A stretch of 63,068 bases of DNA, filler included, from Folioceros fuciformis (GCA_049999805.1; 3 parts of 2 records of this genome joined end to end with filler, not necessarily neighbours in it); one strand, 5' to 3'. Counted from the first letter of the whole stretch, positions 1-63,068 are shown. Program-made: numbers and translations. The notes: generated by a model not told the origin, from the letters alone.

Positions 1-3000
1 TGACAGAATTGCTAAAAAGAAAATTGTCATCGATATAAACTGTAAGAATCAAGAAGTCTTCTCCATCCCATAGAATATATAAACTGGAATTTGCATCCAG
101 GCAGGTGAAACCAAGCTCCATCAAGAGCTTATGGAATACTTCATACCAGGCTCATGAAGCTTGTTTGAGTCCATACAGGGTTTTGAGAGGCTTGCAAACT
201 TTGTCGGTGTCGATGATAAAACCTTCAGGCTCGGTCATATAGATGTCTTCCTCCAGCAAGCCATTTAAAAAGGCTGTTTTGACATGCAGTTGGTGCACTA
301 GGAGATTGTAATGGACTTCTAGGGCTAAGAGAATTTGAACAGAAGTGGACTTGACAACAGGAGCGAATGTTTCGTTGTAATCAAGGCTTGGAATTTGGCT
401 ATAGCCTTTAGCCACTAGAAGGGCTTTGTATCGACCTAAAGACCCACCAATGTTCAACTTTTTCTTGAAAACCCACTTGCACTGAATGGGCTTTCTGCCA
501 GGGGGAAGATCTACTAGCTTCCATGCCTTATTTTGGATGAGGGACGTATACTCTGAGTCTATGGCAGCTTGCCAAAAAACGGCCTCAAGACCTGCTAAGG
601 CTTCTGTGTAAGTTAAAGGCTCACTCATGGAAGCTGTAACACTAAGAACTATTGCAGGAGAAAATTCAGAAGTGACAATATGTGTAGAATAGTGAGGCTC
701 CTTCCACTCATGCATGGGTTGATGAATACGGGTTTAACGACGAGGTGATGGAACTACCTCGCCTAATTCAAGCTCTACATTGGGTGTAGGGACAGGCTCA
801 ACTGAAGAAGTGTTTGTATTAGGAATAACTGAAGGTTCACTTTCATCACAAGGGCCTGTTGAAGATGGTAGAGGTGTTGGAAGGTGCAGGATGTCTGAAA
901 CCTTTTCATCTTCACCATTATCACAATCGGAAACTGACACTGTTCCCGTTGCCTCCTAAGAAGAAGAAGCATCCTCGTCATCAAAGAAACTGACCTCATC
1001 AAATGCTTTAAGGGCTGTAAGGACTGAGTCTTTGATGCCATAAATAGGAGAAGGAACAACGGTAGCATCCGGAAGCAGGGCAGCAGTATGACGACGAAGA
1101 AGAGCAGCTTCGTGGAAAACCACACTCCGAGATAAAGTAAGCTAACGGGTGACAGGGTTAAACAACTTGTAGCCCGTCACCTCTTCTAAATAGCCGACAA
1201 AAACATGTCTAGATGCCTAAGGATCAAGCTTGGAACACAGTGCTGGAGGAACGAGAGCATATGCAGGAGCACCGAAAATTCGTAGATGTCGAACTCGGGG
1301 CTTCTTGCCTGTCCATCTTTCAAAAGGGGTCACGAGACCAAGCTCCTTTGTTGGCAGTCGATTCTGTACATAGTTGACGGCCATAAAAGCTTCGGCCCAA
1401 TACCCATGGGTAAGTCTAGCAAAAGATAGAGAAGCCAAAGTAACTTCCTGTAAAGTTCTATTTTTGCGTTCCAAAAAAGCATTCTGCTCTGGAGTATAGG
1501 GAACTATCAACTAGTGAAGGATTCCTTCTTGTGCACAAAATGATGCGAATGCATGACTGGTGTACTCACCACCGTTGCCTATTTGCAAAGTTTGGACCTT
1601 ACAGGAAGTCTGGCGTTGAGCATAGCGAACATAGGATTTGAAGCAGTCAAAAGCTTCACTTTTGTGTCGGAGTAAGAAAACCACATAGTATCTACTCCAC
1701 TCGTCGATGAAGGTCAAGGAATAGTCTGCTCCTCCAAAAGAGCTGGTGGACATGAGACCACATATGTCGCTATGCATAGTGTGAAGCAAGCCATCAGCAT
1801 GGCTAAGGGCCATATCCTTAAAGGACAGCGAATGTGATTTACTCAATTGACAGGCCTCATAGAAGGCATTCTTATCGAAAGAGAATTCAAGAGGCTCGCG
1901 ATAACTCTCACCTTTGACAAGGGAACTGAGGCGTTGGAAGTTGACATGTCCAAGACGACAATGCCACAATTGTGTGGAGGGTACCTTTGTGGTATGAACT
2001 GACTGAGTAGTACCTATTACAGTCTTGACGTTAAGGAGGTACAGGTCATGAGAAGGTGAGCATGAGAAAAGATCATGCCCTAACCTATAGCTTGTGACAT
2101 AAGACCCTTGCTGATCAAAACACACTCAGCAATGATGTTCCTATGACAAATTTAGGACAGACATCAAGTTCTTAGTCATTGACGGGACACAAAGAACATT
2201 TGTGAGTGTAAGTCTAGAAGAGTTAGGCAAGGAATGATGACTGAGCCTGAGCCTTTGATGGAAAGTGCACAATCGTCTCCCAGTAAGACAAACTGTTTTG
2301 CATCAGTAGCAGGAATGAAAGAAGAAAAAGCACGTCTGTGAAAGCAAATGTGACTTGTGGCTCCAGAGTCGAGAAACCATGTGTCAGATTGTACTTGTGT
2401 AGACGACAAGCAAACTGGCAGGATAGTGGACTGCTTAGCCTTGCTGGTGGTGATGTTGCTTTCAGGAGGATGATCGCGCCTAGGCTCGACTCCTTTCTTC
2501 TTACGACAATCTCGTTCATAATGGCCAGGTATCTTACACCAGTTGCAAACAAAGGTCTTCTTGGTGGTTACATCATGTTGTGGGTTTGTATAGGAACCAC
2601 GTCCTCTACCTCGTCCACAAAAGCCACCTCGGCCTCTTGATGTGAACAACACTCTTATGTTGTTAGAAGTGGAGCCCTTAGACTTGTGAAAAATCCTTGT
2701 GCGCAATTCAGTTATGAGGGCGCCTAGTACTTCCTCGAGGGTTACCTTTGGTGGCTGGCCAGTAGTTGTTGCCTGAACAGCTGCATGTATTGTGGCATTC
2801 TGAGTGCCAACAAAGTGTTGATAACTCTCTGGGAGTGAAGCCAAGATACTTATCGCTGCTTGAACTTTTGTCAACACTGTACCACAATAGGCAAGATTAG
2901 CATGAAGAGTCCTAAACTTGTTGATATAAGCCTCAACAGGCTTATTGTCCCACATTCTCAAGTTGAAAAAGTCTCTATACGCATGCACCAGGGACGCTAA

Positions 3001-4065
3001 ACTCTTATCCCCATATATCGACTGGAAAACCTCCCACACATCTGCCGAAGTCTTGGCATCTATAGTATGTGGCATCACATTTATGTCTAAGGTAGCAATG
3101 AGTATAGAACAAGCACATCTATCCTTACGCTCCCAGGCTAGGATTTCTTTAGCCGTTCGAATAGGTGTTGTCACCTTGGGTTCTGTGCTATCTACGATGG
3201 ACAATAGCTCATTCTCCTCAAAGATTTGGGTAAGCATCATGGCCCAGATGTTGTTATCCTTACCATTAAGCCTATCCTTGTCCCTGAATTCAATTTTCAA
3301 GGAAGGAACTACAGGGATAGTAGATGGGACACTAGACATAATTGCAGGATTAAAAATTCTATTGGGGACTGATTGCTGTAGACGTTGTCTCTCTAATTCT
3401 AAAAGATTGTGTGGGGAGAAATCCTACGTAGTAAGAATGGCAGGTTCAGCAAAGAGAGATGAAATGTCCACAACAAATTCATCTTCAAAGTTTGAACTAT
3501 CTGTCATAAACAAAAGAGAGAGAGCTACAACATGGTGCTAGGCATCTGAATTCTAATTTTGAGAAGAACCGGCGGGTTTGATGTTCATCTCGAATCGTTC
3601 TTCACAAAATAGATGGAGAGATTTAATGCTTTCATATATCTTCTTGATGAATGCGTCTTGCTCCCTTGTGTGCATCTGTAAGGCGTAAAGCTCTTTGTGG
3701 AGAGATACAATGTTGTCCTCGCTCGCACGCCTTGGAGTTGAGGATTTCTTCGTGTGTGAAGCGCTTCTTGTTGCATAGTGGAATACCGATGTTGTCGCGG
3801 GAAGCCGGTGACAGCATTCACATGTTGGCGGCAAAAACTGTGTAGGACAACTCCGAGGAGTTGTCGAAGTCACCCTCTTCTCCACGGATCTGGAAAGATT
3901 ATGTTCCAAAAAGGCTAAAGATGGACGCGTCAGGAAAGCTCTCGTATCAAATGCAAGAAATCTGCGTCTTGGCATCTTGATCTGAAGATGGCGAGATCAG
4001 AGTGAGTCGGATGCGTCAGCACCCATTGTATTCGCCCAAATCTCATTGAACGGGCTCTGATACCA
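1..4065 (-). mobile_element. Ty1/copia LTR retrotransposon, degraded; 3' part runs off the window start
   Basis: Minus-strand order gag-PR-INT-RT. Gag with CCHC knuckle CNWCKIPGHYERDC and protease WFLDSGATSH (2176-3339); pre-integrase LWHCRLGH plus integrase core HSDICG...YTPEQN..ERKNRTL (1217-2125); RT CKWVFKKK...LVAKGYSQ...VKTAFLNG..LYGLKQA (152-715). In-frame stops at ~1511 and ~152 and frameshifts near 2130-2220. Confidence 0.95.
4054..4065 (-). promoter_or_regulatory. Primer-binding site (tRNA-iMet) of the copia element
   Basis: + strand gctctgatacca = TGGTATCAGAGC on the minus strand, upstream of gag. The adjoining LTR (starting ~4066) lacks a clean CA terminus and could not be delimited. 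Confidence 0.85.
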
Positions 4066-5183
4066 TAAAAGCCAAGAGAATAGCTATGGCAGGATCAACA
4101 TGTGAGGGAGCTAGAGCAACAAGAGCACTTGAGAAGCATTCGAGAGTCAAGCACATGTATGAAAAAAAAAAGGTGTTCAATTAACGAGAGAAAACTGTCT
4201 TATACAAAAAAGGATGAACGGTTACCAAACCGTCTGAACTGGCTATGCCAACTGCTCATGGTTGTGTCTTAACTTAAAATAACCAATTCTAGCTATTCTA
4301 ATAATAGTTGTTACATATGAAGCTTGGTTTGCTTAAAGTCTTGGCCATACCATTTGGGAATGATGTTATATTTGTGTGCAGTATGTGGCTATATGGTGAC
4401 ATCCAAATTATTCAAAATAGAAGTATTTTTGATAAAAAAAGATTAAAAAATCATGCAAATTTAAGAAGAGAATGAGACTATATTTTAAAGTAGCCAAGGC
4501 CACTTGTTGATGAAGCATTCTTTGGTATGTAATTAAAGTGTGATAAGTGATTCGTTTACTGGAAATGGATAGTGATATGTACCATATACAAACATACCAC
4601 ACATGATATGACATGGTTTGCGTTCAAGGTACAATGGCTATAAATTGTTCATATTCTCAACACTTTTTTTGGTCCTTGATGTGGAGTTGGAGTTTGAGTT
4701 TGTGGCAAAGTAATCTGGTGGGGTTTCCCTTTGTTTGAGAGTTGAGGCACTTTCTTATGCCATCCATCCATCCATCCATCCAGCCATTAGCTTGTTTCTC
4801 TTGTCTTTGGCGAAGGGTGAGGAAGATTGATGGGTTTGATTTTTTTCCTTTGCTTATTGTTAAATATTTTCATCCACAGGTTGAAAATGATTGGTACTCC
4901 TCTATCCACTCTTCATCTATTCACACAAAAGACTAGTAGTACTAGGTATAATAGGCCTGTGGGACAGGGCAAGGTGAACGAGGCTTCTTGGATTACGGTA
5001 GGTTCCATTGCTGGACATGCTAGCAGCAGCAGTACACATGTGCCCGGAAAGGTGACCGGTGTTTACGTCACGGGAGTCTTTGGGACAGCCTACAAAGTCG
5101 CATCGGCGAGCTCAACGCGCAGCAGTAATAATCCTGCGACAGGATCACCGGGGCCAAGGGCAGTAGCAGTAGCGGGCACAGGC

Positions 5184-5975
5184 ATGGGCGCGGACGACTC
5201 GAAAGGGTTGAATTCAGCACTGGCAGCGCTGGCAGACAGGCTGCGAGCATACCACGCTCCCGGGACTTGCGGTTTCGACTGCAGAGGCGGAAGCGTAGCA
5301 TCGGGCGTGGGCGGCGGGCGGGAAGTTGTAGTAGTGGGCCCTGTCAAGAGCCCAGGCCCGGACAAAGCGGCGCACTGTCAGCGCAAGAAGTTCGCGGCTG
5401 TTCTCATCTGCCTCTTCCAAGACCAGGACAACAGGCTGCGCGTCATTCTCACCAAGCGTTCCCATAGATTGTCGAGTCATCCGGGAGAAGTGGCTCTCCC
5501 GGGAGGAAAGCTGGACGAGGAAGATGTAGACCTCAAGGCCACGGCGTTGAGGGAGGCGCAGGAGGAGATTGGATTACCGCCTTCCAGCGTGCACGTTGTG
5601 GCCAGGCTTGGATCCTTCCTGTCCAAGCACTTGCTCTCCGTGACTCCCGTGGTGGCGCTGTTGCCGGACCCGGATTCGTTTCGCCCACTCTTGAACGAGG
5701 CGGAGGTGGCCGACATCTTCGATGCGCCGCTGGATATGTTTTTGGCTGATCGGAATCACCGCACCTCGCTGATCGAGTGGCTCAACGTGCCCTACATGGT
5801 GCACCATTTCGATTATCGCACGGGTGACAGGGACTTCGAGATCTGGGGCCTCACTGCGGCCATCCTCATCCGGGCTGCTTCCGTCGTTTATGGACGGCAG
5901 CCGGATTTCCCAGAGTTCTGTTCTTTGGTTAAGCAGGTGGAGACGGAGCCGGAGCCGGAGCCGGCTATTAATTGA
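5184..5975 (+). CDS. Nudix hydrolase, CoA pyrophosphatase subfamily (NUDT7/PCD1/AtNUDX11-15-22-like)
   Basis: UPF0035-like motif LTKRSHRLSSHPGEVALPGG followed by Nudix box GGKLDEEDVDLKATALREAQEEIG and C-terminal IWGLTAAIL. ATG at 5184 is chosen as the likely start; the open frame extends upstream to 4827. Confidence 0.9.
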   Translation: MGADDSKGLNSALAALADRLRAYHAPGTCGFDCRGGSVASGVGGGREVVVVGPVKSPGPDKAAHCQRKKFAAVLICLFQDQDNRLRVILTKRSHRLSSHPGEVALPGGKLDEEDVDLKATALREAQEEIGLPPSSVHVVARLGSFLSKHLLSVTPVVALLPDPDSFRPLLNEAEVADIFDAPLDMFLADRNHRTSLIEWLNVPYMVHHFDYRTGDRDFEIWGLTAAILIRAASVVYGRQPDFPEFCSLVKQVETEPEPEPAIN

Positions 5976-6470
5976 AACGACCTGTCCCCATCGTTCTGGG
6001 GATGGAGTTGGATTTCCCAACGTCCTCACTTCAAGCAAACAGAGCGAGTCGGACAGAATCTGCAACCAATCGAAGCGGGCTGTTTCCATCGCGTTCCGGG
6101 ACCGGGACGGCAGCCTCATTTCCCCAGAGTTTTGTCCTCCGAAAACAGCGGGGGAACGGGAGCCGGAGCCAGAGCTGGAGCGGAAACCAATTGAAGCGAG
6201 CTGCATCCATCGTTCTGGGACGGCAGCCGGATCTCCCCGAGTTTTGTCCTACGTGAACAGTGGGGGAACCGGAGCCGGAGGTGGCNNNNNNNNNNCCTAC
6301 GTGAACAGTGGGGGAACCGGAGCCGGAGGTGGCAATCAATTGAGGCGAGCTGCATCCATTGTTCTGGGACGGCAGCCGGATCTCCCAGAGTCTCGTCCTC
6401 CGTAAGCAGTGGGGGAACCGGAGTCGGACGGGGCAATCAATTGAAGCGAGTTTTCTCCATCGTACTACGA
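5870..6470 (+). repeat. Degenerate tandem repeat (~110-130 bp unit) derived from the Nudix 3' coding end
   Basis: Recurring tccatcgttctgggacggcagccggatctccc..gagttttgtcct and ggagccggag...aattgaagcgag blocks; contains a 10-N gap. Confidence 0.8.
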
Positions 6471-6655
6471 GTGGGAGCCGGGGTCTACAATCATCGTGAA
6501 GAGGACAGAAGAGCAGACGGAAGAGAGCGGAGGGTGGAGAGCCAAGAGACGATTCCGGAGGCTTCTAGAAGCCAAGAAACGTAACTGTTACGGTTTCCGT
6601 CCGTTTGGAGAAGGGGAGGACAGGAGGTGGAGAGGAATGGACACAATTTTCCGTC

Positions 6656-9600
6656 TTACGGTTTGGAGGAAAATCTTGTCATGAAAGCGGGAGGAGCGGG
6701 AGTTGCCCCCTTGGGCTGGGTCAAGGACGGGGACAGCAGGAAGGAGAGGGCGTAGGTGATGAGAGTCAGGAGAGTGACAAATTGCCAGGCTAAAAATTGG
6801 TGGAACCTAAATGTTTGCTGCGACGCAAAAGACCACAGGATGCCGCCGCACGCAGGACCGATGGCCCGGAAAAAGCTACAGAAGCTGTGACTGAGGCCTG
6901 TCACAGCTCCCATGTTGGCAGGTGATGCTGAGTTGCTCACCAGAATCAAGACTCCGGTGAAGCAGGTGCAGGCAATCACGCTCCGGGCTGCCATGGCCAT
7001 AATGAGGAAGGCCCACTGGAGCCTTGGCAAGCTGGGCAGTAGCGATGTGGCTGGGAACAGAATCCACAGAGGGGCTGAGCACAGGATGCCGTATCGGAAT
7101 CCTCGCAGGGGACCTACTCGCCGAGCTACAGTGGGGTAGAGGCACAGCGTGTACAGGAACAGGATAACCCCACCCACGCCTAGGATTATGCCCAGGGAGG
7201 AGGAGTTGAATCCGAGTCCCCCAGTGGCTACTGGAGCAGCTCCAAAGATGGGAAACAGCTCATCTGACACAACGAAACACATGTCAGCAGCTTTTATATT
7301 TTTTGTCCTTTGTCCTGGCGAGGAAAACAGGGCAGACGGTTCTAGTGCAATGGTGGGATCCACGCATGTGGAGGAAGGAAGGTAGAACAGAGCATGTCAG
7401 AAAGCGAAATTCAAGTATTGCTTCACACGACAACAACAAGAACAACAACAACAACCAGTTAAGGACCAGCAAGTGCCAGCGAAATTCAAGTATTGCTTCA
7501 CACGACAACAACAACAACAACCAGTTAAGGACCAGCAAGTGCCAGCGGCTACCTGTGATGATGAAGATCAAGCCAGTCATGGAGTAACAAAAAGAAGACA
7601 GCAGGACATCTCTGTCCCGCAATAAGGGGGTGATGGTGGCGGGCAAACGCAATTTGCTGGCAACAATTCGTCTAAAGCGTTGCCTCATTCCGTCGCGGCC
7701 ATTGTCCCCGCCCATAGCAAGCTTTGTAGCTGCAGCTCCTGCTATCCCACAGTTGCTACTATCACCCTCGTGCATCACACTTGCCTCATGTCCATGGCAC
7801 CCATTGGCTGCCTCTGCAACTGTGTTCATGGCTGTAGGTGGTACCAGTTCTAATTCCATCTCCCCTCCAGGCCGGCTGCGGATGATGAGCTTGAAAGGTC
7901 CTGGAAGCAGCATGAAAGTTTTGGAGTTCCGTGCTCAAGCATTGGCTGGAAAAAGGTTTTGCATCTGAGAAGAGAAGAAGTGGATGGTGAAATGTTTGAA
8001 GACATTGTGCTTCACCTTTTGGCGTCCCTGAGTGGTGATTTTCAAGATTGCGAGGGTTGCACTCAATATCTCCAGCGTCCAGAGGCTTCCCCGGAAGAGC
8101 CTCTTGCCGCAGTTCGTCGTCCATGGAAGCCATCTCGCATGAATCGGCTGACAAGTCGGACGCCGTTTCTAAGCTGATGGGTTCGTACTTAGTTCGGCAG
8201 CGGGGGTGAGTCTCCGTGATAGCCAGAGAAGCACAGAGCGCCACCAAGGATAAACAGGTGGCAGCCAGGCAGGGCAAAAGGAATGGATACTGTTGTAGCA
8301 TGCGCGGACAGTGCAGCCAGCCATACTGCGTGCAAGGTTGTGCCAGAAGGCCTGAAAGGACGGGACCTGCCACGGATCCCACTCCCCACGCCAGGTTTAG
8401 GATTCCGAAACCCTTGGCCTTGTTGGTTCTGGACTCACAAAGTTCACATGAGGCCAGGGCGAAAGTGACAAATCAATCGGTGGGGTCTTCGAAGAGAGCA
8501 CAGAGGCAAGTGGAAATGCTTGGCATGCCTACTTTCACTTACCCATCACAGAGTTCGCCAACAACAGACTTGGTGATGGTCATGGTTCCGTTGAGCAGAC
8601 CTCCAACAAACCGCACGGTGCAGGCTGCTGGGAAAGTGGTGCACAGACCCAGGAAGAAGGCGGATGCTGCTGACACTGTGTTGCCCAATGCCAGAAGCGG
8701 CTGTGCAGGCAAATGAACACACGGAATCAGCGTCGGTCGTGATGCTGCCATGAAAGCGGAAACCCTTGAGGGTTTACAGGTGTATGTACCTTCCGCCCTG
8801 TCCTGTCCGATATGGTTCCCCACAAGATTGAAGTGCAGAACTGCGCCATAGGAAACAAGCTCGCCTGCATACAGGCCACCACGTGTACGTAAGTTGTGAG
8901 TGTGGAAATAAATAAAGCTCGTCTCGTTGGCAACACAAGAATTGCTTCTTCTTCTTTTTGTACTTCGTTGTTGTTGTAAATAGATGTGTAGCTAGGGGTT
9001 ATCAAGTCACCAGGAGGCCAGCATATTTGCCTGTACTTTGGCTCCCTCTCGGTGCTACACCGTATCTGTCCACCATGAACACGAGCTGCGTAGGGTAGGA
9101 CAGCACATATGACAGTCAAGCGATGGGAGTAACTGACTTTGCACGTCCAGTAGAGCACTCCGCAGTAGTAGCAGTTGCCCTGTTCAGACTTTTGCGCATG
9201 GGGTTGTTGGGAGGTAGTGTACCATGGGGAAGAGCATGGTTGTCTGGAATCCTTGGCTGGCATGGATAATCCTGCAGGAAGCAAGTCCCCCCACCCCGCC
9301 CCGCCCCCAAGACCCCCATGACAGTGCGATGATCAGCGTGGCTCGGTAGAATTGTGCACACGATACGAGTTGGTTGGGGGGGTTGCTGGATCGGTTGGCT
9401 CACCAGATGAGAAACAGCTGTCTCCTGCAAACCAAACCACCGCGGGGGGAGAAGGCAGGAGGCATGGTGAGGAGGGTGACGTGGGGTGATCCCGCAGCTT
9501 AAGGCTGAAATAATATTGCAAAGGTGTGGCGATAGAAGAGGGCAAGTACCGGGGGAGCAGTGTGGGTGGAGGTGGCGCATGCGAATGGTGGATGCCATCT

Positions 9601-9830
9601 GGGGCGGAGAGGAGAAGAGTGATGTCGCTGCCGGGATCAAGGAATTGAGCGTTAGCGGTGGTTGTGGGCGGCCGCGATATGGTGGGCGGCTTGCAGTGCT
9701 CCAAGGGCAGAGGGCTCATGAAGCACGACTGCTCTGCCTCCGGCCGCGGCTGCTGCTGCTGCTGCTGCTTGTGCTTCTGCCACTGGTGCTGCTTCTGCAT
9801 CGCCATAGCCATAGTAGCCATGGTGGGCAT
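6656..9830 (-). CDS. MFS transporter, zinc-induced-facilitator-like (ZIFL), multi-exon
   Basis: GT-AG-bounded exons encode QGFQTTMLFPM / LVFMVDRYGV..GKYAGLL / ASLFPMAQFCTSILWGTISDRTGRK (MFS motif A) / PLLALGN..RFVGGLLNGTMTITKSVVGELCD / KGFGILNLAWGVGSVAGPVLSGLLAQP...YPFLLPCL and C-terminal helices to GAVTGLSHSFCSFFRAIGPACGG. The 5' exon and start codon are uncertain. Confidence 0.85.
7404..7545. repeat. Intronic tandem duplication (~70 bp x2) containing (CAA)n
   Basis: gcgaaattcaagtattgcttcacacgacaacaac...cagttaaggaccagcaagtgcca occurs twice, differing only in CAA-tract length. Confidence 0.9.
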
Positions 9831-10254
9831 GAGCACGAGTGCGCTTGCGCCTCATGGGCACTGTGGGCTGCAGCGACTGTCGGACACTCTGGTGAGCTCA
9901 AGGGAAGAAGAGGAGGCAGGTGAAGGGCATATGCATTGGAGAGAGCGAAAGGAAGGCGGGTTGGAGGTGGAGGGGGCACGACTGCTTGTGTGGCTTCCAT
10001 TTGCGGTTAGTTAACGGCCCGCCGCTTGACGGTGTCCTGTCGCCGGGACATGGCAGCAACAAACACCTGTTGTGTTGTCTGCCACGTGGGATGATAGACT
10101 TGTAGTAGACTAGGTACAGTACATACGGGAATACAGTAATGTATATCCAAGACACACGGACGGACAGAGGACTGACTGTGTGGCCTTCCGCTTGGATGGA
10201 AGGCTGCGTGTGAGGGACTGGCTGGCTGGCCTCTGGGTTTTCATGGCGGCTGCT

Positions 10255-10302
10255 GGGGATGGGGATGGGGATGGGGATGGTGATGGTGATGGTGATGGTG
10301 AT
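10255..10302. repeat. Microsatellite (GGGGAT)n(GGTGAT)n
   Basis: Directly visible hexamer repeats. Confidence 0.9.
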
Positions 10303-10770
10303 GTATGCCATGTGTGGGACCTGGCCTTGGCCGCGAACCTTCCACTATCTGGTTGGCCAGCCATGGAGATCATCACTATCAGGACTGACGGGGCACCTGG
10401 CCTTAAGCTTGTCTCGGATTTGGATTTGCCCTGCGCTGCCTGGCCTTGTGTCTCGGAATTGGCCTGCCCTGTCTATATATGTAGACCAGTGGCCTTGCCT
10501 TTCCATATGTGACTTTTAATCCCTCCTCAAGCCGCTGCTTGCGCTGAAAGCATTGTGGAAGAAGTACTGTACTGGCCCAGGGTCAGACATTCTCTGTCGT
10601 GATTCGGATTCGTTATCCTCCGCAAGATTTCTGTGCGACGAGTCTTGTCTTGTGAGTGACGTGAGCACTTTTGTAGCTGCCACAAAATCTCACATAGTTT
10701 GTTCCCACTACTAAGGTGTGAAGTGGAGACACACAAGTGTTGGCTAATAAGACGAGGAGGAGGAGGAGGA

Positions 10771-10945
10771 GGAAGAGGAGGAGCAGGAGCAGGCGCAGGA
10801 AGAGGAGGAGCAGGAGCAGGCGCAGGAAGAGGAGGAGCAGGAGCAGGCGCAGGAAGAGGAGGAGCAGGAGCAGGCGCAGGAAGAGGAGGAGCAGGAGCAG
10901 GCGCAGGAAGAGGAGGAGCTGGAGCAGGCGCAGGAAGAGGAGGAG
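10771..10945 (+). repeat. 27-bp minisatellite, ~6 copies
   Basis: Unit ggaagaggaggagcaggagcaggcgca repeated head-to-tail. Confidence 0.95.
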
Positions 10946-10993
10946 AAGGGAGGGCCAAATCACCAGGTCCAAGGGAGCAGTGAAATCGGCAGC

Positions 10994-12751
10994 ATGGGCG
11001 GTGGCAGGGACAGCGATGCGGAGTGGGAGTCGGAGGAGGAAGCCAGCAAGTCGGATTTGGCAGAGGTGCTGCCCAGAGTGCTTATCGTATCTCGGCGCAC
11101 GCTGCGCAAGAAGAAGTTCGTGGATTTCGTCGGAGAGTACCACCTGGACCTGATCGTGACGTACGGCGCGGTCCCGGTCATCGTGCCTAGGGTTTCGGGC
11201 CTGCACTCGCTGCTGGACAGCTTTGAGCCCATCCACGGCGTGCTGCTGTGCGAGGGCGAGGACATCGACCCCGAGCTGTACGAGAGCGACCTGGAGTCGT
11301 CACTCACGCCGTCCGAGATCGAGGAGATCCGGCAGGCGCATGCCAGTGACACTTCCCTCGACAAGCACAAGGATTCCATCGAGCTGCAGCTTGCCCGGCG
11401 ATGCCTGGAGCGGAACATTCCCTACCTGGGCATCTGCAGGGGCTCGCAGGTGCTCAACGTCGCATGCGGCGGCTCGCTCTACCAGGATGTGGAGATGCAG
11501 CTCCCGTCGTCGTCGTCGGCGGCGGCCATCAGGGTGAAGCACATGGACTATGACAACTACGATGGCCATCGCCATCCCATCACCGTCGTGCCCGACACCC
11601 CGCTCCACCACTGGTTCCAGGAATCCCTAAGCCGGTCTGCCACCCCCATGGAGCTCATCGTCAACAGCTACCATCACCAGGGAGTGAAGCGCCTGGCTGG
11701 CAGGTTCAAGCCCATGGCATTCGCGCCGGACGGCCTCACGGAGGCCTTCTACGACCCGGATGCCTACCAACCCGACCAGGGCAGGTTCATCGTCGGCCTG
11801 CAGTTCCATCCCGAACGCATGAGGCATGAGCAGGATGCTGATGCTGCAGGTGCTGCTCGGGATGCCTCCTCTTCCTCGGACGTCTTCGATTACCCCGAGT
11901 GTCCCCGCGCATATCAGGTACTTGCCCTCTGCCCTGTCCTTCCCTTCCCTTCCCTTCCGTACTATGAGAGTGCTACTGGTATGAGTGGACGTCGTGTGTA
12001 GGACTAACTTTGTGTCATCACTCCTGCAACAATTTGTGCCTTTCCTGCATTCAGGAGTTCGTGAAGGCTGTAGTGGCGTATCAGAAGCGGCTCTTGGCCA
12101 CCAAGCCGGTACCGAGGGCACTTGTCAAGTTGGATATTGCGCTGGAGGAGAAACGCCAGAAAATCGTACGTAGTTTCTCCATTGCCAAGCACATTTACGA
12201 GGAGCAAGTCCATGTCCGCAAGAGCAATTCCGTCCACGACTGTGAGCTCGCCATGAAGGCTGTCGAAGCTGACACCACTCGAAGCAGCACGGATCTCGAG
12301 TTTGGAGCTCGCTTCCTCCAGGTGAGAGGATGAACCACACATCTTCCTGACTTCCTTCCTTCTGCTGCTACTGCTACCCTTTACATGTCACCTCACCTAC
12401 CTTACCCACCCTCACCTCACCTGACCTGACCATGGACACATCTCTTTCCTGCTTACCTGCCTGCAGAGCAACACCGTACTGAACGGGCAGGAGGTACAAC
12501 GACTGCTTCAGATGGGGGCTACTATCAGAAACTCGTCCCTGGCCATCCAAAAGCTGCGCCTCGCCAAGAAGAACGAAGCAGCCGCAAGAACGTTGATGGA
12601 ATCTATGGACTCCAAACGCCTCCTGGATCTGTTGGAGTATCACAAGTTGATGTGTGATGTCGCACAGTCTGTGCTGGACAAGGGGAGGCTCCAAGATGCC
12701 ATCACGCCTCCAACTGCCAACCACAGGTTGGATCACACAAATGGTTCTTGA
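10994..12751 (+). CDS. Class I glutamine amidotransferase-like protein (peptidase C26, GAT1_2.1-like), 3 exons: 10994-11917, 12055-12321, 12467-12751
   Basis: Motifs [14 protein letters not shown] (nucleophile Cys), VNSYHHQG and GLQFHPE. Both GT-AG introns are phase 0 and give RAYQ/EFVKAV and [19 protein letters not shown]. Confidence 0.92.
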
Positions 12752-14039
12752 GCAGCTTAGCTTAGCGTGGCTTAGCTTATTGTTGTAGTGTTGAATTTAG
12801 CCCTTGTTGCATTAACCACATCGTCCAAGGCTGTGTAACTGCATGCCCCCTCTGCCTGTAAAGGAAACGGTGGTTCCCGTATTGCCTGCCATTGTGTGAA
12901 TTGTTGCTCAACCGACTCTAAGGAGTCCAACTCCCTCAAGAAGTTTGCCCGTAAACATCCTGTATGGTATGTCCATGATGGGCCCAGCGAGTGGGTAATC
13001 TTGTAATCTTGTATGTTTTACAGAGATGTTGCGGTTGGTGCATCGCCACTTCCAGCCAGTCTCCCGAGTGCAGCCTCTGCGAGCGAATTTACAGTCTTGT
13101 AGAGGTGTGTCTGGCATGAAGCCACGCTCCCCCTGTTTTTTAACCATTGATGCCCGACGAAGAGCTGTGCAAGCCGTAGCTTCGTAAACTGCAGACCTTT
13201 CTTCTCCATCTTGCAGCCTCTCATGCACCTCCTACCACTTCCTCAGGGCGGGCCAAATTTGTGACAGCAAATCACCACTGTCACCGCTTCAGCATCCCGT
13301 CCGAGGTGGGGATGGAATCTTCGCTCTTGGCTCTAGAGGTGTAGACTGGGTTTCCGATGTCAGCACCGATCAGCATGGGCGGTACGCGTAAAGACAACAC
13401 TGCCGCCTCAGACTTGTGTCCCCCGATTCGCACCCATCCCAGGATCACCAGGTTTCTCAAGTATCTACGCCAGATGGGTTGTTCCCAAAGATCCATCCAC
13501 TGCGAATTTGGTTCGTCATTCTGCTTCGCAGCTGAGAAGCCCCGAGGCTCGTATGTGCAGCCGGAGGCGTGCAGTGGAGCCACGGATAATCGTGGCCGTC
13601 CACTTGCTGAACAAGGCATAGTGTCTCCTCCACGTCTCAGCTGGTGAACAACATTTTTTCTTTCTGCGTCTATTCAGCACTGCATCATCAATCTTCTACC
13701 ACACAAGCATTGGCATCAACGCTTCGTGCTCCACCTTGTGATCCTGGTGGTTGTGGCAGTGGTGCTAGCCGGGGCACCCTGCCCTCGCCTCTACGACTGA
13801 AAGCAGTTCCCTTAGGTTTTGAACCAAACTTGTTCGGACGGCAGGCAGCATGGCAGGGGATGCAGTCTGCAGGACGGCGTGGATGTTGGAACAACTCGCG
13901 TATGGCAACGATGGATGTCCAGCAGAGGTGCCATTTTTGATGATGATGATGATCGGCTTTGAATCCTGGGGATGGCCTCCCTGTAGGATGATCTCTGACC
14001 AGACGCCGCGCTCGCAGGCCTGCAGGTTACGATACGGGC

Positions 14040-16486
14040 TTGGGCACTGTGACAGCTGGAACTGTGAGCAAGCTATGTCATGATGGTCATCTTACTCACG
14101 CCGTTCAGGCTTTGGAACTTTTGGTGCAAGCAGACCGTTTTACTGCCAAATCCCTTGTTTTACAAAGTCCGCAAGAAGTGTGCAGTGAGGAGGGATCTTG
14201 TTCTGGGTAGCCGTGTCCATGCTCTCACAGTGCGGAACGGGTATCAGTTGGACACGTTCCTTTGCAACCACATCCTGCGAATGTATGCGTCTCATGGCAG
14301 GATACCAGACACATGCGTCTCCTGCCATGGATGTGTTTGAATCTGTTCCCCAACCAGATGCCTTCATGTGGTTCTCCATCATATCCGCACACGTAAGAAA
14401 TGGACAGGACAAACAGGCCATCCTACTGTATCATCGAATGCGCAGGACGTCGGGTGTGGAGCCAGATGGCCACGTGTTTGTCGCAGCCCTCCAGGCTTGT
14501 GCAAGGGCATTAGACTTGAAAACTGGGCAGGAGGTGCATGCTCACGCCCGTCCCTCGGGCGTTAGGCCTGATTCGCTCGTCTCTAGTTGCTTGGTGGACA
14601 TGTATGCGAAATGTGGCAGTTTGGCGGATGCCCAGGCCGTGTTTGATGGACTTGGTGAAAAGAATGTGGTAACGTGGACTGCCATGAAAGCTGGATACGC
14701 CCAGCAGGGCATGGGCCAGGAAGCTCTTCGTCTCTATAATTTCATGCAGCGAGAGTGCATGTCAGCACCAGATTCCCTCACATTTGTGTGCCTCCTGCAG
14801 GCATGTGCTAGTGTGGGCACCCCAGCCTTGGACACAGGCAAGCAGCTTCATTCTCAAATCAGACAGGGAGGACACGATGCCGATGCAGTCGTAGCCAACA
14901 GTTTGGTGAACATGTTTGCAAAGTGTGGCAGTCTGGAAGAGGCTCAGAGAGTCTTTGACGGACTTGGTCACAAAGATGTGCAGACCTGGACCGCCATGAT
15001 AGCAGGATACTCTCAACAGGGTATGGGCCAGGAAGCACTTAGTCTCTACACTGTTATGCAACGAGAGGGCGGAATGGCTGTACCCAACTCCGTCACATTT
15101 GTGTGCCTCTTGCAGGCGTGTGCAAGTGGGGGTGCCTTGGTGTTGGAGAAGGGGAAGCACCTACATATGCAGATTAGAGAACACGGACTTGAATCGGATG
15201 TGTATATAGCCAGCAGTTTGGTTAACATGTATGCAAAGTGTGGGAGCATAAAGGACGCCCAGAGAGTTCTTGATGGACTGGGTTACAAGGATGGGCCCAC
15301 GTGGACTGCCATGATTGCAGGATCATGGGCATGGGTCAGGACGCCCTCCATCTTTACACTGCTATGCAAGAAGGGGGTATCGCTGGACCTGATCCGGTCA
15401 CTTACGTGTGCCAGCTGCAAGCATGTGCCAGTTTGGGCATCCCAGCTTTAGACCAAGGGAAGAAGCTTCATGTGCAGATTAGAGTGCGAGGATATGAATC
15501 TGATGTGTTTGTGGCCAACAGTTTGGTGAACATGTATTCAAAGTGTGGCAGCCTGGAAGATGCTCAGAGACTGTTTGAAGGCCTTGGTGAAAAAGATGTG
15601 GTGACGTGGAACCATGATAGCAGGCTACTCCCAACTGGGTATGGGGCAGGACGCTCTCCGTCTCTACAGCGCTATGCAGAACGAAGGCATTGCTGTACCA
15701 AACTCTGTCACATTCGTGTGCCCCCTTCAGGCGTGTGCCGATGTGGCAGCTCTGAATCTGGGAAGGCAGCTACATGTACAGGCTCTCGTACAAGGGCTTG
15801 ATTCTGATGTGCTTGTGGCTGCCAGCCTCGTTAGCATGTATGGAAAGTCCGGCAGCATGCTGGATGCACAGCAGGTGTTTGATGTGTTACCAGAAAGGAG
15901 TGTGGTGACCTGGAATGCAGTGATTGCACGTTACGCCTATCATGGGCAGACCGAGGATGTCTTTGATTTGGTCCAGAGAATGAGAGAGGATGGCATACAG
16001 CCAGACAGCATCACGTTCCTCAGTGTACTGACTGTGTGCAGTCATGCAGGTCTTGTGAATGCGGGGTGGGAGGATTTTGAGGTTATGAACACACACTATC
16101 GCATCACCCCCACACAGGACCACTACACATGCATGGTGGATCTACTAGGCCGAGCAGGACATCTGGACGAAGCACTGGCTTGGGTCAGGGCCATGCCCAT
16201 TTTGCCCAATGCTGCAGTTTGGCACACCCTCTTGGGCGCCTGTCGAAAGTGGTGCAACGTGGAGGTAGGATGCCTTGCTTTCAATGAAGCAGTGAAGCTA
16301 GACACGAAAGATTCTGTGGCATATGTATTGATGTCAAACATATACACCAGCTCCCAGATGTGGGGACAAGCACGGGAGATGCAGGCACGGAGGAAACTCA
16401 TCGGGGCATGGAAGCAACCAGGTCAGAGCTGGTGGACAGACAAGGAAGGTCTGGTGCATAGTTTTCTGGTCGGGGAATTGAACTAA
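14040..16486 (+). pseudogene. PLS-class PPR, WW-type truncated E+/DYW end, frameshifted
   Basis: PLS repeats (LVDMYAKCG, NVVTWTAM, TFVCLLQAC), E1/E2 (HYTCMVDLLGRAG, VWHTLLGAC) and terminus WKQPGQSWWTDKEGLVHSFLVG*. Split over frames with shifts near 14130, 14310, 15320 and 15610. Confidence 0.85.
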
Positions 16487-16949
16487 ATCTTCCCCACATT
16501 CAAGTGGCGATCTTCTGTGGCCTGAGCAGAGTGTTGATATCCATTTTTCCATCTTCAGACGACATGTCTCAGATAGTTAGCAGATGCTAAAAGTGCCTCC
16601 ACCAGCCCGTTGGAAACGTCCCTTTTGTGTTATGAGGGATTGGCTAACCTGGGCAATAAAAAATTACACAGGTGGGAACAAATCCCCAAACGGACGAGGA
16701 GTAATGCTCAGGTCCGGTGCGATGTGAAGTAGCGGCCGTCCGTTTGCTATGATATGCCAAAATCCTTGTACTGAAGATCGTTCGTCGCCTGACATAGCCC
16801 CGTGCCATACATTTGAAGCTTCCTCAAGCGCACGTAGTCATAGTAGTTGTCCCTCATCGGTCAGCTATATTTTCGCTGTCACGTTTTCGCAACATTTCTC
16901 AACCGCCGATGGCAATTCCAGGTTGCAACACACAAGCTTCAGTTGCCTC

Positions 16950-17145
16950 GCCACAGCAGAGCGCAGTGGCCTGAACACAAGTCTTAGTAATGCAAAACGA
17001 TCTTCGTTCTGTTTCCTAGCCACAGCACAGCACAGGGCAGTGGCCTGGACACAAGTCTAACTAATGCAAAACTATCTTCGTTCTGTTTCCTCGCCACAGC
17101 ACAGCCCAGCGCAGTGGCCTGCACACAAGTCTTACTAATGCAAAA
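16950..17145 (+). repeat. Tandem repeat (~70 bp, ~3 copies)
   Basis: gcagtggcctg.acacaagtct...taatgcaaaa..atcttcgttctgtttcct.gccacagcacagc repeated. Confidence 0.85.
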
Positions 17146-17210
17146 TCACAATGTATTTCTTGATGTTTTGCCCCACGACCACCGGCCACATACTCCCCAG
17201 TCGTCCCACT

Positions 17211-17584
17211 TCAACTTTCCTCCGAAGCCTTCCTCTTGGAGAAGGACTGGTAGGGGAGTGGAAACGCTGGAGAGACGGGACGTTCCTGAGAAGTAAAAAG
17301 AAAGGAACAATGTGGAGATCTGAGAAGGCGAACGATGTGATGCCAAACCCAAGAGAAGCACACACGGCACACAAGGCTGGTCTGCTAGGAGAACCGGAAA
17401 ATACCTCAAGGCGCATGGATAACCTTGCAATGGGAATGCACACCAGAAAAATTCCAACAGCAGCAATCACAGTATTCCGGCGCCAATACTTAGGATCAGG
17501 AAACCATCCCCCGGTTGGAGACCACACAGCTGTCGGGTACCCTGGATACTCGGCACCGTGACCTGAGTGACCTCCACCACCCAT
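17211..17584 (-). CDS. Mitochondrial complex I small subunit, KFYI/NDUFC1-like (fungal NUUM-like); exons 17405-17584 and 17211-17285, 84 aa
   Basis: MGGGGH..VWSPTGGWFPDPKYWRRNTVIAAVGIFLVCIPIARLSMRLE|ERPVSPAFPLPYQSFSKRKASEES*; phase-0 GT-AG intron; matches the plant family pattern VWS.TGG...P..WRRNT.IA..G.FLVCIPIA.LS..LE.RP. Confidence 0.82.
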
Positions 17585-18384
17585 GACTGCCTCCCCTGCA
17601 GATCGCACTCAGATAACGATCAAATCCGCTAGAGCTCAGCAAAGGGAGCGCCTCGTGAACTCCAATGGACGGGACACGACGCCAATTGCCGAACAAATCT
17701 GAGTGGTCAGATGTCCACAGCAGCAGGAAGCACGATCAGAAACAAGGAACAGGGGCCTTTTACTCACCACCGAGACACAACGGCATCCACACAGCACAGA
17801 GGCGAACGAGGATCACCTCCAAAATCACCAATTCTGCTGTGCCGTATGTGCTACAAAACTAGGGCCCAGGTTAGAATTCCCTGCTCACTCATCGTAGTAA
17901 TAATAGGTCATAGAACGCTTCAGCACACACAGTGACCTGCCTGCTACACAACGAGGAGTAGTAGTAGTAGTAGTGTCTGCGGGTGCGCACCTCCTTTGCC
18001 TGCAGTTCTATCCTGGACTCGCACCCAACGACGGAGTACGCTACCGGCGAGCTATCAGCATGCAGGCTTCATGCCACACGACATCCAACGTCGAGACAAT
18101 GGAACACCGTTCATCCCACCTCGCAGTGGATGGCTCAATGGCACGAATTAGTGTCACTGGAACTGCGAATTTTGGCTGTGATGACATTGTGCACGGCGGA
18201 AGAACGATTGTAAAAGGGCCAGTCGTGGAACAGTTTGCTGGTTACCGTCTTTGGTGCTCTATATCGACTTTCCCAAGAAAAAAAAGGTTAGGAAAGGATT
18301 ATCTTCCGTCTGGTTCAACTGTGTAAGATTCAACCTTGACATCACAGGGCTCGGATCGGCGTACAGGCGACCAGTAAGATCCAG

Positions 18385-21153
18385 TCACGGACGATCCCCA
18401 CACGAACAAGAGCCATCCAGAAACCGATGCACACGGTGTGCATCTCTCACAACAATTTCTCGCATCTCAAGGCGCGACATGATCTTTGTGCTACTGTGAC
18501 AGTCGTTGCACATCCGAAGGTTCTTTGTAACCAGCAGAGTCGAGCCGGGTGGAGTGTTCTGAAGCCCAAACGCCAGAGCCAGTTTCTCTGCATGCCCACA
18601 CAAGGAATCCTCTTTTTCCCTGTCCGACACTGCCTTAAGCACCAGCTCAGTCTGTGGGACGTGTCCTCCTTCACTTTGCACCCTCGAGTTCATGGTCCTA
18701 AGCTTCAACGCTATCTCAACTGTGTCTTCTCCAACTGTGAACTCATGCACCTTCTTGTTCACTTCAATGGAAGCCTTGGCAGGCTTCTTCCAAGCACCTG
18801 CAGATATTCTCATGCGTTCCAATTTGTCTACGTCACTCCACCTGCCTGCATTTGCGTATATTGTACCCAGAAGCACGTATCCAGAACCATTCTCAGGTTC
18901 CAAGCTGACAATACGGTCGAAACATCTGGTCCCACGCTCAATGTCAGCATGACTCTTGCATGCACTGAGCAAACAGGTCCACCCCACAACCTGATTCTCG
19001 CATGGCAAGCTTCGCAACATGTCTTCAGCCTTATCCAATTGGCCTGCTCGGCCAAGAAGATCAATCATGCAATTATAGTGGAAATCAGTGGGAACGATGC
19101 CATACTGTTCGATCATCATTCTAAAAAACTGCTGTCCCTCGGCTACCAGACCCCCATGACTGCATGCCACAAGGAGAGAGATGAAAGTAGCACCGTTGGG
19201 CTTCACACCTTGCTGCTGCATCTCTTCAAAACACCGAATGGCCTTTTCGGCATCACCGTGTTGGGCATATCCATTCATGAGAGCAGTCCATGCCACCACA
19301 TCTCTACCGGCAAGTCTGTCAAACACTCTACGAGAATCCTGCAAGCTCCCACATTTTGCATACATGTCCACAAGGCAGTTGCCGACAAGGGTATCACTTT
19401 CCAGACCTCTTTCCTGGATCTGCAAATGGAGCTGCTGCCCCTGCTGCAAGGCTCCCACGCTTGCACATGCATTCAGGAGACACGCAAACGTAACATCGTT
19501 AGCAGCTACAGAAAGGTCCTCCTCCCCTTGCATAGCTGCGTAAAGATTGAGAGCTTCTTGACCGAGCCCAAGCTGGGAATACCCAGCGATCATGGCAGTC
19601 CAGGTCACCACATCTCTCGTGGGCAGGTTATCAAAAACCTGACGAGCATCTTCTAGGCTACCACATCGCACGTACATGTCCACCAGACAGCTGCCAACAA
19701 CAACATCAGCTTGCAGCCCTCGTCCTTGAATCAACGAATGGAGGTGCTTTCCCTCATGTAGAGCACCGATGGTGGCACATGCCTTGAGCAGACCAGCGTA
19801 CGTAAAATTATTTGCTGACATGATGCTGTCCTGCACTTCCATGGTTGCATAAAGATCAAGGGCTTCCTGACCAAACCCGTGCTGCACGTACCCAGCAATC
19901 ATGGCATTCCAGGTAACAACATTTTTCACGGGCAATGTGTCGAACACCTTTCGAGCATCCTGTAAGCTCCCGCATTTTGCATACATGTCAACCAGAGCAC
20001 TGCCAATCACCAGATTGTTTTCTAGCCCCCTTTCTCGGATCACACGATGAAGCTGCCATCCTATGTGCAATGCGCCGGTGTTGGCACATGCCTTGAGAAG
20101 GCAGGTGTAGGTGAAACTATTGGCAGGCGTGATTCCCTCCTGTTGCATGTTCGCAAACACGTCCAAGGCTTCTTGACCGAGCCCATGGTTAGCATATCCT
20201 GCGATCATGGCAGTCCATGTGACCACATCTCTTGCAGGCAGATTGTCAAACACCCTGCGGGCATCGTCCAAGTTCCCACATTTGGCATACATGTCCACCA
20301 GACAACTTCCGACGACCATATCAGCCTCGTCCTCACACTGCAAAAGGTCAGCGTGCACCTGCTTGCCCGAATCCAAATCTGAAACACTGGCACATGCATT
20401 CAGCACTGCTGCAAACACATGGTTGTTTGGCTTCGCAGTTCTCGATGCTCGCATCCTGCGGTAAAGTTTGATGGCCTCATCAGCCTGTCCTTGATCAGCA
20501 TGCGCCTTGATGATGGAAGCCCAGACAAAGGCGTTAGGTGCAATGAGCGTGCTGAAAACCTCAGTCGCCTCCTCCAATCTAGCATGAGAGGCATACATCC
20601 GTATGACGTGATTGGCCACAAATATGTCTGACCCATGCCCACACCTGACGGCAAGAGCATGAACACGGCTGCCAAGACCCGCATCCTTCTCCGCGATGCA
20701 TTTCTTTAAAAGAGGATAGAACACGGAGCTCCCAGCACGACCCCCTTCCTGTACCATGCGTTCCAACACTCGAACAGCCTCTTCCACTCGTCCTTCCCCG
20801 CACAATTCACAGCATTGCACTTCCTGTGCCTCCCACAATTTTCTGGACGAACACTGTCCCTGCCTCTTTTTCCTGCCGATGCTGCTGCTGCTGCTTCTGC
20901 TGCCGCCATGAGAGGCAGGTGGTGCAAATGCCTGACCCTGCTGGCTCCTTACACGAGCAACCAGAATTGGAGACAAACTGTGGGGTAGGCTCCTATTCCA
21001 CTGCCCGCCTCGCTTGTCATAACTCGAGGAGAAATCTGTGATGCGTGGCGTGGAATTCAGAGCTACTGAACTTGTGGAGACAGTTGTGGGCTCTGGAACT
21101 GCGGGGCTGGGACCCATTGCACATCTCTGGAATCCACCGCATGCTTGTGTCAT
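18385..21153 (-). CDS. PLS-class PPR with DYW:KP (GRP-like) deaminase-type domain; no PDF motif
   Basis: 922-aa intronless ORF; WKKPAKASIEV replaces the PG box; GHAEKLALAFGL; NLRMCNDCH; ends SCSCGDRP. Confidence 0.95.
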   Translation of the reverse strand: MTQACGGFQRCAMGPSPAVPEPTTVSTSSVALNSTPRITDFSSSYDKRGGQWNRSLPHSLSPILVARVRSQQGQAFAPPASHGGSRSSSSSIGRKKRQGQCSSRKLWEAQEVQCCELCGEGRVEEAVRVLERMVQEGGRAGSSVFYPLLKKCIAEKDAGLGSRVHALAVRCGHGSDIFVANHVIRMYASHARLEEATEVFSTLIAPNAFVWASIIKAHADQGQADEAIKLYRRMRASRTAKPNNHVFAAVLNACASVSDLDSGKQVHADLLQCEDEADMVVGSCLVDMYAKCGNLDDARRVFDNLPARDVVTWTAMIAGYANHGLGQEALDVFANMQQEGITPANSFTYTCLLKACANTGALHIGWQLHRVIRERGLENNLVIGSALVDMYAKCGSLQDARKVFDTLPVKNVVTWNAMIAGYVQHGFGQEALDLYATMEVQDSIMSANNFTYAGLLKACATIGALHEGKHLHSLIQGRGLQADVVVGSCLVDMYVRCGSLEDARQVFDNLPTRDVVTWTAMIAGYSQLGLGQEALNLYAAMQGEEDLSVAANDVTFACLLNACASVGALQQGQQLHLQIQERGLESDTLVGNCLVDMYAKCGSLQDSRRVFDRLAGRDVVAWTALMNGYAQHGDAEKAIRCFEEMQQQGVKPNGATFISLLVACSHGGLVAEGQQFFRMMIEQYGIVPTDFHYNCMIDLLGRAGQLDKAEDMLRSLPCENQVVGWTCLLSACKSHADIERGTRCFDRIVSLEPENGSGYVLLGTIYANAGRWSDVDKLERMRISAGAWKKPAKASIEVNKKVHEFTVGEDTVEIALKLRTMNSRVQSEGGHVPQTELVLKAVSDREKEDSLCGHAEKLALAFGLQNTPPGSTLLVTKNLRMCNDCHSSTKIMSRLEMREIVVRDAHRVHRFLDGSCSCGDRP

Positions 21154-21720
21154 CGGGAGATTTGATTGGCCCAGCTCGTGCTACTGATCCTGCCTGCCAT
21201 AACCTTCTGCAGGCTAACAGTTGGGTAACGAAGAGAGCAGGAGGAGCCGAACAGAGTCGCGAAGAGGAGAACATGACGTGTGGAGAAGAATATAAGCCGC
21301 AGATGTACGTAAGGTCTGTTGCCCGTGAGATTGCACACGGCTGCCCAGACCCAAATCACTCTGGAGGCCCCCTTTTCAAGGACGTCGTTACACGGGACTG
21401 GGAAACAGATCCTCAAACCGGGTCTGCCAGCACCAGCGCCACCAGAAGAACGGCTGCCTGTCTGAGCTGCTTTCTGCTAGACTTGGGCCAGCGGCTCCTC
21501 ATGTTTAAGCAGCACAGGATACATGTTCCACGTTCAAATCGCTTCCCGGCCCCATCATCTACACTGACGGCTGCAAGAGCACCTGGATACATCCCACTGC
21601 CCAGCCTCTAACTATGAAAACGTTCGTTCTACAATCCTGGTCGGCTTCGTAGGGGTGTCTGTGTAGTAGAGGCCCGTAACAATCCGGGAGAGATGAGGCG
21701 CTGGCCACAACTTTGTGACC

Positions 21721-21773
21721 CCCCTACCCCATCCCACCCCACCCCACCCCATCCCACCCCACCCCACCCCATC
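21721..21773. repeat. (CCCCA)n-type microsatellite at a gap edge
   Basis: Directly visible, abuts an N run. Confidence 0.8.
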
Positions 21774-21873
21774 NNNNNNNNNNNNNNNNNNNNNNNNNNN
21801 NNNNNNNNNNNNNNNNNTTAATTAATTAANNNNNNNNNNNNNNNNNNNNNNNNNNNNNNNNNNNNNNNNNNNN

Positions 21874-24578
21874 CCCGAACAATGCTTTCAAAACACCACC
21901 CTGCCCTCTCTATATCCCCGTGACTTTTGCAGGCATTCAACAAAGAGGTCAAGCCCACAACATTACTTTTGTCCTCAGATGATAACAGCATCATCTCTGC
22001 CTCATCTAAACGGCCTGCACGCCCCAGAAGATCAATCATGCAATTGTAATGTTCGACAACAGGCTTGACACCATGCTGTTCAGCCATGGAATAAAAGTGC
22101 CTGCGACCATCATGGACGAGTCCCGCATGACTGCACGCTACTAGAAGGCAAGTAAAAGTAGCACCATCAGGCTGAATACCAGCCACTAACATCTCCTCAA
22201 AACACGCTAGTGCTCCTTGGCCGTCATCACAAGTACCGTACCCAGATATCAGGGCAGTCCATGTCACCACATCCTTTGTCGACATGCTTTCAAACACCTG
22301 GCGCGCATCTCTGAGTTCACCACATTTTGAATACATGTCCACCAGACAGTTGCCCACCACTACTTCACCCAGAAGTCCTCTTTCCACAATCTGTGAGTGC
22401 AACTGCTTGCCCTTCTGTAAGGCACCAGTGCTTGCACAGGCCTTCAGGAGACAAGCAAAAGTAACATGGTCAGCCAAAATAAGACCCTCTTGCTCCATAT
22501 CTCCGTACAAAACAAGCGCCTCTTGGCCAAGTCCTTGCTGCGCATACCCAGATATCAGGGCAGTCCAAGTCACAACATCCTTTGTGGCCAAGCAGTCAAA
22601 CACATGGCGTGCATCTCTGAGTGCACCACATTTTGCATACATGCTCACCAGGCAATTGCCCAACACTGTATTGTCCAGTAGTCCTCTTTCCACAATTTGA
22701 GAGTGCAGCTGCTTGCCCTTTTGTAAGGCACCAGTGCTTGAACAGGCCTTCAGAAGGCAAGCAAATGTCACATGGTCAGCCAGAACCAGACCCTCTTGGT
22801 CCATTTGTCCAGACAGCACAAGCGCCTCTTGGCCCAATCCTTGCTGTGCATACCCAGATATGAGGGCAGTCCATGTCACCACATCTTTGGCGGCTAAGCT
22901 GTCAAAAACTTGGCGTGCATCTTCCAATTCACCACATTTCGCATACATGTCGACCAGGCAGTTGCCCAACACTACATTATCCAGTAGTTCTCTTTTTCCA
23001 ATCTCTGAGTGCAGCTGCCTTCCCTTCTGTAAGGCACCAGCGCTTGCGCAGGCCTTCAGCAGGCAAGCAAACGTGACATGGTCAGCCACAATGAGACCGT
23101 CTTGCTCCATTTGTTCATATAGGACAAGCGCCTCGTGAATGAGTCCTTGTTGTCCGTACCCAGATATTAGGGCATTCCATGTCACCACATCCTTTGTGGC
23201 CAAGCGGTCAAAAACCTGGCGTGCATCTTCCAGTTCACCACATTTTGCATACATGTCTACGAGGCAGTTGCTAACCAGTATATTATCTAGCCGTCCTTGT
23301 TCTACAATTTGTGAGTGCAGATGCCTGCCCATTTGTAAGGCACCAGCCAGCGCACAAGCCTTCAGAAGGCAAGCGAAAGTAACATGGTTAGCCACTATCA
23401 GGCCCTCCTGCTCCATTTGTCCATACACAACAAGTGCATCATTAACGAGCCCTTGCTGGGCATACCCAGCAATCAGTGCCGTCCATGTCACCACATCCTT
23501 TGTGGTCAAGCTTTCCAAAACATGGCGTGCATCTTCCAATTCCCCACATTTTGCATACATGTCCACCAGGCAATTCCCAACAAATAAGTCAGGAGGAATG
23601 TCACTGTGCAGCACATCAGAATGCACTTTTTCTGCCGGATACCAAGTCGGCAGTAAATGCACAAGCTTGAAGGACAGCTACAAAGACATGAGCGTCCGCC
23701 TTCACTCCTGAACTACGCATCTCATCGTACAGTAGTATGGCCTCATGAGGTTTCCCCTGCTTAGCATGTGCAGAGATTATGGAAAACCACATGAAAATAT
23801 TTGGTTTCCCCACCCTGGTGAACACATCCATGGCCTCCTGTAGCCTACCTCCACACGCATACATGCGTAAGATATGGTTCCCCAGGTATGCATCTGACTC
23901 GTATCCAAGTTTGACAGTGAGGTCATGGACTCGTCGCCCCACGACCATATCCTTCTTAGCTGCACACAGTTTTAGGACGGAGTAAAACAGAGACTGGGTT
24001 ATAGCAAAATCTGTCTGCGCCAGATATTCCAGGGCTCCAACGGCCTCCGAAAGCTTCCCCTGCTGACATAACGTGCGCACTGTTCCAGCTGTTGTGACGC
24101 CCATTCCCGATCCTGCACGCCTGCCAGGTTCAGGCTTATCCGGAGAGGTGGAGTTAGAAGGCAAGGCCCCATGACCCATCCCCGTATCCAACGAGACTAG
24201 ATGCTCGTCAACCCAAGCTGCCTTGTACATGCTGTCTATCCACAAGACCTCTCTGGACCCCTTACGCTGGAAGTCAGGCGCACCGGACCTCTGCTTACCT
24301 CGTCTGTTGTCCCACCACAAGGTAGGGTCCAGGAAAAGATTTTGCCACAAGTGCTCCTGTTCCTGCTCCCGGCGCCTATCATCGCTGGAAAATCCGTGCA
24401 CACCCACAAATTTCCCCGGAAGTGGGTGTACTGGACTCCTCACACTGCTGCAGCTGGAGGCTCGATTGTTTGCCGAGAATCGTCTCCCTAAAGTCAGTTG
24501 AGGAGGTTCTCGTTTAACCCCTGTGCGTACACCAATTCGTTGGGTCCACACCTGGTCCGGTTGCCATACCGTGGCCAT
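21874..24578 (-). pseudogene. PDF-motif PLS-PPR, +1 frameshift, 3' end lost in an assembly gap (pseudogene or sequencing error)
   Basis: N-part 23616-24578 (MATVWQPD..., LWQNLFLDPTLWWDNRR..PDFQRK) and PLS/E1/E2 part 21874-23630 in another frame; one extra base in the A-run at ~23627-23631 relative to paralogues (GRKVH). Confidence 0.85.
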
Positions 24579-25614
24579 CCTTCAGATACTGCCCTTAGGC
24601 GATGACTCTCACAGCAGGCCATCGATGGATCGTGGCAGGATGAGTAAGTGCAAGTACATGTATTGTGGGATGGTCACACGAAACAAATTAGCTACAGGGT
24701 ACCCGAGAAAAAAGCCTCAAACTCTTGGAGCAATGGAAGATGGTTTCTACTGGGGCACGACCTTGTTTCCATGGTTTCGATGCCAACAGATGGAATTTTG
24801 TGTCCTCAAGAAGGTGACGCCTATGGCATCACCTTCTGTAGCTGAGGTCCAGGCCCAGGCCCAACTTCTTTCAAGAGTACAAGATCTGTATCCCAGTAGG
24901 CATCAACATAACTAGAAACACTAAGCTTACCTCGAGATCTCGGGAGGAAGAGTTAGAGATGCATTTTGCGAAAGCAGCCTTGCCTCAAGGAGATGCTTTA
25001 TCTAATACCGATTGTGTTGGGTTCACAGGTGGGCTTTTAAAAGATGGTTACAAGAAGATGCATCCTTTCACTGGCCTACTTAGTTAACTTTAAGTACCAA
25101 CTAGCCGATTCCTAGTTTGACTGATCCCCCATTGGCTCTGCTGTAGCCGACCTTAACCGACGCTGCCTGCACTATTTTTAACTGGAAGCATAACCGGCAC
25201 CTTCTTTCTCGTTCCTTTCAGGTATTTATCATGTGAAGAATACATTAGCATGTTAGCACTGCAATGTGCTCGTCCAAGGTTATCCAGGAATTGAGAAACA
25301 GGGCTCACACCACATCAGTGAATACCCAGACAAGTGTAGGAAGTTTACGAATTGGACACCAACAGAGAAAGTCACCCAGTGGACACCAACTTTCTAGCGA
25401 GTTTCAATTGTATACAAGTGGAAGGGGGGTTCAGCCCATTGTGTAGGAGGCACATGAAATTGAGAAGAAAAAACATGCTTCTGCTTCATAGTTGGCTAAG
25501 GCTTAGGAGTTGGCACAAGTGCTGGAGATTCCCCTCCTTACGTTCCGCGCCTAGCAGCTGAGTAGCCCTCCTCTCTACTCTAAGCTAGCTTTATTGTCGA
25601 CTTGCTATCCTCCT

Positions 25615-25800
25615 TATCTCTCAACCTTTTCTCAGTTCCTGGCTTTGACACTCTCTCAACTCCCCCTTCTCAGCTCTTGGCTTTGGCACTCTCTCAACCC
25701 TTTCACAGCACCTGGCTTTGGCACTCTCTCAACTCTTTCTCAGCACCTGGCTTTGGCACTCTCTCAACCCTTTCTCAGCTCCCGGCTTTGGCACTCTTTG
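25615..25800 (+). repeat. ~35-bp degenerate tandem repeat
   Basis: ctggctttggcactctctcaac...ttctcagc repeated ~5 times. Confidence 0.85.
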
Positions 25801-25963
25801 AACAACATTGGTGTCCTGGACATGACGTATGTAAGTACTTGGCATTTTCTGTATAAGCTGAAAAGCTTGTACAGTCTCCTCAAACCCAGACCCGCAGTGG
25901 ATGAAATACAGGTAAGAGTACCGACATCATAATAGAATCAACCTCTAAAACCCTGTTTTCTTC

Positions 25964-28900
25964 TCATGGCCTATCCTTGCAACTGCAAGAACCGTTCGCG
26001 AATCGATGCACACGGTACCCGTCCCTTACCACAATGCGTCTCTGTTCAAGCCTTGACATGATCCCTGTCGAACTGTGGCAGTCACTGCACATGCGTAGAT
26101 TCTTGGTTACCACAAGAGGCGTACCACTTGGGGTGTTCAAGAGACCAAACGCCAGAGCTAGCTTCTCAGCATGCCCGCAAAGCGCCTCTTCCTTTTCCTT
26201 CTCGTCCATTGGCTTGAGCACTAATTTTGTGTGAGGGACGTGTCCTCCTTCCACCTTCAGCCGTGCATTCGTGCTCTCTACTTGAAGCGCAAGATCTTCT
26301 CTTCTTTCCCCCACCAGGAATCTGTGTACCTTCTTATTCACCTCAATGCTTGCCACTGCAGGTTTCTTGTTAGCTCCTGCTACCATTCTCTGTCTTTCAA
26401 TCCTGTCTACATCGCTCCACCTTCCTGCACTTGCGTAGGCATTGGCCATGAGCACATACGCAGACGCCCACTTGGGGTCCAGCTCAACAATTCTTTCAAA
26501 ACACCATACCGCCCTCTCTATGTCGCCGTGACTTTTGCAAGCATTCAGCAGAGAAGTCAAGCCCACAACGTTACTTTGGCCTTCACATGGTGCTAGCATC
26601 TTCTCTGCCTCATCTAAATGGCCTGCACGCCCAAGAAGATCAATCATGCAATTGTAATGCTCAATTGTAGGTTTGACACCATGCTGTTCAGCCATGGAAT
26701 CGAAGTGCTTGCGACCCTCCTGGACCAGTCCCTCGTGACTGCATGCTACTAAAAGGCAGGTGAAGGTAGCACCATCGGGCTGGATACCGGCAACTAACAT
26801 CTCCTCAAAACAAGCTAGCGCTCTGTGACCAGCATCACAAGTACCATAACCAGATATCAGGGCATTCCACGTCACCACATCCTTCGAGGCCAGGCTGTCA
26901 AAGACCTGACGTGCCTCTCCCAGTTCACCACATTTCGCAAACATATCCACCAGGCACTCGCCCAACACCACGTCATCCAGAAGCCCTCTTGCAACAATCT
27001 GTGAGTGCAGGTGCCTGCCAATCTGCAAGGCACCAGTGCTTGCACAAGCCTTGAGAAGGCAAGCGAAAGTGACCTGGTCAGCCAAAACGAGGCCCTCTTG
27101 CTCCATTTGTCCATGCAGAACAAGGGCCTCTTGGCCAAGTCCCTGCATAGCATACCCAGCTATCAGGGCATTCCATGTCACTACATCCTTTATGGCCAAG
27201 CTGTCAAAAACCTGTCGTGCTTCTTCCACTTCACCGCATTTTGCGTACATGTCCACGAGGCAGTTGCCCAACACTACGTTATCCAGCAATCCCCTTGCGA
27301 CGATCAGTGAATGCAGCTGCCTGCCCTTTTGCAAGGCAGATGTGCTGGCACAGGCCTTGAGAAGGCAAGCAAACGTTACATGGTCCGCCAAAATGATTCC
27401 CTCCTGTTCCATTTGTCCATACAGAACAAGCGCCTCTTGGCCAAGTCCTTGATGTGCATACCCAGATATCAGGGCAGTCCATGTCACCACATCCCTTTTG
27501 GCCAAGGTGTCAAACAGCTGGCGTGCATCTTCCAGTTCACCACATTTTGCATACATGTCCACCAGGCAGTTGCCCAGCACGACGTTATCCACCATCAGTC
27601 CCCTTTCCACAATCTGTGTGTGCAACTGCCTTCCCTTCTGTAAGGCACCAGTGCTTGCACAGGCCTTCAGTAGGCAGGCGAACGTAACGTGGCCAGGCAA
27701 AACGAGACGGTCTTTCTCCATTTGCCCGTACAGGAGAAGCGCCTCCTGGCCAAGTCGTTGCTGTACGTACCCAGCTAGCAGGGCATTCCATGTCACCACA
27801 TCTTTGGTGGGCAAGCTGTCAAAAACCTGGCGTGCATCTTTCAGTTCACCACATTTAGCGTACATGTCCACCAGGCTGTTGCCAACCAACACATTATGTA
27901 GCTGCCGTCGTTCTACAATCTGCGAGTGCAGATGCCTGCCCATCTGCAAGGCACCTGCGTGTGCACAGGCCTTCAGAAGGCAAGCAAAAGTGACATGGTT
28001 AGGCATGACGAGGCCCTCCTCCTCCATTTGTCCATAAACAACAAGTGCCTCCTGTCCAAGTCCTAGGTGGGCATACCCAGCAATCAATGCAGTCCATGTC
28101 ACCACATCCTTTGCGGCCAAGCCGTCAAAAACGTGGCGTGCATCTTGCATTTCACCACATTTAGCGTACATGTCCACCAGGCAGTTTCCAACAAACAAGT
28201 CAAGAGGAGTGCAACTGTGCAACACATCACAGTGCACCTTTCTGCCAGATTCCAAGTCGGCGACAGACGCACAGGCTTGAAGGGCAGCTGCAAAGACGTG
28301 GGCATCCGCCTTCACTCCTGACCTGCGCATCTCATGGTACAGTTTTATGGCCCCATGAGGTTTCCCCTGCTTTGCATGTGCAGATATTACGGAAAACCAC
28401 ATGAAGACATCTGGTTTAGCTACCCTGGTGAACACATCCATGGCCTCCTGCAGCCTCCCTCCACATGCATACATACGCAAGATATGGTTTCCCAGATATG
28501 CATTGGACTCGTACCCAAGTTCAAGTACTAGATCATGGACTCGGCGACCCAAAAGCAGATCCTTCCTAGCTGCACACACTTTCAAGACGGTGTAAAACAG
28601 AGACTGAGAAATGGCAGAGTCTGTGTGCGCCAGAGATTCCAGGGCAGCAACGGCCTCAGAAAGCTTCCCCTGCTGACAAAGCGTGCGCACGGTGACAGGC
28701 GTTATGACGCCGCCCACTTGCGACCCTGCACGCCTGCCAGATTCCGAGCTGGGCTTGGGAGGAGGGGGATCGTGACCCATCTGCATATCCAGATGACGGA
28801 GCCGCTCATCGACCCAAGCTGGCTTGAGGAGGCTGTTCAACCAAAGGACCTCGCCGGAGCCCTTGCGCCGGAAATCAGGCGAAAGGGAGCTGTTCTTGTC

Positions 28901-29167
28901 TCGTCTGTTGTCCCACCACAAGGTAGGGTCCAGAAAAAATTGTTGCCACAAGTGATCCTGCTCCTGGCGACGGCCATCGCTGGAGAAACCGTCCCCAGCC
29001 AGACCTTCCGTGAGAAGTGGAAGCGCTGGGCTCCTGACGCTCTTGCACCTAGAGCCTTTGCTTGGCATAGGCCGGGTGAGGTGAGCCGGACATTGTGGTA
29101 TGACCCCTGTACACGCACCAATTTGTTGGGTCCCCGACAAAGCGTCCGGTTGCCATAGTGTGGCCAT
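25964..29167 (-). CDS. PDF-motif + PLS-PPR + DYW:KP protein (1067 aa)
   Basis: LWQQFFLDPTLWWDNRRDKNSSLSPDFRRKGSGEVLWLNSLLKPAWVDERL; PLS array; NKKPAVASIEV; GHAEKLALAFG; MCSDCH; ends SCSCKDRP. Confidence 0.95.
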   Translation of the reverse strand: MATLWQPDALSGTQQIGACTGVIPQCPAHLTRPMPSKGSRCKSVRSPALPLLTEGLAGDGFSSDGRRQEQDHLWQQFFLDPTLWWDNRRDKNSSLSPDFRRKGSGEVLWLNSLLKPAWVDERLRHLDMQMGHDPPPPKPSSESGRRAGSQVGGVITPVTVRTLCQQGKLSEAVAALESLAHTDSAISQSLFYTVLKVCAARKDLLLGRRVHDLVLELGYESNAYLGNHILRMYACGGRLQEAMDVFTRVAKPDVFMWFSVISAHAKQGKPHGAIKLYHEMRRSGVKADAHVFAAALQACASVADLESGRKVHCDVLHSCTPLDLFVGNCLVDMYAKCGEMQDARHVFDGLAAKDVVTWTALIAGYAHLGLGQEALVVYGQMEEEGLVMPNHVTFACLLKACAHAGALQMGRHLHSQIVERRQLHNVLVGNSLVDMYAKCGELKDARQVFDSLPTKDVVTWNALLAGYVQQRLGQEALLLYGQMEKDRLVLPGHVTFACLLKACASTGALQKGRQLHTQIVERGLMVDNVVLGNCLVDMYAKCGELEDARQLFDTLAKRDVVTWTALISGYAHQGLGQEALVLYGQMEQEGIILADHVTFACLLKACASTSALQKGRQLHSLIVARGLLDNVVLGNCLVDMYAKCGEVEEARQVFDSLAIKDVVTWNALIAGYAMQGLGQEALVLHGQMEQEGLVLADQVTFACLLKACASTGALQIGRHLHSQIVARGLLDDVVLGECLVDMFAKCGELGEARQVFDSLASKDVVTWNALISGYGTCDAGHRALACFEEMLVAGIQPDGATFTCLLVACSHEGLVQEGRKHFDSMAEQHGVKPTIEHYNCMIDLLGRAGHLDEAEKMLAPCEGQSNVVGLTSLLNACKSHGDIERAVWCFERIVELDPKWASAYVLMANAYASAGRWSDVDRIERQRMVAGANKKPAVASIEVNKKVHRFLVGERREDLALQVESTNARLKVEGGHVPHTKLVLKPMDEKEKEEALCGHAEKLALAFGLLNTPSGTPLVVTKNLRMCSDCHSSTGIMSRLEQRRIVVRDGYRVHRFANGSCSCKDRP

Positions 29168-30084
29168 AGCTCAGGGAGCGCTGTACGAAGGTGAGGATGG
29201 GTCTGACCACAGACTCTGGCTGGATGCCCAGATATAATGAATGTACGCCGTGTGAAAGAAGATGCCACGCTGCAGGAGACGGGAGGAGAGGCGAGGAGGG
29301 GTCGGGAGTGCACACTGATGCGATGCAAGTACCCCAACAACACTGATAGAAATGTGCTGATCAGCTGAGCTGGGGAAGCTGTTGAGAGGACAGCTCCAAA
29401 TCCATAACCAAAGACCAAGGTTAGGTCCACTACATCCTCGTCATCACATAGCCAGCCAGCTATGTAGCTTGAAGATTGCAGCTCAACTTAGACTAGGTGC
29501 ATACTTTCGGGAAGGGAAGGGAAGGGAAGGGAAGCGATGCGAACGGAAGGGCAGGAAAGGCAGGAAGGAGTCGATTAAGAAGTTGATTATAGTTCGACAA
29601 GTATGAACTTTCGTCATGGCCTGGCCTGGGTGAAACTTGTAGCTTGGAGGCATCCTTCCTAAAAGCAGGAGTTGGATAGACCCCTCAAATCCAAGATGCT
29701 TTCTCTTAACTGGAGAGAGATGTGGGCGATAGAAGGAGTTAAGTCTATTGTACTTATATGGGAGTGAGTGATGGAAGACTCCACATGCCCACATGCCGAA
29801 GGAATATTGACTTAGTGATAAATATATATAAAATATAAAATAATATATAAGCTTTCAAACAAAGCAAAGCAGAATTATATGAGCTATTAGATAGTAATTG
29901 GAATAATATCAAGAAATTTTCTATTGTTGAAAAATAAATGGAAAGTCCCATCTACTCCAAAGATTGGAGGAACAATACCAGCATAGCCAAAGATGAATCT
30001 CTTCAAACATCATTCTCAAAAACTATTTATTGCTGTTAAAATATGATGATATGGAATAACAAAAGACCTACCTACCACCAGTAT

Positions 30085-30210
30085 CCGAAAAAGTCGATTG
30101 ACCTGCCGAAGAAGCCGATTGACGTGTTGAAGAAGCCACTTGACCTACCCAAGATGTTGACGTACCTACCAAAGAAGCCGATTGACGTGCTAAGAAGCCG
30201 CTTGACCTGC
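30085..30210 (+). repeat. 21-bp tandem repeat within a dispersed repeat
   Basis: aagaagccgattgac(c/g)tg... repeated ~6 times; flanks resemble 39660-39950. Confidence 0.75.
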
Positions 30211-30744
30211 GCTTGTTGCTATTCTAAAAACTGCATTGGCCTATGCTCTTTGCAAAGCAATGGATACACATCACGTTGTCGAAAGAAAGCTACCTCAGAG
30301 GCAAGACAATGACCCATTGTCTTGCGAGAAACAACATCTTCGTAGAACAGACATAGGGATTTTCTATAATGCATAATATAATCACTCAATATAAATCATG
30401 TGTAATCTATTCTTGATTTAGGAGTGTCTAGGTGGTTTAATAGCAAATAATTTGAGCGTCTCGTTTGTGGCCAAAACCCTAAATACTAGTATTTGTGGCC
30501 CCTTAGAAGAAATTTAGGGAGGGATCACTTTGTTGGGCCGNNNNNNNNNNNNNNNNNNNNNNNNNNNNNNNNNNNNNNNNNNNNNNNNNNNNNNNNNNNN
30601 NNNNNNNNNNNNNNNNNNNNNNNNNNNNNNNNNNNNNNNNGGGTTGGGTTGGGTTGGGTTGGGCTGAGCCAAGGTCGGTACCTATTGTGAGCTGCCCCTT
30701 TATGACTTGACTTCACTTGACTTCATGTGAGTTGCCAGATTTGT

Positions 30745-30944
30745 ACACTAATCAACACCATTGCAGCAAAGGGAGATCACATCATGGTTTGAACACACTA
30801 ATCAACACCATTGCAGCAAAGGGAGATCACATCATGGTTTGAACACACTAATCAACACCATTGCAGCAAAGGGAGATCACATCATGGTTTGAACACACTA
30901 ATCAACACCATTGCAGCAAAGGGAGATCACATCATGGTTTGAAC
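30745..30944 (+). repeat. Perfect 50-bp tandem repeat x4
   Basis: acactaatcaacaccattgcagcaaagggagatcacatcatggtttgaac at 30745, 30795, 30845 and 30895. Confidence 0.97.
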
Positions 30945-31966
30945 AAGCAATCAAGAGCCTTGACTGGGGCCTGAATCATATGTGCAATGCTCACCCAGGT
31001 TTTATTTAAAGCCAGTCCACACCAGGCAGACGAGCCAATCCACACCAGGCAGACGCAACGCCTAAACTTTACTGTATCCTTTCCATCTCGTTCCTTTCTA
31101 TATCCAGGATGAGTGTTAGTCCACCCGTATCCATGTCTGGGCAAGACCATTCAAACTAATTTATCACTGCCTATGTTTGGCGCATAAGCGCATCTAGAGA
31201 AGAAGGGCCCGTCTAGGCAAGGAGGGCTCATATTAGCGTCTTATCATAATCATAGTCTTAAAGCCTATCATATCATTCTACACCGTTCTTGCCAAGTGCA
31301 TGAGTGATAGTGAAGGACATTAATGATCTTGAAAGCCTCCACATTCAGCTCATTGAAGAACCAATACTTCTATTCATGTGGTTTGACCATCCTGTTTTTC
31401 TCTTCTTACGCTTGAGAGGCTTTGGACGATCTTACGCTTAAGAGGCGCGTAAGAAGAGAGGCCGTGAACGAACTTCCTTGAGTGTCTAATTGCATGCTAG
31501 GAGCCCACTATTGTGCACCACTGACCCACTAGTGCTTGGAAGTGCGCCGAAAGCTCATCGTCACGTCCCAGTCCGTACTATGAATCGACTAGCGGGCACT
31601 TCTACACGTCAGGAGCTGGTGGGTGTGCCGAAGAGTGAGCTACGAATAGGAGGGTGGCATACCCAAGTGCACAACAGGGGTCGGGTAGCACGCCCAAGGA
31701 GTTGGCTGGCGCACCCAGGCTTGTGCACCTTTTGGTTTTTTTCGATATACATTTTTAGTTCTGTTTTTTAAATTAATTTTGTTGTTTCAACTGTCTAAGC
31801 GGACCTATGTGATTCAAATATGAGCTCATTTTCGCTAGATCTCATCTTTCTCCTCATGATCTAAACTATACACAAACAGTGAGTGTCTTTGACGTATTTT
31901 GCTGAAAACCTTTGCCATATGGGTTTTGTATCTTGAGCCCGTCTCCCGATGCTGTTTCACCATGTC

Positions 31967-34678
31967 TCACGGCCGGCCATTACAACTGCAGCGACCGGCG
32001 GTGAATCGATGCACCCGATAGCCATCCCTCACCACAATGTGTCTCCCTTCAAGCCTCGACATGATCTCCGTGGAGCTGTGGCAGTCACTGCACATGCGTA
32101 GATTCTTCGTTACCACCAGAGGTGTCCCACTCGGAGTGTTCAACAGACCAAACGCCAGGGCCAGCTTCTCAGCATGACCGCAAAGCGCATTTTCTTTTCC
32201 CTTCTCAGACAGTGGCTTCAACACCAACCGTGTGTGAGGTATGTGCCCTCCTTCCTGCTTCACACGGGTGTTCGTCCTTTCTACCATGGACGCAAGATCG
32301 TCTCTCCTTTCCCCCACAGCAAACGTATGTACCTCCTTATTCACCTCCATGGTGGCCACAGCAGCTTTCTTGTTCGCCCCGGCTACCATTCTCCGGGTTT
32401 CAATCCTGTCTACATCGCTCCACTGGCCGGCATCCGCATAAGCATTGGCCATGAGCACATACGCTGATGCCCGCTGAGGGTCCAGCCTAACAATGATCTC
32501 GAAACACCAAATCGCCCTCTCTATATCCCCGTGTCTTTTGCAGGCGTTCAACAAAGTCATTAGCCCCACGATATCAGTTTGGCCCTCGCATGATAGCAGG
32601 ATCTCCTTAGCCTCGTCTAGATGGCCGGCACGCCCAAGAAGATCAACCATGCACGTGTAATGCTCGATAGTAGGTTCGATCCCATGCCGTTCAGCCATGG
32701 AATCAAAGAGCTCACGACCCTCACGGACTAGTCCCTCATGGCTGCATGCTACCAGAAGGCAGCTGAACGTGGCACCGTCAGGCTGAACACCGGCTGCTGA
32801 CATCTCCTCAAAGCAAGCAAGTGCTCTCTGACCATCGTCACAAGTACCGTACCCGGATATAAGGGCGTTCCAAGTCACCACATTCTTTGTCTTCAAGCTG
32901 TCAAAAACCTGGCGCGCATCTTCCAGTTCACCACATTTTGCATACATGTCCACCAGGCTGTTGCCCACCAATACACTATCCATGAGTCCCCTTTCCACAA
33001 TCTGGCAGTGCAGCTCCCTGCCCTTCTGCAGGGCACCAGTGCTTCCACAGGCCTTCAGAAGGCAGGCAAAAGTAACATGGTCACCCAAGATCAGCCCTTC
33101 TTGTTCCATTTGCGCATACACACCGAGCGCCTCTTGGCCTAGCCCATGCTGAGCATACCCACCTATCAGAGCATTCCATGTCACCACATCCTTCACAGCC
33201 GAGCTGTCAAAAACCAGGCGTGCATCTTCCAGTTCACCACACTTTGCATACATGTCCACAAGACAGGTGCCCACCACCAGTACATCCAGCAGCCCTCTTT
33301 CCACGATGAGTGAGTGCAGCTGCCTCCCCTTCTGCAAGGCACAAGTGCTTGCACAAGCCTTCAGAAGGCAAGCAAAAGTCACATGGTCAGCAAAAATGAT
33401 GCCCTCCTGCTCCATTTGTTCGTACACGAGAAGCGCCTCATGCCCCAGTCCTCGTTCAGTATATCCAGCGATCAGGGCATTCCATGTTACCACATTCTTT
33501 GCGTTCATGCTGTCAAAAACCTGGCGTGCATCTTCCAACTCACCGCATTTCGCATACCCAGATATCAGCGCATTCCATGTCACCACGTCCTTGGTGGCCA
33601 TACTGTCAAAAACCTGGCGTGCATCTTTCATTTGGCCACATTTGGCGTACATGTCCACCAGGCAGTTGCCAACAAACAGGTTACTGGGAATGCCACTGTG
33701 CAACACATCGCAGTGCACTTGTCGGCCAGATTCCACGTCAGAGGCAAATGCACAAGCTTGAAGGGCAGCTACAAAGACGTGAGCATCGGCCTTCACTCCT
33801 GACCCACGCATCTTGCTATATAGTTGTATGGCCTCACGAGGTTTGCCATGCTTGGCATACACGGAGATTATGGAAGACCACATGAAGGCATCCGGTTTGC
33901 CCACTCTGGTGAACACATCCATGGCCTCCTCTACCCTACCTCTACATGCGTACATGCGCAAGATATAGTTCCCCAAGTATGCACTCGAGTCGTAACCAAG
34001 TTTGACAGTGAGATCGTGAACTTGTTGGCCCACGACCAAGTCCTTCCGGGCTGTGCACAGTTTCAGCACAGAGCAGAACAGAGACTTAGGGATGGCAGCG
34101 TCTGTCTGCGCCAGGGATTCCAGGGCCCCAACCGCCTCACAAAGCTTCCCCTGCTGACACAAAATGCTCACGGTTCCAACTGTTACAACACCCATTTCTG
34201 ATACCGCACGCGTTCCACCTGTAGACATGGCCGGAGGGGTGGATTTGGAAGGAAAGGTGCAATGAACCATCTGCGTATCTAAGGAGACGAGCTGGTCATC
34301 AACCCAAGCTGGCTTAAACACGTTGTTTAACCACAGGACCTCGCCGGACCCCTTACGCCGAAAGTGAGGGGAGCGGGATCTCTTGTTGTCTCGTCTGTTA
34401 TCCCACCACAGGGTAGGGTCCATGAAAAATTGTTGCCACAAGTGCTCCTGCTCCTGCTCCTGCTCCTGGCGAAAACCATCGCTGCAAATTCTGCCCTCTT
34501 CCATCCATTTTCTCGGGCCCGGAAGTGCTAGGCTCCTGACATAAACGCACCTGGAGGCATGGTTGTTTCCCTGGTGTGGACTCCCTGAGATGGGATGAGC
34601 TGGAGTTCCTACCAGGATCCTTGTACACACACCAATTTGTTGGGTGCACAACAGGTCCGCTTGCCAAACTGCCGCCAT
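31967..34678 (-). CDS. PDF(PHF)-motif + PLS-PPR + DYW:KP protein
   Basis: ATG at 34678 (MAAVWQAD); LWQQFFMDPTLWWDNRR..SPHFRRK; NKKAAVATMEV; GHAEKLA; MCSDCH; ends CSCNGRP. Confidence 0.95.
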   Translation of the reverse strand: MAAVWQADLLCTQQIGVCTRILVGTPAHPISGSPHQGNNHASRCVYVRSLALPGPRKWMEEGRICSDGFRQEQEQEQEHLWQQFFMDPTLWWDNRRDNKRSRSPHFRRKGSGEVLWLNNVFKPAWVDDQLVSLDTQMVHCTFPSKSTPPAMSTGGTRAVSEMGVVTVGTVSILCQQGKLCEAVGALESLAQTDAAIPKSLFCSVLKLCTARKDLVVGQQVHDLTVKLGYDSSAYLGNYILRMYACRGRVEEAMDVFTRVGKPDAFMWSSIISVYAKHGKPREAIQLYSKMRGSGVKADAHVFVAALQACAFASDVESGRQVHCDVLHSGIPSNLFVGNCLVDMYAKCGQMKDARQVFDSMATKDVVTWNALISGYAKCGELEDARQVFDSMNAKNVVTWNALIAGYTERGLGHEALLVYEQMEQEGIIFADHVTFACLLKACASTCALQKGRQLHSLIVERGLLDVLVVGTCLVDMYAKCGELEDARLVFDSSAVKDVVTWNALIGGYAQHGLGQEALGVYAQMEQEGLILGDHVTFACLLKACGSTGALQKGRELHCQIVERGLMDSVLVGNSLVDMYAKCGELEDARQVFDSLKTKNVVTWNALISGYGTCDDGQRALACFEEMSAAGVQPDGATFSCLLVACSHEGLVREGRELFDSMAERHGIEPTIEHYTCMVDLLGRAGHLDEAKEILLSCEGQTDIVGLMTLLNACKRHGDIERAIWCFEIIVRLDPQRASAYVLMANAYADAGQWSDVDRIETRRMVAGANKKAAVATMEVNKEVHTFAVGERRDDLASMVERTNTRVKQEGGHIPHTRLVLKPLSEKGKENALCGHAEKLALAFGLLNTPSGTPLVVTKNLRMCSDCHSSTEIMSRLEGRHIVVRDGYRVHRFTAGRCSCNGRP

Positions 34679-35029
34679 ACCACCCAAAGTGACTCTAGTA
34701 GAGGACTACGAGAGTATCACCGTGCTTCAGTGTGTGACCTGGTGCACACAACCCCGGAAGGACGGACAGAACATCGCATTCCTCTCCCACACAACGACAC
34801 ACACAGACACACATAACTGTCGCTTTGGATTGGAAGGGTTGGGACGCAATTGGCTCCTGTGTTCCTCCGAACTTTGCTTCGGTCTAGTAAGAGACAGATT
34901 CATTGGATTTTGATGGCATCTATCACGATAAGCGAGGCGGATAAGCGTTCGCAAATCAATCTCACCCATGCCTTAACTATTCGCTTCACACAGCCCAATG
35001 TGCTGGAGCACAAACTATTTTTTTCATCG

Positions 35030-38005
35030 TCACGGTCGACCATTACAACTGCAACAACCAGCCGCGAATCGATGGACGCGGTACCCATCTCTCACCACAA
35101 TGTCTCGCCCTTCAAGCCTTGACATGATCTCCGTGGAACTGTGGCAGTCACTGCACATGCGTAGATTCTTCGTTACCACCAGAGGTGTCCCAGTCGGAGT
35201 GTTCAACAGACCAAACGCCAGGGCTAGCTTCTCAGCATGCCCACAAAGCGCATCTTCCTTTTCCTTCTCAGACAGTGGCTTCAACACCAACCGTGTGTGA
35301 GGTATGTGCCCTCCTTCCTGCTTCACACGGGCGTTCGTGCTCTCTACCATGGACGCAAGATCATCTCTCCTTTCCCCCACAGCAAACGTATGCACCTCCT
35401 TATTCACCTCAATGGTGGCCACAGCAGCTTTTTTTTTAGCTCCTGCTGCCTTTCTCTGGGCTTCAATCCTGTCTACATGGCTCCATTGCCCTGCATCTGC
35501 ATAGGCATTGGCCATGAGCACATACGCAGGCGCCCATTGAGGGTCCAGCCCAACAATGTTTTCAAAACACCGGGCGGCCCTTGCTATATCCCCGTGGCTT
35601 TTGCAGGCATTCAACAAAGACGTCAAGCCCACTACATTACTTTTGTTCTCGGATGATAACAGCATCTTCTCTGCCTCATCTACATGGCCGGCACGCCCAA
35701 GAAGATCAATCATGCAATTGTAATGCTCAGTGCTAGGCGTGATGCCATGCTGTTCAGCCATGGAATCGAAGTGTGTGCGACCCTCATCCACCAGTCCCCC
35801 ATGACTGCATGCTACTAGAAGGCAAGTAAAAGTTGCATCATTAGGCTGAATGCCAGCAAGTAGCATCTCCTCAAAACAAGCCAGTGCCTTGTGACACTCA
35901 TCACAAGCGCCATACCCAGATATGAGGGCAGTCCAAGTCACCACATCCTTTGTGGCCAAGCTGTCAAACACCTGGCGGGCAGCCTCCACGTCGCCACATT
36001 TTGCGTACATGTCCACCAGGCAGTTTCCCAACACGACATTATCCAGCAGTCCTCTTTTCAGAATCTGTGAGTGTAGCTGCCTGCCCTTCTGTACTCCGCC
36101 AGCGATCGCACAGGCCTTGAGAAGACAAGTGAGAGTGACGTGGTCAGCCACAAGCAAGCCCTCATGCTCCATTTGTTCGTACAGAAGAAGCGCTTCTTGT
36201 CCGAGTCCTTGCTGAGTATACCCAGCTATCAGGGTGTTCCACGTCACCAAATTCTTAGAGGCCAGGTTGTCAAAAACCTGACGTGCATCCTCAAGTTCAC
36301 CACATTTTGCATACATGTCCACCAGGCAGGTGCCCACCAGTATGTTATCCAACAGTCCCCTTTTGACAATCTGTGAGTGCAGCTGCATACCCTCCTGTAA
36401 GGCACCGTTGCTTCCACAGGCCCTCAGGAGGCAAGCAAAAGTGACATGGTCAGCCAGAATAAGGCCTGCCTCCTCCATTTGTCCATGCAGAACAAGCGCC
36501 TCTTGGCTGAGTCCTTTCCGTGCATACCCAGCAATCAGGGAATTCCAAGTCACCACATCCTTTGTGGCCATGCAGTCGAAAACGTGGCGTGCATCTTCCA
36601 GTTCACCACATTTGGCATACATGTCCACCAGGCAGTTGCCCACCAGAACGTCATTGAGCAGTCCTCTTTCGACAATGCGTGAGTGCAGTTGCATGCCCTT
36701 TTGTAACGCACCAGTGCTTCCGCAAGCCTTCAGAACGCAAGCAAAAGTAACACGGTTAGCCGAAATGCGGACCGCCTTCTCCATTTGTCCGTACACAGCA
36801 AGCGCCTCTTGGCCCAGTCCTTGCTGTGCATACCCAGCAATCAGAGCATTCCATGTCACCACATCCTTCGTGGCCATGCTGTCAAAAACCTGGCGTGCAT
36901 CTACCAGTTCACCACATTTGGCATACATGTCCACCAGGCAGTTGCCAACAAACAAGTTACTAGGAATGCCACTGTGCAACACATGAGAGTGCACCTTTCG
37001 GCCAGATTCCACATCCGAGGCAGATGCACAAGCTTGGAGGGCAGCTACAAAGACGTGAGCATCTGCCGTCACTCCTGACCTACACATGGCATTGTACAGT
37101 TGTATGGCCTCACAAGGCTTTCCGTGCTTGGCATATGCGGAGATTATGGAAGACCACATGAAGGCATCCGGTGTGCCCACTCTGGTGAACACATCCATGG
37201 CCTCTTGCAGCCTACCTTCACATGCATACATGCGCAAGAGATGGTTCCCCAAGTATGCACTGGACTCGTAGCCAAGCTTGGCAGTGAGATGATGAACTCG
37301 TCGGCCCACCACCAAATCCTTCTTAGCTGTACACAGTTTTAGCACAGCGTAAAACAGAGACTGAGGAATAGCAGAGTCCCTGTGCGCCAGAGATTCCAGG
37401 GCTTCAACAGCCTCGCAAAGCTTCCCCTGCTGACATAGAATGCTCACGGTTGCAAGCGTTGCAACGCCCATCTCCGATCCAGGGCGCCGGCGCCTCCCAG
37501 CTTCAGACGTTGCAGAGGAGGTGGACTTGAAAGGAGAGGAGGCACCATGAGCTATCTGCATATCCAAGGAAACGAGGTGGTCATCAACCCAAGCTGGCTT
37601 AAACACGCTGTTCAACCACAGAACCTGGCCGGACCCCTTACGCCGGAAGTGAGGCGCAAGGCTGCTCTTGTCATCTCGTCTGTTATCCCACCACATGGCA
37701 GGGTCCAGGAAGAATTGTTGCCACAAGTCCTCCAGCTCCTGCTCCTGCTCCTGCACCTGCTCCTGCACCTGCACCTGCACCTGCTCCTGCTCCTGGCATC
37801 GACCATGGGTAGAAATTCTGTCCGCTCCCATCGATTTTCTCGCAATTGGAAGCGCTGGGCTCTTCACACTGCCAGACCTGGACGCGCGGTTGTTTGCCAT
37901 AGGTGAACTCTCTGATGTGAGATGAGCCGGAGTTAGTACTGGGATCACTTTGGACACACCAATTTGTTTGATCCACAACAGGTCCGGTTGCCATACTGCG
38001 GACAT
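35030..38005 (-). CDS. PDF(PHF)-motif + PLS-PPR + DYW:KP protein (991 aa)
   Basis: LWQQFFLDPAMWWDNRR..APHFRRK; KKKAAVATIEV; GHAEKLA; MCSDCH; ends CSCNGRP. Confidence 0.95.
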   Translation of the reverse strand: MSAVWQPDLLWIKQIGVSKVIPVLTPAHLTSESSPMANNRASRSGSVKSPALPIARKSMGADRISTHGRCQEQEQVQVQVQEQVQEQEQELEDLWQQFFLDPAMWWDNRRDDKSSLAPHFRRKGSGQVLWLNSVFKPAWVDDHLVSLDMQIAHGASSPFKSTSSATSEAGRRRRPGSEMGVATLATVSILCQQGKLCEAVEALESLAHRDSAIPQSLFYAVLKLCTAKKDLVVGRRVHHLTAKLGYESSAYLGNHLLRMYACEGRLQEAMDVFTRVGTPDAFMWSSIISAYAKHGKPCEAIQLYNAMCRSGVTADAHVFVAALQACASASDVESGRKVHSHVLHSGIPSNLFVGNCLVDMYAKCGELVDARQVFDSMATKDVVTWNALIAGYAQQGLGQEALAVYGQMEKAVRISANRVTFACVLKACGSTGALQKGMQLHSRIVERGLLNDVLVGNCLVDMYAKCGELEDARHVFDCMATKDVVTWNSLIAGYARKGLSQEALVLHGQMEEAGLILADHVTFACLLRACGSNGALQEGMQLHSQIVKRGLLDNILVGTCLVDMYAKCGELEDARQVFDNLASKNLVTWNTLIAGYTQQGLGQEALLLYEQMEHEGLLVADHVTLTCLLKACAIAGGVQKGRQLHSQILKRGLLDNVVLGNCLVDMYAKCGDVEAARQVFDSLATKDVVTWTALISGYGACDECHKALACFEEMLLAGIQPNDATFTCLLVACSHGGLVDEGRTHFDSMAEQHGITPSTEHYNCMIDLLGRAGHVDEAEKMLLSSENKSNVVGLTSLLNACKSHGDIARAARCFENIVGLDPQWAPAYVLMANAYADAGQWSHVDRIEAQRKAAGAKKKAAVATIEVNKEVHTFAVGERRDDLASMVESTNARVKQEGGHIPHTRLVLKPLSEKEKEDALCGHAEKLALAFGLLNTPTGTPLVVTKNLRMCSDCHSSTEIMSRLEGRDIVVRDGYRVHRFAAGCCSCNGRP

Positions 38006-38334
38006 CGTTCAGGCTCAGGGACTGCTGACCAGAATATAGACGCAGGGAATGTGGGTAATGTCGTGGCTGTGGCGCCTTGCATTCGCTACGCAACACATGA
38101 CCAGACCACACCACCATTAAACAAGGACTTTTGCAGACTGATTTCCTGCAGCGCTTCGCTTGCGTGTGCTGCCCACGTTCTGGTTCCAAGTTTGGGATGG
38201 AACAGGAAACGGGCAGCAATAGGTACAGTCTCATTTATTTTAGAAAAGTAGGATGAAAAATCACTGGAGAGATATAAACTAATGATAGGGACACTAGGGG
38301 CTAATGGTTCGACATAGGGTCTACTATCACTGGA

Positions 38335-38770
38335 GTTACTGACATCGCCTCTCCTCCCTTTGGAATTACTGACTCCCATTGGAGTTAATGATGCCGCCTC
38401 TCTTCCCATTGAAGTTACTGACGTTGCCTCTCTGCCAATAGAGTTATTGACACCGCCTCTCCTGCCATGGAGTGCCAATAGAGTTATTGACACCGCCTCT
38501 CCTGCCATGGAGTTATTGATGCTGCCTCTCTGCCATGGAGTTATTGATGCCGCCTCTCCTACCAATAGAGTCATGGTGTTATTGATGCCGCCCTCTCCTN
38601 NNNNNNNNNAATAGAGTCATGGTGTTATTGATGCCGCCCTCTCCTACCAATAGAGTTATTGACGCCACCTCTCCTACCAATAGAGTTATTGACACCACCT
38701 CTCCTACGAATAGAGTTATTGACACCGCCTCTCCTACCAATGGAGTTATTGATGTCGCCTCTCTTGCCAA
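38335..38770 (+). repeat. ~30-bp minisatellite
   Basis: gagttattgacaccgcctctcctaccaata and variants, more than 10 copies, with an N gap. Confidence 0.92.
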
Positions 38771-38789
38771 CGTTGTCATCCTGTGTATG

Positions 38790-39430
38790 GTATTAGCCAA
38801 GTTTTGCTATAGAGCTATGGAAACCCTCCGCCGACAAAGTGTTACAAAAGATGGAAAGAGGAAGCCCAAGCCCATTTTTCTAGTTGTGAACTGCCTTGGC
38901 GCAAGACTTCAAAAAGTTGGAAAAAACCTTGCACATGGCCGTGCGAGTATTTATGGCAAGGGGGATAAAGGTGTGTCCAACCTGTAAAGGGGTGTACTTG
39001 TGAACCTTGGTTGATGCACTCCCCTTTACCACCCAACTTGGAGGGTTGAGGATAACATGCTCGTAGAGTGCAATGTATGTGGGGTCAATTACGATCAAAT
39101 CAGCAATAATAACTTGTTGATCTCCTTAGATTTAGATGTAGAAAAGGTCAACCCAAAGGGAAATGTCATTCAATAGAGTGTATGGGCACACCCCGAAGGG
39201 TAGAAAGCAAGCCTCCTTGGCCAACGAAAACATGACATCTCGCACAGCCAACGAAAACATGACATCNNNNNNNNNNAACATGACATCTCGCACAGCCAAC
39301 GAAAACATGACATCTCGCACAGCATCGTGCGTAGCCATCCATTGACCCTCATTCAAGCAATGGGCAAGATGAGCACTAGATTTGTCTAGAGGTGTCTCAC
39401 AATTGGAGGAGAGAGAGCAGGCCAAAGTTG
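38790..39430 (-). mobile_element. Degraded 3' fragment of a non-LTR retrotransposon with a restriction-enzyme-like endonuclease (CRE/R2-like)
   Basis: Minus-strand remnants C....C..PLD....HLAHC..EGQWMATHDAVRDV, WVDL, DLIVIDPT and KY...GHTFIPLA, resembling the CCHC + REL C-terminus; internal 27-bp tandem (39220-39320). Confidence 0.55.
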
Positions 39431-39904
39431 GACCAAACTAAGGTAAAACCTTATTGTCGTAGAAAATGTGGGTTGGTGCGATTCATAAAGCCTATAGGGT
39501 CAATTGAGCCAAGAACTTGTGCCTAGCCTGAGCACAAACGAAGTCGTGCATGAATGGGCCTTAGGATAGAAGAATCCCAGCAACAATGCAATGCCATTCC
39601 TATTCCTTTCTTGGTCTTTTGAATTTTAGATACATACTTACTCTTAAGTAAGTAAATATAATTATTTTTTATTGTTGAGGAAAAACTAGATGGAAAGTCC
39701 CATCCACTCCAAGGATAGGAGGAACAATGGCATATAGATGGTAGAATCCAACCCAAATGGGGCCAAAGGGCAAAGAGTACTAACTCCTTCGAAAATCATT
39801 TTGAAAATTACTTATTGCTCCTAAAAATATCGTGATATATAGATTAACAAAAGGTCTACCTACCACCTGTGTTGAAGAAGCTACTTGACCTGCTCTTGTT
39901 TCTA

Positions 39905-40355
39905 TTCTAAAAACCACGTTGGCTAATGCTCTTTGTGAAGCAATTGGTTCTAACAACCTTGTTGTTAGCTAATACTCTTTGTAAAGCAATGGATATCTTT
40001 ACAAAGCAAAAACTACTTTATTAGCTAATGCTCTTTGTAGAGCAATGGATATCTTTACAAAGCAAAAACCATGTTATTGGCTAATGTTCTTTGTAAAAAA
40101 ATGGATATCTTTACAAAGCAATGGAGTCTAAAAATCACTTTGTTGGCTAATGTTTTCTAGCAAAGCAAAAGATATTTTTACAAAGCAACAAGTTCTGAAA
40201 ACCGCATTGTTGGCCAACACTCTTTTGTAAAGCAATGGTATCTTTACAAAGTAATGGAGTCTAAAAATCATGTTATCATCCACGAATATCTTTACAAAGC
40301 AAAAGTTCTAAAAACCTCACCTTTTGCCTAATACTCTTTTGCAAAGCAATGGATG
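39905..40355. repeat. Degenerate tandem array with internal inverted repeats
   Basis: ggctaatgctctttgtaaagcaatggatatctttacaaagcaaaaac repeated; ctttgtaaag and ctttacaaag are reverse complements. Confidence 0.85.
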
Positions 40356-40947
40356 TGATACCCGAAACAAGGGCAAGGTTTGGTAAATATACTATATATG
40401 TCTGATTGGGTACTATAATCCGTGTTCCAATAATGAGCATGAGAGGCAGATCAGATCAGCGTCGTTCAAAGTCGGCTGCCAGCCAATGACAGGCCTTTTA
40501 GAAAGGCAGGGTGGATTTACTAGAAGCTGCACTTCTCTCAGGCGGCTGCCGATGCTTGCAACTGATCCGAGCGCCCCCGACGGCTATGTGCGTACGTACG
40601 TACCCTGATGTCGTTGGGCACGCTGAATTCCCTCGTGCGCCTTCCCTTCGATGGAAGACGTGAGACTCCATGAGTTTGTAGTCATTGTGAGGTGAATGTG
40701 AAGCTAGAATCTATCAGTTTCCTAATTTGAAGTGAAGGTGAAGCAAGAATCCATCAGTTTCCCAAATTGCCCCTCTTACCCCTTGCAAATCTGCTCCGCA
40801 CCGGTGTCCTGTCTTGTCTGCCTGTTCTATCCTCCCTCGTTGCTCGCTGTTGACCATCACGGGTGTGTCCCTGTGCCTGTGCCTCACAACCTGGGCTGGG
40901 CATCGTCGTGCCATAGTCCGTTGTTAGCATACGGTGGTCCTTGAACG

Positions 40948-43900
40948 ATGGCCACCGTATGGCAACCGGACCCCTTGTGGACCCAACAAATTGGTGTACG
41001 TACAGGAATTCTTCCAGGATCTCGCGCTCGGCGTGTCTCAGGGAGTGAACCCCTGGCAAACAGAGCCTCCTCCAGGTGCAGCAGTCTTAATGTCAGGAGC
41101 CCAGCACTTCCACTCTCGAGCCAATGTGTGGGTGGGGATGGGCTTTCCATCGATGCTCGTTGCCAGGAGCAGCAGCAGGAGCACTTGTGGCAACAATTCT
41201 TTCTGGACCCCAACATGTGGTGGGACAACAGACCAGAGAAGAGGAGCTCCCGTTCGCCTGACTTCCGGCGTAAGGGGTCCAGCGAGGTGCTGTGGTTAGA
41301 CAACATGTTCAAGCCAGCTTGGGTTGATGAGCAGCTCGTATCCTTGGACTTGCGGATGGCTCACGGCCCCTCGTCTCCTTCCAAGTCCAGCTCTCCGGGC
41401 AAGCCTGAACCTGGCTCGAGGCGTGTAGGGTCGGAAATGGGCGTCGTAACGTCTGTAACCGTGCGCACATTATGTCAGCAGGGGAAGCTGTCTGAGGCCG
41501 TTGAAGCCCTGGAATCTCTGGCGCAGGGAAACTCAGCTATTTCACAGTCCCTCTTTTACCCTGTGCTCAAACTCTGTGGAGCTAAGAAGGATCTGGTTTT
41601 GGGCCGACGAGTACACCAAATCATTGTCAAACTTGGGTACGAGTCGGGCTCGTACCTGGGCAACCATATCTTACGGATGTATGCATGTGCAGGTAGGCTG
41701 CAGGAGGCCATGGATGTGTTCATCAGGGTACGCAAACCAGATGCTTTCATCTGGTCTTCCATTATCTGTGCATGCGCCAAGCATGGGAAACCTAAGGAGG
41801 CCATCCGATTGTACAATGTGATGTGTAGGTCGGGAGTGAAGGCGGATGCTCACGTCTTTGTAGCTGCCCTTCAAGCTTGTGCATTTGCCTCTGACGTGGA
41901 ATCTGGCCGAAAAGTGCACTCTCATGCCTTGCACAGTGGCATTCACACTAACTTGTTTGTTGGCAACTGCTTGGTGGACATGTATGCCAAATGTGGCGAA
42001 CTGAAAGATGCACGCCATGTTTTTGACAGCATGGCGACACGGGATGTGGTTACATGGAATGCCCTTATATCTGGGTATGCCCAGCAAGGGCTCCAGCACG
42101 AGGCGCTTGTTATGTACGGACAAATGGAGCGGGAGGGACTGGTTCTGGCCAACCACGTTACTTTCGCCTGCCTTCTGAAGGCTTGCGGAAGCATTGGTGC
42201 CTTGCAGAAGGGCAGGCTTATCCACTCACTGATTGTGGAAAGAGGGCTGCTGGATAACGTAGTGGTGGGCACCTCCCTGGTGGACATGTATGCAAAATGC
42301 GGCCAACTGAAAGAAGCACGCCAGGTTTTTGAGAGCATGGCCACAAAGGATCTGGTGACATGGAATGCCCTGATTGCTGGGTATTCAAATTGCAGTGAAC
42401 CCAGAGATGCACTCCAGACGGAATTCGATAGCATGGCTGCCACGAAGGATACGGTGAGACATGATGCCTCGAGAGCCGGGATTGCCGAGCAAGGGTTCAC
42501 ACATGAAGCACTTGTAGTGTATGGACAAATGGAGCAGGAGGGGATCATTTTGGCTGACCATGTTACTTATGCTTGCCTTCTCAAGGCCTGTGCAAGCACT
42601 GGTGCCTTACAGGAGGGCAGGCAGCTGCACTCACGGATTGTCCAAAGAGGACTACTGGATGACTTAGTGTTGGGCAACCGTTTGGTGGACATGTATGCAA
42701 AGTGTGGTGAATTGGAAGATGCACGCCAGGTTTTTGACAGCATGGCCTCAAAGGATGTGGTTACCTGGAATTCCCTGATATCTGGGTACGCCAAACAAGG
42801 GCTCGGCCATGAGGCACTGGTGGTGTATGGACAAATGGAGCACCAAATCCTGCTTCTGGCTAACCATGTTACTTTTGCTTGCCTTCTGAAGGCCTGTGCA
42901 AGCACTGGTGCCTTACACAAGGGCAGGCAGCTGCATTCACTGATCGCGGAAAGAGGGCTGCTGGATAACGTAGTGGTGGGCACCTGCCTGGTGGACATGT
43001 ATGCAAAATGTGGTGAACTGGAAGATGCACACCAGGTGTTTGACAGCTTGTCCACCAAGAATGTGGTGACATGGACTGCCCTGATTTCTGGGTATGCACA
43101 CGTAGGACTCGGCCAAGAGGCGCTGGACGTGCATGAACAAATGGAGGAGGCGGGCCTCATTTTGGCTGACCACATGACTTTTGCTTGCCTTCTGAAGGCC
43201 TGTGGAAGCACTGGTGCGTTACAAAAGGGCAGGCAGCTACACTCACAGATTGTGGGCAGAGCACTGCTGGATGACGTAGTGCTAGGCAACTGCCTGGTGG
43301 ACATGTATTCAAAATGTTGTGAAGTGGAAGAGGCACGCCAGGTTTTTGACAGCATGGCCAAAAAGGATGTGGTGACATGGACTGCCCTGATATCTGGGTA
43401 TGCAAAATGTGGTGAATTGAAAGATGCACGCCAGCTTTTTGAAAGCATGGACGCAAAGAATGTAGTGACTTGGAATGCCCTGATTGCTGGGTATGTCGAG
43501 CAAGGGCTGGGACACGAGGCGCTTGCTCTGTATGGACAACTGGGGCAGGAGTGCCTGGTTGTGGCTGACCATGTCACTTTTGGTTGCCTTCTTAGGGCAT
43601 GTGCAAGCACTGGTGCCTTACAGAAGGGCAGACAGCTGCACTCACTGATTGTTGAAAGAGGGCTGCTGGATAACGTAGTGTTAGGCAACTGCCTGGTGGA
43701 CATGTATGCAAGATGTGGGAATCTGGGAGCTGCACGCCGGGTTTTTGACAGCTTGGGCACGAAGGACGTGGTGACATGGAATGCCCTGATTTCTGGGTAT
43801 GGTGTTTGTGATGATGGTCACACTGCACTAGCTTGTTTCGAGGAGATGCTAGCTGCCGGTATGCAGCCTGATGGAAGCACGTTCACATGCCTGCTAGTAG

Positions 43901-44682
43901 CATGTAGTCATGGGGGACTAATCCAGGAGGGTCGCAAGTACTTTCATTCCATGGCTGAAGAACATTGCGTCGAACCTACGATTGAGCACTACACCTGCAT
44001 GGTTGATCTTCTTGGGCGTGCTGGCCATCTACAGGAGGCTGAGAAAATGCTGTTATTGTGCGAGGGCCAAGGTGATGTTGTGGGATTGACGTCGTTGCTG
44101 AGTGCCTGCAAAAGTCACGGGGATCTGGAGAGAGCAATGTGGTGTTTTGAAAGCATTGTGAGGCTGGACCCCAAGGAGGCGCCCGCCTATGTGCTCATGG
44201 CCAATGCTTTTGCAGATGCGGGTCGGTGGAAGGATGTAGACAGGATTGAAAGACAGAGAGCGGTAGCTGGAGCTAACAAGAAACCTGCAGCGGCCTCCAT
44301 TGAGGTGAAAAAGCAGGTACATAGATTCCTGGTAGGAGAAAGGAGAGAGGATCTTGATTTTAAATTGAAGAGCATGAATGGACGTGTGAAGCAGGAGGGA
44401 GGCCACGTACCTCACACTAAGTTGGTGTTGAAGCCAATGTGTGAGAAGGAAAAGGAAGATGTCCTTTGTGGGCATGCTGAGAAATTAGCTCTGGCGTTTG
44501 GTCTGTTGAACACTCCGAGTGGGACACCTCTTGTGGTAACCAAGAATCTACGCATGTGCAGTGACTGCCACAGTTCCACGGAGATCATGTCAAGGCTTGA
44601 ACAGAGAGACATTGTGGTAAGGGATGGGTACCGTGTGCATCGATTCGCAAACGGTTGTTGCAGTTGCAAGGGTCGACCGTGA
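40948..44682 (+). CDS. PDF-motif + PLS-PPR + DYW:KP protein (1244 aa)
   Basis: LWQQFFLDPNMWWDNRPEKRSSRSPDFRRKGSSEVLWL; long PLS array; NKKPAAASIEV; GHAEKLA; MCSDCH; ends CSCKGRP. Confidence 0.96.
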   Translation: MATVWQPDPLWTQQIGVRTGILPGSRARRVSGSEPLANRASSRCSSLNVRSPALPLSSQCVGGDGLSIDARCQEQQQEHLWQQFFLDPNMWWDNRPEKRSSRSPDFRRKGSSEVLWLDNMFKPAWVDEQLVSLDLRMAHGPSSPSKSSSPGKPEPGSRRVGSEMGVVTSVTVRTLCQQGKLSEAVEALESLAQGNSAISQSLFYPVLKLCGAKKDLVLGRRVHQIIVKLGYESGSYLGNHILRMYACAGRLQEAMDVFIRVRKPDAFIWSSIICACAKHGKPKEAIRLYNVMCRSGVKADAHVFVAALQACAFASDVESGRKVHSHALHSGIHTNLFVGNCLVDMYAKCGELKDARHVFDSMATRDVVTWNALISGYAQQGLQHEALVMYGQMEREGLVLANHVTFACLLKACGSIGALQKGRLIHSLIVERGLLDNVVVGTSLVDMYAKCGQLKEARQVFESMATKDLVTWNALIAGYSNCSEPRDALQTEFDSMAATKDTVRHDASRAGIAEQGFTHEALVVYGQMEQEGIILADHVTYACLLKACASTGALQEGRQLHSRIVQRGLLDDLVLGNRLVDMYAKCGELEDARQVFDSMASKDVVTWNSLISGYAKQGLGHEALVVYGQMEHQILLLANHVTFACLLKACASTGALHKGRQLHSLIAERGLLDNVVVGTCLVDMYAKCGELEDAHQVFDSLSTKNVVTWTALISGYAHVGLGQEALDVHEQMEEAGLILADHMTFACLLKACGSTGALQKGRQLHSQIVGRALLDDVVLGNCLVDMYSKCCEVEEARQVFDSMAKKDVVTWTALISGYAKCGELKDARQLFESMDAKNVVTWNALIAGYVEQGLGHEALALYGQLGQECLVVADHVTFGCLLRACASTGALQKGRQLHSLIVERGLLDNVVLGNCLVDMYARCGNLGAARRVFDSLGTKDVVTWNALISGYGVCDDGHTALACFEEMLAAGMQPDGSTFTCLLVACSHGGLIQEGRKYFHSMAEEHCVEPTIEHYTCMVDLLGRAGHLQEAEKMLLLCEGQGDVVGLTSLLSACKSHGDLERAMWCFESIVRLDPKEAPAYVLMANAFADAGRWKDVDRIERQRAVAGANKKPAAASIEVKKQVHRFLVGERREDLDFKLKSMNGRVKQEGGHVPHTKLVLKPMCEKEKEDVLCGHAEKLALAFGLLNTPSGTPLVVTKNLRMCSDCHSSTEIMSRLEQRDIVVRDGYRVHRFANGCCSCKGRP

Positions 44683-45480
44683 GAATGAACTCTAGAAATG
44701 AAGATCTGGCTGGCGAGTTCCCATGCATGCCTTTGTGCGGAGGCCATGGAACATTTCTTTCTTTCTTGTGGGGTGAAAAGCCAGAGTACGTTACAGAACG
44801 TTCGAAAGGCAGGGTTAGAGAGCGATGAAGACTCCTGCGGCTCATACCAATGGTGAGGTTGTAAGCTCCCGCTTGCAGACGAGACGAGAGAGTTTACATA
44901 CACATTTGCCCCTGTTGCCTACCAACCTCGTCTACATGGCTTGACATTGCTGCACCCAACGATTACGGAGCCCCAAGGCAAAGCTTGTGTGCTTCCAGCT
45001 TCCTGTAACGACGTGCACATGAATCAATGAGGCCCTCAGAAATCACCCACCCCCTTGAGATTGGGCTAAGCCTCAGATCAACTCCCAGCCTCAGGGGAAC
45101 GGTGGAGCCATGGAGCGGGCTTGCCAACTGGACTAGACTAGATCGGAGCTTTGTTGCAGTGTGAGCGATGTGGAGACTAGGTGGACTAATTGTCATGCCG
45201 AAAACAAGTCCAGCCATCCATCTTCTTTCAAGTTTTCCCCGTCGAAAACAAGGCCGGGAAGGCCTTGGACCTTCTAATGAAGGACGAGTGAGCCTTCATT
45301 GCTCGTGGTGACCTTGCGACTGCACGGTGTGCGTGCAGTTCATGGTGGCCGCTTCGAAGTGGAATGAGGATTTTCGTTCTTGGGCTTGCACGGCGTGTAC
45401 ACTGTGTAGTGTGAGCCGCAAAGTGGACAGAGAATTCCCCTTCTTGTGATTGCACGGTGTGAATGGGGGTATGTGGAACG

Positions 45481-45640
45481 AGGATTCCCAGTGAGCTGCA
45501 AAGTGGAAGGAGGATTCCCGGTAAGCTGCAAAGTGGAAGGAGGATTCCCAGTGAGCTGCAAAGTGGAAGGAGGATTCCCGGTGAACTGCAAAGCGGAAGA
45601 AGGATTCCCAGTGAGCCGCAAAGTGGAAAGAGGATTCCCA
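45481..45640 (+). repeat. 30-bp tandem repeat, ~5 copies
   Basis: aggattcccagtgagctgcaaagtggaagg at 30-bp period; partial copies at ~45410 and ~45690. Confidence 0.93.
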
Positions 45641-45889
45641 TACTTGGGCTTATCGCCGTTGGACGGTGTGAATGTAGTGTGTGGCGTGTGCTGCAAAGTG
45701 GAAGGAGGAAGAAGGATTCCCTTTCTCTTACATTAAGATATGTCTGGATTAGAGTTAGTCATCATATCCCTGTCCATGTCGGAGCTCGGTCAGGAATGGA
45801 GTTATTAAACACGCACAAATTCACACCCTCTTCCCTCTCCCCCGCCCCACCCCCCTGATGCGCACAGCAGCCTTGCATCGTCCTTCTTC

Positions 45890-48800
45890 TCACGGTCGAC
45901 CCTTACAACTGCAATAACCTGCTGCAAATCGATGCACACGGTATCCATCCCTTACCACAATATCTCTCTGTTCAAGCCTCGACATTATCTCCGTGGAACT
46001 GTGGCAGTCACTGCACATGCGTAGATTCTTGGTCACCACCAGAGGTGTGCCACTCGGAGTATTCAACAGACCAAACGCCAGAGCTAGCTTCTCAGCATGG
46101 CCACAAAGTACATCTTCCTTTTCCCGCTCACACACTGGCTTCAGCACCAGCTTTGTGTGAGGTACGTGGCCACCTTCCTCCTTCACACGTGCATTCGTGC
46201 TCTCCACCTTCAGCGCAATATCCTTTGTCCTGTCTCCAACCATAAACTGATGCACCTCCTTATTCACCTCAATGTTCGCCACTGCGGGTTTCTTGCAAGC
46301 TCCTGCTGCCTTTCTCTCTGTTTCTATCCTCTCTACATCGCTCCACCTACCTGCGTCTGCGTAGACATTGGCCATGAGCACATACGCAGACGCCTGTTGA
46401 GGGTCCAGCCTCACAATGCGTTCAAAACACCACACCGCCCTCTCCATATCCCCGTGACTTTTGCACGAGTTCAGTAAAGACGTCAACCCCACAACATTGC
46501 TTTGGCCCTCATACTCGCACTCACACGATAATAGCATCTTCTCTGCCTCATCTAAGTGGCCAGCGCGCCCAAGAAGGTCGATCATGCAACTGTAATGCTC
46601 CATGCTAGGTTTGATGCTATATTCTTCAGCCATGGAATCGAAGTGTTTGTAACCCTCGTGCACCAGTCCCTCATGGCTGCATGCTACTAGGAGGCACGTA
46701 AAAGTGGCGTCATCGGGCTGAACACCGGCGACTAACATCTCCTCAAAACAAGCTAGTGCCTTGTCACCTTCATCGCAAGCACCATACCCAGCAATCAGGG
46801 AATTCCACGTCACCACATCCTTTGTGGCCAAGCTGTCGAAGACATGGCGTGCAGCTTGTAGGTTACCACACTTTGCATACATGTCCACCAGGCAGTTGCC
46901 CACCACGTTCTTGTCCACTTCACCAGTGCCCACCACAGCGTCACCCAGCAGTCCTCTTTGGACAATCTGTGAGTGCAGTTGCATGCCCTTCTGTAACGCA
47001 CCAGTGCTTGCACACGCCTTCAGAAGGCAAGCAAAAGTAACATGATCAGCCAAAATGAGGCCCGCCTCCTCCTCCATCCGTCCATACACAACCAGTGCCT
47101 CTTGGCCAAGTCCTTGCTGTGAATACCCAGCGATCAGTGCTGTCCACGTCACCACATCTTTTGTGGCCAAGCTGTCAAAAACCTGACGTGCATCTTCCAG
47201 TTCGCCACATTTGACATACATGTCCACCAGGCAGTTCCCCACCATCACGTCGTCGTCTAGCAGTCCCCTTGCCACAACCTGCGAATGCAGTTGCATGCCT
47301 TTCTGCAAGGCGCCAGTGCTTGCACACGCTTTCAGAAGGCAACTGAAAGTAACGTGGTCAGCCAAAATGAGCCCCGCCTCCTCCATCTGTCCGTACACAG
47401 CCAGCGCCTCTTGCCCGAGTCCTTGCTGGGCATAACCACCAATGAGGGCAGTCCATGTCACCACATCCTTTGCGCTCATGGAGTCAAAAACTTCGCGTGC
47501 GTCCTCCATTTCACCACATTTTGCGTACATGTCCATCAGGCAGGTGCCCACCAGTACGTNNNNNNNNNNNNNNNNNNNNNNNNNNNNNNNNNNNNNNNNN
47601 NNNNNNNNNNNNNNNNNNNNNNNNNNNNNNNNNNNNNNNNNNNNNNNNNNNNNNNNNNNGCCCACCAGTACGTCATCCAGCAGCCCTCTTTCCCCAATCT
47701 GTGAGTGCAGCTGCCTGCCCTTCTGTAAGGCGCCAGTGCTTCCACAGGCCTTCAGAAGGCAACCAAAAGTAACACGATCAGCCAAAATGAGGCCCTCCTG
47801 TTCCATTTGTCCATACACAACAAGCGCATCATGTCCCAGCCCTTGCTGGGTATACCCAGCTATGAGGGCATTCCATGTCACCACATTCTTTGTGATCAGG
47901 CTGTCAAACACCTGGCGTGCATCTTTCAGTTCACCACACTTTGCATATCCTGCTATCAGGGCATTCCACGTCACCACATCCTTTGTGGCCATGCTGTCAA
48001 AAACCTGTCGCGCCTCTTTCATGCTGCCACATTTTGCATACATGTCCACCAGGCTGTTGCCGACAAACAAGTTAGCAACAATGCCACTGTGCACCACATC
48101 ACCGTGCACTTTTCTACCCGACTTCAAATCGGCCGCACATGCACAAGCTTGAAGGGCGGCTACAAAAACGTGAGCATCGGCCTTCCCTCCGGACTTGTGC
48201 ATCTCATGGTACAGTTGCACGGCCTCTTTGGGTTTCCCATGCTTGGCGAATGCGGAGATGATGGAAGACCACATGAAGGCATCCGGCTTCCCCACTCTGG
48301 TGAGCACACCCATAGCCTCCTCTAGCCTACCTCCACATGCGTACATGCGCAATATATGATTCCCCACATAAGTATTGGACCCGTACCCAAGTTTAACGCT
48401 GAGATCATGCACCCGTCGCCCCACAACCAAATCCTTCTTGGCCGTACACAGTTTCAGCACAGCGCAAAGCAGGTATGGGGAAAAGGCAAAGTCTGTCTGT
48501 GCCAGGGATTCCAGGGCTACAACGGCCTCCGAGAGCTTCCCCTGCTGACATAGCGTGCTCACGGTAACAGGAGTAACGACGCCCATTTCCGATCCTGCCC
48601 GCCTCCCAGGTTCAGGCTGCTTCTGCGGAGAGGTGGATCCGGGAGGAGAGACACCGTGTCCCATCTGCATATCCAAGGAAACGAGCTTCTCATCAACCCA
48701 AGCTGGCTTGTACATGCTGTTCAGCCACAGCACTTCGCCGGACCCCTTACGCCGGAAGTCAGGCGAACGGGAGCTCTTCTTATCTCGTCTGTTGTCCCAC

Positions 48801-49102
48801 CATCGGGTAGGGTCCAGAAAAAATTGTTGCCACAAGGATTGTTGCTCCTGCTGCTCCTGCTCCTTGCAAACCCCGGCACCGCTGGAAAGCCCGTCTGTAC
48901 CCAAACCGTTTTCAAGGAGTGGAAGTGTTGGTCCAGGGGTCCTTACACTTACACTCCTGCTGCACCTGGAGGACTTGCTTCCCAGGGATTGAACGCCTAA
49001 GATGAGGTGAGCGGGAGGTCCTGAGAGAAGCCCTGCGCACACACCAACTCCAACTGCAATTTGTTGGGTCGACAACGGGTCCGATTGCCATACTGTGGCC
49101 AT
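45890..49102 (-). CDS. PDF-motif + PLS-PPR + DYW:KP protein (internal 100-N gap)
   Basis: LWQQFFLDPTRWWDNRRDKKSSRSPDFRRK; CKKPAVANIEV; GHAEKLA; MCSDCH; ends CSCKGRP; gap 47560-47659 flanked by similar repeat sequence. Confidence 0.9.
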   Translation of the reverse strand: MATVWQSDPLSTQQIAVGVGVCAGLLSGPPAHLILGVQSLGSKSSRCSRSVSVRTPGPTLPLLENGLGTDGLSSGAGVCKEQEQQEQQSLWQQFFLDPTRWWDNRRDKKSSRSPDFRRKGSGEVLWLNSMYKPAWVDEKLVSLDMQMGHGVSPPGSTSPQKQPEPGRRAGSEMGVVTPVTVSTLCQQGKLSEAVVALESLAQTDFAFSPYLLCAVLKLCTAKKDLVVGRRVHDLSVKLGYGSNTYVGNHILRMYACGGRLEEAMGVLTRVGKPDAFMWSSIISAFAKHGKPKEAVQLYHEMHKSGGKADAHVFVAALQACACAADLKSGRKVHGDVVHSGIVANLFVGNSLVDMYAKCGSMKEARQVFDSMATKDVVTWNALIAGYAKCGELKDARQVFDSLITKNVVTWNALIAGYTQQGLGHDALVVYGQMEQEGLILADRVTFGCLLKACGSTGALQKGRQLHSQIGERGLLDDVLVGXXXXXXXXXXXXXXXXXXXXXXXXXXXXXXXXXXVLVGTCLMDMYAKCGEMEDAREVFDSMSAKDVVTWTALIGGYAQQGLGQEALAVYGQMEEAGLILADHVTFSCLLKACASTGALQKGMQLHSQVVARGLLDDDVMVGNCLVDMYVKCGELEDARQVFDSLATKDVVTWTALIAGYSQQGLGQEALVVYGRMEEEAGLILADHVTFACLLKACASTGALQKGMQLHSQIVQRGLLGDAVVGTGEVDKNVVGNCLVDMYAKCGNLQAARHVFDSLATKDVVTWNSLIAGYGACDEGDKALACFEEMLVAGVQPDDATFTCLLVACSHEGLVHEGYKHFDSMAEEYSIKPSMEHYSCMIDLLGRAGHLDEAEKMLLSCECEYEGQSNVVGLTSLLNSCKSHGDMERAVWCFERIVRLDPQQASAYVLMANVYADAGRWSDVERIETERKAAGACKKPAVANIEVNKEVHQFMVGDRTKDIALKVESTNARVKEEGGHVPHTKLVLKPVCEREKEDVLCGHAEKLALAFGLLNTPSGTPLVVTKNLRMCSDCHSSTEIMSRLEQRDIVVRDGYRVHRFAAGYCSCKGRP

Positions 49103-49924
49103 CGTGTGGGAACCGCTGTCGAAAGATAGCCCAACAACACACTAACGAGGATGCCCACATATGGCGCATGACCACGCCCCACGAGCTACCACCGATGCCG
49201 CTGCCCAACCAACATGATGAAAGTCTCCTTTGCCGCTGTGTGCGGGCTTTTGCCACCGGCTATCTTCTCCCATTTCCTTTCTCGTCAGATGCGCAGATTG
49301 CCTTTCAGTGCAAAGATGCGCAGGTTGCCTTTCAGCACCAGATGCTCAGGTTGCCTACGATGAGACATTCCATAGGAGAAGAAAATATATTATTTTCTAT
49401 TATTAAAAACGAGGGAAAAAAATGAAGAGAAGGTACTAGCCTATGGCAAACCAAGTGTCTTTTCACGACGGGTGTCTACGGGCATATACCTCAAGATGCT
49501 TTTTTTTTTAATTCGATTTGTGCATACGTTTTACCCACATATATTTTAAGAGTTTTTCCCAAAAATAAATTCACATACATTCAATGTCACATTTTACATT
49601 CATCCATGGAGCTTCTACATGTTGTTAGGGTTTTTTTGCGGTTGCTTCACCGCAGCAGGCCGCGGACCCGACAGGCTCAGTCATCCTGCATTGCAGCGAT
49701 CGTGACTAGGGCTCGGGCTGAGCCTCGCAGCCATCACCACATCATCACAAACAACACGAATTTCAACAACCCAAGCATATTCATGTTGAGGACATGCTCA
49801 TTGCTAAAGAAACCAAGCGAAAGTCTTCTTTCTTATGGGCTTAGTTGCTAAAGAAACCAAGCAAAGCTTGGTTTCATCTCGGCCAATTGCTATGAATTCC
49901 TCATGGCCAGCTGCTACTTTCTTA

Positions 49925-50080
49925 CCACCTATCAGAATGGGCCTTAGCCCCCGCATGTCAAGCACACTACCTATAACAATTGGCCTCAACCCACGTGCAT
50001 CAAGTATGCTACCTCCAAGAATGGGCCTCAACCCGCTTGCATCAGTTTTACTACCTATAGGATTCAAGCATGCCTCAAGC
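49925..50080 (+). repeat. Degenerate ~42-bp tandem repeat
   Basis: gaatgggcctcaacccgc.tgcatcaag...tacct repeated ~3-4 times. Confidence 0.6.
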
Positions 50081-53000
50081 ATTCATCACCTTTGGTAGGC
50101 ACATGGCTCCATGACCAGTGATCAAGGCCCGTGGCACTTCACCGAGACCTCACAGCTAGGCATTTCTTTTAGAAATCATCTCAACTACACCCATTGCCTC
50201 TATAGNNNNNNNNNNNNNNNNNNNNNNNNNNNNNNNNNNNNNNNNNNNNTTAATTAATTAANNNNNNNNNNNNNNNNNNNNNNNNNNNNNNNNNNNNNNN
50301 NNNNNCCTTCCTACCTTGTTATATCCCAAAGAATGCTTCGAAGCGCATTACATCTAAGCACTATGAGAGCTATAATACCTACCTTGAATACGCTATGTGT
50401 GTCATGTCAAAGCTGATCAGGGCCATAGCCATTGCCAAGTACTTAGTGCTGATAGACCCACCTGCATGTTCCACCAGGCATAGGCATAGATCGGGCAGGG
50501 ATAACGTCAAAGGCTAGATGCGATATCATGCACATCACAACCCATCTAGTCAATAGAAATGGACTCTAAAAACGAATCAGACATACTACCATGGCAGAAT
50601 GTCACTACCATTCCCTCTCCACATGTTTTCCCTTGCAGCAAGACTTGTGTAGGAAAACAGCAACCATGCCTATTGGGTGTAGAAGGCACACAATGTAGGT
50701 CAATAAGCACAAAACTGAACCTGTGCCATCCTGATGCCAACGAGATGCATCAACTCAATGGATTTCAAGCATATAAAAGGTTTGTGGACCAAATGCTTAC
50801 GGTGTTACAACCTAGAGAAAGAATTCCAAGTAGGTGGAGGTAGGTGGAGGAGGCTGTGTGTCAAGAGGCCCATGCCCAGTTCGAACAATAAAGGCCATAG
50901 TCCAGCCCCAAGAGGTATGGATTTGTTGATGGTAGTGCAAGAGTGTGACGGAAACAATGCAGTTGAGAAGAGGATACTTTGCACATCTACCACATCTACC
51001 TGGAACCACCATGGCTCTCAAACCAGGTTTAATTTGTGTTTCCAAGTACCACTTTTACCTCATATCCACATCCTCACATCCTTTGAGCCAAGCATGGCAT
51101 CAAAGGCTTCCTCTCCTCTAGTCCCCACAATTTTGCGTACATGCCCACCAGGCAGGTGGCATAGTACAAACGGGAGGCACACCTTTTAATGAACTCACGG
51201 TTTAGGACGACATACATACTGTTTCACATTCGAATACGAAATCTGACTATTCCCCCATTGACAAGCATGATGTATATTTTCGAATTAGATATAATGTGGG
51301 ATTTGAAGCCACCCGGAAGGGCAGTTCCATTCAGTGGAAAAAAGTCCAAAGGCCGGGATGACGATGAATGGGCTTGGAGCCTAACTGACCTGAGCTGAGC
51401 TCAGGTGGTGGGATCCGACGCTACGCTCCACAAACCTACCTTCCATGTAGAGGAAGGCATCTCTCCTGCACGGAGCAGTGTAGCAACAGTCATGTTCTGT
51501 CCTGTTGTGACAAGTGGGGGAGGGAAGGAAGGCTTGGTGTCTCAATACTCCTCGAGTGTGTGTGCTGTGAGGTTCATGTCCCCTGGTCTGGCCTAGGCTA
51601 GCCTACCCTTGTCTGGTCTCCCAATCCATTGTGTTGTCTGTGAGCATTTGCCCTTGCTACAAAGCAGGTCAGGTCATGCAGACAAGCCATTCTTCATGTT
51701 TGCTTGTACTGGGAAGCCCAGCCCAGCTCGGCATAGCACATCCCAGCATGGAGGCAGTGGAGGAGCCTATACCTGCTGGATAGCCCGGATCCCTTCAGCT
51801 TCCTCACCAATCTTGGGGAGCTAGATGTCTCCAACATCGAAACCATGTCCTCATGATCATCATCGGAGCAACCGGGGTACCAAAAATGGCGCCAACTTCA
51901 ACCCCCTCTCCAACCTCCACATAGCTGACAACCTCCGCTCCCGATGGCTCTAGCTAGTCCTCCAAACTCTCCTTGCAGCCATCTGAGCTAAAATCATCCC
52001 AAGGCACCCAATGCAAATCACCGCAGGAGACATTGATGCCATCCCTGACCCTACCCCCATCCGCCAACCTTCTGTTCAAACCACCCACCGAAACTCTCCC
52101 AGTTGCCACAGCACTGCTTCCACCCTCAAAAGGCTTCAACCCAACCCTCTTCAGACCGTGTACCTGGCCGGCCAGACACACTGCCGCAATGACCTTATCT
52201 TCCTGCGGCCTCCCCTGCTCTCACGGCCGAAATTAGCACCTCCATAGGCTGCTTCCCAAGTTACAGGCCGAATACCATTCACCACTTCCGTGGGAAGAAC
52301 TGATTCACTCTCCCTCCTGCCCCCATTCGTGCAAGGAGCTGGAGAGCTGGGCGGAGCAAACAGCGGCATGTTGGCATCACTTCCAACCTCTAGCCATCAA
52401 TGTCTTGATCAAAACTTCATGAGCGAGCTGTCAATAAGATGGACGGTTGGATGTCTCACAACAAGAGCCTGGAGGCTGGATAGAAGCACCTTAATGGCGG
52501 GAGACGTACACTGCTGCCCTTCACATATTCCCACGCACTCACCGTGCCATGTCATCGGGCTTTCAAACTTTTCTCGAGCTCCGATTATACTTGAATGCTT
52601 CTACACTGCAGCCGCGCCGAGAGTCGAGCCACGACTCATTTTCTTCAACTCCACTTGTGCCAACCTATCTTCAAAATGTGCAGCTGGTTGCCTAGGTCAT
52701 CAGTCCAGTCTCGGGGGGACGATCTCCAAGGGGTTGGGGAATTCTTGCTTGACTTCTTCGGAATCCTCCTCATGGCGACGAACACCAACAGGATGCAATT
52801 TGCGCGGATGCTGAATCTCATGCCCCGATATGAGGGCCTGTGTAGGCACCGTAAACCCTCCGTTCCTCAACGCCTCGCGAGGACGGAACAGCCAAGCTAT
52901 GCCTGTGGCGGAGGGGAATACTGTACCAACAATAGAGATAATCCAAAGCCGAAGGCGAATCCCCAAACGAAACCTATCCGCAAAGCATGATCTGACATCG

Positions 53001-54059
53001 TATTCAGATACCCTACCCTGTCTGCTGTCGTTGCTGCCAGATAGTCTACTCTGTCTGATGTCGTTGCAGCCAGATTGTCAGGAAATAACCGAGAAGACGT
53101 TATCCATTAAACTTGATCTTGAGGTGATCTTGAGGTGAGGCGTTTCTTTGTCAAAGAAGCACAGGCACCAATTTAGACCCCGCTACAGGACGGAAGCTCG
53201 AGGGTGTGAGTTGTCTGTTTGCATTGAACAAACAGAATTGCAGGCCCCGTTCTTTGATTGAATGCAAGTTTCGAGGATGGCAGCAAACAGCATTTGCCTG
53301 TCTTCGTGATCGAGAAGAATCGGTGATAAAGTAGATGCAAACGAGATGATTCACCAACCCTTCGAACACACACTTTCCGAAGCAAAATACTGTGAGTTGG
53401 GGTCCCCACGACACTGAGCTGGCTGCCAAACCCAACCAATGCATGTGATGAGGTCACCAAGACCTTCCCATGGCTCCGGTTGATCTTGCGGCCAGGAGGT
53501 GACTTCAATTGAGTGCGCGACGGCCATTTCGCGAGGACAACATTCCGATGAACAGAAACGCCGGACGTGAACTGTCTTTCTGGTCGTATGAAGAGTCGCA
53601 GTTACCGGTTTCCGGAAACTGCGCATTTTTGTGTTTGAAGCAAGCAGTCCTCGGCATACCAAAGCCCTTGCTTCCTTCTTCACCTTGTCGATAGTCATTC
53701 AGCTTGCTCGCCAAGCACTGAGGAATCAAGATTTTCTTGGATGTGTCCCGCAGCGGTTGAAGGAAAGAATTCCCCGAGATGCTCAATCCTTCCCCTTTTC
53801 TTGTTGGCACACTGTAGAGGAGTGCTTTTCTCGTTGCAAAAGAACTGTGAAATGCTGCTCCTGGTCATGGGCCTGCTAGTCATTCAGGCCTCTGGACCAG
53901 TTTGGACCTGCAATGGATCACACAGACACAACTACCACGATGAAGGGAGGGCATAGTCTGAACCCTGTTCTTGTTTTTGGGAGTCCTGAGGCTCATGATC
54001 TCGGCACAGTAACAAGTCTTGATACACGGCACTCATCACTGGCTGCAGGGCTTTCATCC

Positions 54060-54545
54060 TGATGTCAAAGTCCAATATAATTCTCAAGGCTGAATACCTG
54101 TAAGTGACATCTGCTCGCAGCAAGCTATTGCCTTGTGGCTTCCCACGAAGCACCGTACCCATGGCCCCACATTTGTAGTCTCTTGTGGCCAAGTCTTTCT
54201 CGCGCGCATCTTATAAAGAACACCACATTGCGCATAAATGTCCACGAGGCAGGTGGTGACCACTACTAACGTCATTCAAAGGCGCTCTTTCCACAAGTCG
54301 GGAGTACAGCTGCCTGCCCATCTGTAAGGCACCAGTGTTTCCACAGAAGGCAACCAAGAGGAACATGAGGCTCCCGCCACCTCCGTGCGTTCATACACGG
54401 CAAGTGCCTCTTTACAATGTCCATGCTGGATGCATATGTAAGGGCAGACTGTCCATGTCACGCATCCTGTCAGGCCAAGCATGGCATCAATCCTCGAGTC
54501 CCCACAATTTAAATGCGTACATGCCCACCAGGCAGGTGCCAGATG
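54060..54545 (-). pseudogene. Degraded PLS-PPR fragment
   Basis: Remnants TCLVDIYAQCG, VTWTV, EALAVYE, GALQMGRQL and TCLVGMYA with multiple indels. Confidence 0.75.
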
Positions 54546-55259
54546 TCATGGAGGCAGCAGCATCCTCACCTTTCTGATGCGCTCACAAACGAATGACAAA
54601 CGGACTGTTCCTCGTTCGCATATGCAAGAAATCTGACTTTTCTCCCCGCGGCAGGCATGATACATATGTGGATTCAAGGTTCATACAGTTTAATGGCTGA
54701 CTTGAATGAACCCAAAAAGGCATTCTCATTCGACGCGCCTGGTCCGGACCAACCGCGTTTCCTCCTGATGAGGCCAAAGGAAGGGATGACGATGAATGGG
54801 CTAGGAACCTAGCTGAGCTGAGCTGAGCTCAGGTGCTGGGTCCTACCCTCCACCGACCTGCCGTACCTACAGTACCTGCCTTCCATGTGAAGGAAGAAGG
54901 CATCTATCGTGCAAGCACCAGTGTAGCAAGAGTGATGTCGTGTTGTGACAAGTAGGGGGGAGAGAATTCGAAGGAGGGTTGGCAGCAGCAGCTAAGAAAA
55001 GGTTAGCCTGTCCAGTCCATGATGTTGGCTGGCCCAGACAGTCCACGACACCAAGGTGTGGTTTGATAAAATACTGCACGCAAGAATGGAGGAGGAATAT
55101 CCACTGGTCAGAGACAGAGAGAGAGCGTGGGGAATGGGACAAGCCCAGCACAGCACGCTCATGCGTTGATGAGTGGAGAGTGAGTGAGGCCCGTCAGTTC
55201 TCTTGCCGGCTCCCTCTCAACCCTCTCGGCTCCCGGAGATTCAAGAGTAATCCTAATCC

Positions 55260-55540
55260 TCCCCGAGCGTGTATGCTGTGAGGTTGACGTCCCCTAGGCT
55301 ATCCTTGAGTGGTTTGCCAATCCTCCTCGAGTGGGTGAGCTGTGAGTTTGATGTCCCCATCCCCTAGCCTATCCTTGTGTGGTCTGCCAATCCTCCTCGA
55401 GTGTGCGTGCTTCGGAGGTTGCTGGCTCCTTGCCTATCCTTGTCTAGTCTCCCAATCTCCTCGAGTGTGTGCCTGTGAGCTCTCTGTCTCGTAGCCTGTC
55501 CTTGTCTGGTGTTCCAATCCTCGAGTGCGTGCTTTGAGGT
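55260..55540 (+). repeat. Degenerate ~60-bp tandem repeat upstream of the Roco gene
   Basis: ctatccttg..tggt.t.ccaatcctcctcgagtgtg..tgct.tgagg repeated ~5 times; a related single unit lies at ~51548-51640. Confidence 0.7.
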
Positions 55541-58500
55541 TGCTGCCCCTGCTACAAAACGGACATACATACAATCCATTCATCATATCGAAGCTCTTTA
55601 TTTGGGTTGGTGCGAAGGTTTTAGAAGGCTGGCGGGTTGCAAGGCCTTGGGCCACCTTATTGCTTCCAGTCGCAGCTTGCGACGGCTGGAAGCACCCGAG
55701 ATTGGGCTTGATGCCGCTGGACTTGGTGCCCTGGTCGACGGCTTCAACCAAGATTCCGTGCTGGAGTATTTGGACCTAGAGGGGAACAGTGTGGGCGATG
55801 GTGAAGGGGCACAGCATCTGGCTCGTATGCTGGCCACCGCTCCCCGTCTCACTACCCTGGATCTGCTAGATATCGGCATGGATGAGGCGGGAGCTCAGTG
55901 TATTGCATACGCTCTTCCGCTCTGTGCCTCGCTCCAGGAGCTTCGTTTGGATGATAGGTATGCGGATGGGAGTTATCCAGGTTGGGGTTCCGTACAGCAC
56001 AGCCTGGGGCCCATAAGCACTGTGTTGACACTTGCTCTCACCCGTGCTGATGCTGATGCCCAATTCGCCATATCTGGGGTCACCAAGCTGATGTTGGATA
56101 TTCGGCAAAGCGAGGAGCCAGGCCTGGCCGACGCGCTGGCCGGAATGTTGCGCACCAATGATCATATCACAGAGCTTAGGATCAGTGGTTTTGTTGTCAA
56201 GTTCGGCCTGGACACTTGGCGCCTCAACTCCACCCTCTCCAAACTTACGTTGTTTGACTATGACGGTGACGAGTCTTTAACTGAATTTTCGATGTCATTT
56301 CTGGAGTGTAAATCATTGCGCATCCTGACTTTGGAAAACCCTCGTTCCATGGAAGCGTGCCTCTCTTTCATGAAAGCCGTTGGTGCAGTCTTTGGAGACG
56401 AATACATCTTTGAATGAGCTACACTTGGCTGTTTCGTACCAACTCGACGATGACCTTTTCAGAAAGTTGATGCAGTGCCTCCAAGTCAACACCACTTTAC
56501 AGAAGATCGACGTATCCGGCTCAAACTTGGAGTGGGAGGGAAAGCAGGGCCATCATCAACGCGACGTTGGCACGCAATGTTACTCACAGGGCCTACTGGC
56601 CTTTGCTTTCGGAGGCGCAAGAGCCTGTCAAGCCCAGGGTCGGGCGCCTTTTCCTGTGCGGTGCACCTTTCGCAGGGAAGACCACTCTCCGCACCACCAT
56701 GATCGCCACATGGCGCGCACGCACATCACATGTTATAGGAGCCGCATCAGCCAACGAAGTCCAATTGTGGGAACAAGTGTCTCTAGCTTGGAATGGTTCC
56801 TGGTTCGGTAATGTTCCACTCACAGGAGCCGCATCATCCAACCAGGTGGGTACTGTCCCAAGAACGGAAGGCATCGAAATGGAAGTGTTGCGCAACGACC
56901 ATGAGATGGAACTTACCATCTGGGATCTGGCTGGACAATCTCGTTTCCGAGCTCTACAAGACACTTTCTTCCCGAACTTGAACCAGACATGTGTCTTCCT
57001 GTTCACATTCGAAGCACTCGATGCCCACAAGTCTGGTGAAATGCTGCTGGACAGGTTCAGAAACGGCTTCAGGTTTTGGCTTAGATTCATCCATTCTAAT
57101 TCTCGCAACGTGGGTTCCTTTTTGCCTCGTGTATTTGTGGTTGTCACTCATATGGATGAGATGGAGGATATGTCCGCTAAATGTCTTGTCGGTCTGCTGC
57201 AACCAGTCGTGGAAGAGTTGGCCAAGGCTTTCCAGCAGGTACTTCTTATCACGACAACGCCTTTCTTCATAAATGCTCGATCTATACAGACTGTGCAGCC
57301 TTCGCTGGAGCAGCTATTCCAATCATTTCAAGAGCTATTTGCGCTTCCTCTGTTTTGGGTCCCGGAGGCGTGCAACCGACTCAGTGCTGCTTTGACTCAC
57401 TGGGTATCTCAAAATCCAGCTCAGCCTCTGGTGACCAAGGAGGGATGCAAAAAGATTTTTGAAGAAGATGATGAGCAACGCCTTCAAGCTATGCTTGCCT
57501 ATCTGCACAATGCAGGCCGGGTCATTTGGTTCCAAAATGCAGATGTAGATGCTGTGGTGGTAAATCCACACTGGATCAGTCATTCGTTCCTGGGCCATGG
57601 CATTGAGCGCCTAGACTTACTGTCTTCCTTGGTGAGAAGCCGTGGATTTGTTGCTGAAGACTTCCTTAAGGACACCTTGGCCCGGATGCTCAAGGACACG
57701 CACGCGGCCGACAGGATTCGTGTTGAAGATTTGATATCATTGATGATGAGACTAAACTTGTGCTATCGAGATGATGCGAATCGAAGGCCTGGATTCTTCG
57801 TCCCCTTCGCCTTGGATGACGCCGAAGGCAAAGCTCTTCACGGGCTACGACAGTTGGACTGGAAGGGCTGTGCGGCGTCCGAGTACAGTTACGTAGGCAG
57901 GCGGCTACAATGCCGAGATGAGACCAAGACATTTCTCGGCCCAGGCTGCTTTCTAAGATTCCAGGTACGTTCCCGTCTGAGCTGTCTCTTTTGCTAGTCA
58001 TTTAACCTCTCTTGGGTTTCATGACATGGCCATTGGTTGTGCATTGCAGGTCAAGCTACGACAGATCTTGTTGGATGGGCTTTGCGGTATGCAGTCTCTT
58101 CAATATGATATTGCGCGTAACTTGATCAGATTTAACTACGATCGTATGGACGTATTTTTGGAGAGCAGTGGAGATATTCGGGACGAGACCGGGGACATTG
58201 GGGCTCGTGTTGACATTTTGATCAGGTCACTCAAGAGCAAAGACGAAACGATCCAGTTTCTCAAGACGCGCATAGTTGCAGAACTGAGAGCATTCTGTGC
58301 CTCTCCTGAAGGTAGTCCTGGAGTTGAACTAGTAGAAGGGATCATCAGGACTGAGTGTGTGGAGAAGCTCACACTCTGTATGCACCGACACAATCAATCG
58401 GTCCTCAAGCAGCATTTGATGAAGTGCATTCTAGATCATCACAAAAGCCATGCAGGGCAGACATCCTCCGGCTCAGATTCGTCCGATTATCGATGGCACT

Positions 58501-59453
58501 GGCTAGAAGTGCCTGAAGCGGGTCTATCCCACCTGCACGAGGAGGCCAGGGATCTGTTAAGTAGCGATGAGGTGCAGTCTGCTTTACTGGAGTGTCGGCC
58601 CCGTCTATCCCTCAACGCAACGACTAACCCTTCAGCTGGAACAAGTCAGTCGACGGTACCACGTCTACTGAAGTCGGGGAAGCAACTATCATATCCGAAC
58701 GAAAAGGCGAATGCAAATCACCGAAGAGGTCTTGCAATGATAGTCAGCATGGAAGACGACAGAAAGGGAGGACAGGTAGACAGAGGGCGACTTGAAGTTC
58801 TCTTCGAGATGTTGGGTTTCCATATAGATCCTTTGGTGAACGATCTTAGGAAAGGGAAGTCAAGGTTGAAAAAGATTCTTAGGGTCCCTCGGCTAGCAGA
58901 AGACGACTGCTTTCTGTTTTGTGTGAACGCCCGTGGTGGGATTGGTGAAGACGGAAGACAGTATGTTTGCGCAGGTGAAGCGGAAAAGGCGGAGAAGCTG
59001 TATGTGGAAGAAGATATTTTGAGGCCCATCGGTGAATGCGAGTATTTGGCAAACAAGCCTAAGGTGGTTGTCATAAATGCTTGTCGAGGCACTGGCAGTC
59101 TTGTCAAAAGTATGGAAGTACAGGGGTCGAGCCCCGCCGAGCTTGCCACTACAAGCAAAGCCGAGGGATCAGACGTTCAGGGAAGCCAGGGTCCCAGTAA
59201 GAGGACTGGACCCTTGTATCATGGGAACGATTTTCTCATCGTCTTCTCTGCCAGTCCTGGAGAATTATCCTTCAGAAATGTTGAGCATGGCACAAACTTC
59301 ATCATAGCTTTAGTGAGAGTCATCATTAAGCACCGTAAGAGCGAAGATGTGTCGAGCATGCTAACAAGCGTGATCCGTAAGGTCGTCAAAATGCAGGGAG
59401 TGCAGCATCCCCAGTTTGTCAACACACTCACTCGAAAGCTATACTGGTCTTAA
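55509..59453 (+). CDS. TORNADO1-like LRR-Roc-COR protein fused to a C-terminal caspase-like (C14A) domain; two +1 frameshifts (pseudogene or assembly error)
   Basis: RI-type LRRs (LEYLDLEGNSVG, LTTLDL, LQVNTTLQKIDVSGS); Roc G-boxes GAPFAGKTT, PRTEGIE, WDLAGQ, VVTHMD; COR (VVVNPHW, FFVPFAL, YVGRRLQC); phase-0 intron 57965-58049 restores FLRFQ/VKL (TRN1-like FPRLQV). Caspase motifs in 58690-59450. Frame changes at ~56372 and ~56548. True start codon not identified. Confidence 0.85.
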
Positions 59454-60105
59454 CCGCTCCATCCTCTGCAGATGCCTGGTTGGCTAGCTTGAGGAGCGTG
59501 TGGTCAGGGACTGTAGCGCCTTCCGTCAAGTGATAGGTATCAAGTGTCTCTCTAGCTACATACTGTACAGCCTGTTTGTTGGTGTGTCGAACTGCTTCTG
59601 ATACGATTTCTCACGTCACCTCCCTTGCTATGCATGTTTTGCTTCCTGTTTGGCAAAACCGTCCTCTCACAGGTTCTTGTGTGGATGAACAGATGATGTG
59701 TCATGGAGGCTATGTGTAGGAAGGGAAGATCCTGCTGTGTTCGTACACAGGTGGGAGCTCTTGGTTTCAAGACGAAAGTCCAAGTTTGGGGCTTTTCTGT
59801 TGTTTACGTTGTTCTGTATACCAGCGTGAAGATGTATGCTTCATCTTCCCTTCCCGACCAGGCAAAAGCCATGACAGGATGTCCTTCTCTGAACTGGCGT
59901 CGGGAGCTTGTGCCTTCGTGTCACAGTGGTATCAGACAGCACGCAGCGGTAGCTCACGGGTTGTCAAAACTGAATCAGGGTTGGTAGCGTGCTTTGGATT
60001 TGGTGCTGTTGCTGTCGTTTATCCTGGTTTGAACCCACCCTTCTCTCTCTTCCTCTTTCAATGAAGCCCGGGTACTATCCACTGAACAGTTATCGACATA
60101 CAAGT
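59423..60105 (+). repeat. Direct repeat copy 1 (last codons plus 3' flank of the Roco-caspase gene)
   Basis: Colinear similarity to 61513-62191, e.g. atgcctggttggctagc and tgaactggcgtcgggagcttgtgccttcg. Confidence 0.92.
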
Positions 60106-60183
60106 ATATATTGTAATATGCTTGTCCCGATCAGCAGCAGTCTTCTCAGTGCATATGACAAGACTGCATCCCCTCCACCACAC

Positions 60184-61511
60184 CTGCGCATCATGCTGGT
60201 GGTTTCCAGCGAACTGAGGTGCCAAAGTCGTGAGCCGACGGATGAAGCCGGTAGGGCAGAGCACACTGTACTCATCCTTGTTCCAAAGATCCGTCACGAG
60301 CTGACCGAAGGCGTGAGCCAGCGCCACTGCGGACTCCGTACTACCACTGGAAGCCCTACGGGAACCCCCCACGATGCTGCCCCGAGTGCTGGACCTCTGA
60401 GCCAGATCAGGAAACCCATTGAGCACAACCGACGCCAAAGGCAATGTGTGTATGAGACACTGCAAGCACCTGTTCAGATGGCACGTATTCCCCTCATTCG
60501 ACAGGCCCACAAGGCCCGCCATCCGCCTGCCCCGTAACTTAAGCGCTCCCAACTCCAGCGTCGCCGGCCGCTTCTCCCCGTGGTTGCTCCTAGAGCCGCT
60601 AGTGGACGCCATGGCCTTATCCGTGGCCTCCTCCTCCTCCCCCCGCACCAGATCCCGCATCTGCATGTCCTCAACCCCCTCTTGCGCCACCTTCTGCGCC
60701 GATCTACTCGGACTCGTCCTGAGCACGCCGATGAGGCATCCGCTGCTGGCCGACATCGCGAGATCGTAAGAGTTACCAGGCGAACTCCCTTGCTGCCACT
60801 GTTGTGCATCCCGCTCTATCTCTCCCGACTCGTCCGACTCGCTGGAAGACGACTCCGATTTGCGAAGCCTCGCCCGACCGGGGCCCACGCTCCGCGCTCC
60901 GCCTTCCTCCATGTACCCCACTCCAAACTGGCTGTTGCTGACCGGCATCGCGCCGAAGCTTCTGGCTACGCCCTGCGCCTTCAGGGCCGACCGGATCGCA
61001 TGTTCCTCGGGCCGCCGCTCAGGAATCGTGACCCTCGGATGCGGCTGAGAGCCGGAAGGCCGTTTCGCAGAAGAAGCAAAACCCTGTGACGAGGAAGGTG
61101 AAGAGGAAGAGGCAGAGGACCTTAGCCTGCCTATTTCTCTTCCATACTTCCACGCATCCCTACTTAAATCGGGGACGGTACATCCACAGCGCGTCTGCGA
61201 TCGCGTTGTCTCCTTCGAGGCCGGGCCCGAGGCCGAGGCCGAGGCCGGGCCCGAGCCCGAGCACGACGCAGGGATCGCGGCTGTTCCTATTGAAGAAGCC
61301 CTGCGGCGAGCGGCGACGGTGGCCGCACCGCCATCGCCAGCGCCAGCGCCAGCGCCGGCTTCCTTCTCCTTCCCTGCGCTCTGCCGACGAATCTCGCCCT
61401 CGACATCCTTCGGGACGCTGGCTCGCCGCTGTGCGAGCGCCAGCTCCCGTTGTACGCTTCTCAAGCTGATGCTCGTCCGGAGCGACTCCGATTTCTCCTC
61501 CCGGGTCGCCA
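60184..61511 (-). pseudogene. Ubiquitin-specific protease (C19) exon fragment
   Basis: Cys box GLVGLSNEGNTCHLNRCLQCLIHT and FAGNHQHDAQ followed by a GT donor at 60183; the 5' end has no ATG (ORF opens on GTG at the repeat boundary); no His box in the window. Confidence 0.8.
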
Positions 61512-61512
61512 G

Positions 61513-62191
61513 CACACTGACGGGAAAGTTACACTGGTCATAACCACTCTATTCTCTACTCATGCCTGGTTGGCTAGCGTGAAGAGCGTATGGCCAGGGC
61601 CTGTAGTGCCTTCCATCAATTGTCAGGTCTAAAGTCTCTCTAGCTACATTCTCTATTGCCTGTGTGTTGGTGTGTCGACCTGCTTCTAACACGATTTTCT
61701 CACGTCGTCTGCCTTGCTATGCATGTTTTGATTCCTGTTTGGCAAGAACTTCCTCTCACAGGTTTTTGGTGTGGATGAACACATAATGTGTCATGGAGGC
61801 CATGTGTAGGGAGGGAAGATCGTGCTGTGTTCGTAACAACTGGGAGCTGTTGGTTTCAAGACGCAAGTCCAAGTTTGGGGCCTTCTGTTGTTTACGCTGT
61901 TGTGTTTACCACCGTGAAGATGTATGCATCTTCCCTTCCCGACCATACAAAAGCTGGGACAGGATGTCCCTCTCTGAACTGGCGTCGGGAGCTTGTGCCT
62001 TCGCGTCACAGTGATACCAGACAACACATAGCGGTAGCTCACGGGTTGTCATAACTGAATTAGGGTTGGTATTGTGTTTTCGGTTTGGTGCTGTTGCTGT
62101 CGTTTATCGTTCTTTGGACCAAGCCCGTCTCTCTCTTCCTTTTTCAATGAAGCCCGGATTGTCTCCACTGAACACTGATTGACATACAAGT
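61513..62191 (+). repeat. Direct repeat copy 2 (3' end of a paralogous caspase-like gene: TLTGKLHWS*)
   Basis: aca ctg acg gga aag tta cac tgg tca taa versus aca ctc act cga aag cta tac tgg tct taa, followed by the homologous 3' flank. Confidence 0.9.
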
Positions 62192-63068
62192 GCATACAGT
62201 CCACCCTCCCTAAATGTTACCTGTTGGGAGTAGAGCATTGGGTAACATTTAACGAAGTGTAATAATAAGAGAATTTAAGTATTTATTAAAAACAAAATAT
62301 TTACATTTATTAAAGATATTAAAAATATAATATATATTATATATACTTATTTATAATCTATTTTATTAAATATATAATATAGATATTTATGCTTAATAAT
62401 AATATAAATTTATAATAAATAAAATAAAAATGATTTTTAAAATGGCTTAAAAATCGTTTATTTCTACTTGTTTCAAGGAGGGCCTAATTTGCTTTAAAAC
62501 TTTTTTCTCTCGATTTGTTGCAAATTCTTAATTGTAGACATCATGTTATTTGGTTGTTGCTCCAAAAACATGCATCTTCTACTTGAGGACGAATTAAAAC
62601 AGGCCTTTCTTCATAATATTCTTGGGAAGAATTTTCAACATCGATAACTTTATTTTCGAGTGAAGGTTGAACGGAAGCCCATGTATCATTTGCATTCGGA
62701 GTAGAAAAGATAGCACATGCATTTGTCACCTCATAATCAACAAATTCTTGTGCACACATTGTAGGGGTCAATCCTGTTGTGCCAAGTCCCAAATCCCTCA
62801 GAAGACAAAGAAGCATTTCTATTTCTGCGTAATCTTTATTGAACAAATCTTCACGTGCTGCTTGGTTGTCTTGCTGTTGCTCATCATCACTGTTAGCATT
62901 CTATGTCTCAAAACTAAGTTGATTCAAGTCTATATCCGACACGCTAGCACTTGCTCTCTCCTGCCATAACCCAGAGTGTTTCCAACAATTTATAATGATT
63001 TTCCCTTCAACATCAATACGCCAAGCTTTTTCCAACATAGTCACAACATGTTATACATCAATAAGAGG

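What the first reader, a model, noticed from the sequence alone, without database searches (positions are those of the whole stretch)
21874..49102. OSB-type PDF ssDNA-binding motif fused N-terminally to DYW:KP (U-to-C type) PPR editing factors
Seen: six paralogues carry LWQ.FF.DP..WWDNR..K....PDF.RKGSGEVLWL....KPAWVD..L ahead of the first PPR (about 24198-24350, 28800-28951, 34290-34441, 37575-37726, 41185-41337, 48685-48835). Five of the six run through to a DYW:KP domain; the sixth is cut by a gap. Established: this matches the ~50-aa PDF motif of plant organellar ssDNA-binding OSB proteins (LWQ.FF.NP..WWDNR..K.NP..PDFKHK.TGEALWL...P.W), which binds ssDNA. Editing PPRs normally have only a transit peptide upstream. 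Inference: a PDF-PPR-DYW:KP architecture could tether editors to nucleoid ssDNA or transcription bubbles for co-transcriptional editing, add RNA affinity, or even allow ssDNA editing. I do not recall this fusion being described, but cannot verify that.
Basis: partly seen in the sequence, partly recalled or inferred. Interest (0 to 1): 0.88.

Follow-up and report, generated by a model that had tools for sequence, protein, structure and literature searches.

The report
OSB-type PDF domain on PPR editors

Summary
Exactly six copies of a ~60-aa motif lie in the window, each between a disordered presequence and the first PPR of an intronless PLS-PPR gene. A profile of the six finds 670 proteins at E<=1e-3. 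These include proteins named OSB1 and OSB3 (E 3.7e-23 and 8.2e-21) that carry an SSB-like domain. It is therefore a genuine OSB-type PDF motif.

- **Fold:** AlphaFold2 gives a confident small alpha/beta domain (pLDDT 93), joined to the PPR array by a disordered linker.
- **Selection:** it is as constrained as the PPRs (dN 0.14, against 0.36-0.37 in the flanks).
- **DYW type here:** the five complete DYW domains are the hornwort 'GRP' type of DYW:KP (HAE, then GRP in four and DRP in one).

The link to KP is not specific. Of the 99 PDF+PPR proteins collected, 65 had no DYW match. Of the 34 with a DYW domain, 28 (all from Diphasiastrum) are canonical PG/HSE/DYW. PDF-PPR fusions also occur in Selaginella, Ceratopteris, Adiantum and Pteridium.

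The most likely role is an auxiliary single-stranded nucleic-acid-binding module. That is inferred, not shown. I found no paper describing the fusion, but two key papers and all supplements were unreadable.

The parts
25964..29167 (-). Gene g1: uninterrupted 1067-aa ORF with presequence, PDF domain, linker, PLS-PPR array, E motif and a DYW:KP domain (ends DRP)
   Evidence: Translation. Pfam PPR, E_motif and DYW_deaminase (aa 975-1065). HAE...CSDC...DRP.
28775..28966 (-). PDF domain of g1 (aa ~68-131)
   Evidence: hmmsearch E 4e-33. AF2 pLDDT 93 alone and 80-96 in context.
31967..34678 (-). Gene g5: uninterrupted ORF (ATG at 34678) with PDF, PPR and DYW:KP (ends GRP). Its motif reads PHF and its KP box reads KKAA.
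34265..34456 (-). PDF domain of g5
   Evidence: E 8e-33
35030..38005 (-). Gene g4: uninterrupted 991-aa ORF with PDF, PPR and DYW:KP (ends GRP). Its motif reads PHF and its KP box reads KKAA. A long QE-rich spacer precedes the PDF.
37550..37741 (-). PDF domain of g4
   Evidence: E 1e-31
40948..44682 (+). Gene g3: uninterrupted 1244-aa ORF with PDF, PPR and DYW:KP (ends GRP)
41170..41361 (+). PDF domain of g3
   Evidence: E 1e-32
45890..49102 (-). Gene g2: PDF, PPR and DYW:KP (ends GRP). The ORF reads across a 100-N assembly gap at 47560-47659, so its continuity is not shown.
48659..48853 (-). PDF domain of g2
   Evidence: E 9e-35
21818..24578 (-). Gene g6: PDF and PPR, with a one-base frameshift in an A-run near 23625-23630. 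The C-terminal end is lost in an N gap with an artificial ttaattaattaa linker (21774-21873). This is either a pseudogene or an assembly error.
24177..24365 (-). PDF domain of g6
   Evidence: E 4e-32
18385..21153 (-). Comparison gene: neighbouring 922-aa PPR-DYW:KP (HAE, ends DRP) without a PDF motif

Best explanation
**What is shown.** The window holds a young tandem array of intronless nuclear genes for PLS-class PPR editing factors of the hornwort 'GRP' DYW:KP type. Six of them have an extra, independently folding ~60-residue domain that is homologous to the PDF motif of plant organellar ssDNA-binding (OSB) proteins. The order of parts is:
- a disordered, acid-poor presequence of about 55 aa;
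- a short acidic Q/E spacer;
- the PDF domain;
- a disordered Ser/Pro/Gly linker of about 20-25 aa;
- the PPR array, E motif and DYW:KP domain.

The domain is under purifying selection as strong as on the PPR repeats. The fusion is not a hornwort or KP peculiarity. One to four N-terminal PDF copies precede PLS-PPR arrays in the lycophytes Diphasiastrum and Selaginella and in the ferns Ceratopteris, Adiantum and Pteridium, with canonical DYW:PG domains or with no DYW domain. The data are compatible with a single origin of the PPR-linked PDFs.

**What is inferred.** The PDF domain survives import and acts as a sequence-unspecific binding module for single-stranded nucleic acid, tethered flexibly at the N-terminal end of the PPR tract. 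That end faces the 5' side of the bound RNA (recalled PPR polarity). There it would raise the affinity or on-rate of the editor for its transcript, or keep the RNA upstream of the PPR footprint single-stranded. This would be a built-in helper in lineages that lack MORF proteins. It is an accessory part: catalysis and site choice lie in the DYW and PPR parts.
For: **Homology**
- The profile of the six motifs finds 670, 186 and 17 hits at E<=1e-3, 1e-10 and 1e-30.
- Of the 150 listed, 138 have no PPR. They mostly show 1-4 motif copies C-terminal to a region of about 200 aa.
- Of 10 non-PPR hits tested, Pfam SSB PF00436 is above its cut-off in 5, below it in 4 and absent in 1.
- Source names include OSB1 (Populus) and OSB3 (Euphorbia), and OSB1, OSB2 and OSB3.
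- The core residues W, P, W(W)D.R..K, PDF, KHK, LW and P.WV are conserved alike in 137 PPR-linked and 398 other motif instances.

**Domain character**
- AF2 of the motif alone gives pLDDT 93 and pTM 0.76, with helix, three short strands and helix.
- In the 330-aa N-terminus, residues 1-60 and 132-151 have pLDDT <50, the PDF (63-130) has 80-96, and the PPR helices from 157 have >=90.

**Selection**
- Mean dN is 0.140 for the PDF and 0.136 for the first PPRs.
- It is 0.368 for the presequence and 0.358 for the linker.
- dN/dS is 0.34 (PDF), 0.21 (PPRs), 0.68 (presequence) and 0.47 (linker).

**Retention after import**
- Apart from D8 in all six and one further residue in three of them (E34, E32, E24), acidic residues are absent up to about position 54-64 and then cluster just before the PDF.
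- This is inference; no cleavage predictor was available.

**Breadth**
- 99 PDF+PPR proteins were collected: 78 Diphasiastrum, 5 Pteridium, 3 Ceratopteris, 2 Adiantum, 2 Selaginella, 3 unnamed and 6 from the window.
- The Pteridium entries are transcript-derived ORFs, so the fusion is one mRNA there.

**Origin**
- The PPR/non-PPR label changes 10 times on a 346-tip tree, against a mean of 56 and a minimum of 50 in 500 shuffles.
- A tree constrained to hold all 27 PPR-linked representatives in one clade is 51 lnL units better than the free quick search, with p-AU 0.888.

**Function of PDF in OSBs**
- It is 'responsible for ssDNA binding' (PMC4166229, passages).

**MORF distribution:** MORFs occur only in seed plants (PMC13386178, passages).
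Against: - No binding, localisation, processing or expression data exist for these proteins.
- AtOSB1 and AtOSB2 bind ssDNA in preference to dsDNA or RNA (PMC4166229). This fits a DNA tether better than an RNA helper.
- Two of the six copies replace the nearly invariant Asp of P-D-F (96-97% conserved) with His.
- Designer GRP-type editors KP2 and KP3 perform U-to-C editing in E. coli and human cells without any PDF (PMC9478123).
- A KP-type neighbour in the same array lacks the PDF. The domain is therefore dispensable for the reaction.
- Foldseek found no solved structure like the model, so the fold gives no functional hint.
- The phyletic range rests on the best 150 and best 120 hits of two searches, not on complete genome scans.
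- The tree uses only 60 columns. A non-rejected clade is not a demonstrated clade.
Confidence: 0.55

Rival explanations
1. Nucleoid or ssDNA tether. The PDF domain keeps the ssDNA preference it has in OSBs and anchors the editor to single-stranded regions of organellar DNA (transcription bubbles, replication or recombination intermediates). Editing would then occur co-transcriptionally at the nucleoid.
For: - The only biochemistry known for PDF is ssDNA binding, preferred over RNA (PMC4166229; PMC6963530).
- The core residues are the same in OSB-linked and PPR-linked copies.
- The flexible linker suits a tether.
Against: - No localisation data exist.
- A domain that binds any ssDNA would compete with abundant OSB, SSB and Whirly proteins.
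- PPR-linked copies form their own sequence group and differ at several non-core positions, so their specificity may have shifted.
Confidence: 0.2
2. Protein-protein module. In PPR proteins the PDF domain mediates oligomerisation or recruits a partner (for example a trans-acting DYW protein for the many DYW-less PDF-PPRs, or OSB-like proteins). It would not bind nucleic acid.
For: - 65 of the 99 collected PDF+PPR proteins show no DYW match. If they are editing factors they would need a catalytic partner.
- Tandem PDF arrays of up to 12 copies exist without any other recognised domain.
Against: - No partner is known.
- The conserved surface is rich in Trp, Phe, Arg and Lys, which is typical of nucleic-acid binders.
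- In OSB1 the motif itself binds ssDNA.
Confidence: 0.12
3. Vestige within the targeting region. The motif was captured with a 5' exon or presequence, is removed with the transit peptide or is functionless in the mature protein, and persists only by descent.
For: - It lies only 73-94 residues from the start.
- Two copies have lost the Asp of PDF.
- A sister KP gene works without it.
Against: - dN is 2.6-fold lower than in the presequence and linker, and equal to that of the PPRs.
- It forms a confident independent fold.
- An acidic spacer separates it from the acid-poor presequence.
- The same arrangement is kept in hornwort-type, lycophyte and fern proteins, often in 2-4 copies.
Confidence: 0.06
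4. Artefact. The fusion is created by misassembly or by reading through an unrecognised intron or gene boundary.
For: The assembly has gaps with artificial linkers. One copy has a frameshift and another spans a gap.
Against: - Four copies are single uninterrupted ORFs from ATG through the PDF to the DYW stop.
- The linker is in frame in all six.
- The same architecture occurs in independently annotated genomes of four other species and in Pteridium transcript ORFs.
Confidence: 0.02

Closest known systems
[quoted passage not shown]
   Same: The same ~50-60-aa PDF motif, with a highly significant profile match and the same conserved core. Both are organelle-targeted nuclear gene products of green plants.
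   Different: - OSBs have an SSB-like OB fold followed by 1-3 C-terminal PDFs. The window proteins have no SSB domain, and their PDF is N-terminal to a PPR array.
- The PPR-linked copies form their own sequence group.
- Two of the six read PHF.
Hornwort DYW:KP PPR proteins of the GRP subgroup (the basis of designer editors KP2 and KP3)
   Same: PLS-PPR array, E motif and a DYW-family domain with a K-P box, HAE...CxxC, Lys88 and a C-terminal GRP.
   Different: - The passages I could read do not mention an N-terminal PDF domain, and the designer proteins lack one.
- One gene ends in DRP.
- Two have KKAA in place of KKPA.
MORF/RIP, ORRM and OZ helpers of seed-plant editosomes
   Same: They would play the same kind of role under the best explanation: a non-catalytic, non-specificity part that assists PLS-PPR editors.
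   Different: - Those are separate proteins or unrelated domains (MORF box, RRM, RanBP2 zinc finger). The 2026 survey of domain fusions lists these and not PDF (PMC13386178, passages).
- MORFs are confined to seed plants. PDF-PPRs were seen only in hornwort-type, lycophyte and fern sequences.
PDF-PPR proteins of Diphasiastrum, Selaginella, Ceratopteris, Adiantum and Pteridium (annotated as hypothetical or PPR proteins)
   Same: The same N-terminal PDF followed by a PLS-PPR array.
   Different: - They have 1-4 PDF copies, most often 2 in Diphasiastrum.
- Their C-termini are canonical DYW:PG (28 proteins) or lack a DYW match, never KP in the set collected.

Membership tests
PDF motif (as defined for OSB proteins) | A ~50-aa motif with a significant profile match to the motifs of bona fide OSB proteins | tested here: met
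   The profile of the six copies hits OSB1- and OSB3-named proteins at E 3.7e-23 and 8.2e-21, in their C-terminal repeats. There is no Pfam model for the motif.
PDF motif (as defined for OSB proteins) | The conserved Pro-Asp-Phe signature | tested here: met
   4 of 6 copies read PDF and 2 of 6 read PHF. Pro and Phe are invariant in all six.
PDF motif (as defined for OSB proteins) | Binds single-stranded DNA | not testable with these tools
   Known for AtOSB1 only from reviews. No nucleic-acid modelling or assay was available.
OSB protein family | An SSB-like OB-fold domain N-terminal to the PDF motifs | tested here: not met
   No PF00436 hit at E<=0.1 in P0001, P0003 or P0004. The region before the PDF is disordered. 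These are not OSB proteins; they only share the PDF module.
PLS-class PPR RNA-editing factor | A PPR array, then an E motif, then a DYW deaminase-family domain | tested here: met
   In the three proteins scanned (P0001, P0003, P0004), Pfam gives PPR families at E down to 1e-120, E_motif PF20431 at 40-52 bits and DYW_deaminase PF14432 at 110-114 bits. The same ends are seen in all five complete genes.
DYW:KP subclass (GRP subgroup of hornworts) | A Lys-Pro pair in place of the PG box at the start of the DYW domain | tested here: met
   KKPA in g1, g2 and g3; KKAA in g4 and g5. None has PG. The definition comes from PMC11845758 and PMC9478123.
DYW:KP subclass (GRP subgroup of hornworts) | An HAE (not HSE) ...CxxC zinc site, with Lys88 | tested here: met
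   HAE and CSDC in 5 of 5. Counting back from a 133-aa domain end places K88 and M92 in TKNLRMC (compared).
DYW:KP subclass (GRP subgroup of hornworts) | C-terminal GRP instead of DYW | tested here: met
   GRP in 4 of 5 and DRP in 1 of 5.
DYW:KP subclass (GRP subgroup of hornworts) | U-to-C editing activity | not testable with these tools
   Shown only for consensus designer proteins KP2 and KP3 (PMC9478123).

The most novel reading that the evidence does not exclude
The N-terminal PDF domain is a built-in, cis-acting helper of PLS-PPR editors. It arose once, early in land-plant evolution, and was kept in exactly the three lineages with massive editing, including U-to-C (hornworts, lycophytes, ferns). 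These lineages lack MORF proteins. The domain would hold the RNA, or the non-template DNA strand at the transcription bubble, single-stranded next to the PPR footprint, and this would make hyper-editing possible. If so, adding a PDF domain could improve designer PPR editors.
Probability: 0.25. Interest if true: 0.8.

Novelty: new variant of a known kind. Interest (0 to 1): 0.62.

Why it matters
PPR editing factors are usually described as a transit peptide, a PPR array and E/DYW domains, with helper functions supplied in trans (MORF, ORRM, OZ) in seed plants. A conserved, selected, independently folding nucleic-acid-binding domain fused to many PLS-PPRs in hornworts, lycophytes and ferns would add a new part to the editosome of exactly the lineages where editing is most extensive and helpers are unknown.

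It gives a direct, cheap test: compare editors with and without the domain, and run EMSA on a 60-aa domain. It may also be useful for engineering PPR-based C-to-U and U-to-C editors.

It widens the known range of the PDF motif beyond OSB proteins. In passing, it also widens that range beyond green plants.

Tried and rejected
- **Pfam on the motif alone:** no family. The only hit was DUF4666, E 0.12, which is noise.
- **PDB sequence search with the profile:** only E>=0.64 noise.
- **ESM Atlas:** best score 0.80 to phage clusters, below the level that means anything.
- **Own genome:** not held, so the number of PDF-PPR genes and the presence of an OSB gene in this organism could not be counted.
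- **First two word-index protein searches:** 1 hit and 0 hits. Only the third, with an alignment of 18 PPR-linked motifs, was productive.
- **Expression:** no RNA holder was listed. Run X1 matches the intergenic flanks without differences, so I read it as DNA. X2 and X3 gave only short pieces 90-95% alike, from relatives. Nothing can be said about transcription of these genes.
- **Homodimer test of the PDF domain (complex prediction, 2 copies):** no verdict.
- **Earlier findings of this scan:** none by place, sequence or words.
- **Literature searches:**
  - 'PDF motif' + pentatricopeptide gave one review without the fusion.
  - 'WWDNR' anywhere gave one unrelated paper.
  - 'organellar single-stranded DNA' + PPR + DYW gave 0.
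  - OSB + PPR + lycophyte gave 18 papers. In the two I opened, the hit was the author name Osborne.
  - A six-term search gave 0.
  - OSB + pentatricopeptide + DYW as whole words gave one paper, where the hit was 'Os' with a superscript b in a table.
- **Papers not held:** Gerke 2020, Gutmann 2020 and Zaegel 2006. Supplements are closed. A mention of the N-terminal motif in any of these cannot be excluded.


Full report
**1. What is in the window**

Positions 18.4-49.1 kb hold a tandem array of seven long intronless ORFs for PLS-class PPR proteins.
- Pfam finds many PPR repeats, an E motif and a DYW-family deaminase domain in the three proteins scanned from the six, and in the neighbour P0006.
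- A six-frame scan of the whole window with a PDF profile finds exactly six matches, with domain E-values of 1e-31 to 1e-35. The next best match has E>=1.
- The six lie at 24177-24365(-), 28775-28966(-), 34265-34456(-), 37550-37741(-), 41170-41361(+) and 48659-48853(-).
- Each sits in the same ORF as the PPR array, 73-94 residues after the start codon.
- The seventh PPR-DYW gene (18385-21153) has no such motif.

State of the six genes:
- Four are uninterrupted.
- The gene at 45890-49102 reads across a 100-N gap (47560-47659).
- The gene at 21818-24578 has a one-base frameshift in an A-run. It also loses its C-terminus in an N gap that contains an artificial ttaattaattaa linker.

**2. Is it the OSB PDF motif?**

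Yes.
- Pfam has no model for the motif, and no PDB chain matches by sequence.
- A profile of the six copies, searched against 1.84 billion representative proteins, finds 670 proteins at E<=1e-3, 186 at E<=1e-10 and 17 at E<=1e-30.
- Among the 150 listed, 138 have no PPR. Typically they carry 1-4 copies of the motif C-terminal to a region of about 200 residues.
- Of ten such proteins scanned with Pfam, five have the SSB domain PF00436 above its cut-off, four below it and one not at all.
- Source names include 'protein OSB1, mitochondrial-like' (Populus, E 3.7e-23) and 'organellar single-stranded DNA binding protein 3' (Euphorbia, E 8.2e-21). Many OSB1-, OSB2- and OSB3-named proteins appear.
- Reviews describe the PDF motif as a 50-aa motif named after its Pro-Asp-Phe signature. 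It is present in one to three copies after the OB fold, and is sufficient or responsible for ssDNA binding (PMC6963530, passages; PMC4166229, passages).
- The window proteins have no SSB domain. They share the PDF module but are not OSB proteins.

**3. Is it a real, functional part of the protein?**

- AlphaFold2 with a 45-sequence alignment folds the 62-residue segment with pLDDT 93 and pTM 0.76. The order of elements is helix, three short strands, helix.
- In the N-terminal 330 residues of the first gene, pLDDT falls into four zones:
  - residues 1-60: below 50;
  - residues 63-130 (the PDF): 80-96;
  - residues 132-151: below 50;
  - from residue 157 (the PPR helices): at least 90.
  This is a separate domain on flexible tethers.
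- Selection among the six paralogues, as Nei-Gojobori means over 15 pairs:

| Region | dN | dN/dS |
|---|---|---|
| PDF | 0.140 | 0.34 |
| First PPRs | 0.136 | 0.21 |
| Presequence | 0.368 | 0.68 |
| Linker | 0.358 | 0.47 |

- Apart from D8 in all six and one further residue in three of them, the presequence has no acidic residue up to about position 54-64. An acidic Q/E-rich spacer then precedes the PDF. This suggests the transit peptide ends before the domain, but I could not run a cleavage predictor.
- Two copies read PHF instead of PDF.

**4. The DYW end**

- All five complete genes have HAE...CSDC.
- Four end in GRP and one in DRP.
- Three have a KKPA box and two have KKAA.
- All lack the PG box.
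- Counting back from the C-terminus places Lys88 and Met92 in TKNLRMC.
- These are the hallmarks given for DYW:KP and its hornwort GRP subgroup. Consensus designs of that subgroup (KP2, KP3) perform U-to-C editing in E. coli and human cells (PMC9478123, passages; PMC11845758, passages).
- Those designer proteins have no PDF, so the domain is not needed for catalysis.

**5. The fusion is widespread and not KP-specific**

Twelve of the 150 best hits combine PDF and PPR. A second search with an alignment of 18 PPR-linked motifs gave 306 hits at E<=1e-3 among 8000 scored candidates, of which 120 are listed.

Of the 287 proteins then held, 99 have both PDF and PPR. By source:

| Source | PDF+PPR proteins |
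|---|---|
| Diphasiastrum complanatum | 78 |
| Window | 6 |
| Pteridium aquilinum (transcript ORFs) | 5 |
| Ceratopteris richardii | 3 |
| Unnamed | 3 |
| Adiantum capillus-veneris | 2 |
| Selaginella moellendorffii | 2 |

- These counts include isoforms and alleles.
- The PDF copies lie N-terminal to the PPR array in all but three of the 99: one aberrant model, P0192, and two short fragments, P0112 and P0180.
- 34 of the 99 have a DYW domain. Six (five from the window plus P0109) are HAE with GRP or DRP.
- The other 28, all from Diphasiastrum, end in DYW. Of these, 27 have HSE...CxxC, and 22 read PG in the PG box, with single-residue variants in the rest.
- No seed-plant, moss or liverwort PDF-PPR appeared, although many angiosperm OSBs did. 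This rests on the best-hit lists only.

**6. Origin**

- Across 535 motif instances, the core residues are equally conserved in the PPR-linked (137) and the other (398) copies.
- On a FastTree of 346 representatives, the PPR/non-PPR label changes 10 times, against a mean of 56 and a minimum of 50 in 500 shuffles. The six window copies plus P0109 form a clade with support 88. Relatedness inflates such a contrast.
- An IQ-TREE search on 97 representatives, constrained to hold the 27 PPR-linked ones together, found a tree 51 lnL units better than the free quick search, with p-AU 0.888.
- A single origin is therefore not rejected. It is also not proven, because the alignment has only 60 columns.

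**7. How it most likely works**

Shown: homology, a fold of its own, a flexible attachment, purifying selection, and a conserved N-terminal position across three plant lineages.

Inferred: the domain is retained in the mature protein and binds single-stranded nucleic acid without sequence specificity.
- PPR tracts bind RNA with their N-terminal repeats towards the 5' side and the DYW domain at the edited base (recalled knowledge).
- The PDF would therefore contact the transcript upstream of the PPR footprint. There it could raise affinity or keep the RNA unfolded.
- MORF helpers occur only in seed plants (PMC13386178, passages), so the two helper types would have complementary ranges.

The main rival is that the domain keeps the OSB preference for ssDNA over RNA and tethers editors to the nucleoid. 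A protein-partner role, a functionless vestige and an artefact are less likely, for the reasons given under the rivals.

**8. Novelty**

None of my nine literature searches found the fusion. A 2026 survey of domain fusions in editing factors lists MORF, RRM, RanBP2-Znf and PPR fusions but not PDF, in the passages I read. The primary OSB paper, the two papers that defined DYW:KP and all supplements were not readable, so a prior mention cannot be excluded.

I rate this a new variant of known kinds: a known motif on a known class of editing factor, in an architecture I could not find described.

**9. Verdict**

- Interest is 0.62.

Noticed in passing
P0018, P0014, P0181 (hits): Proteins with 7-9 tandem PDF motifs come from the dinoflagellates Effrenium voratum, Cladocopium sp. 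and Cladocopium goreaui. The 7-8 copy counts are for P0014 and P0018; the copies in P0181 were not counted. [quoted passage not shown] The motif's range seems wider, or it was transferred.
   Followed up: partly
P0010, P0011, P0016: Some proteins consist almost wholly of PDF repeats: 12 copies in a 1160-aa Kingdonia uniflora protein, and 9-10 copies in unnamed ones. No PPR match was found. Other domains were not checked.
   Followed up: no
window 55509-59453 (+): Three consecutive ORFs on one strand: one with no Pfam hit whose sequence looks leucine-rich by eye, a Roc-COR GTPase (PF08477, PF16095) and a caspase-family Peptidase_C14 domain (E 4e-26). This may be one split ROCO-type gene with a caspase-like end.
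   Followed up: no
window 21774-21873 and 50206-50305: Two gaps share the same layout: 44 N, ttaattaattaa, 44 N. This is an artificial scaffold linker with stops in all frames. One of the two truncates the sixth PDF-PPR gene.
   Followed up: yes
window 14198-16486 (+): A further PPR gene, split into two ORFs (PPR repeats, then PPR plus E motif), without a PDF motif. No DYW domain was detected in these ORFs.
   Followed up: no
window 31967-38005 (-), genes g5 and g4: The two adjacent paralogues that changed PDF to PHF are the same two that changed the KP box from KKPA to KKAA. These are probably shared changes of one sub-lineage of the array. Their meaning is unknown.
   Followed up: no
window 2176-3339 (-), 4827-5975 (+), 10994-12001 (+), 60058-61515 (-): Other ORFs in the window: a copia-type gag/pol fragment, a NUDIX hydrolase, a Peptidase_C26/GATase and a ubiquitin C-terminal hydrolase.
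   Followed up: no
window 21720-21773 (-): A short G-rich tandem repeat (units like GGGGT and GGGAT) directly abuts the scaffold gap.
   Followed up: no
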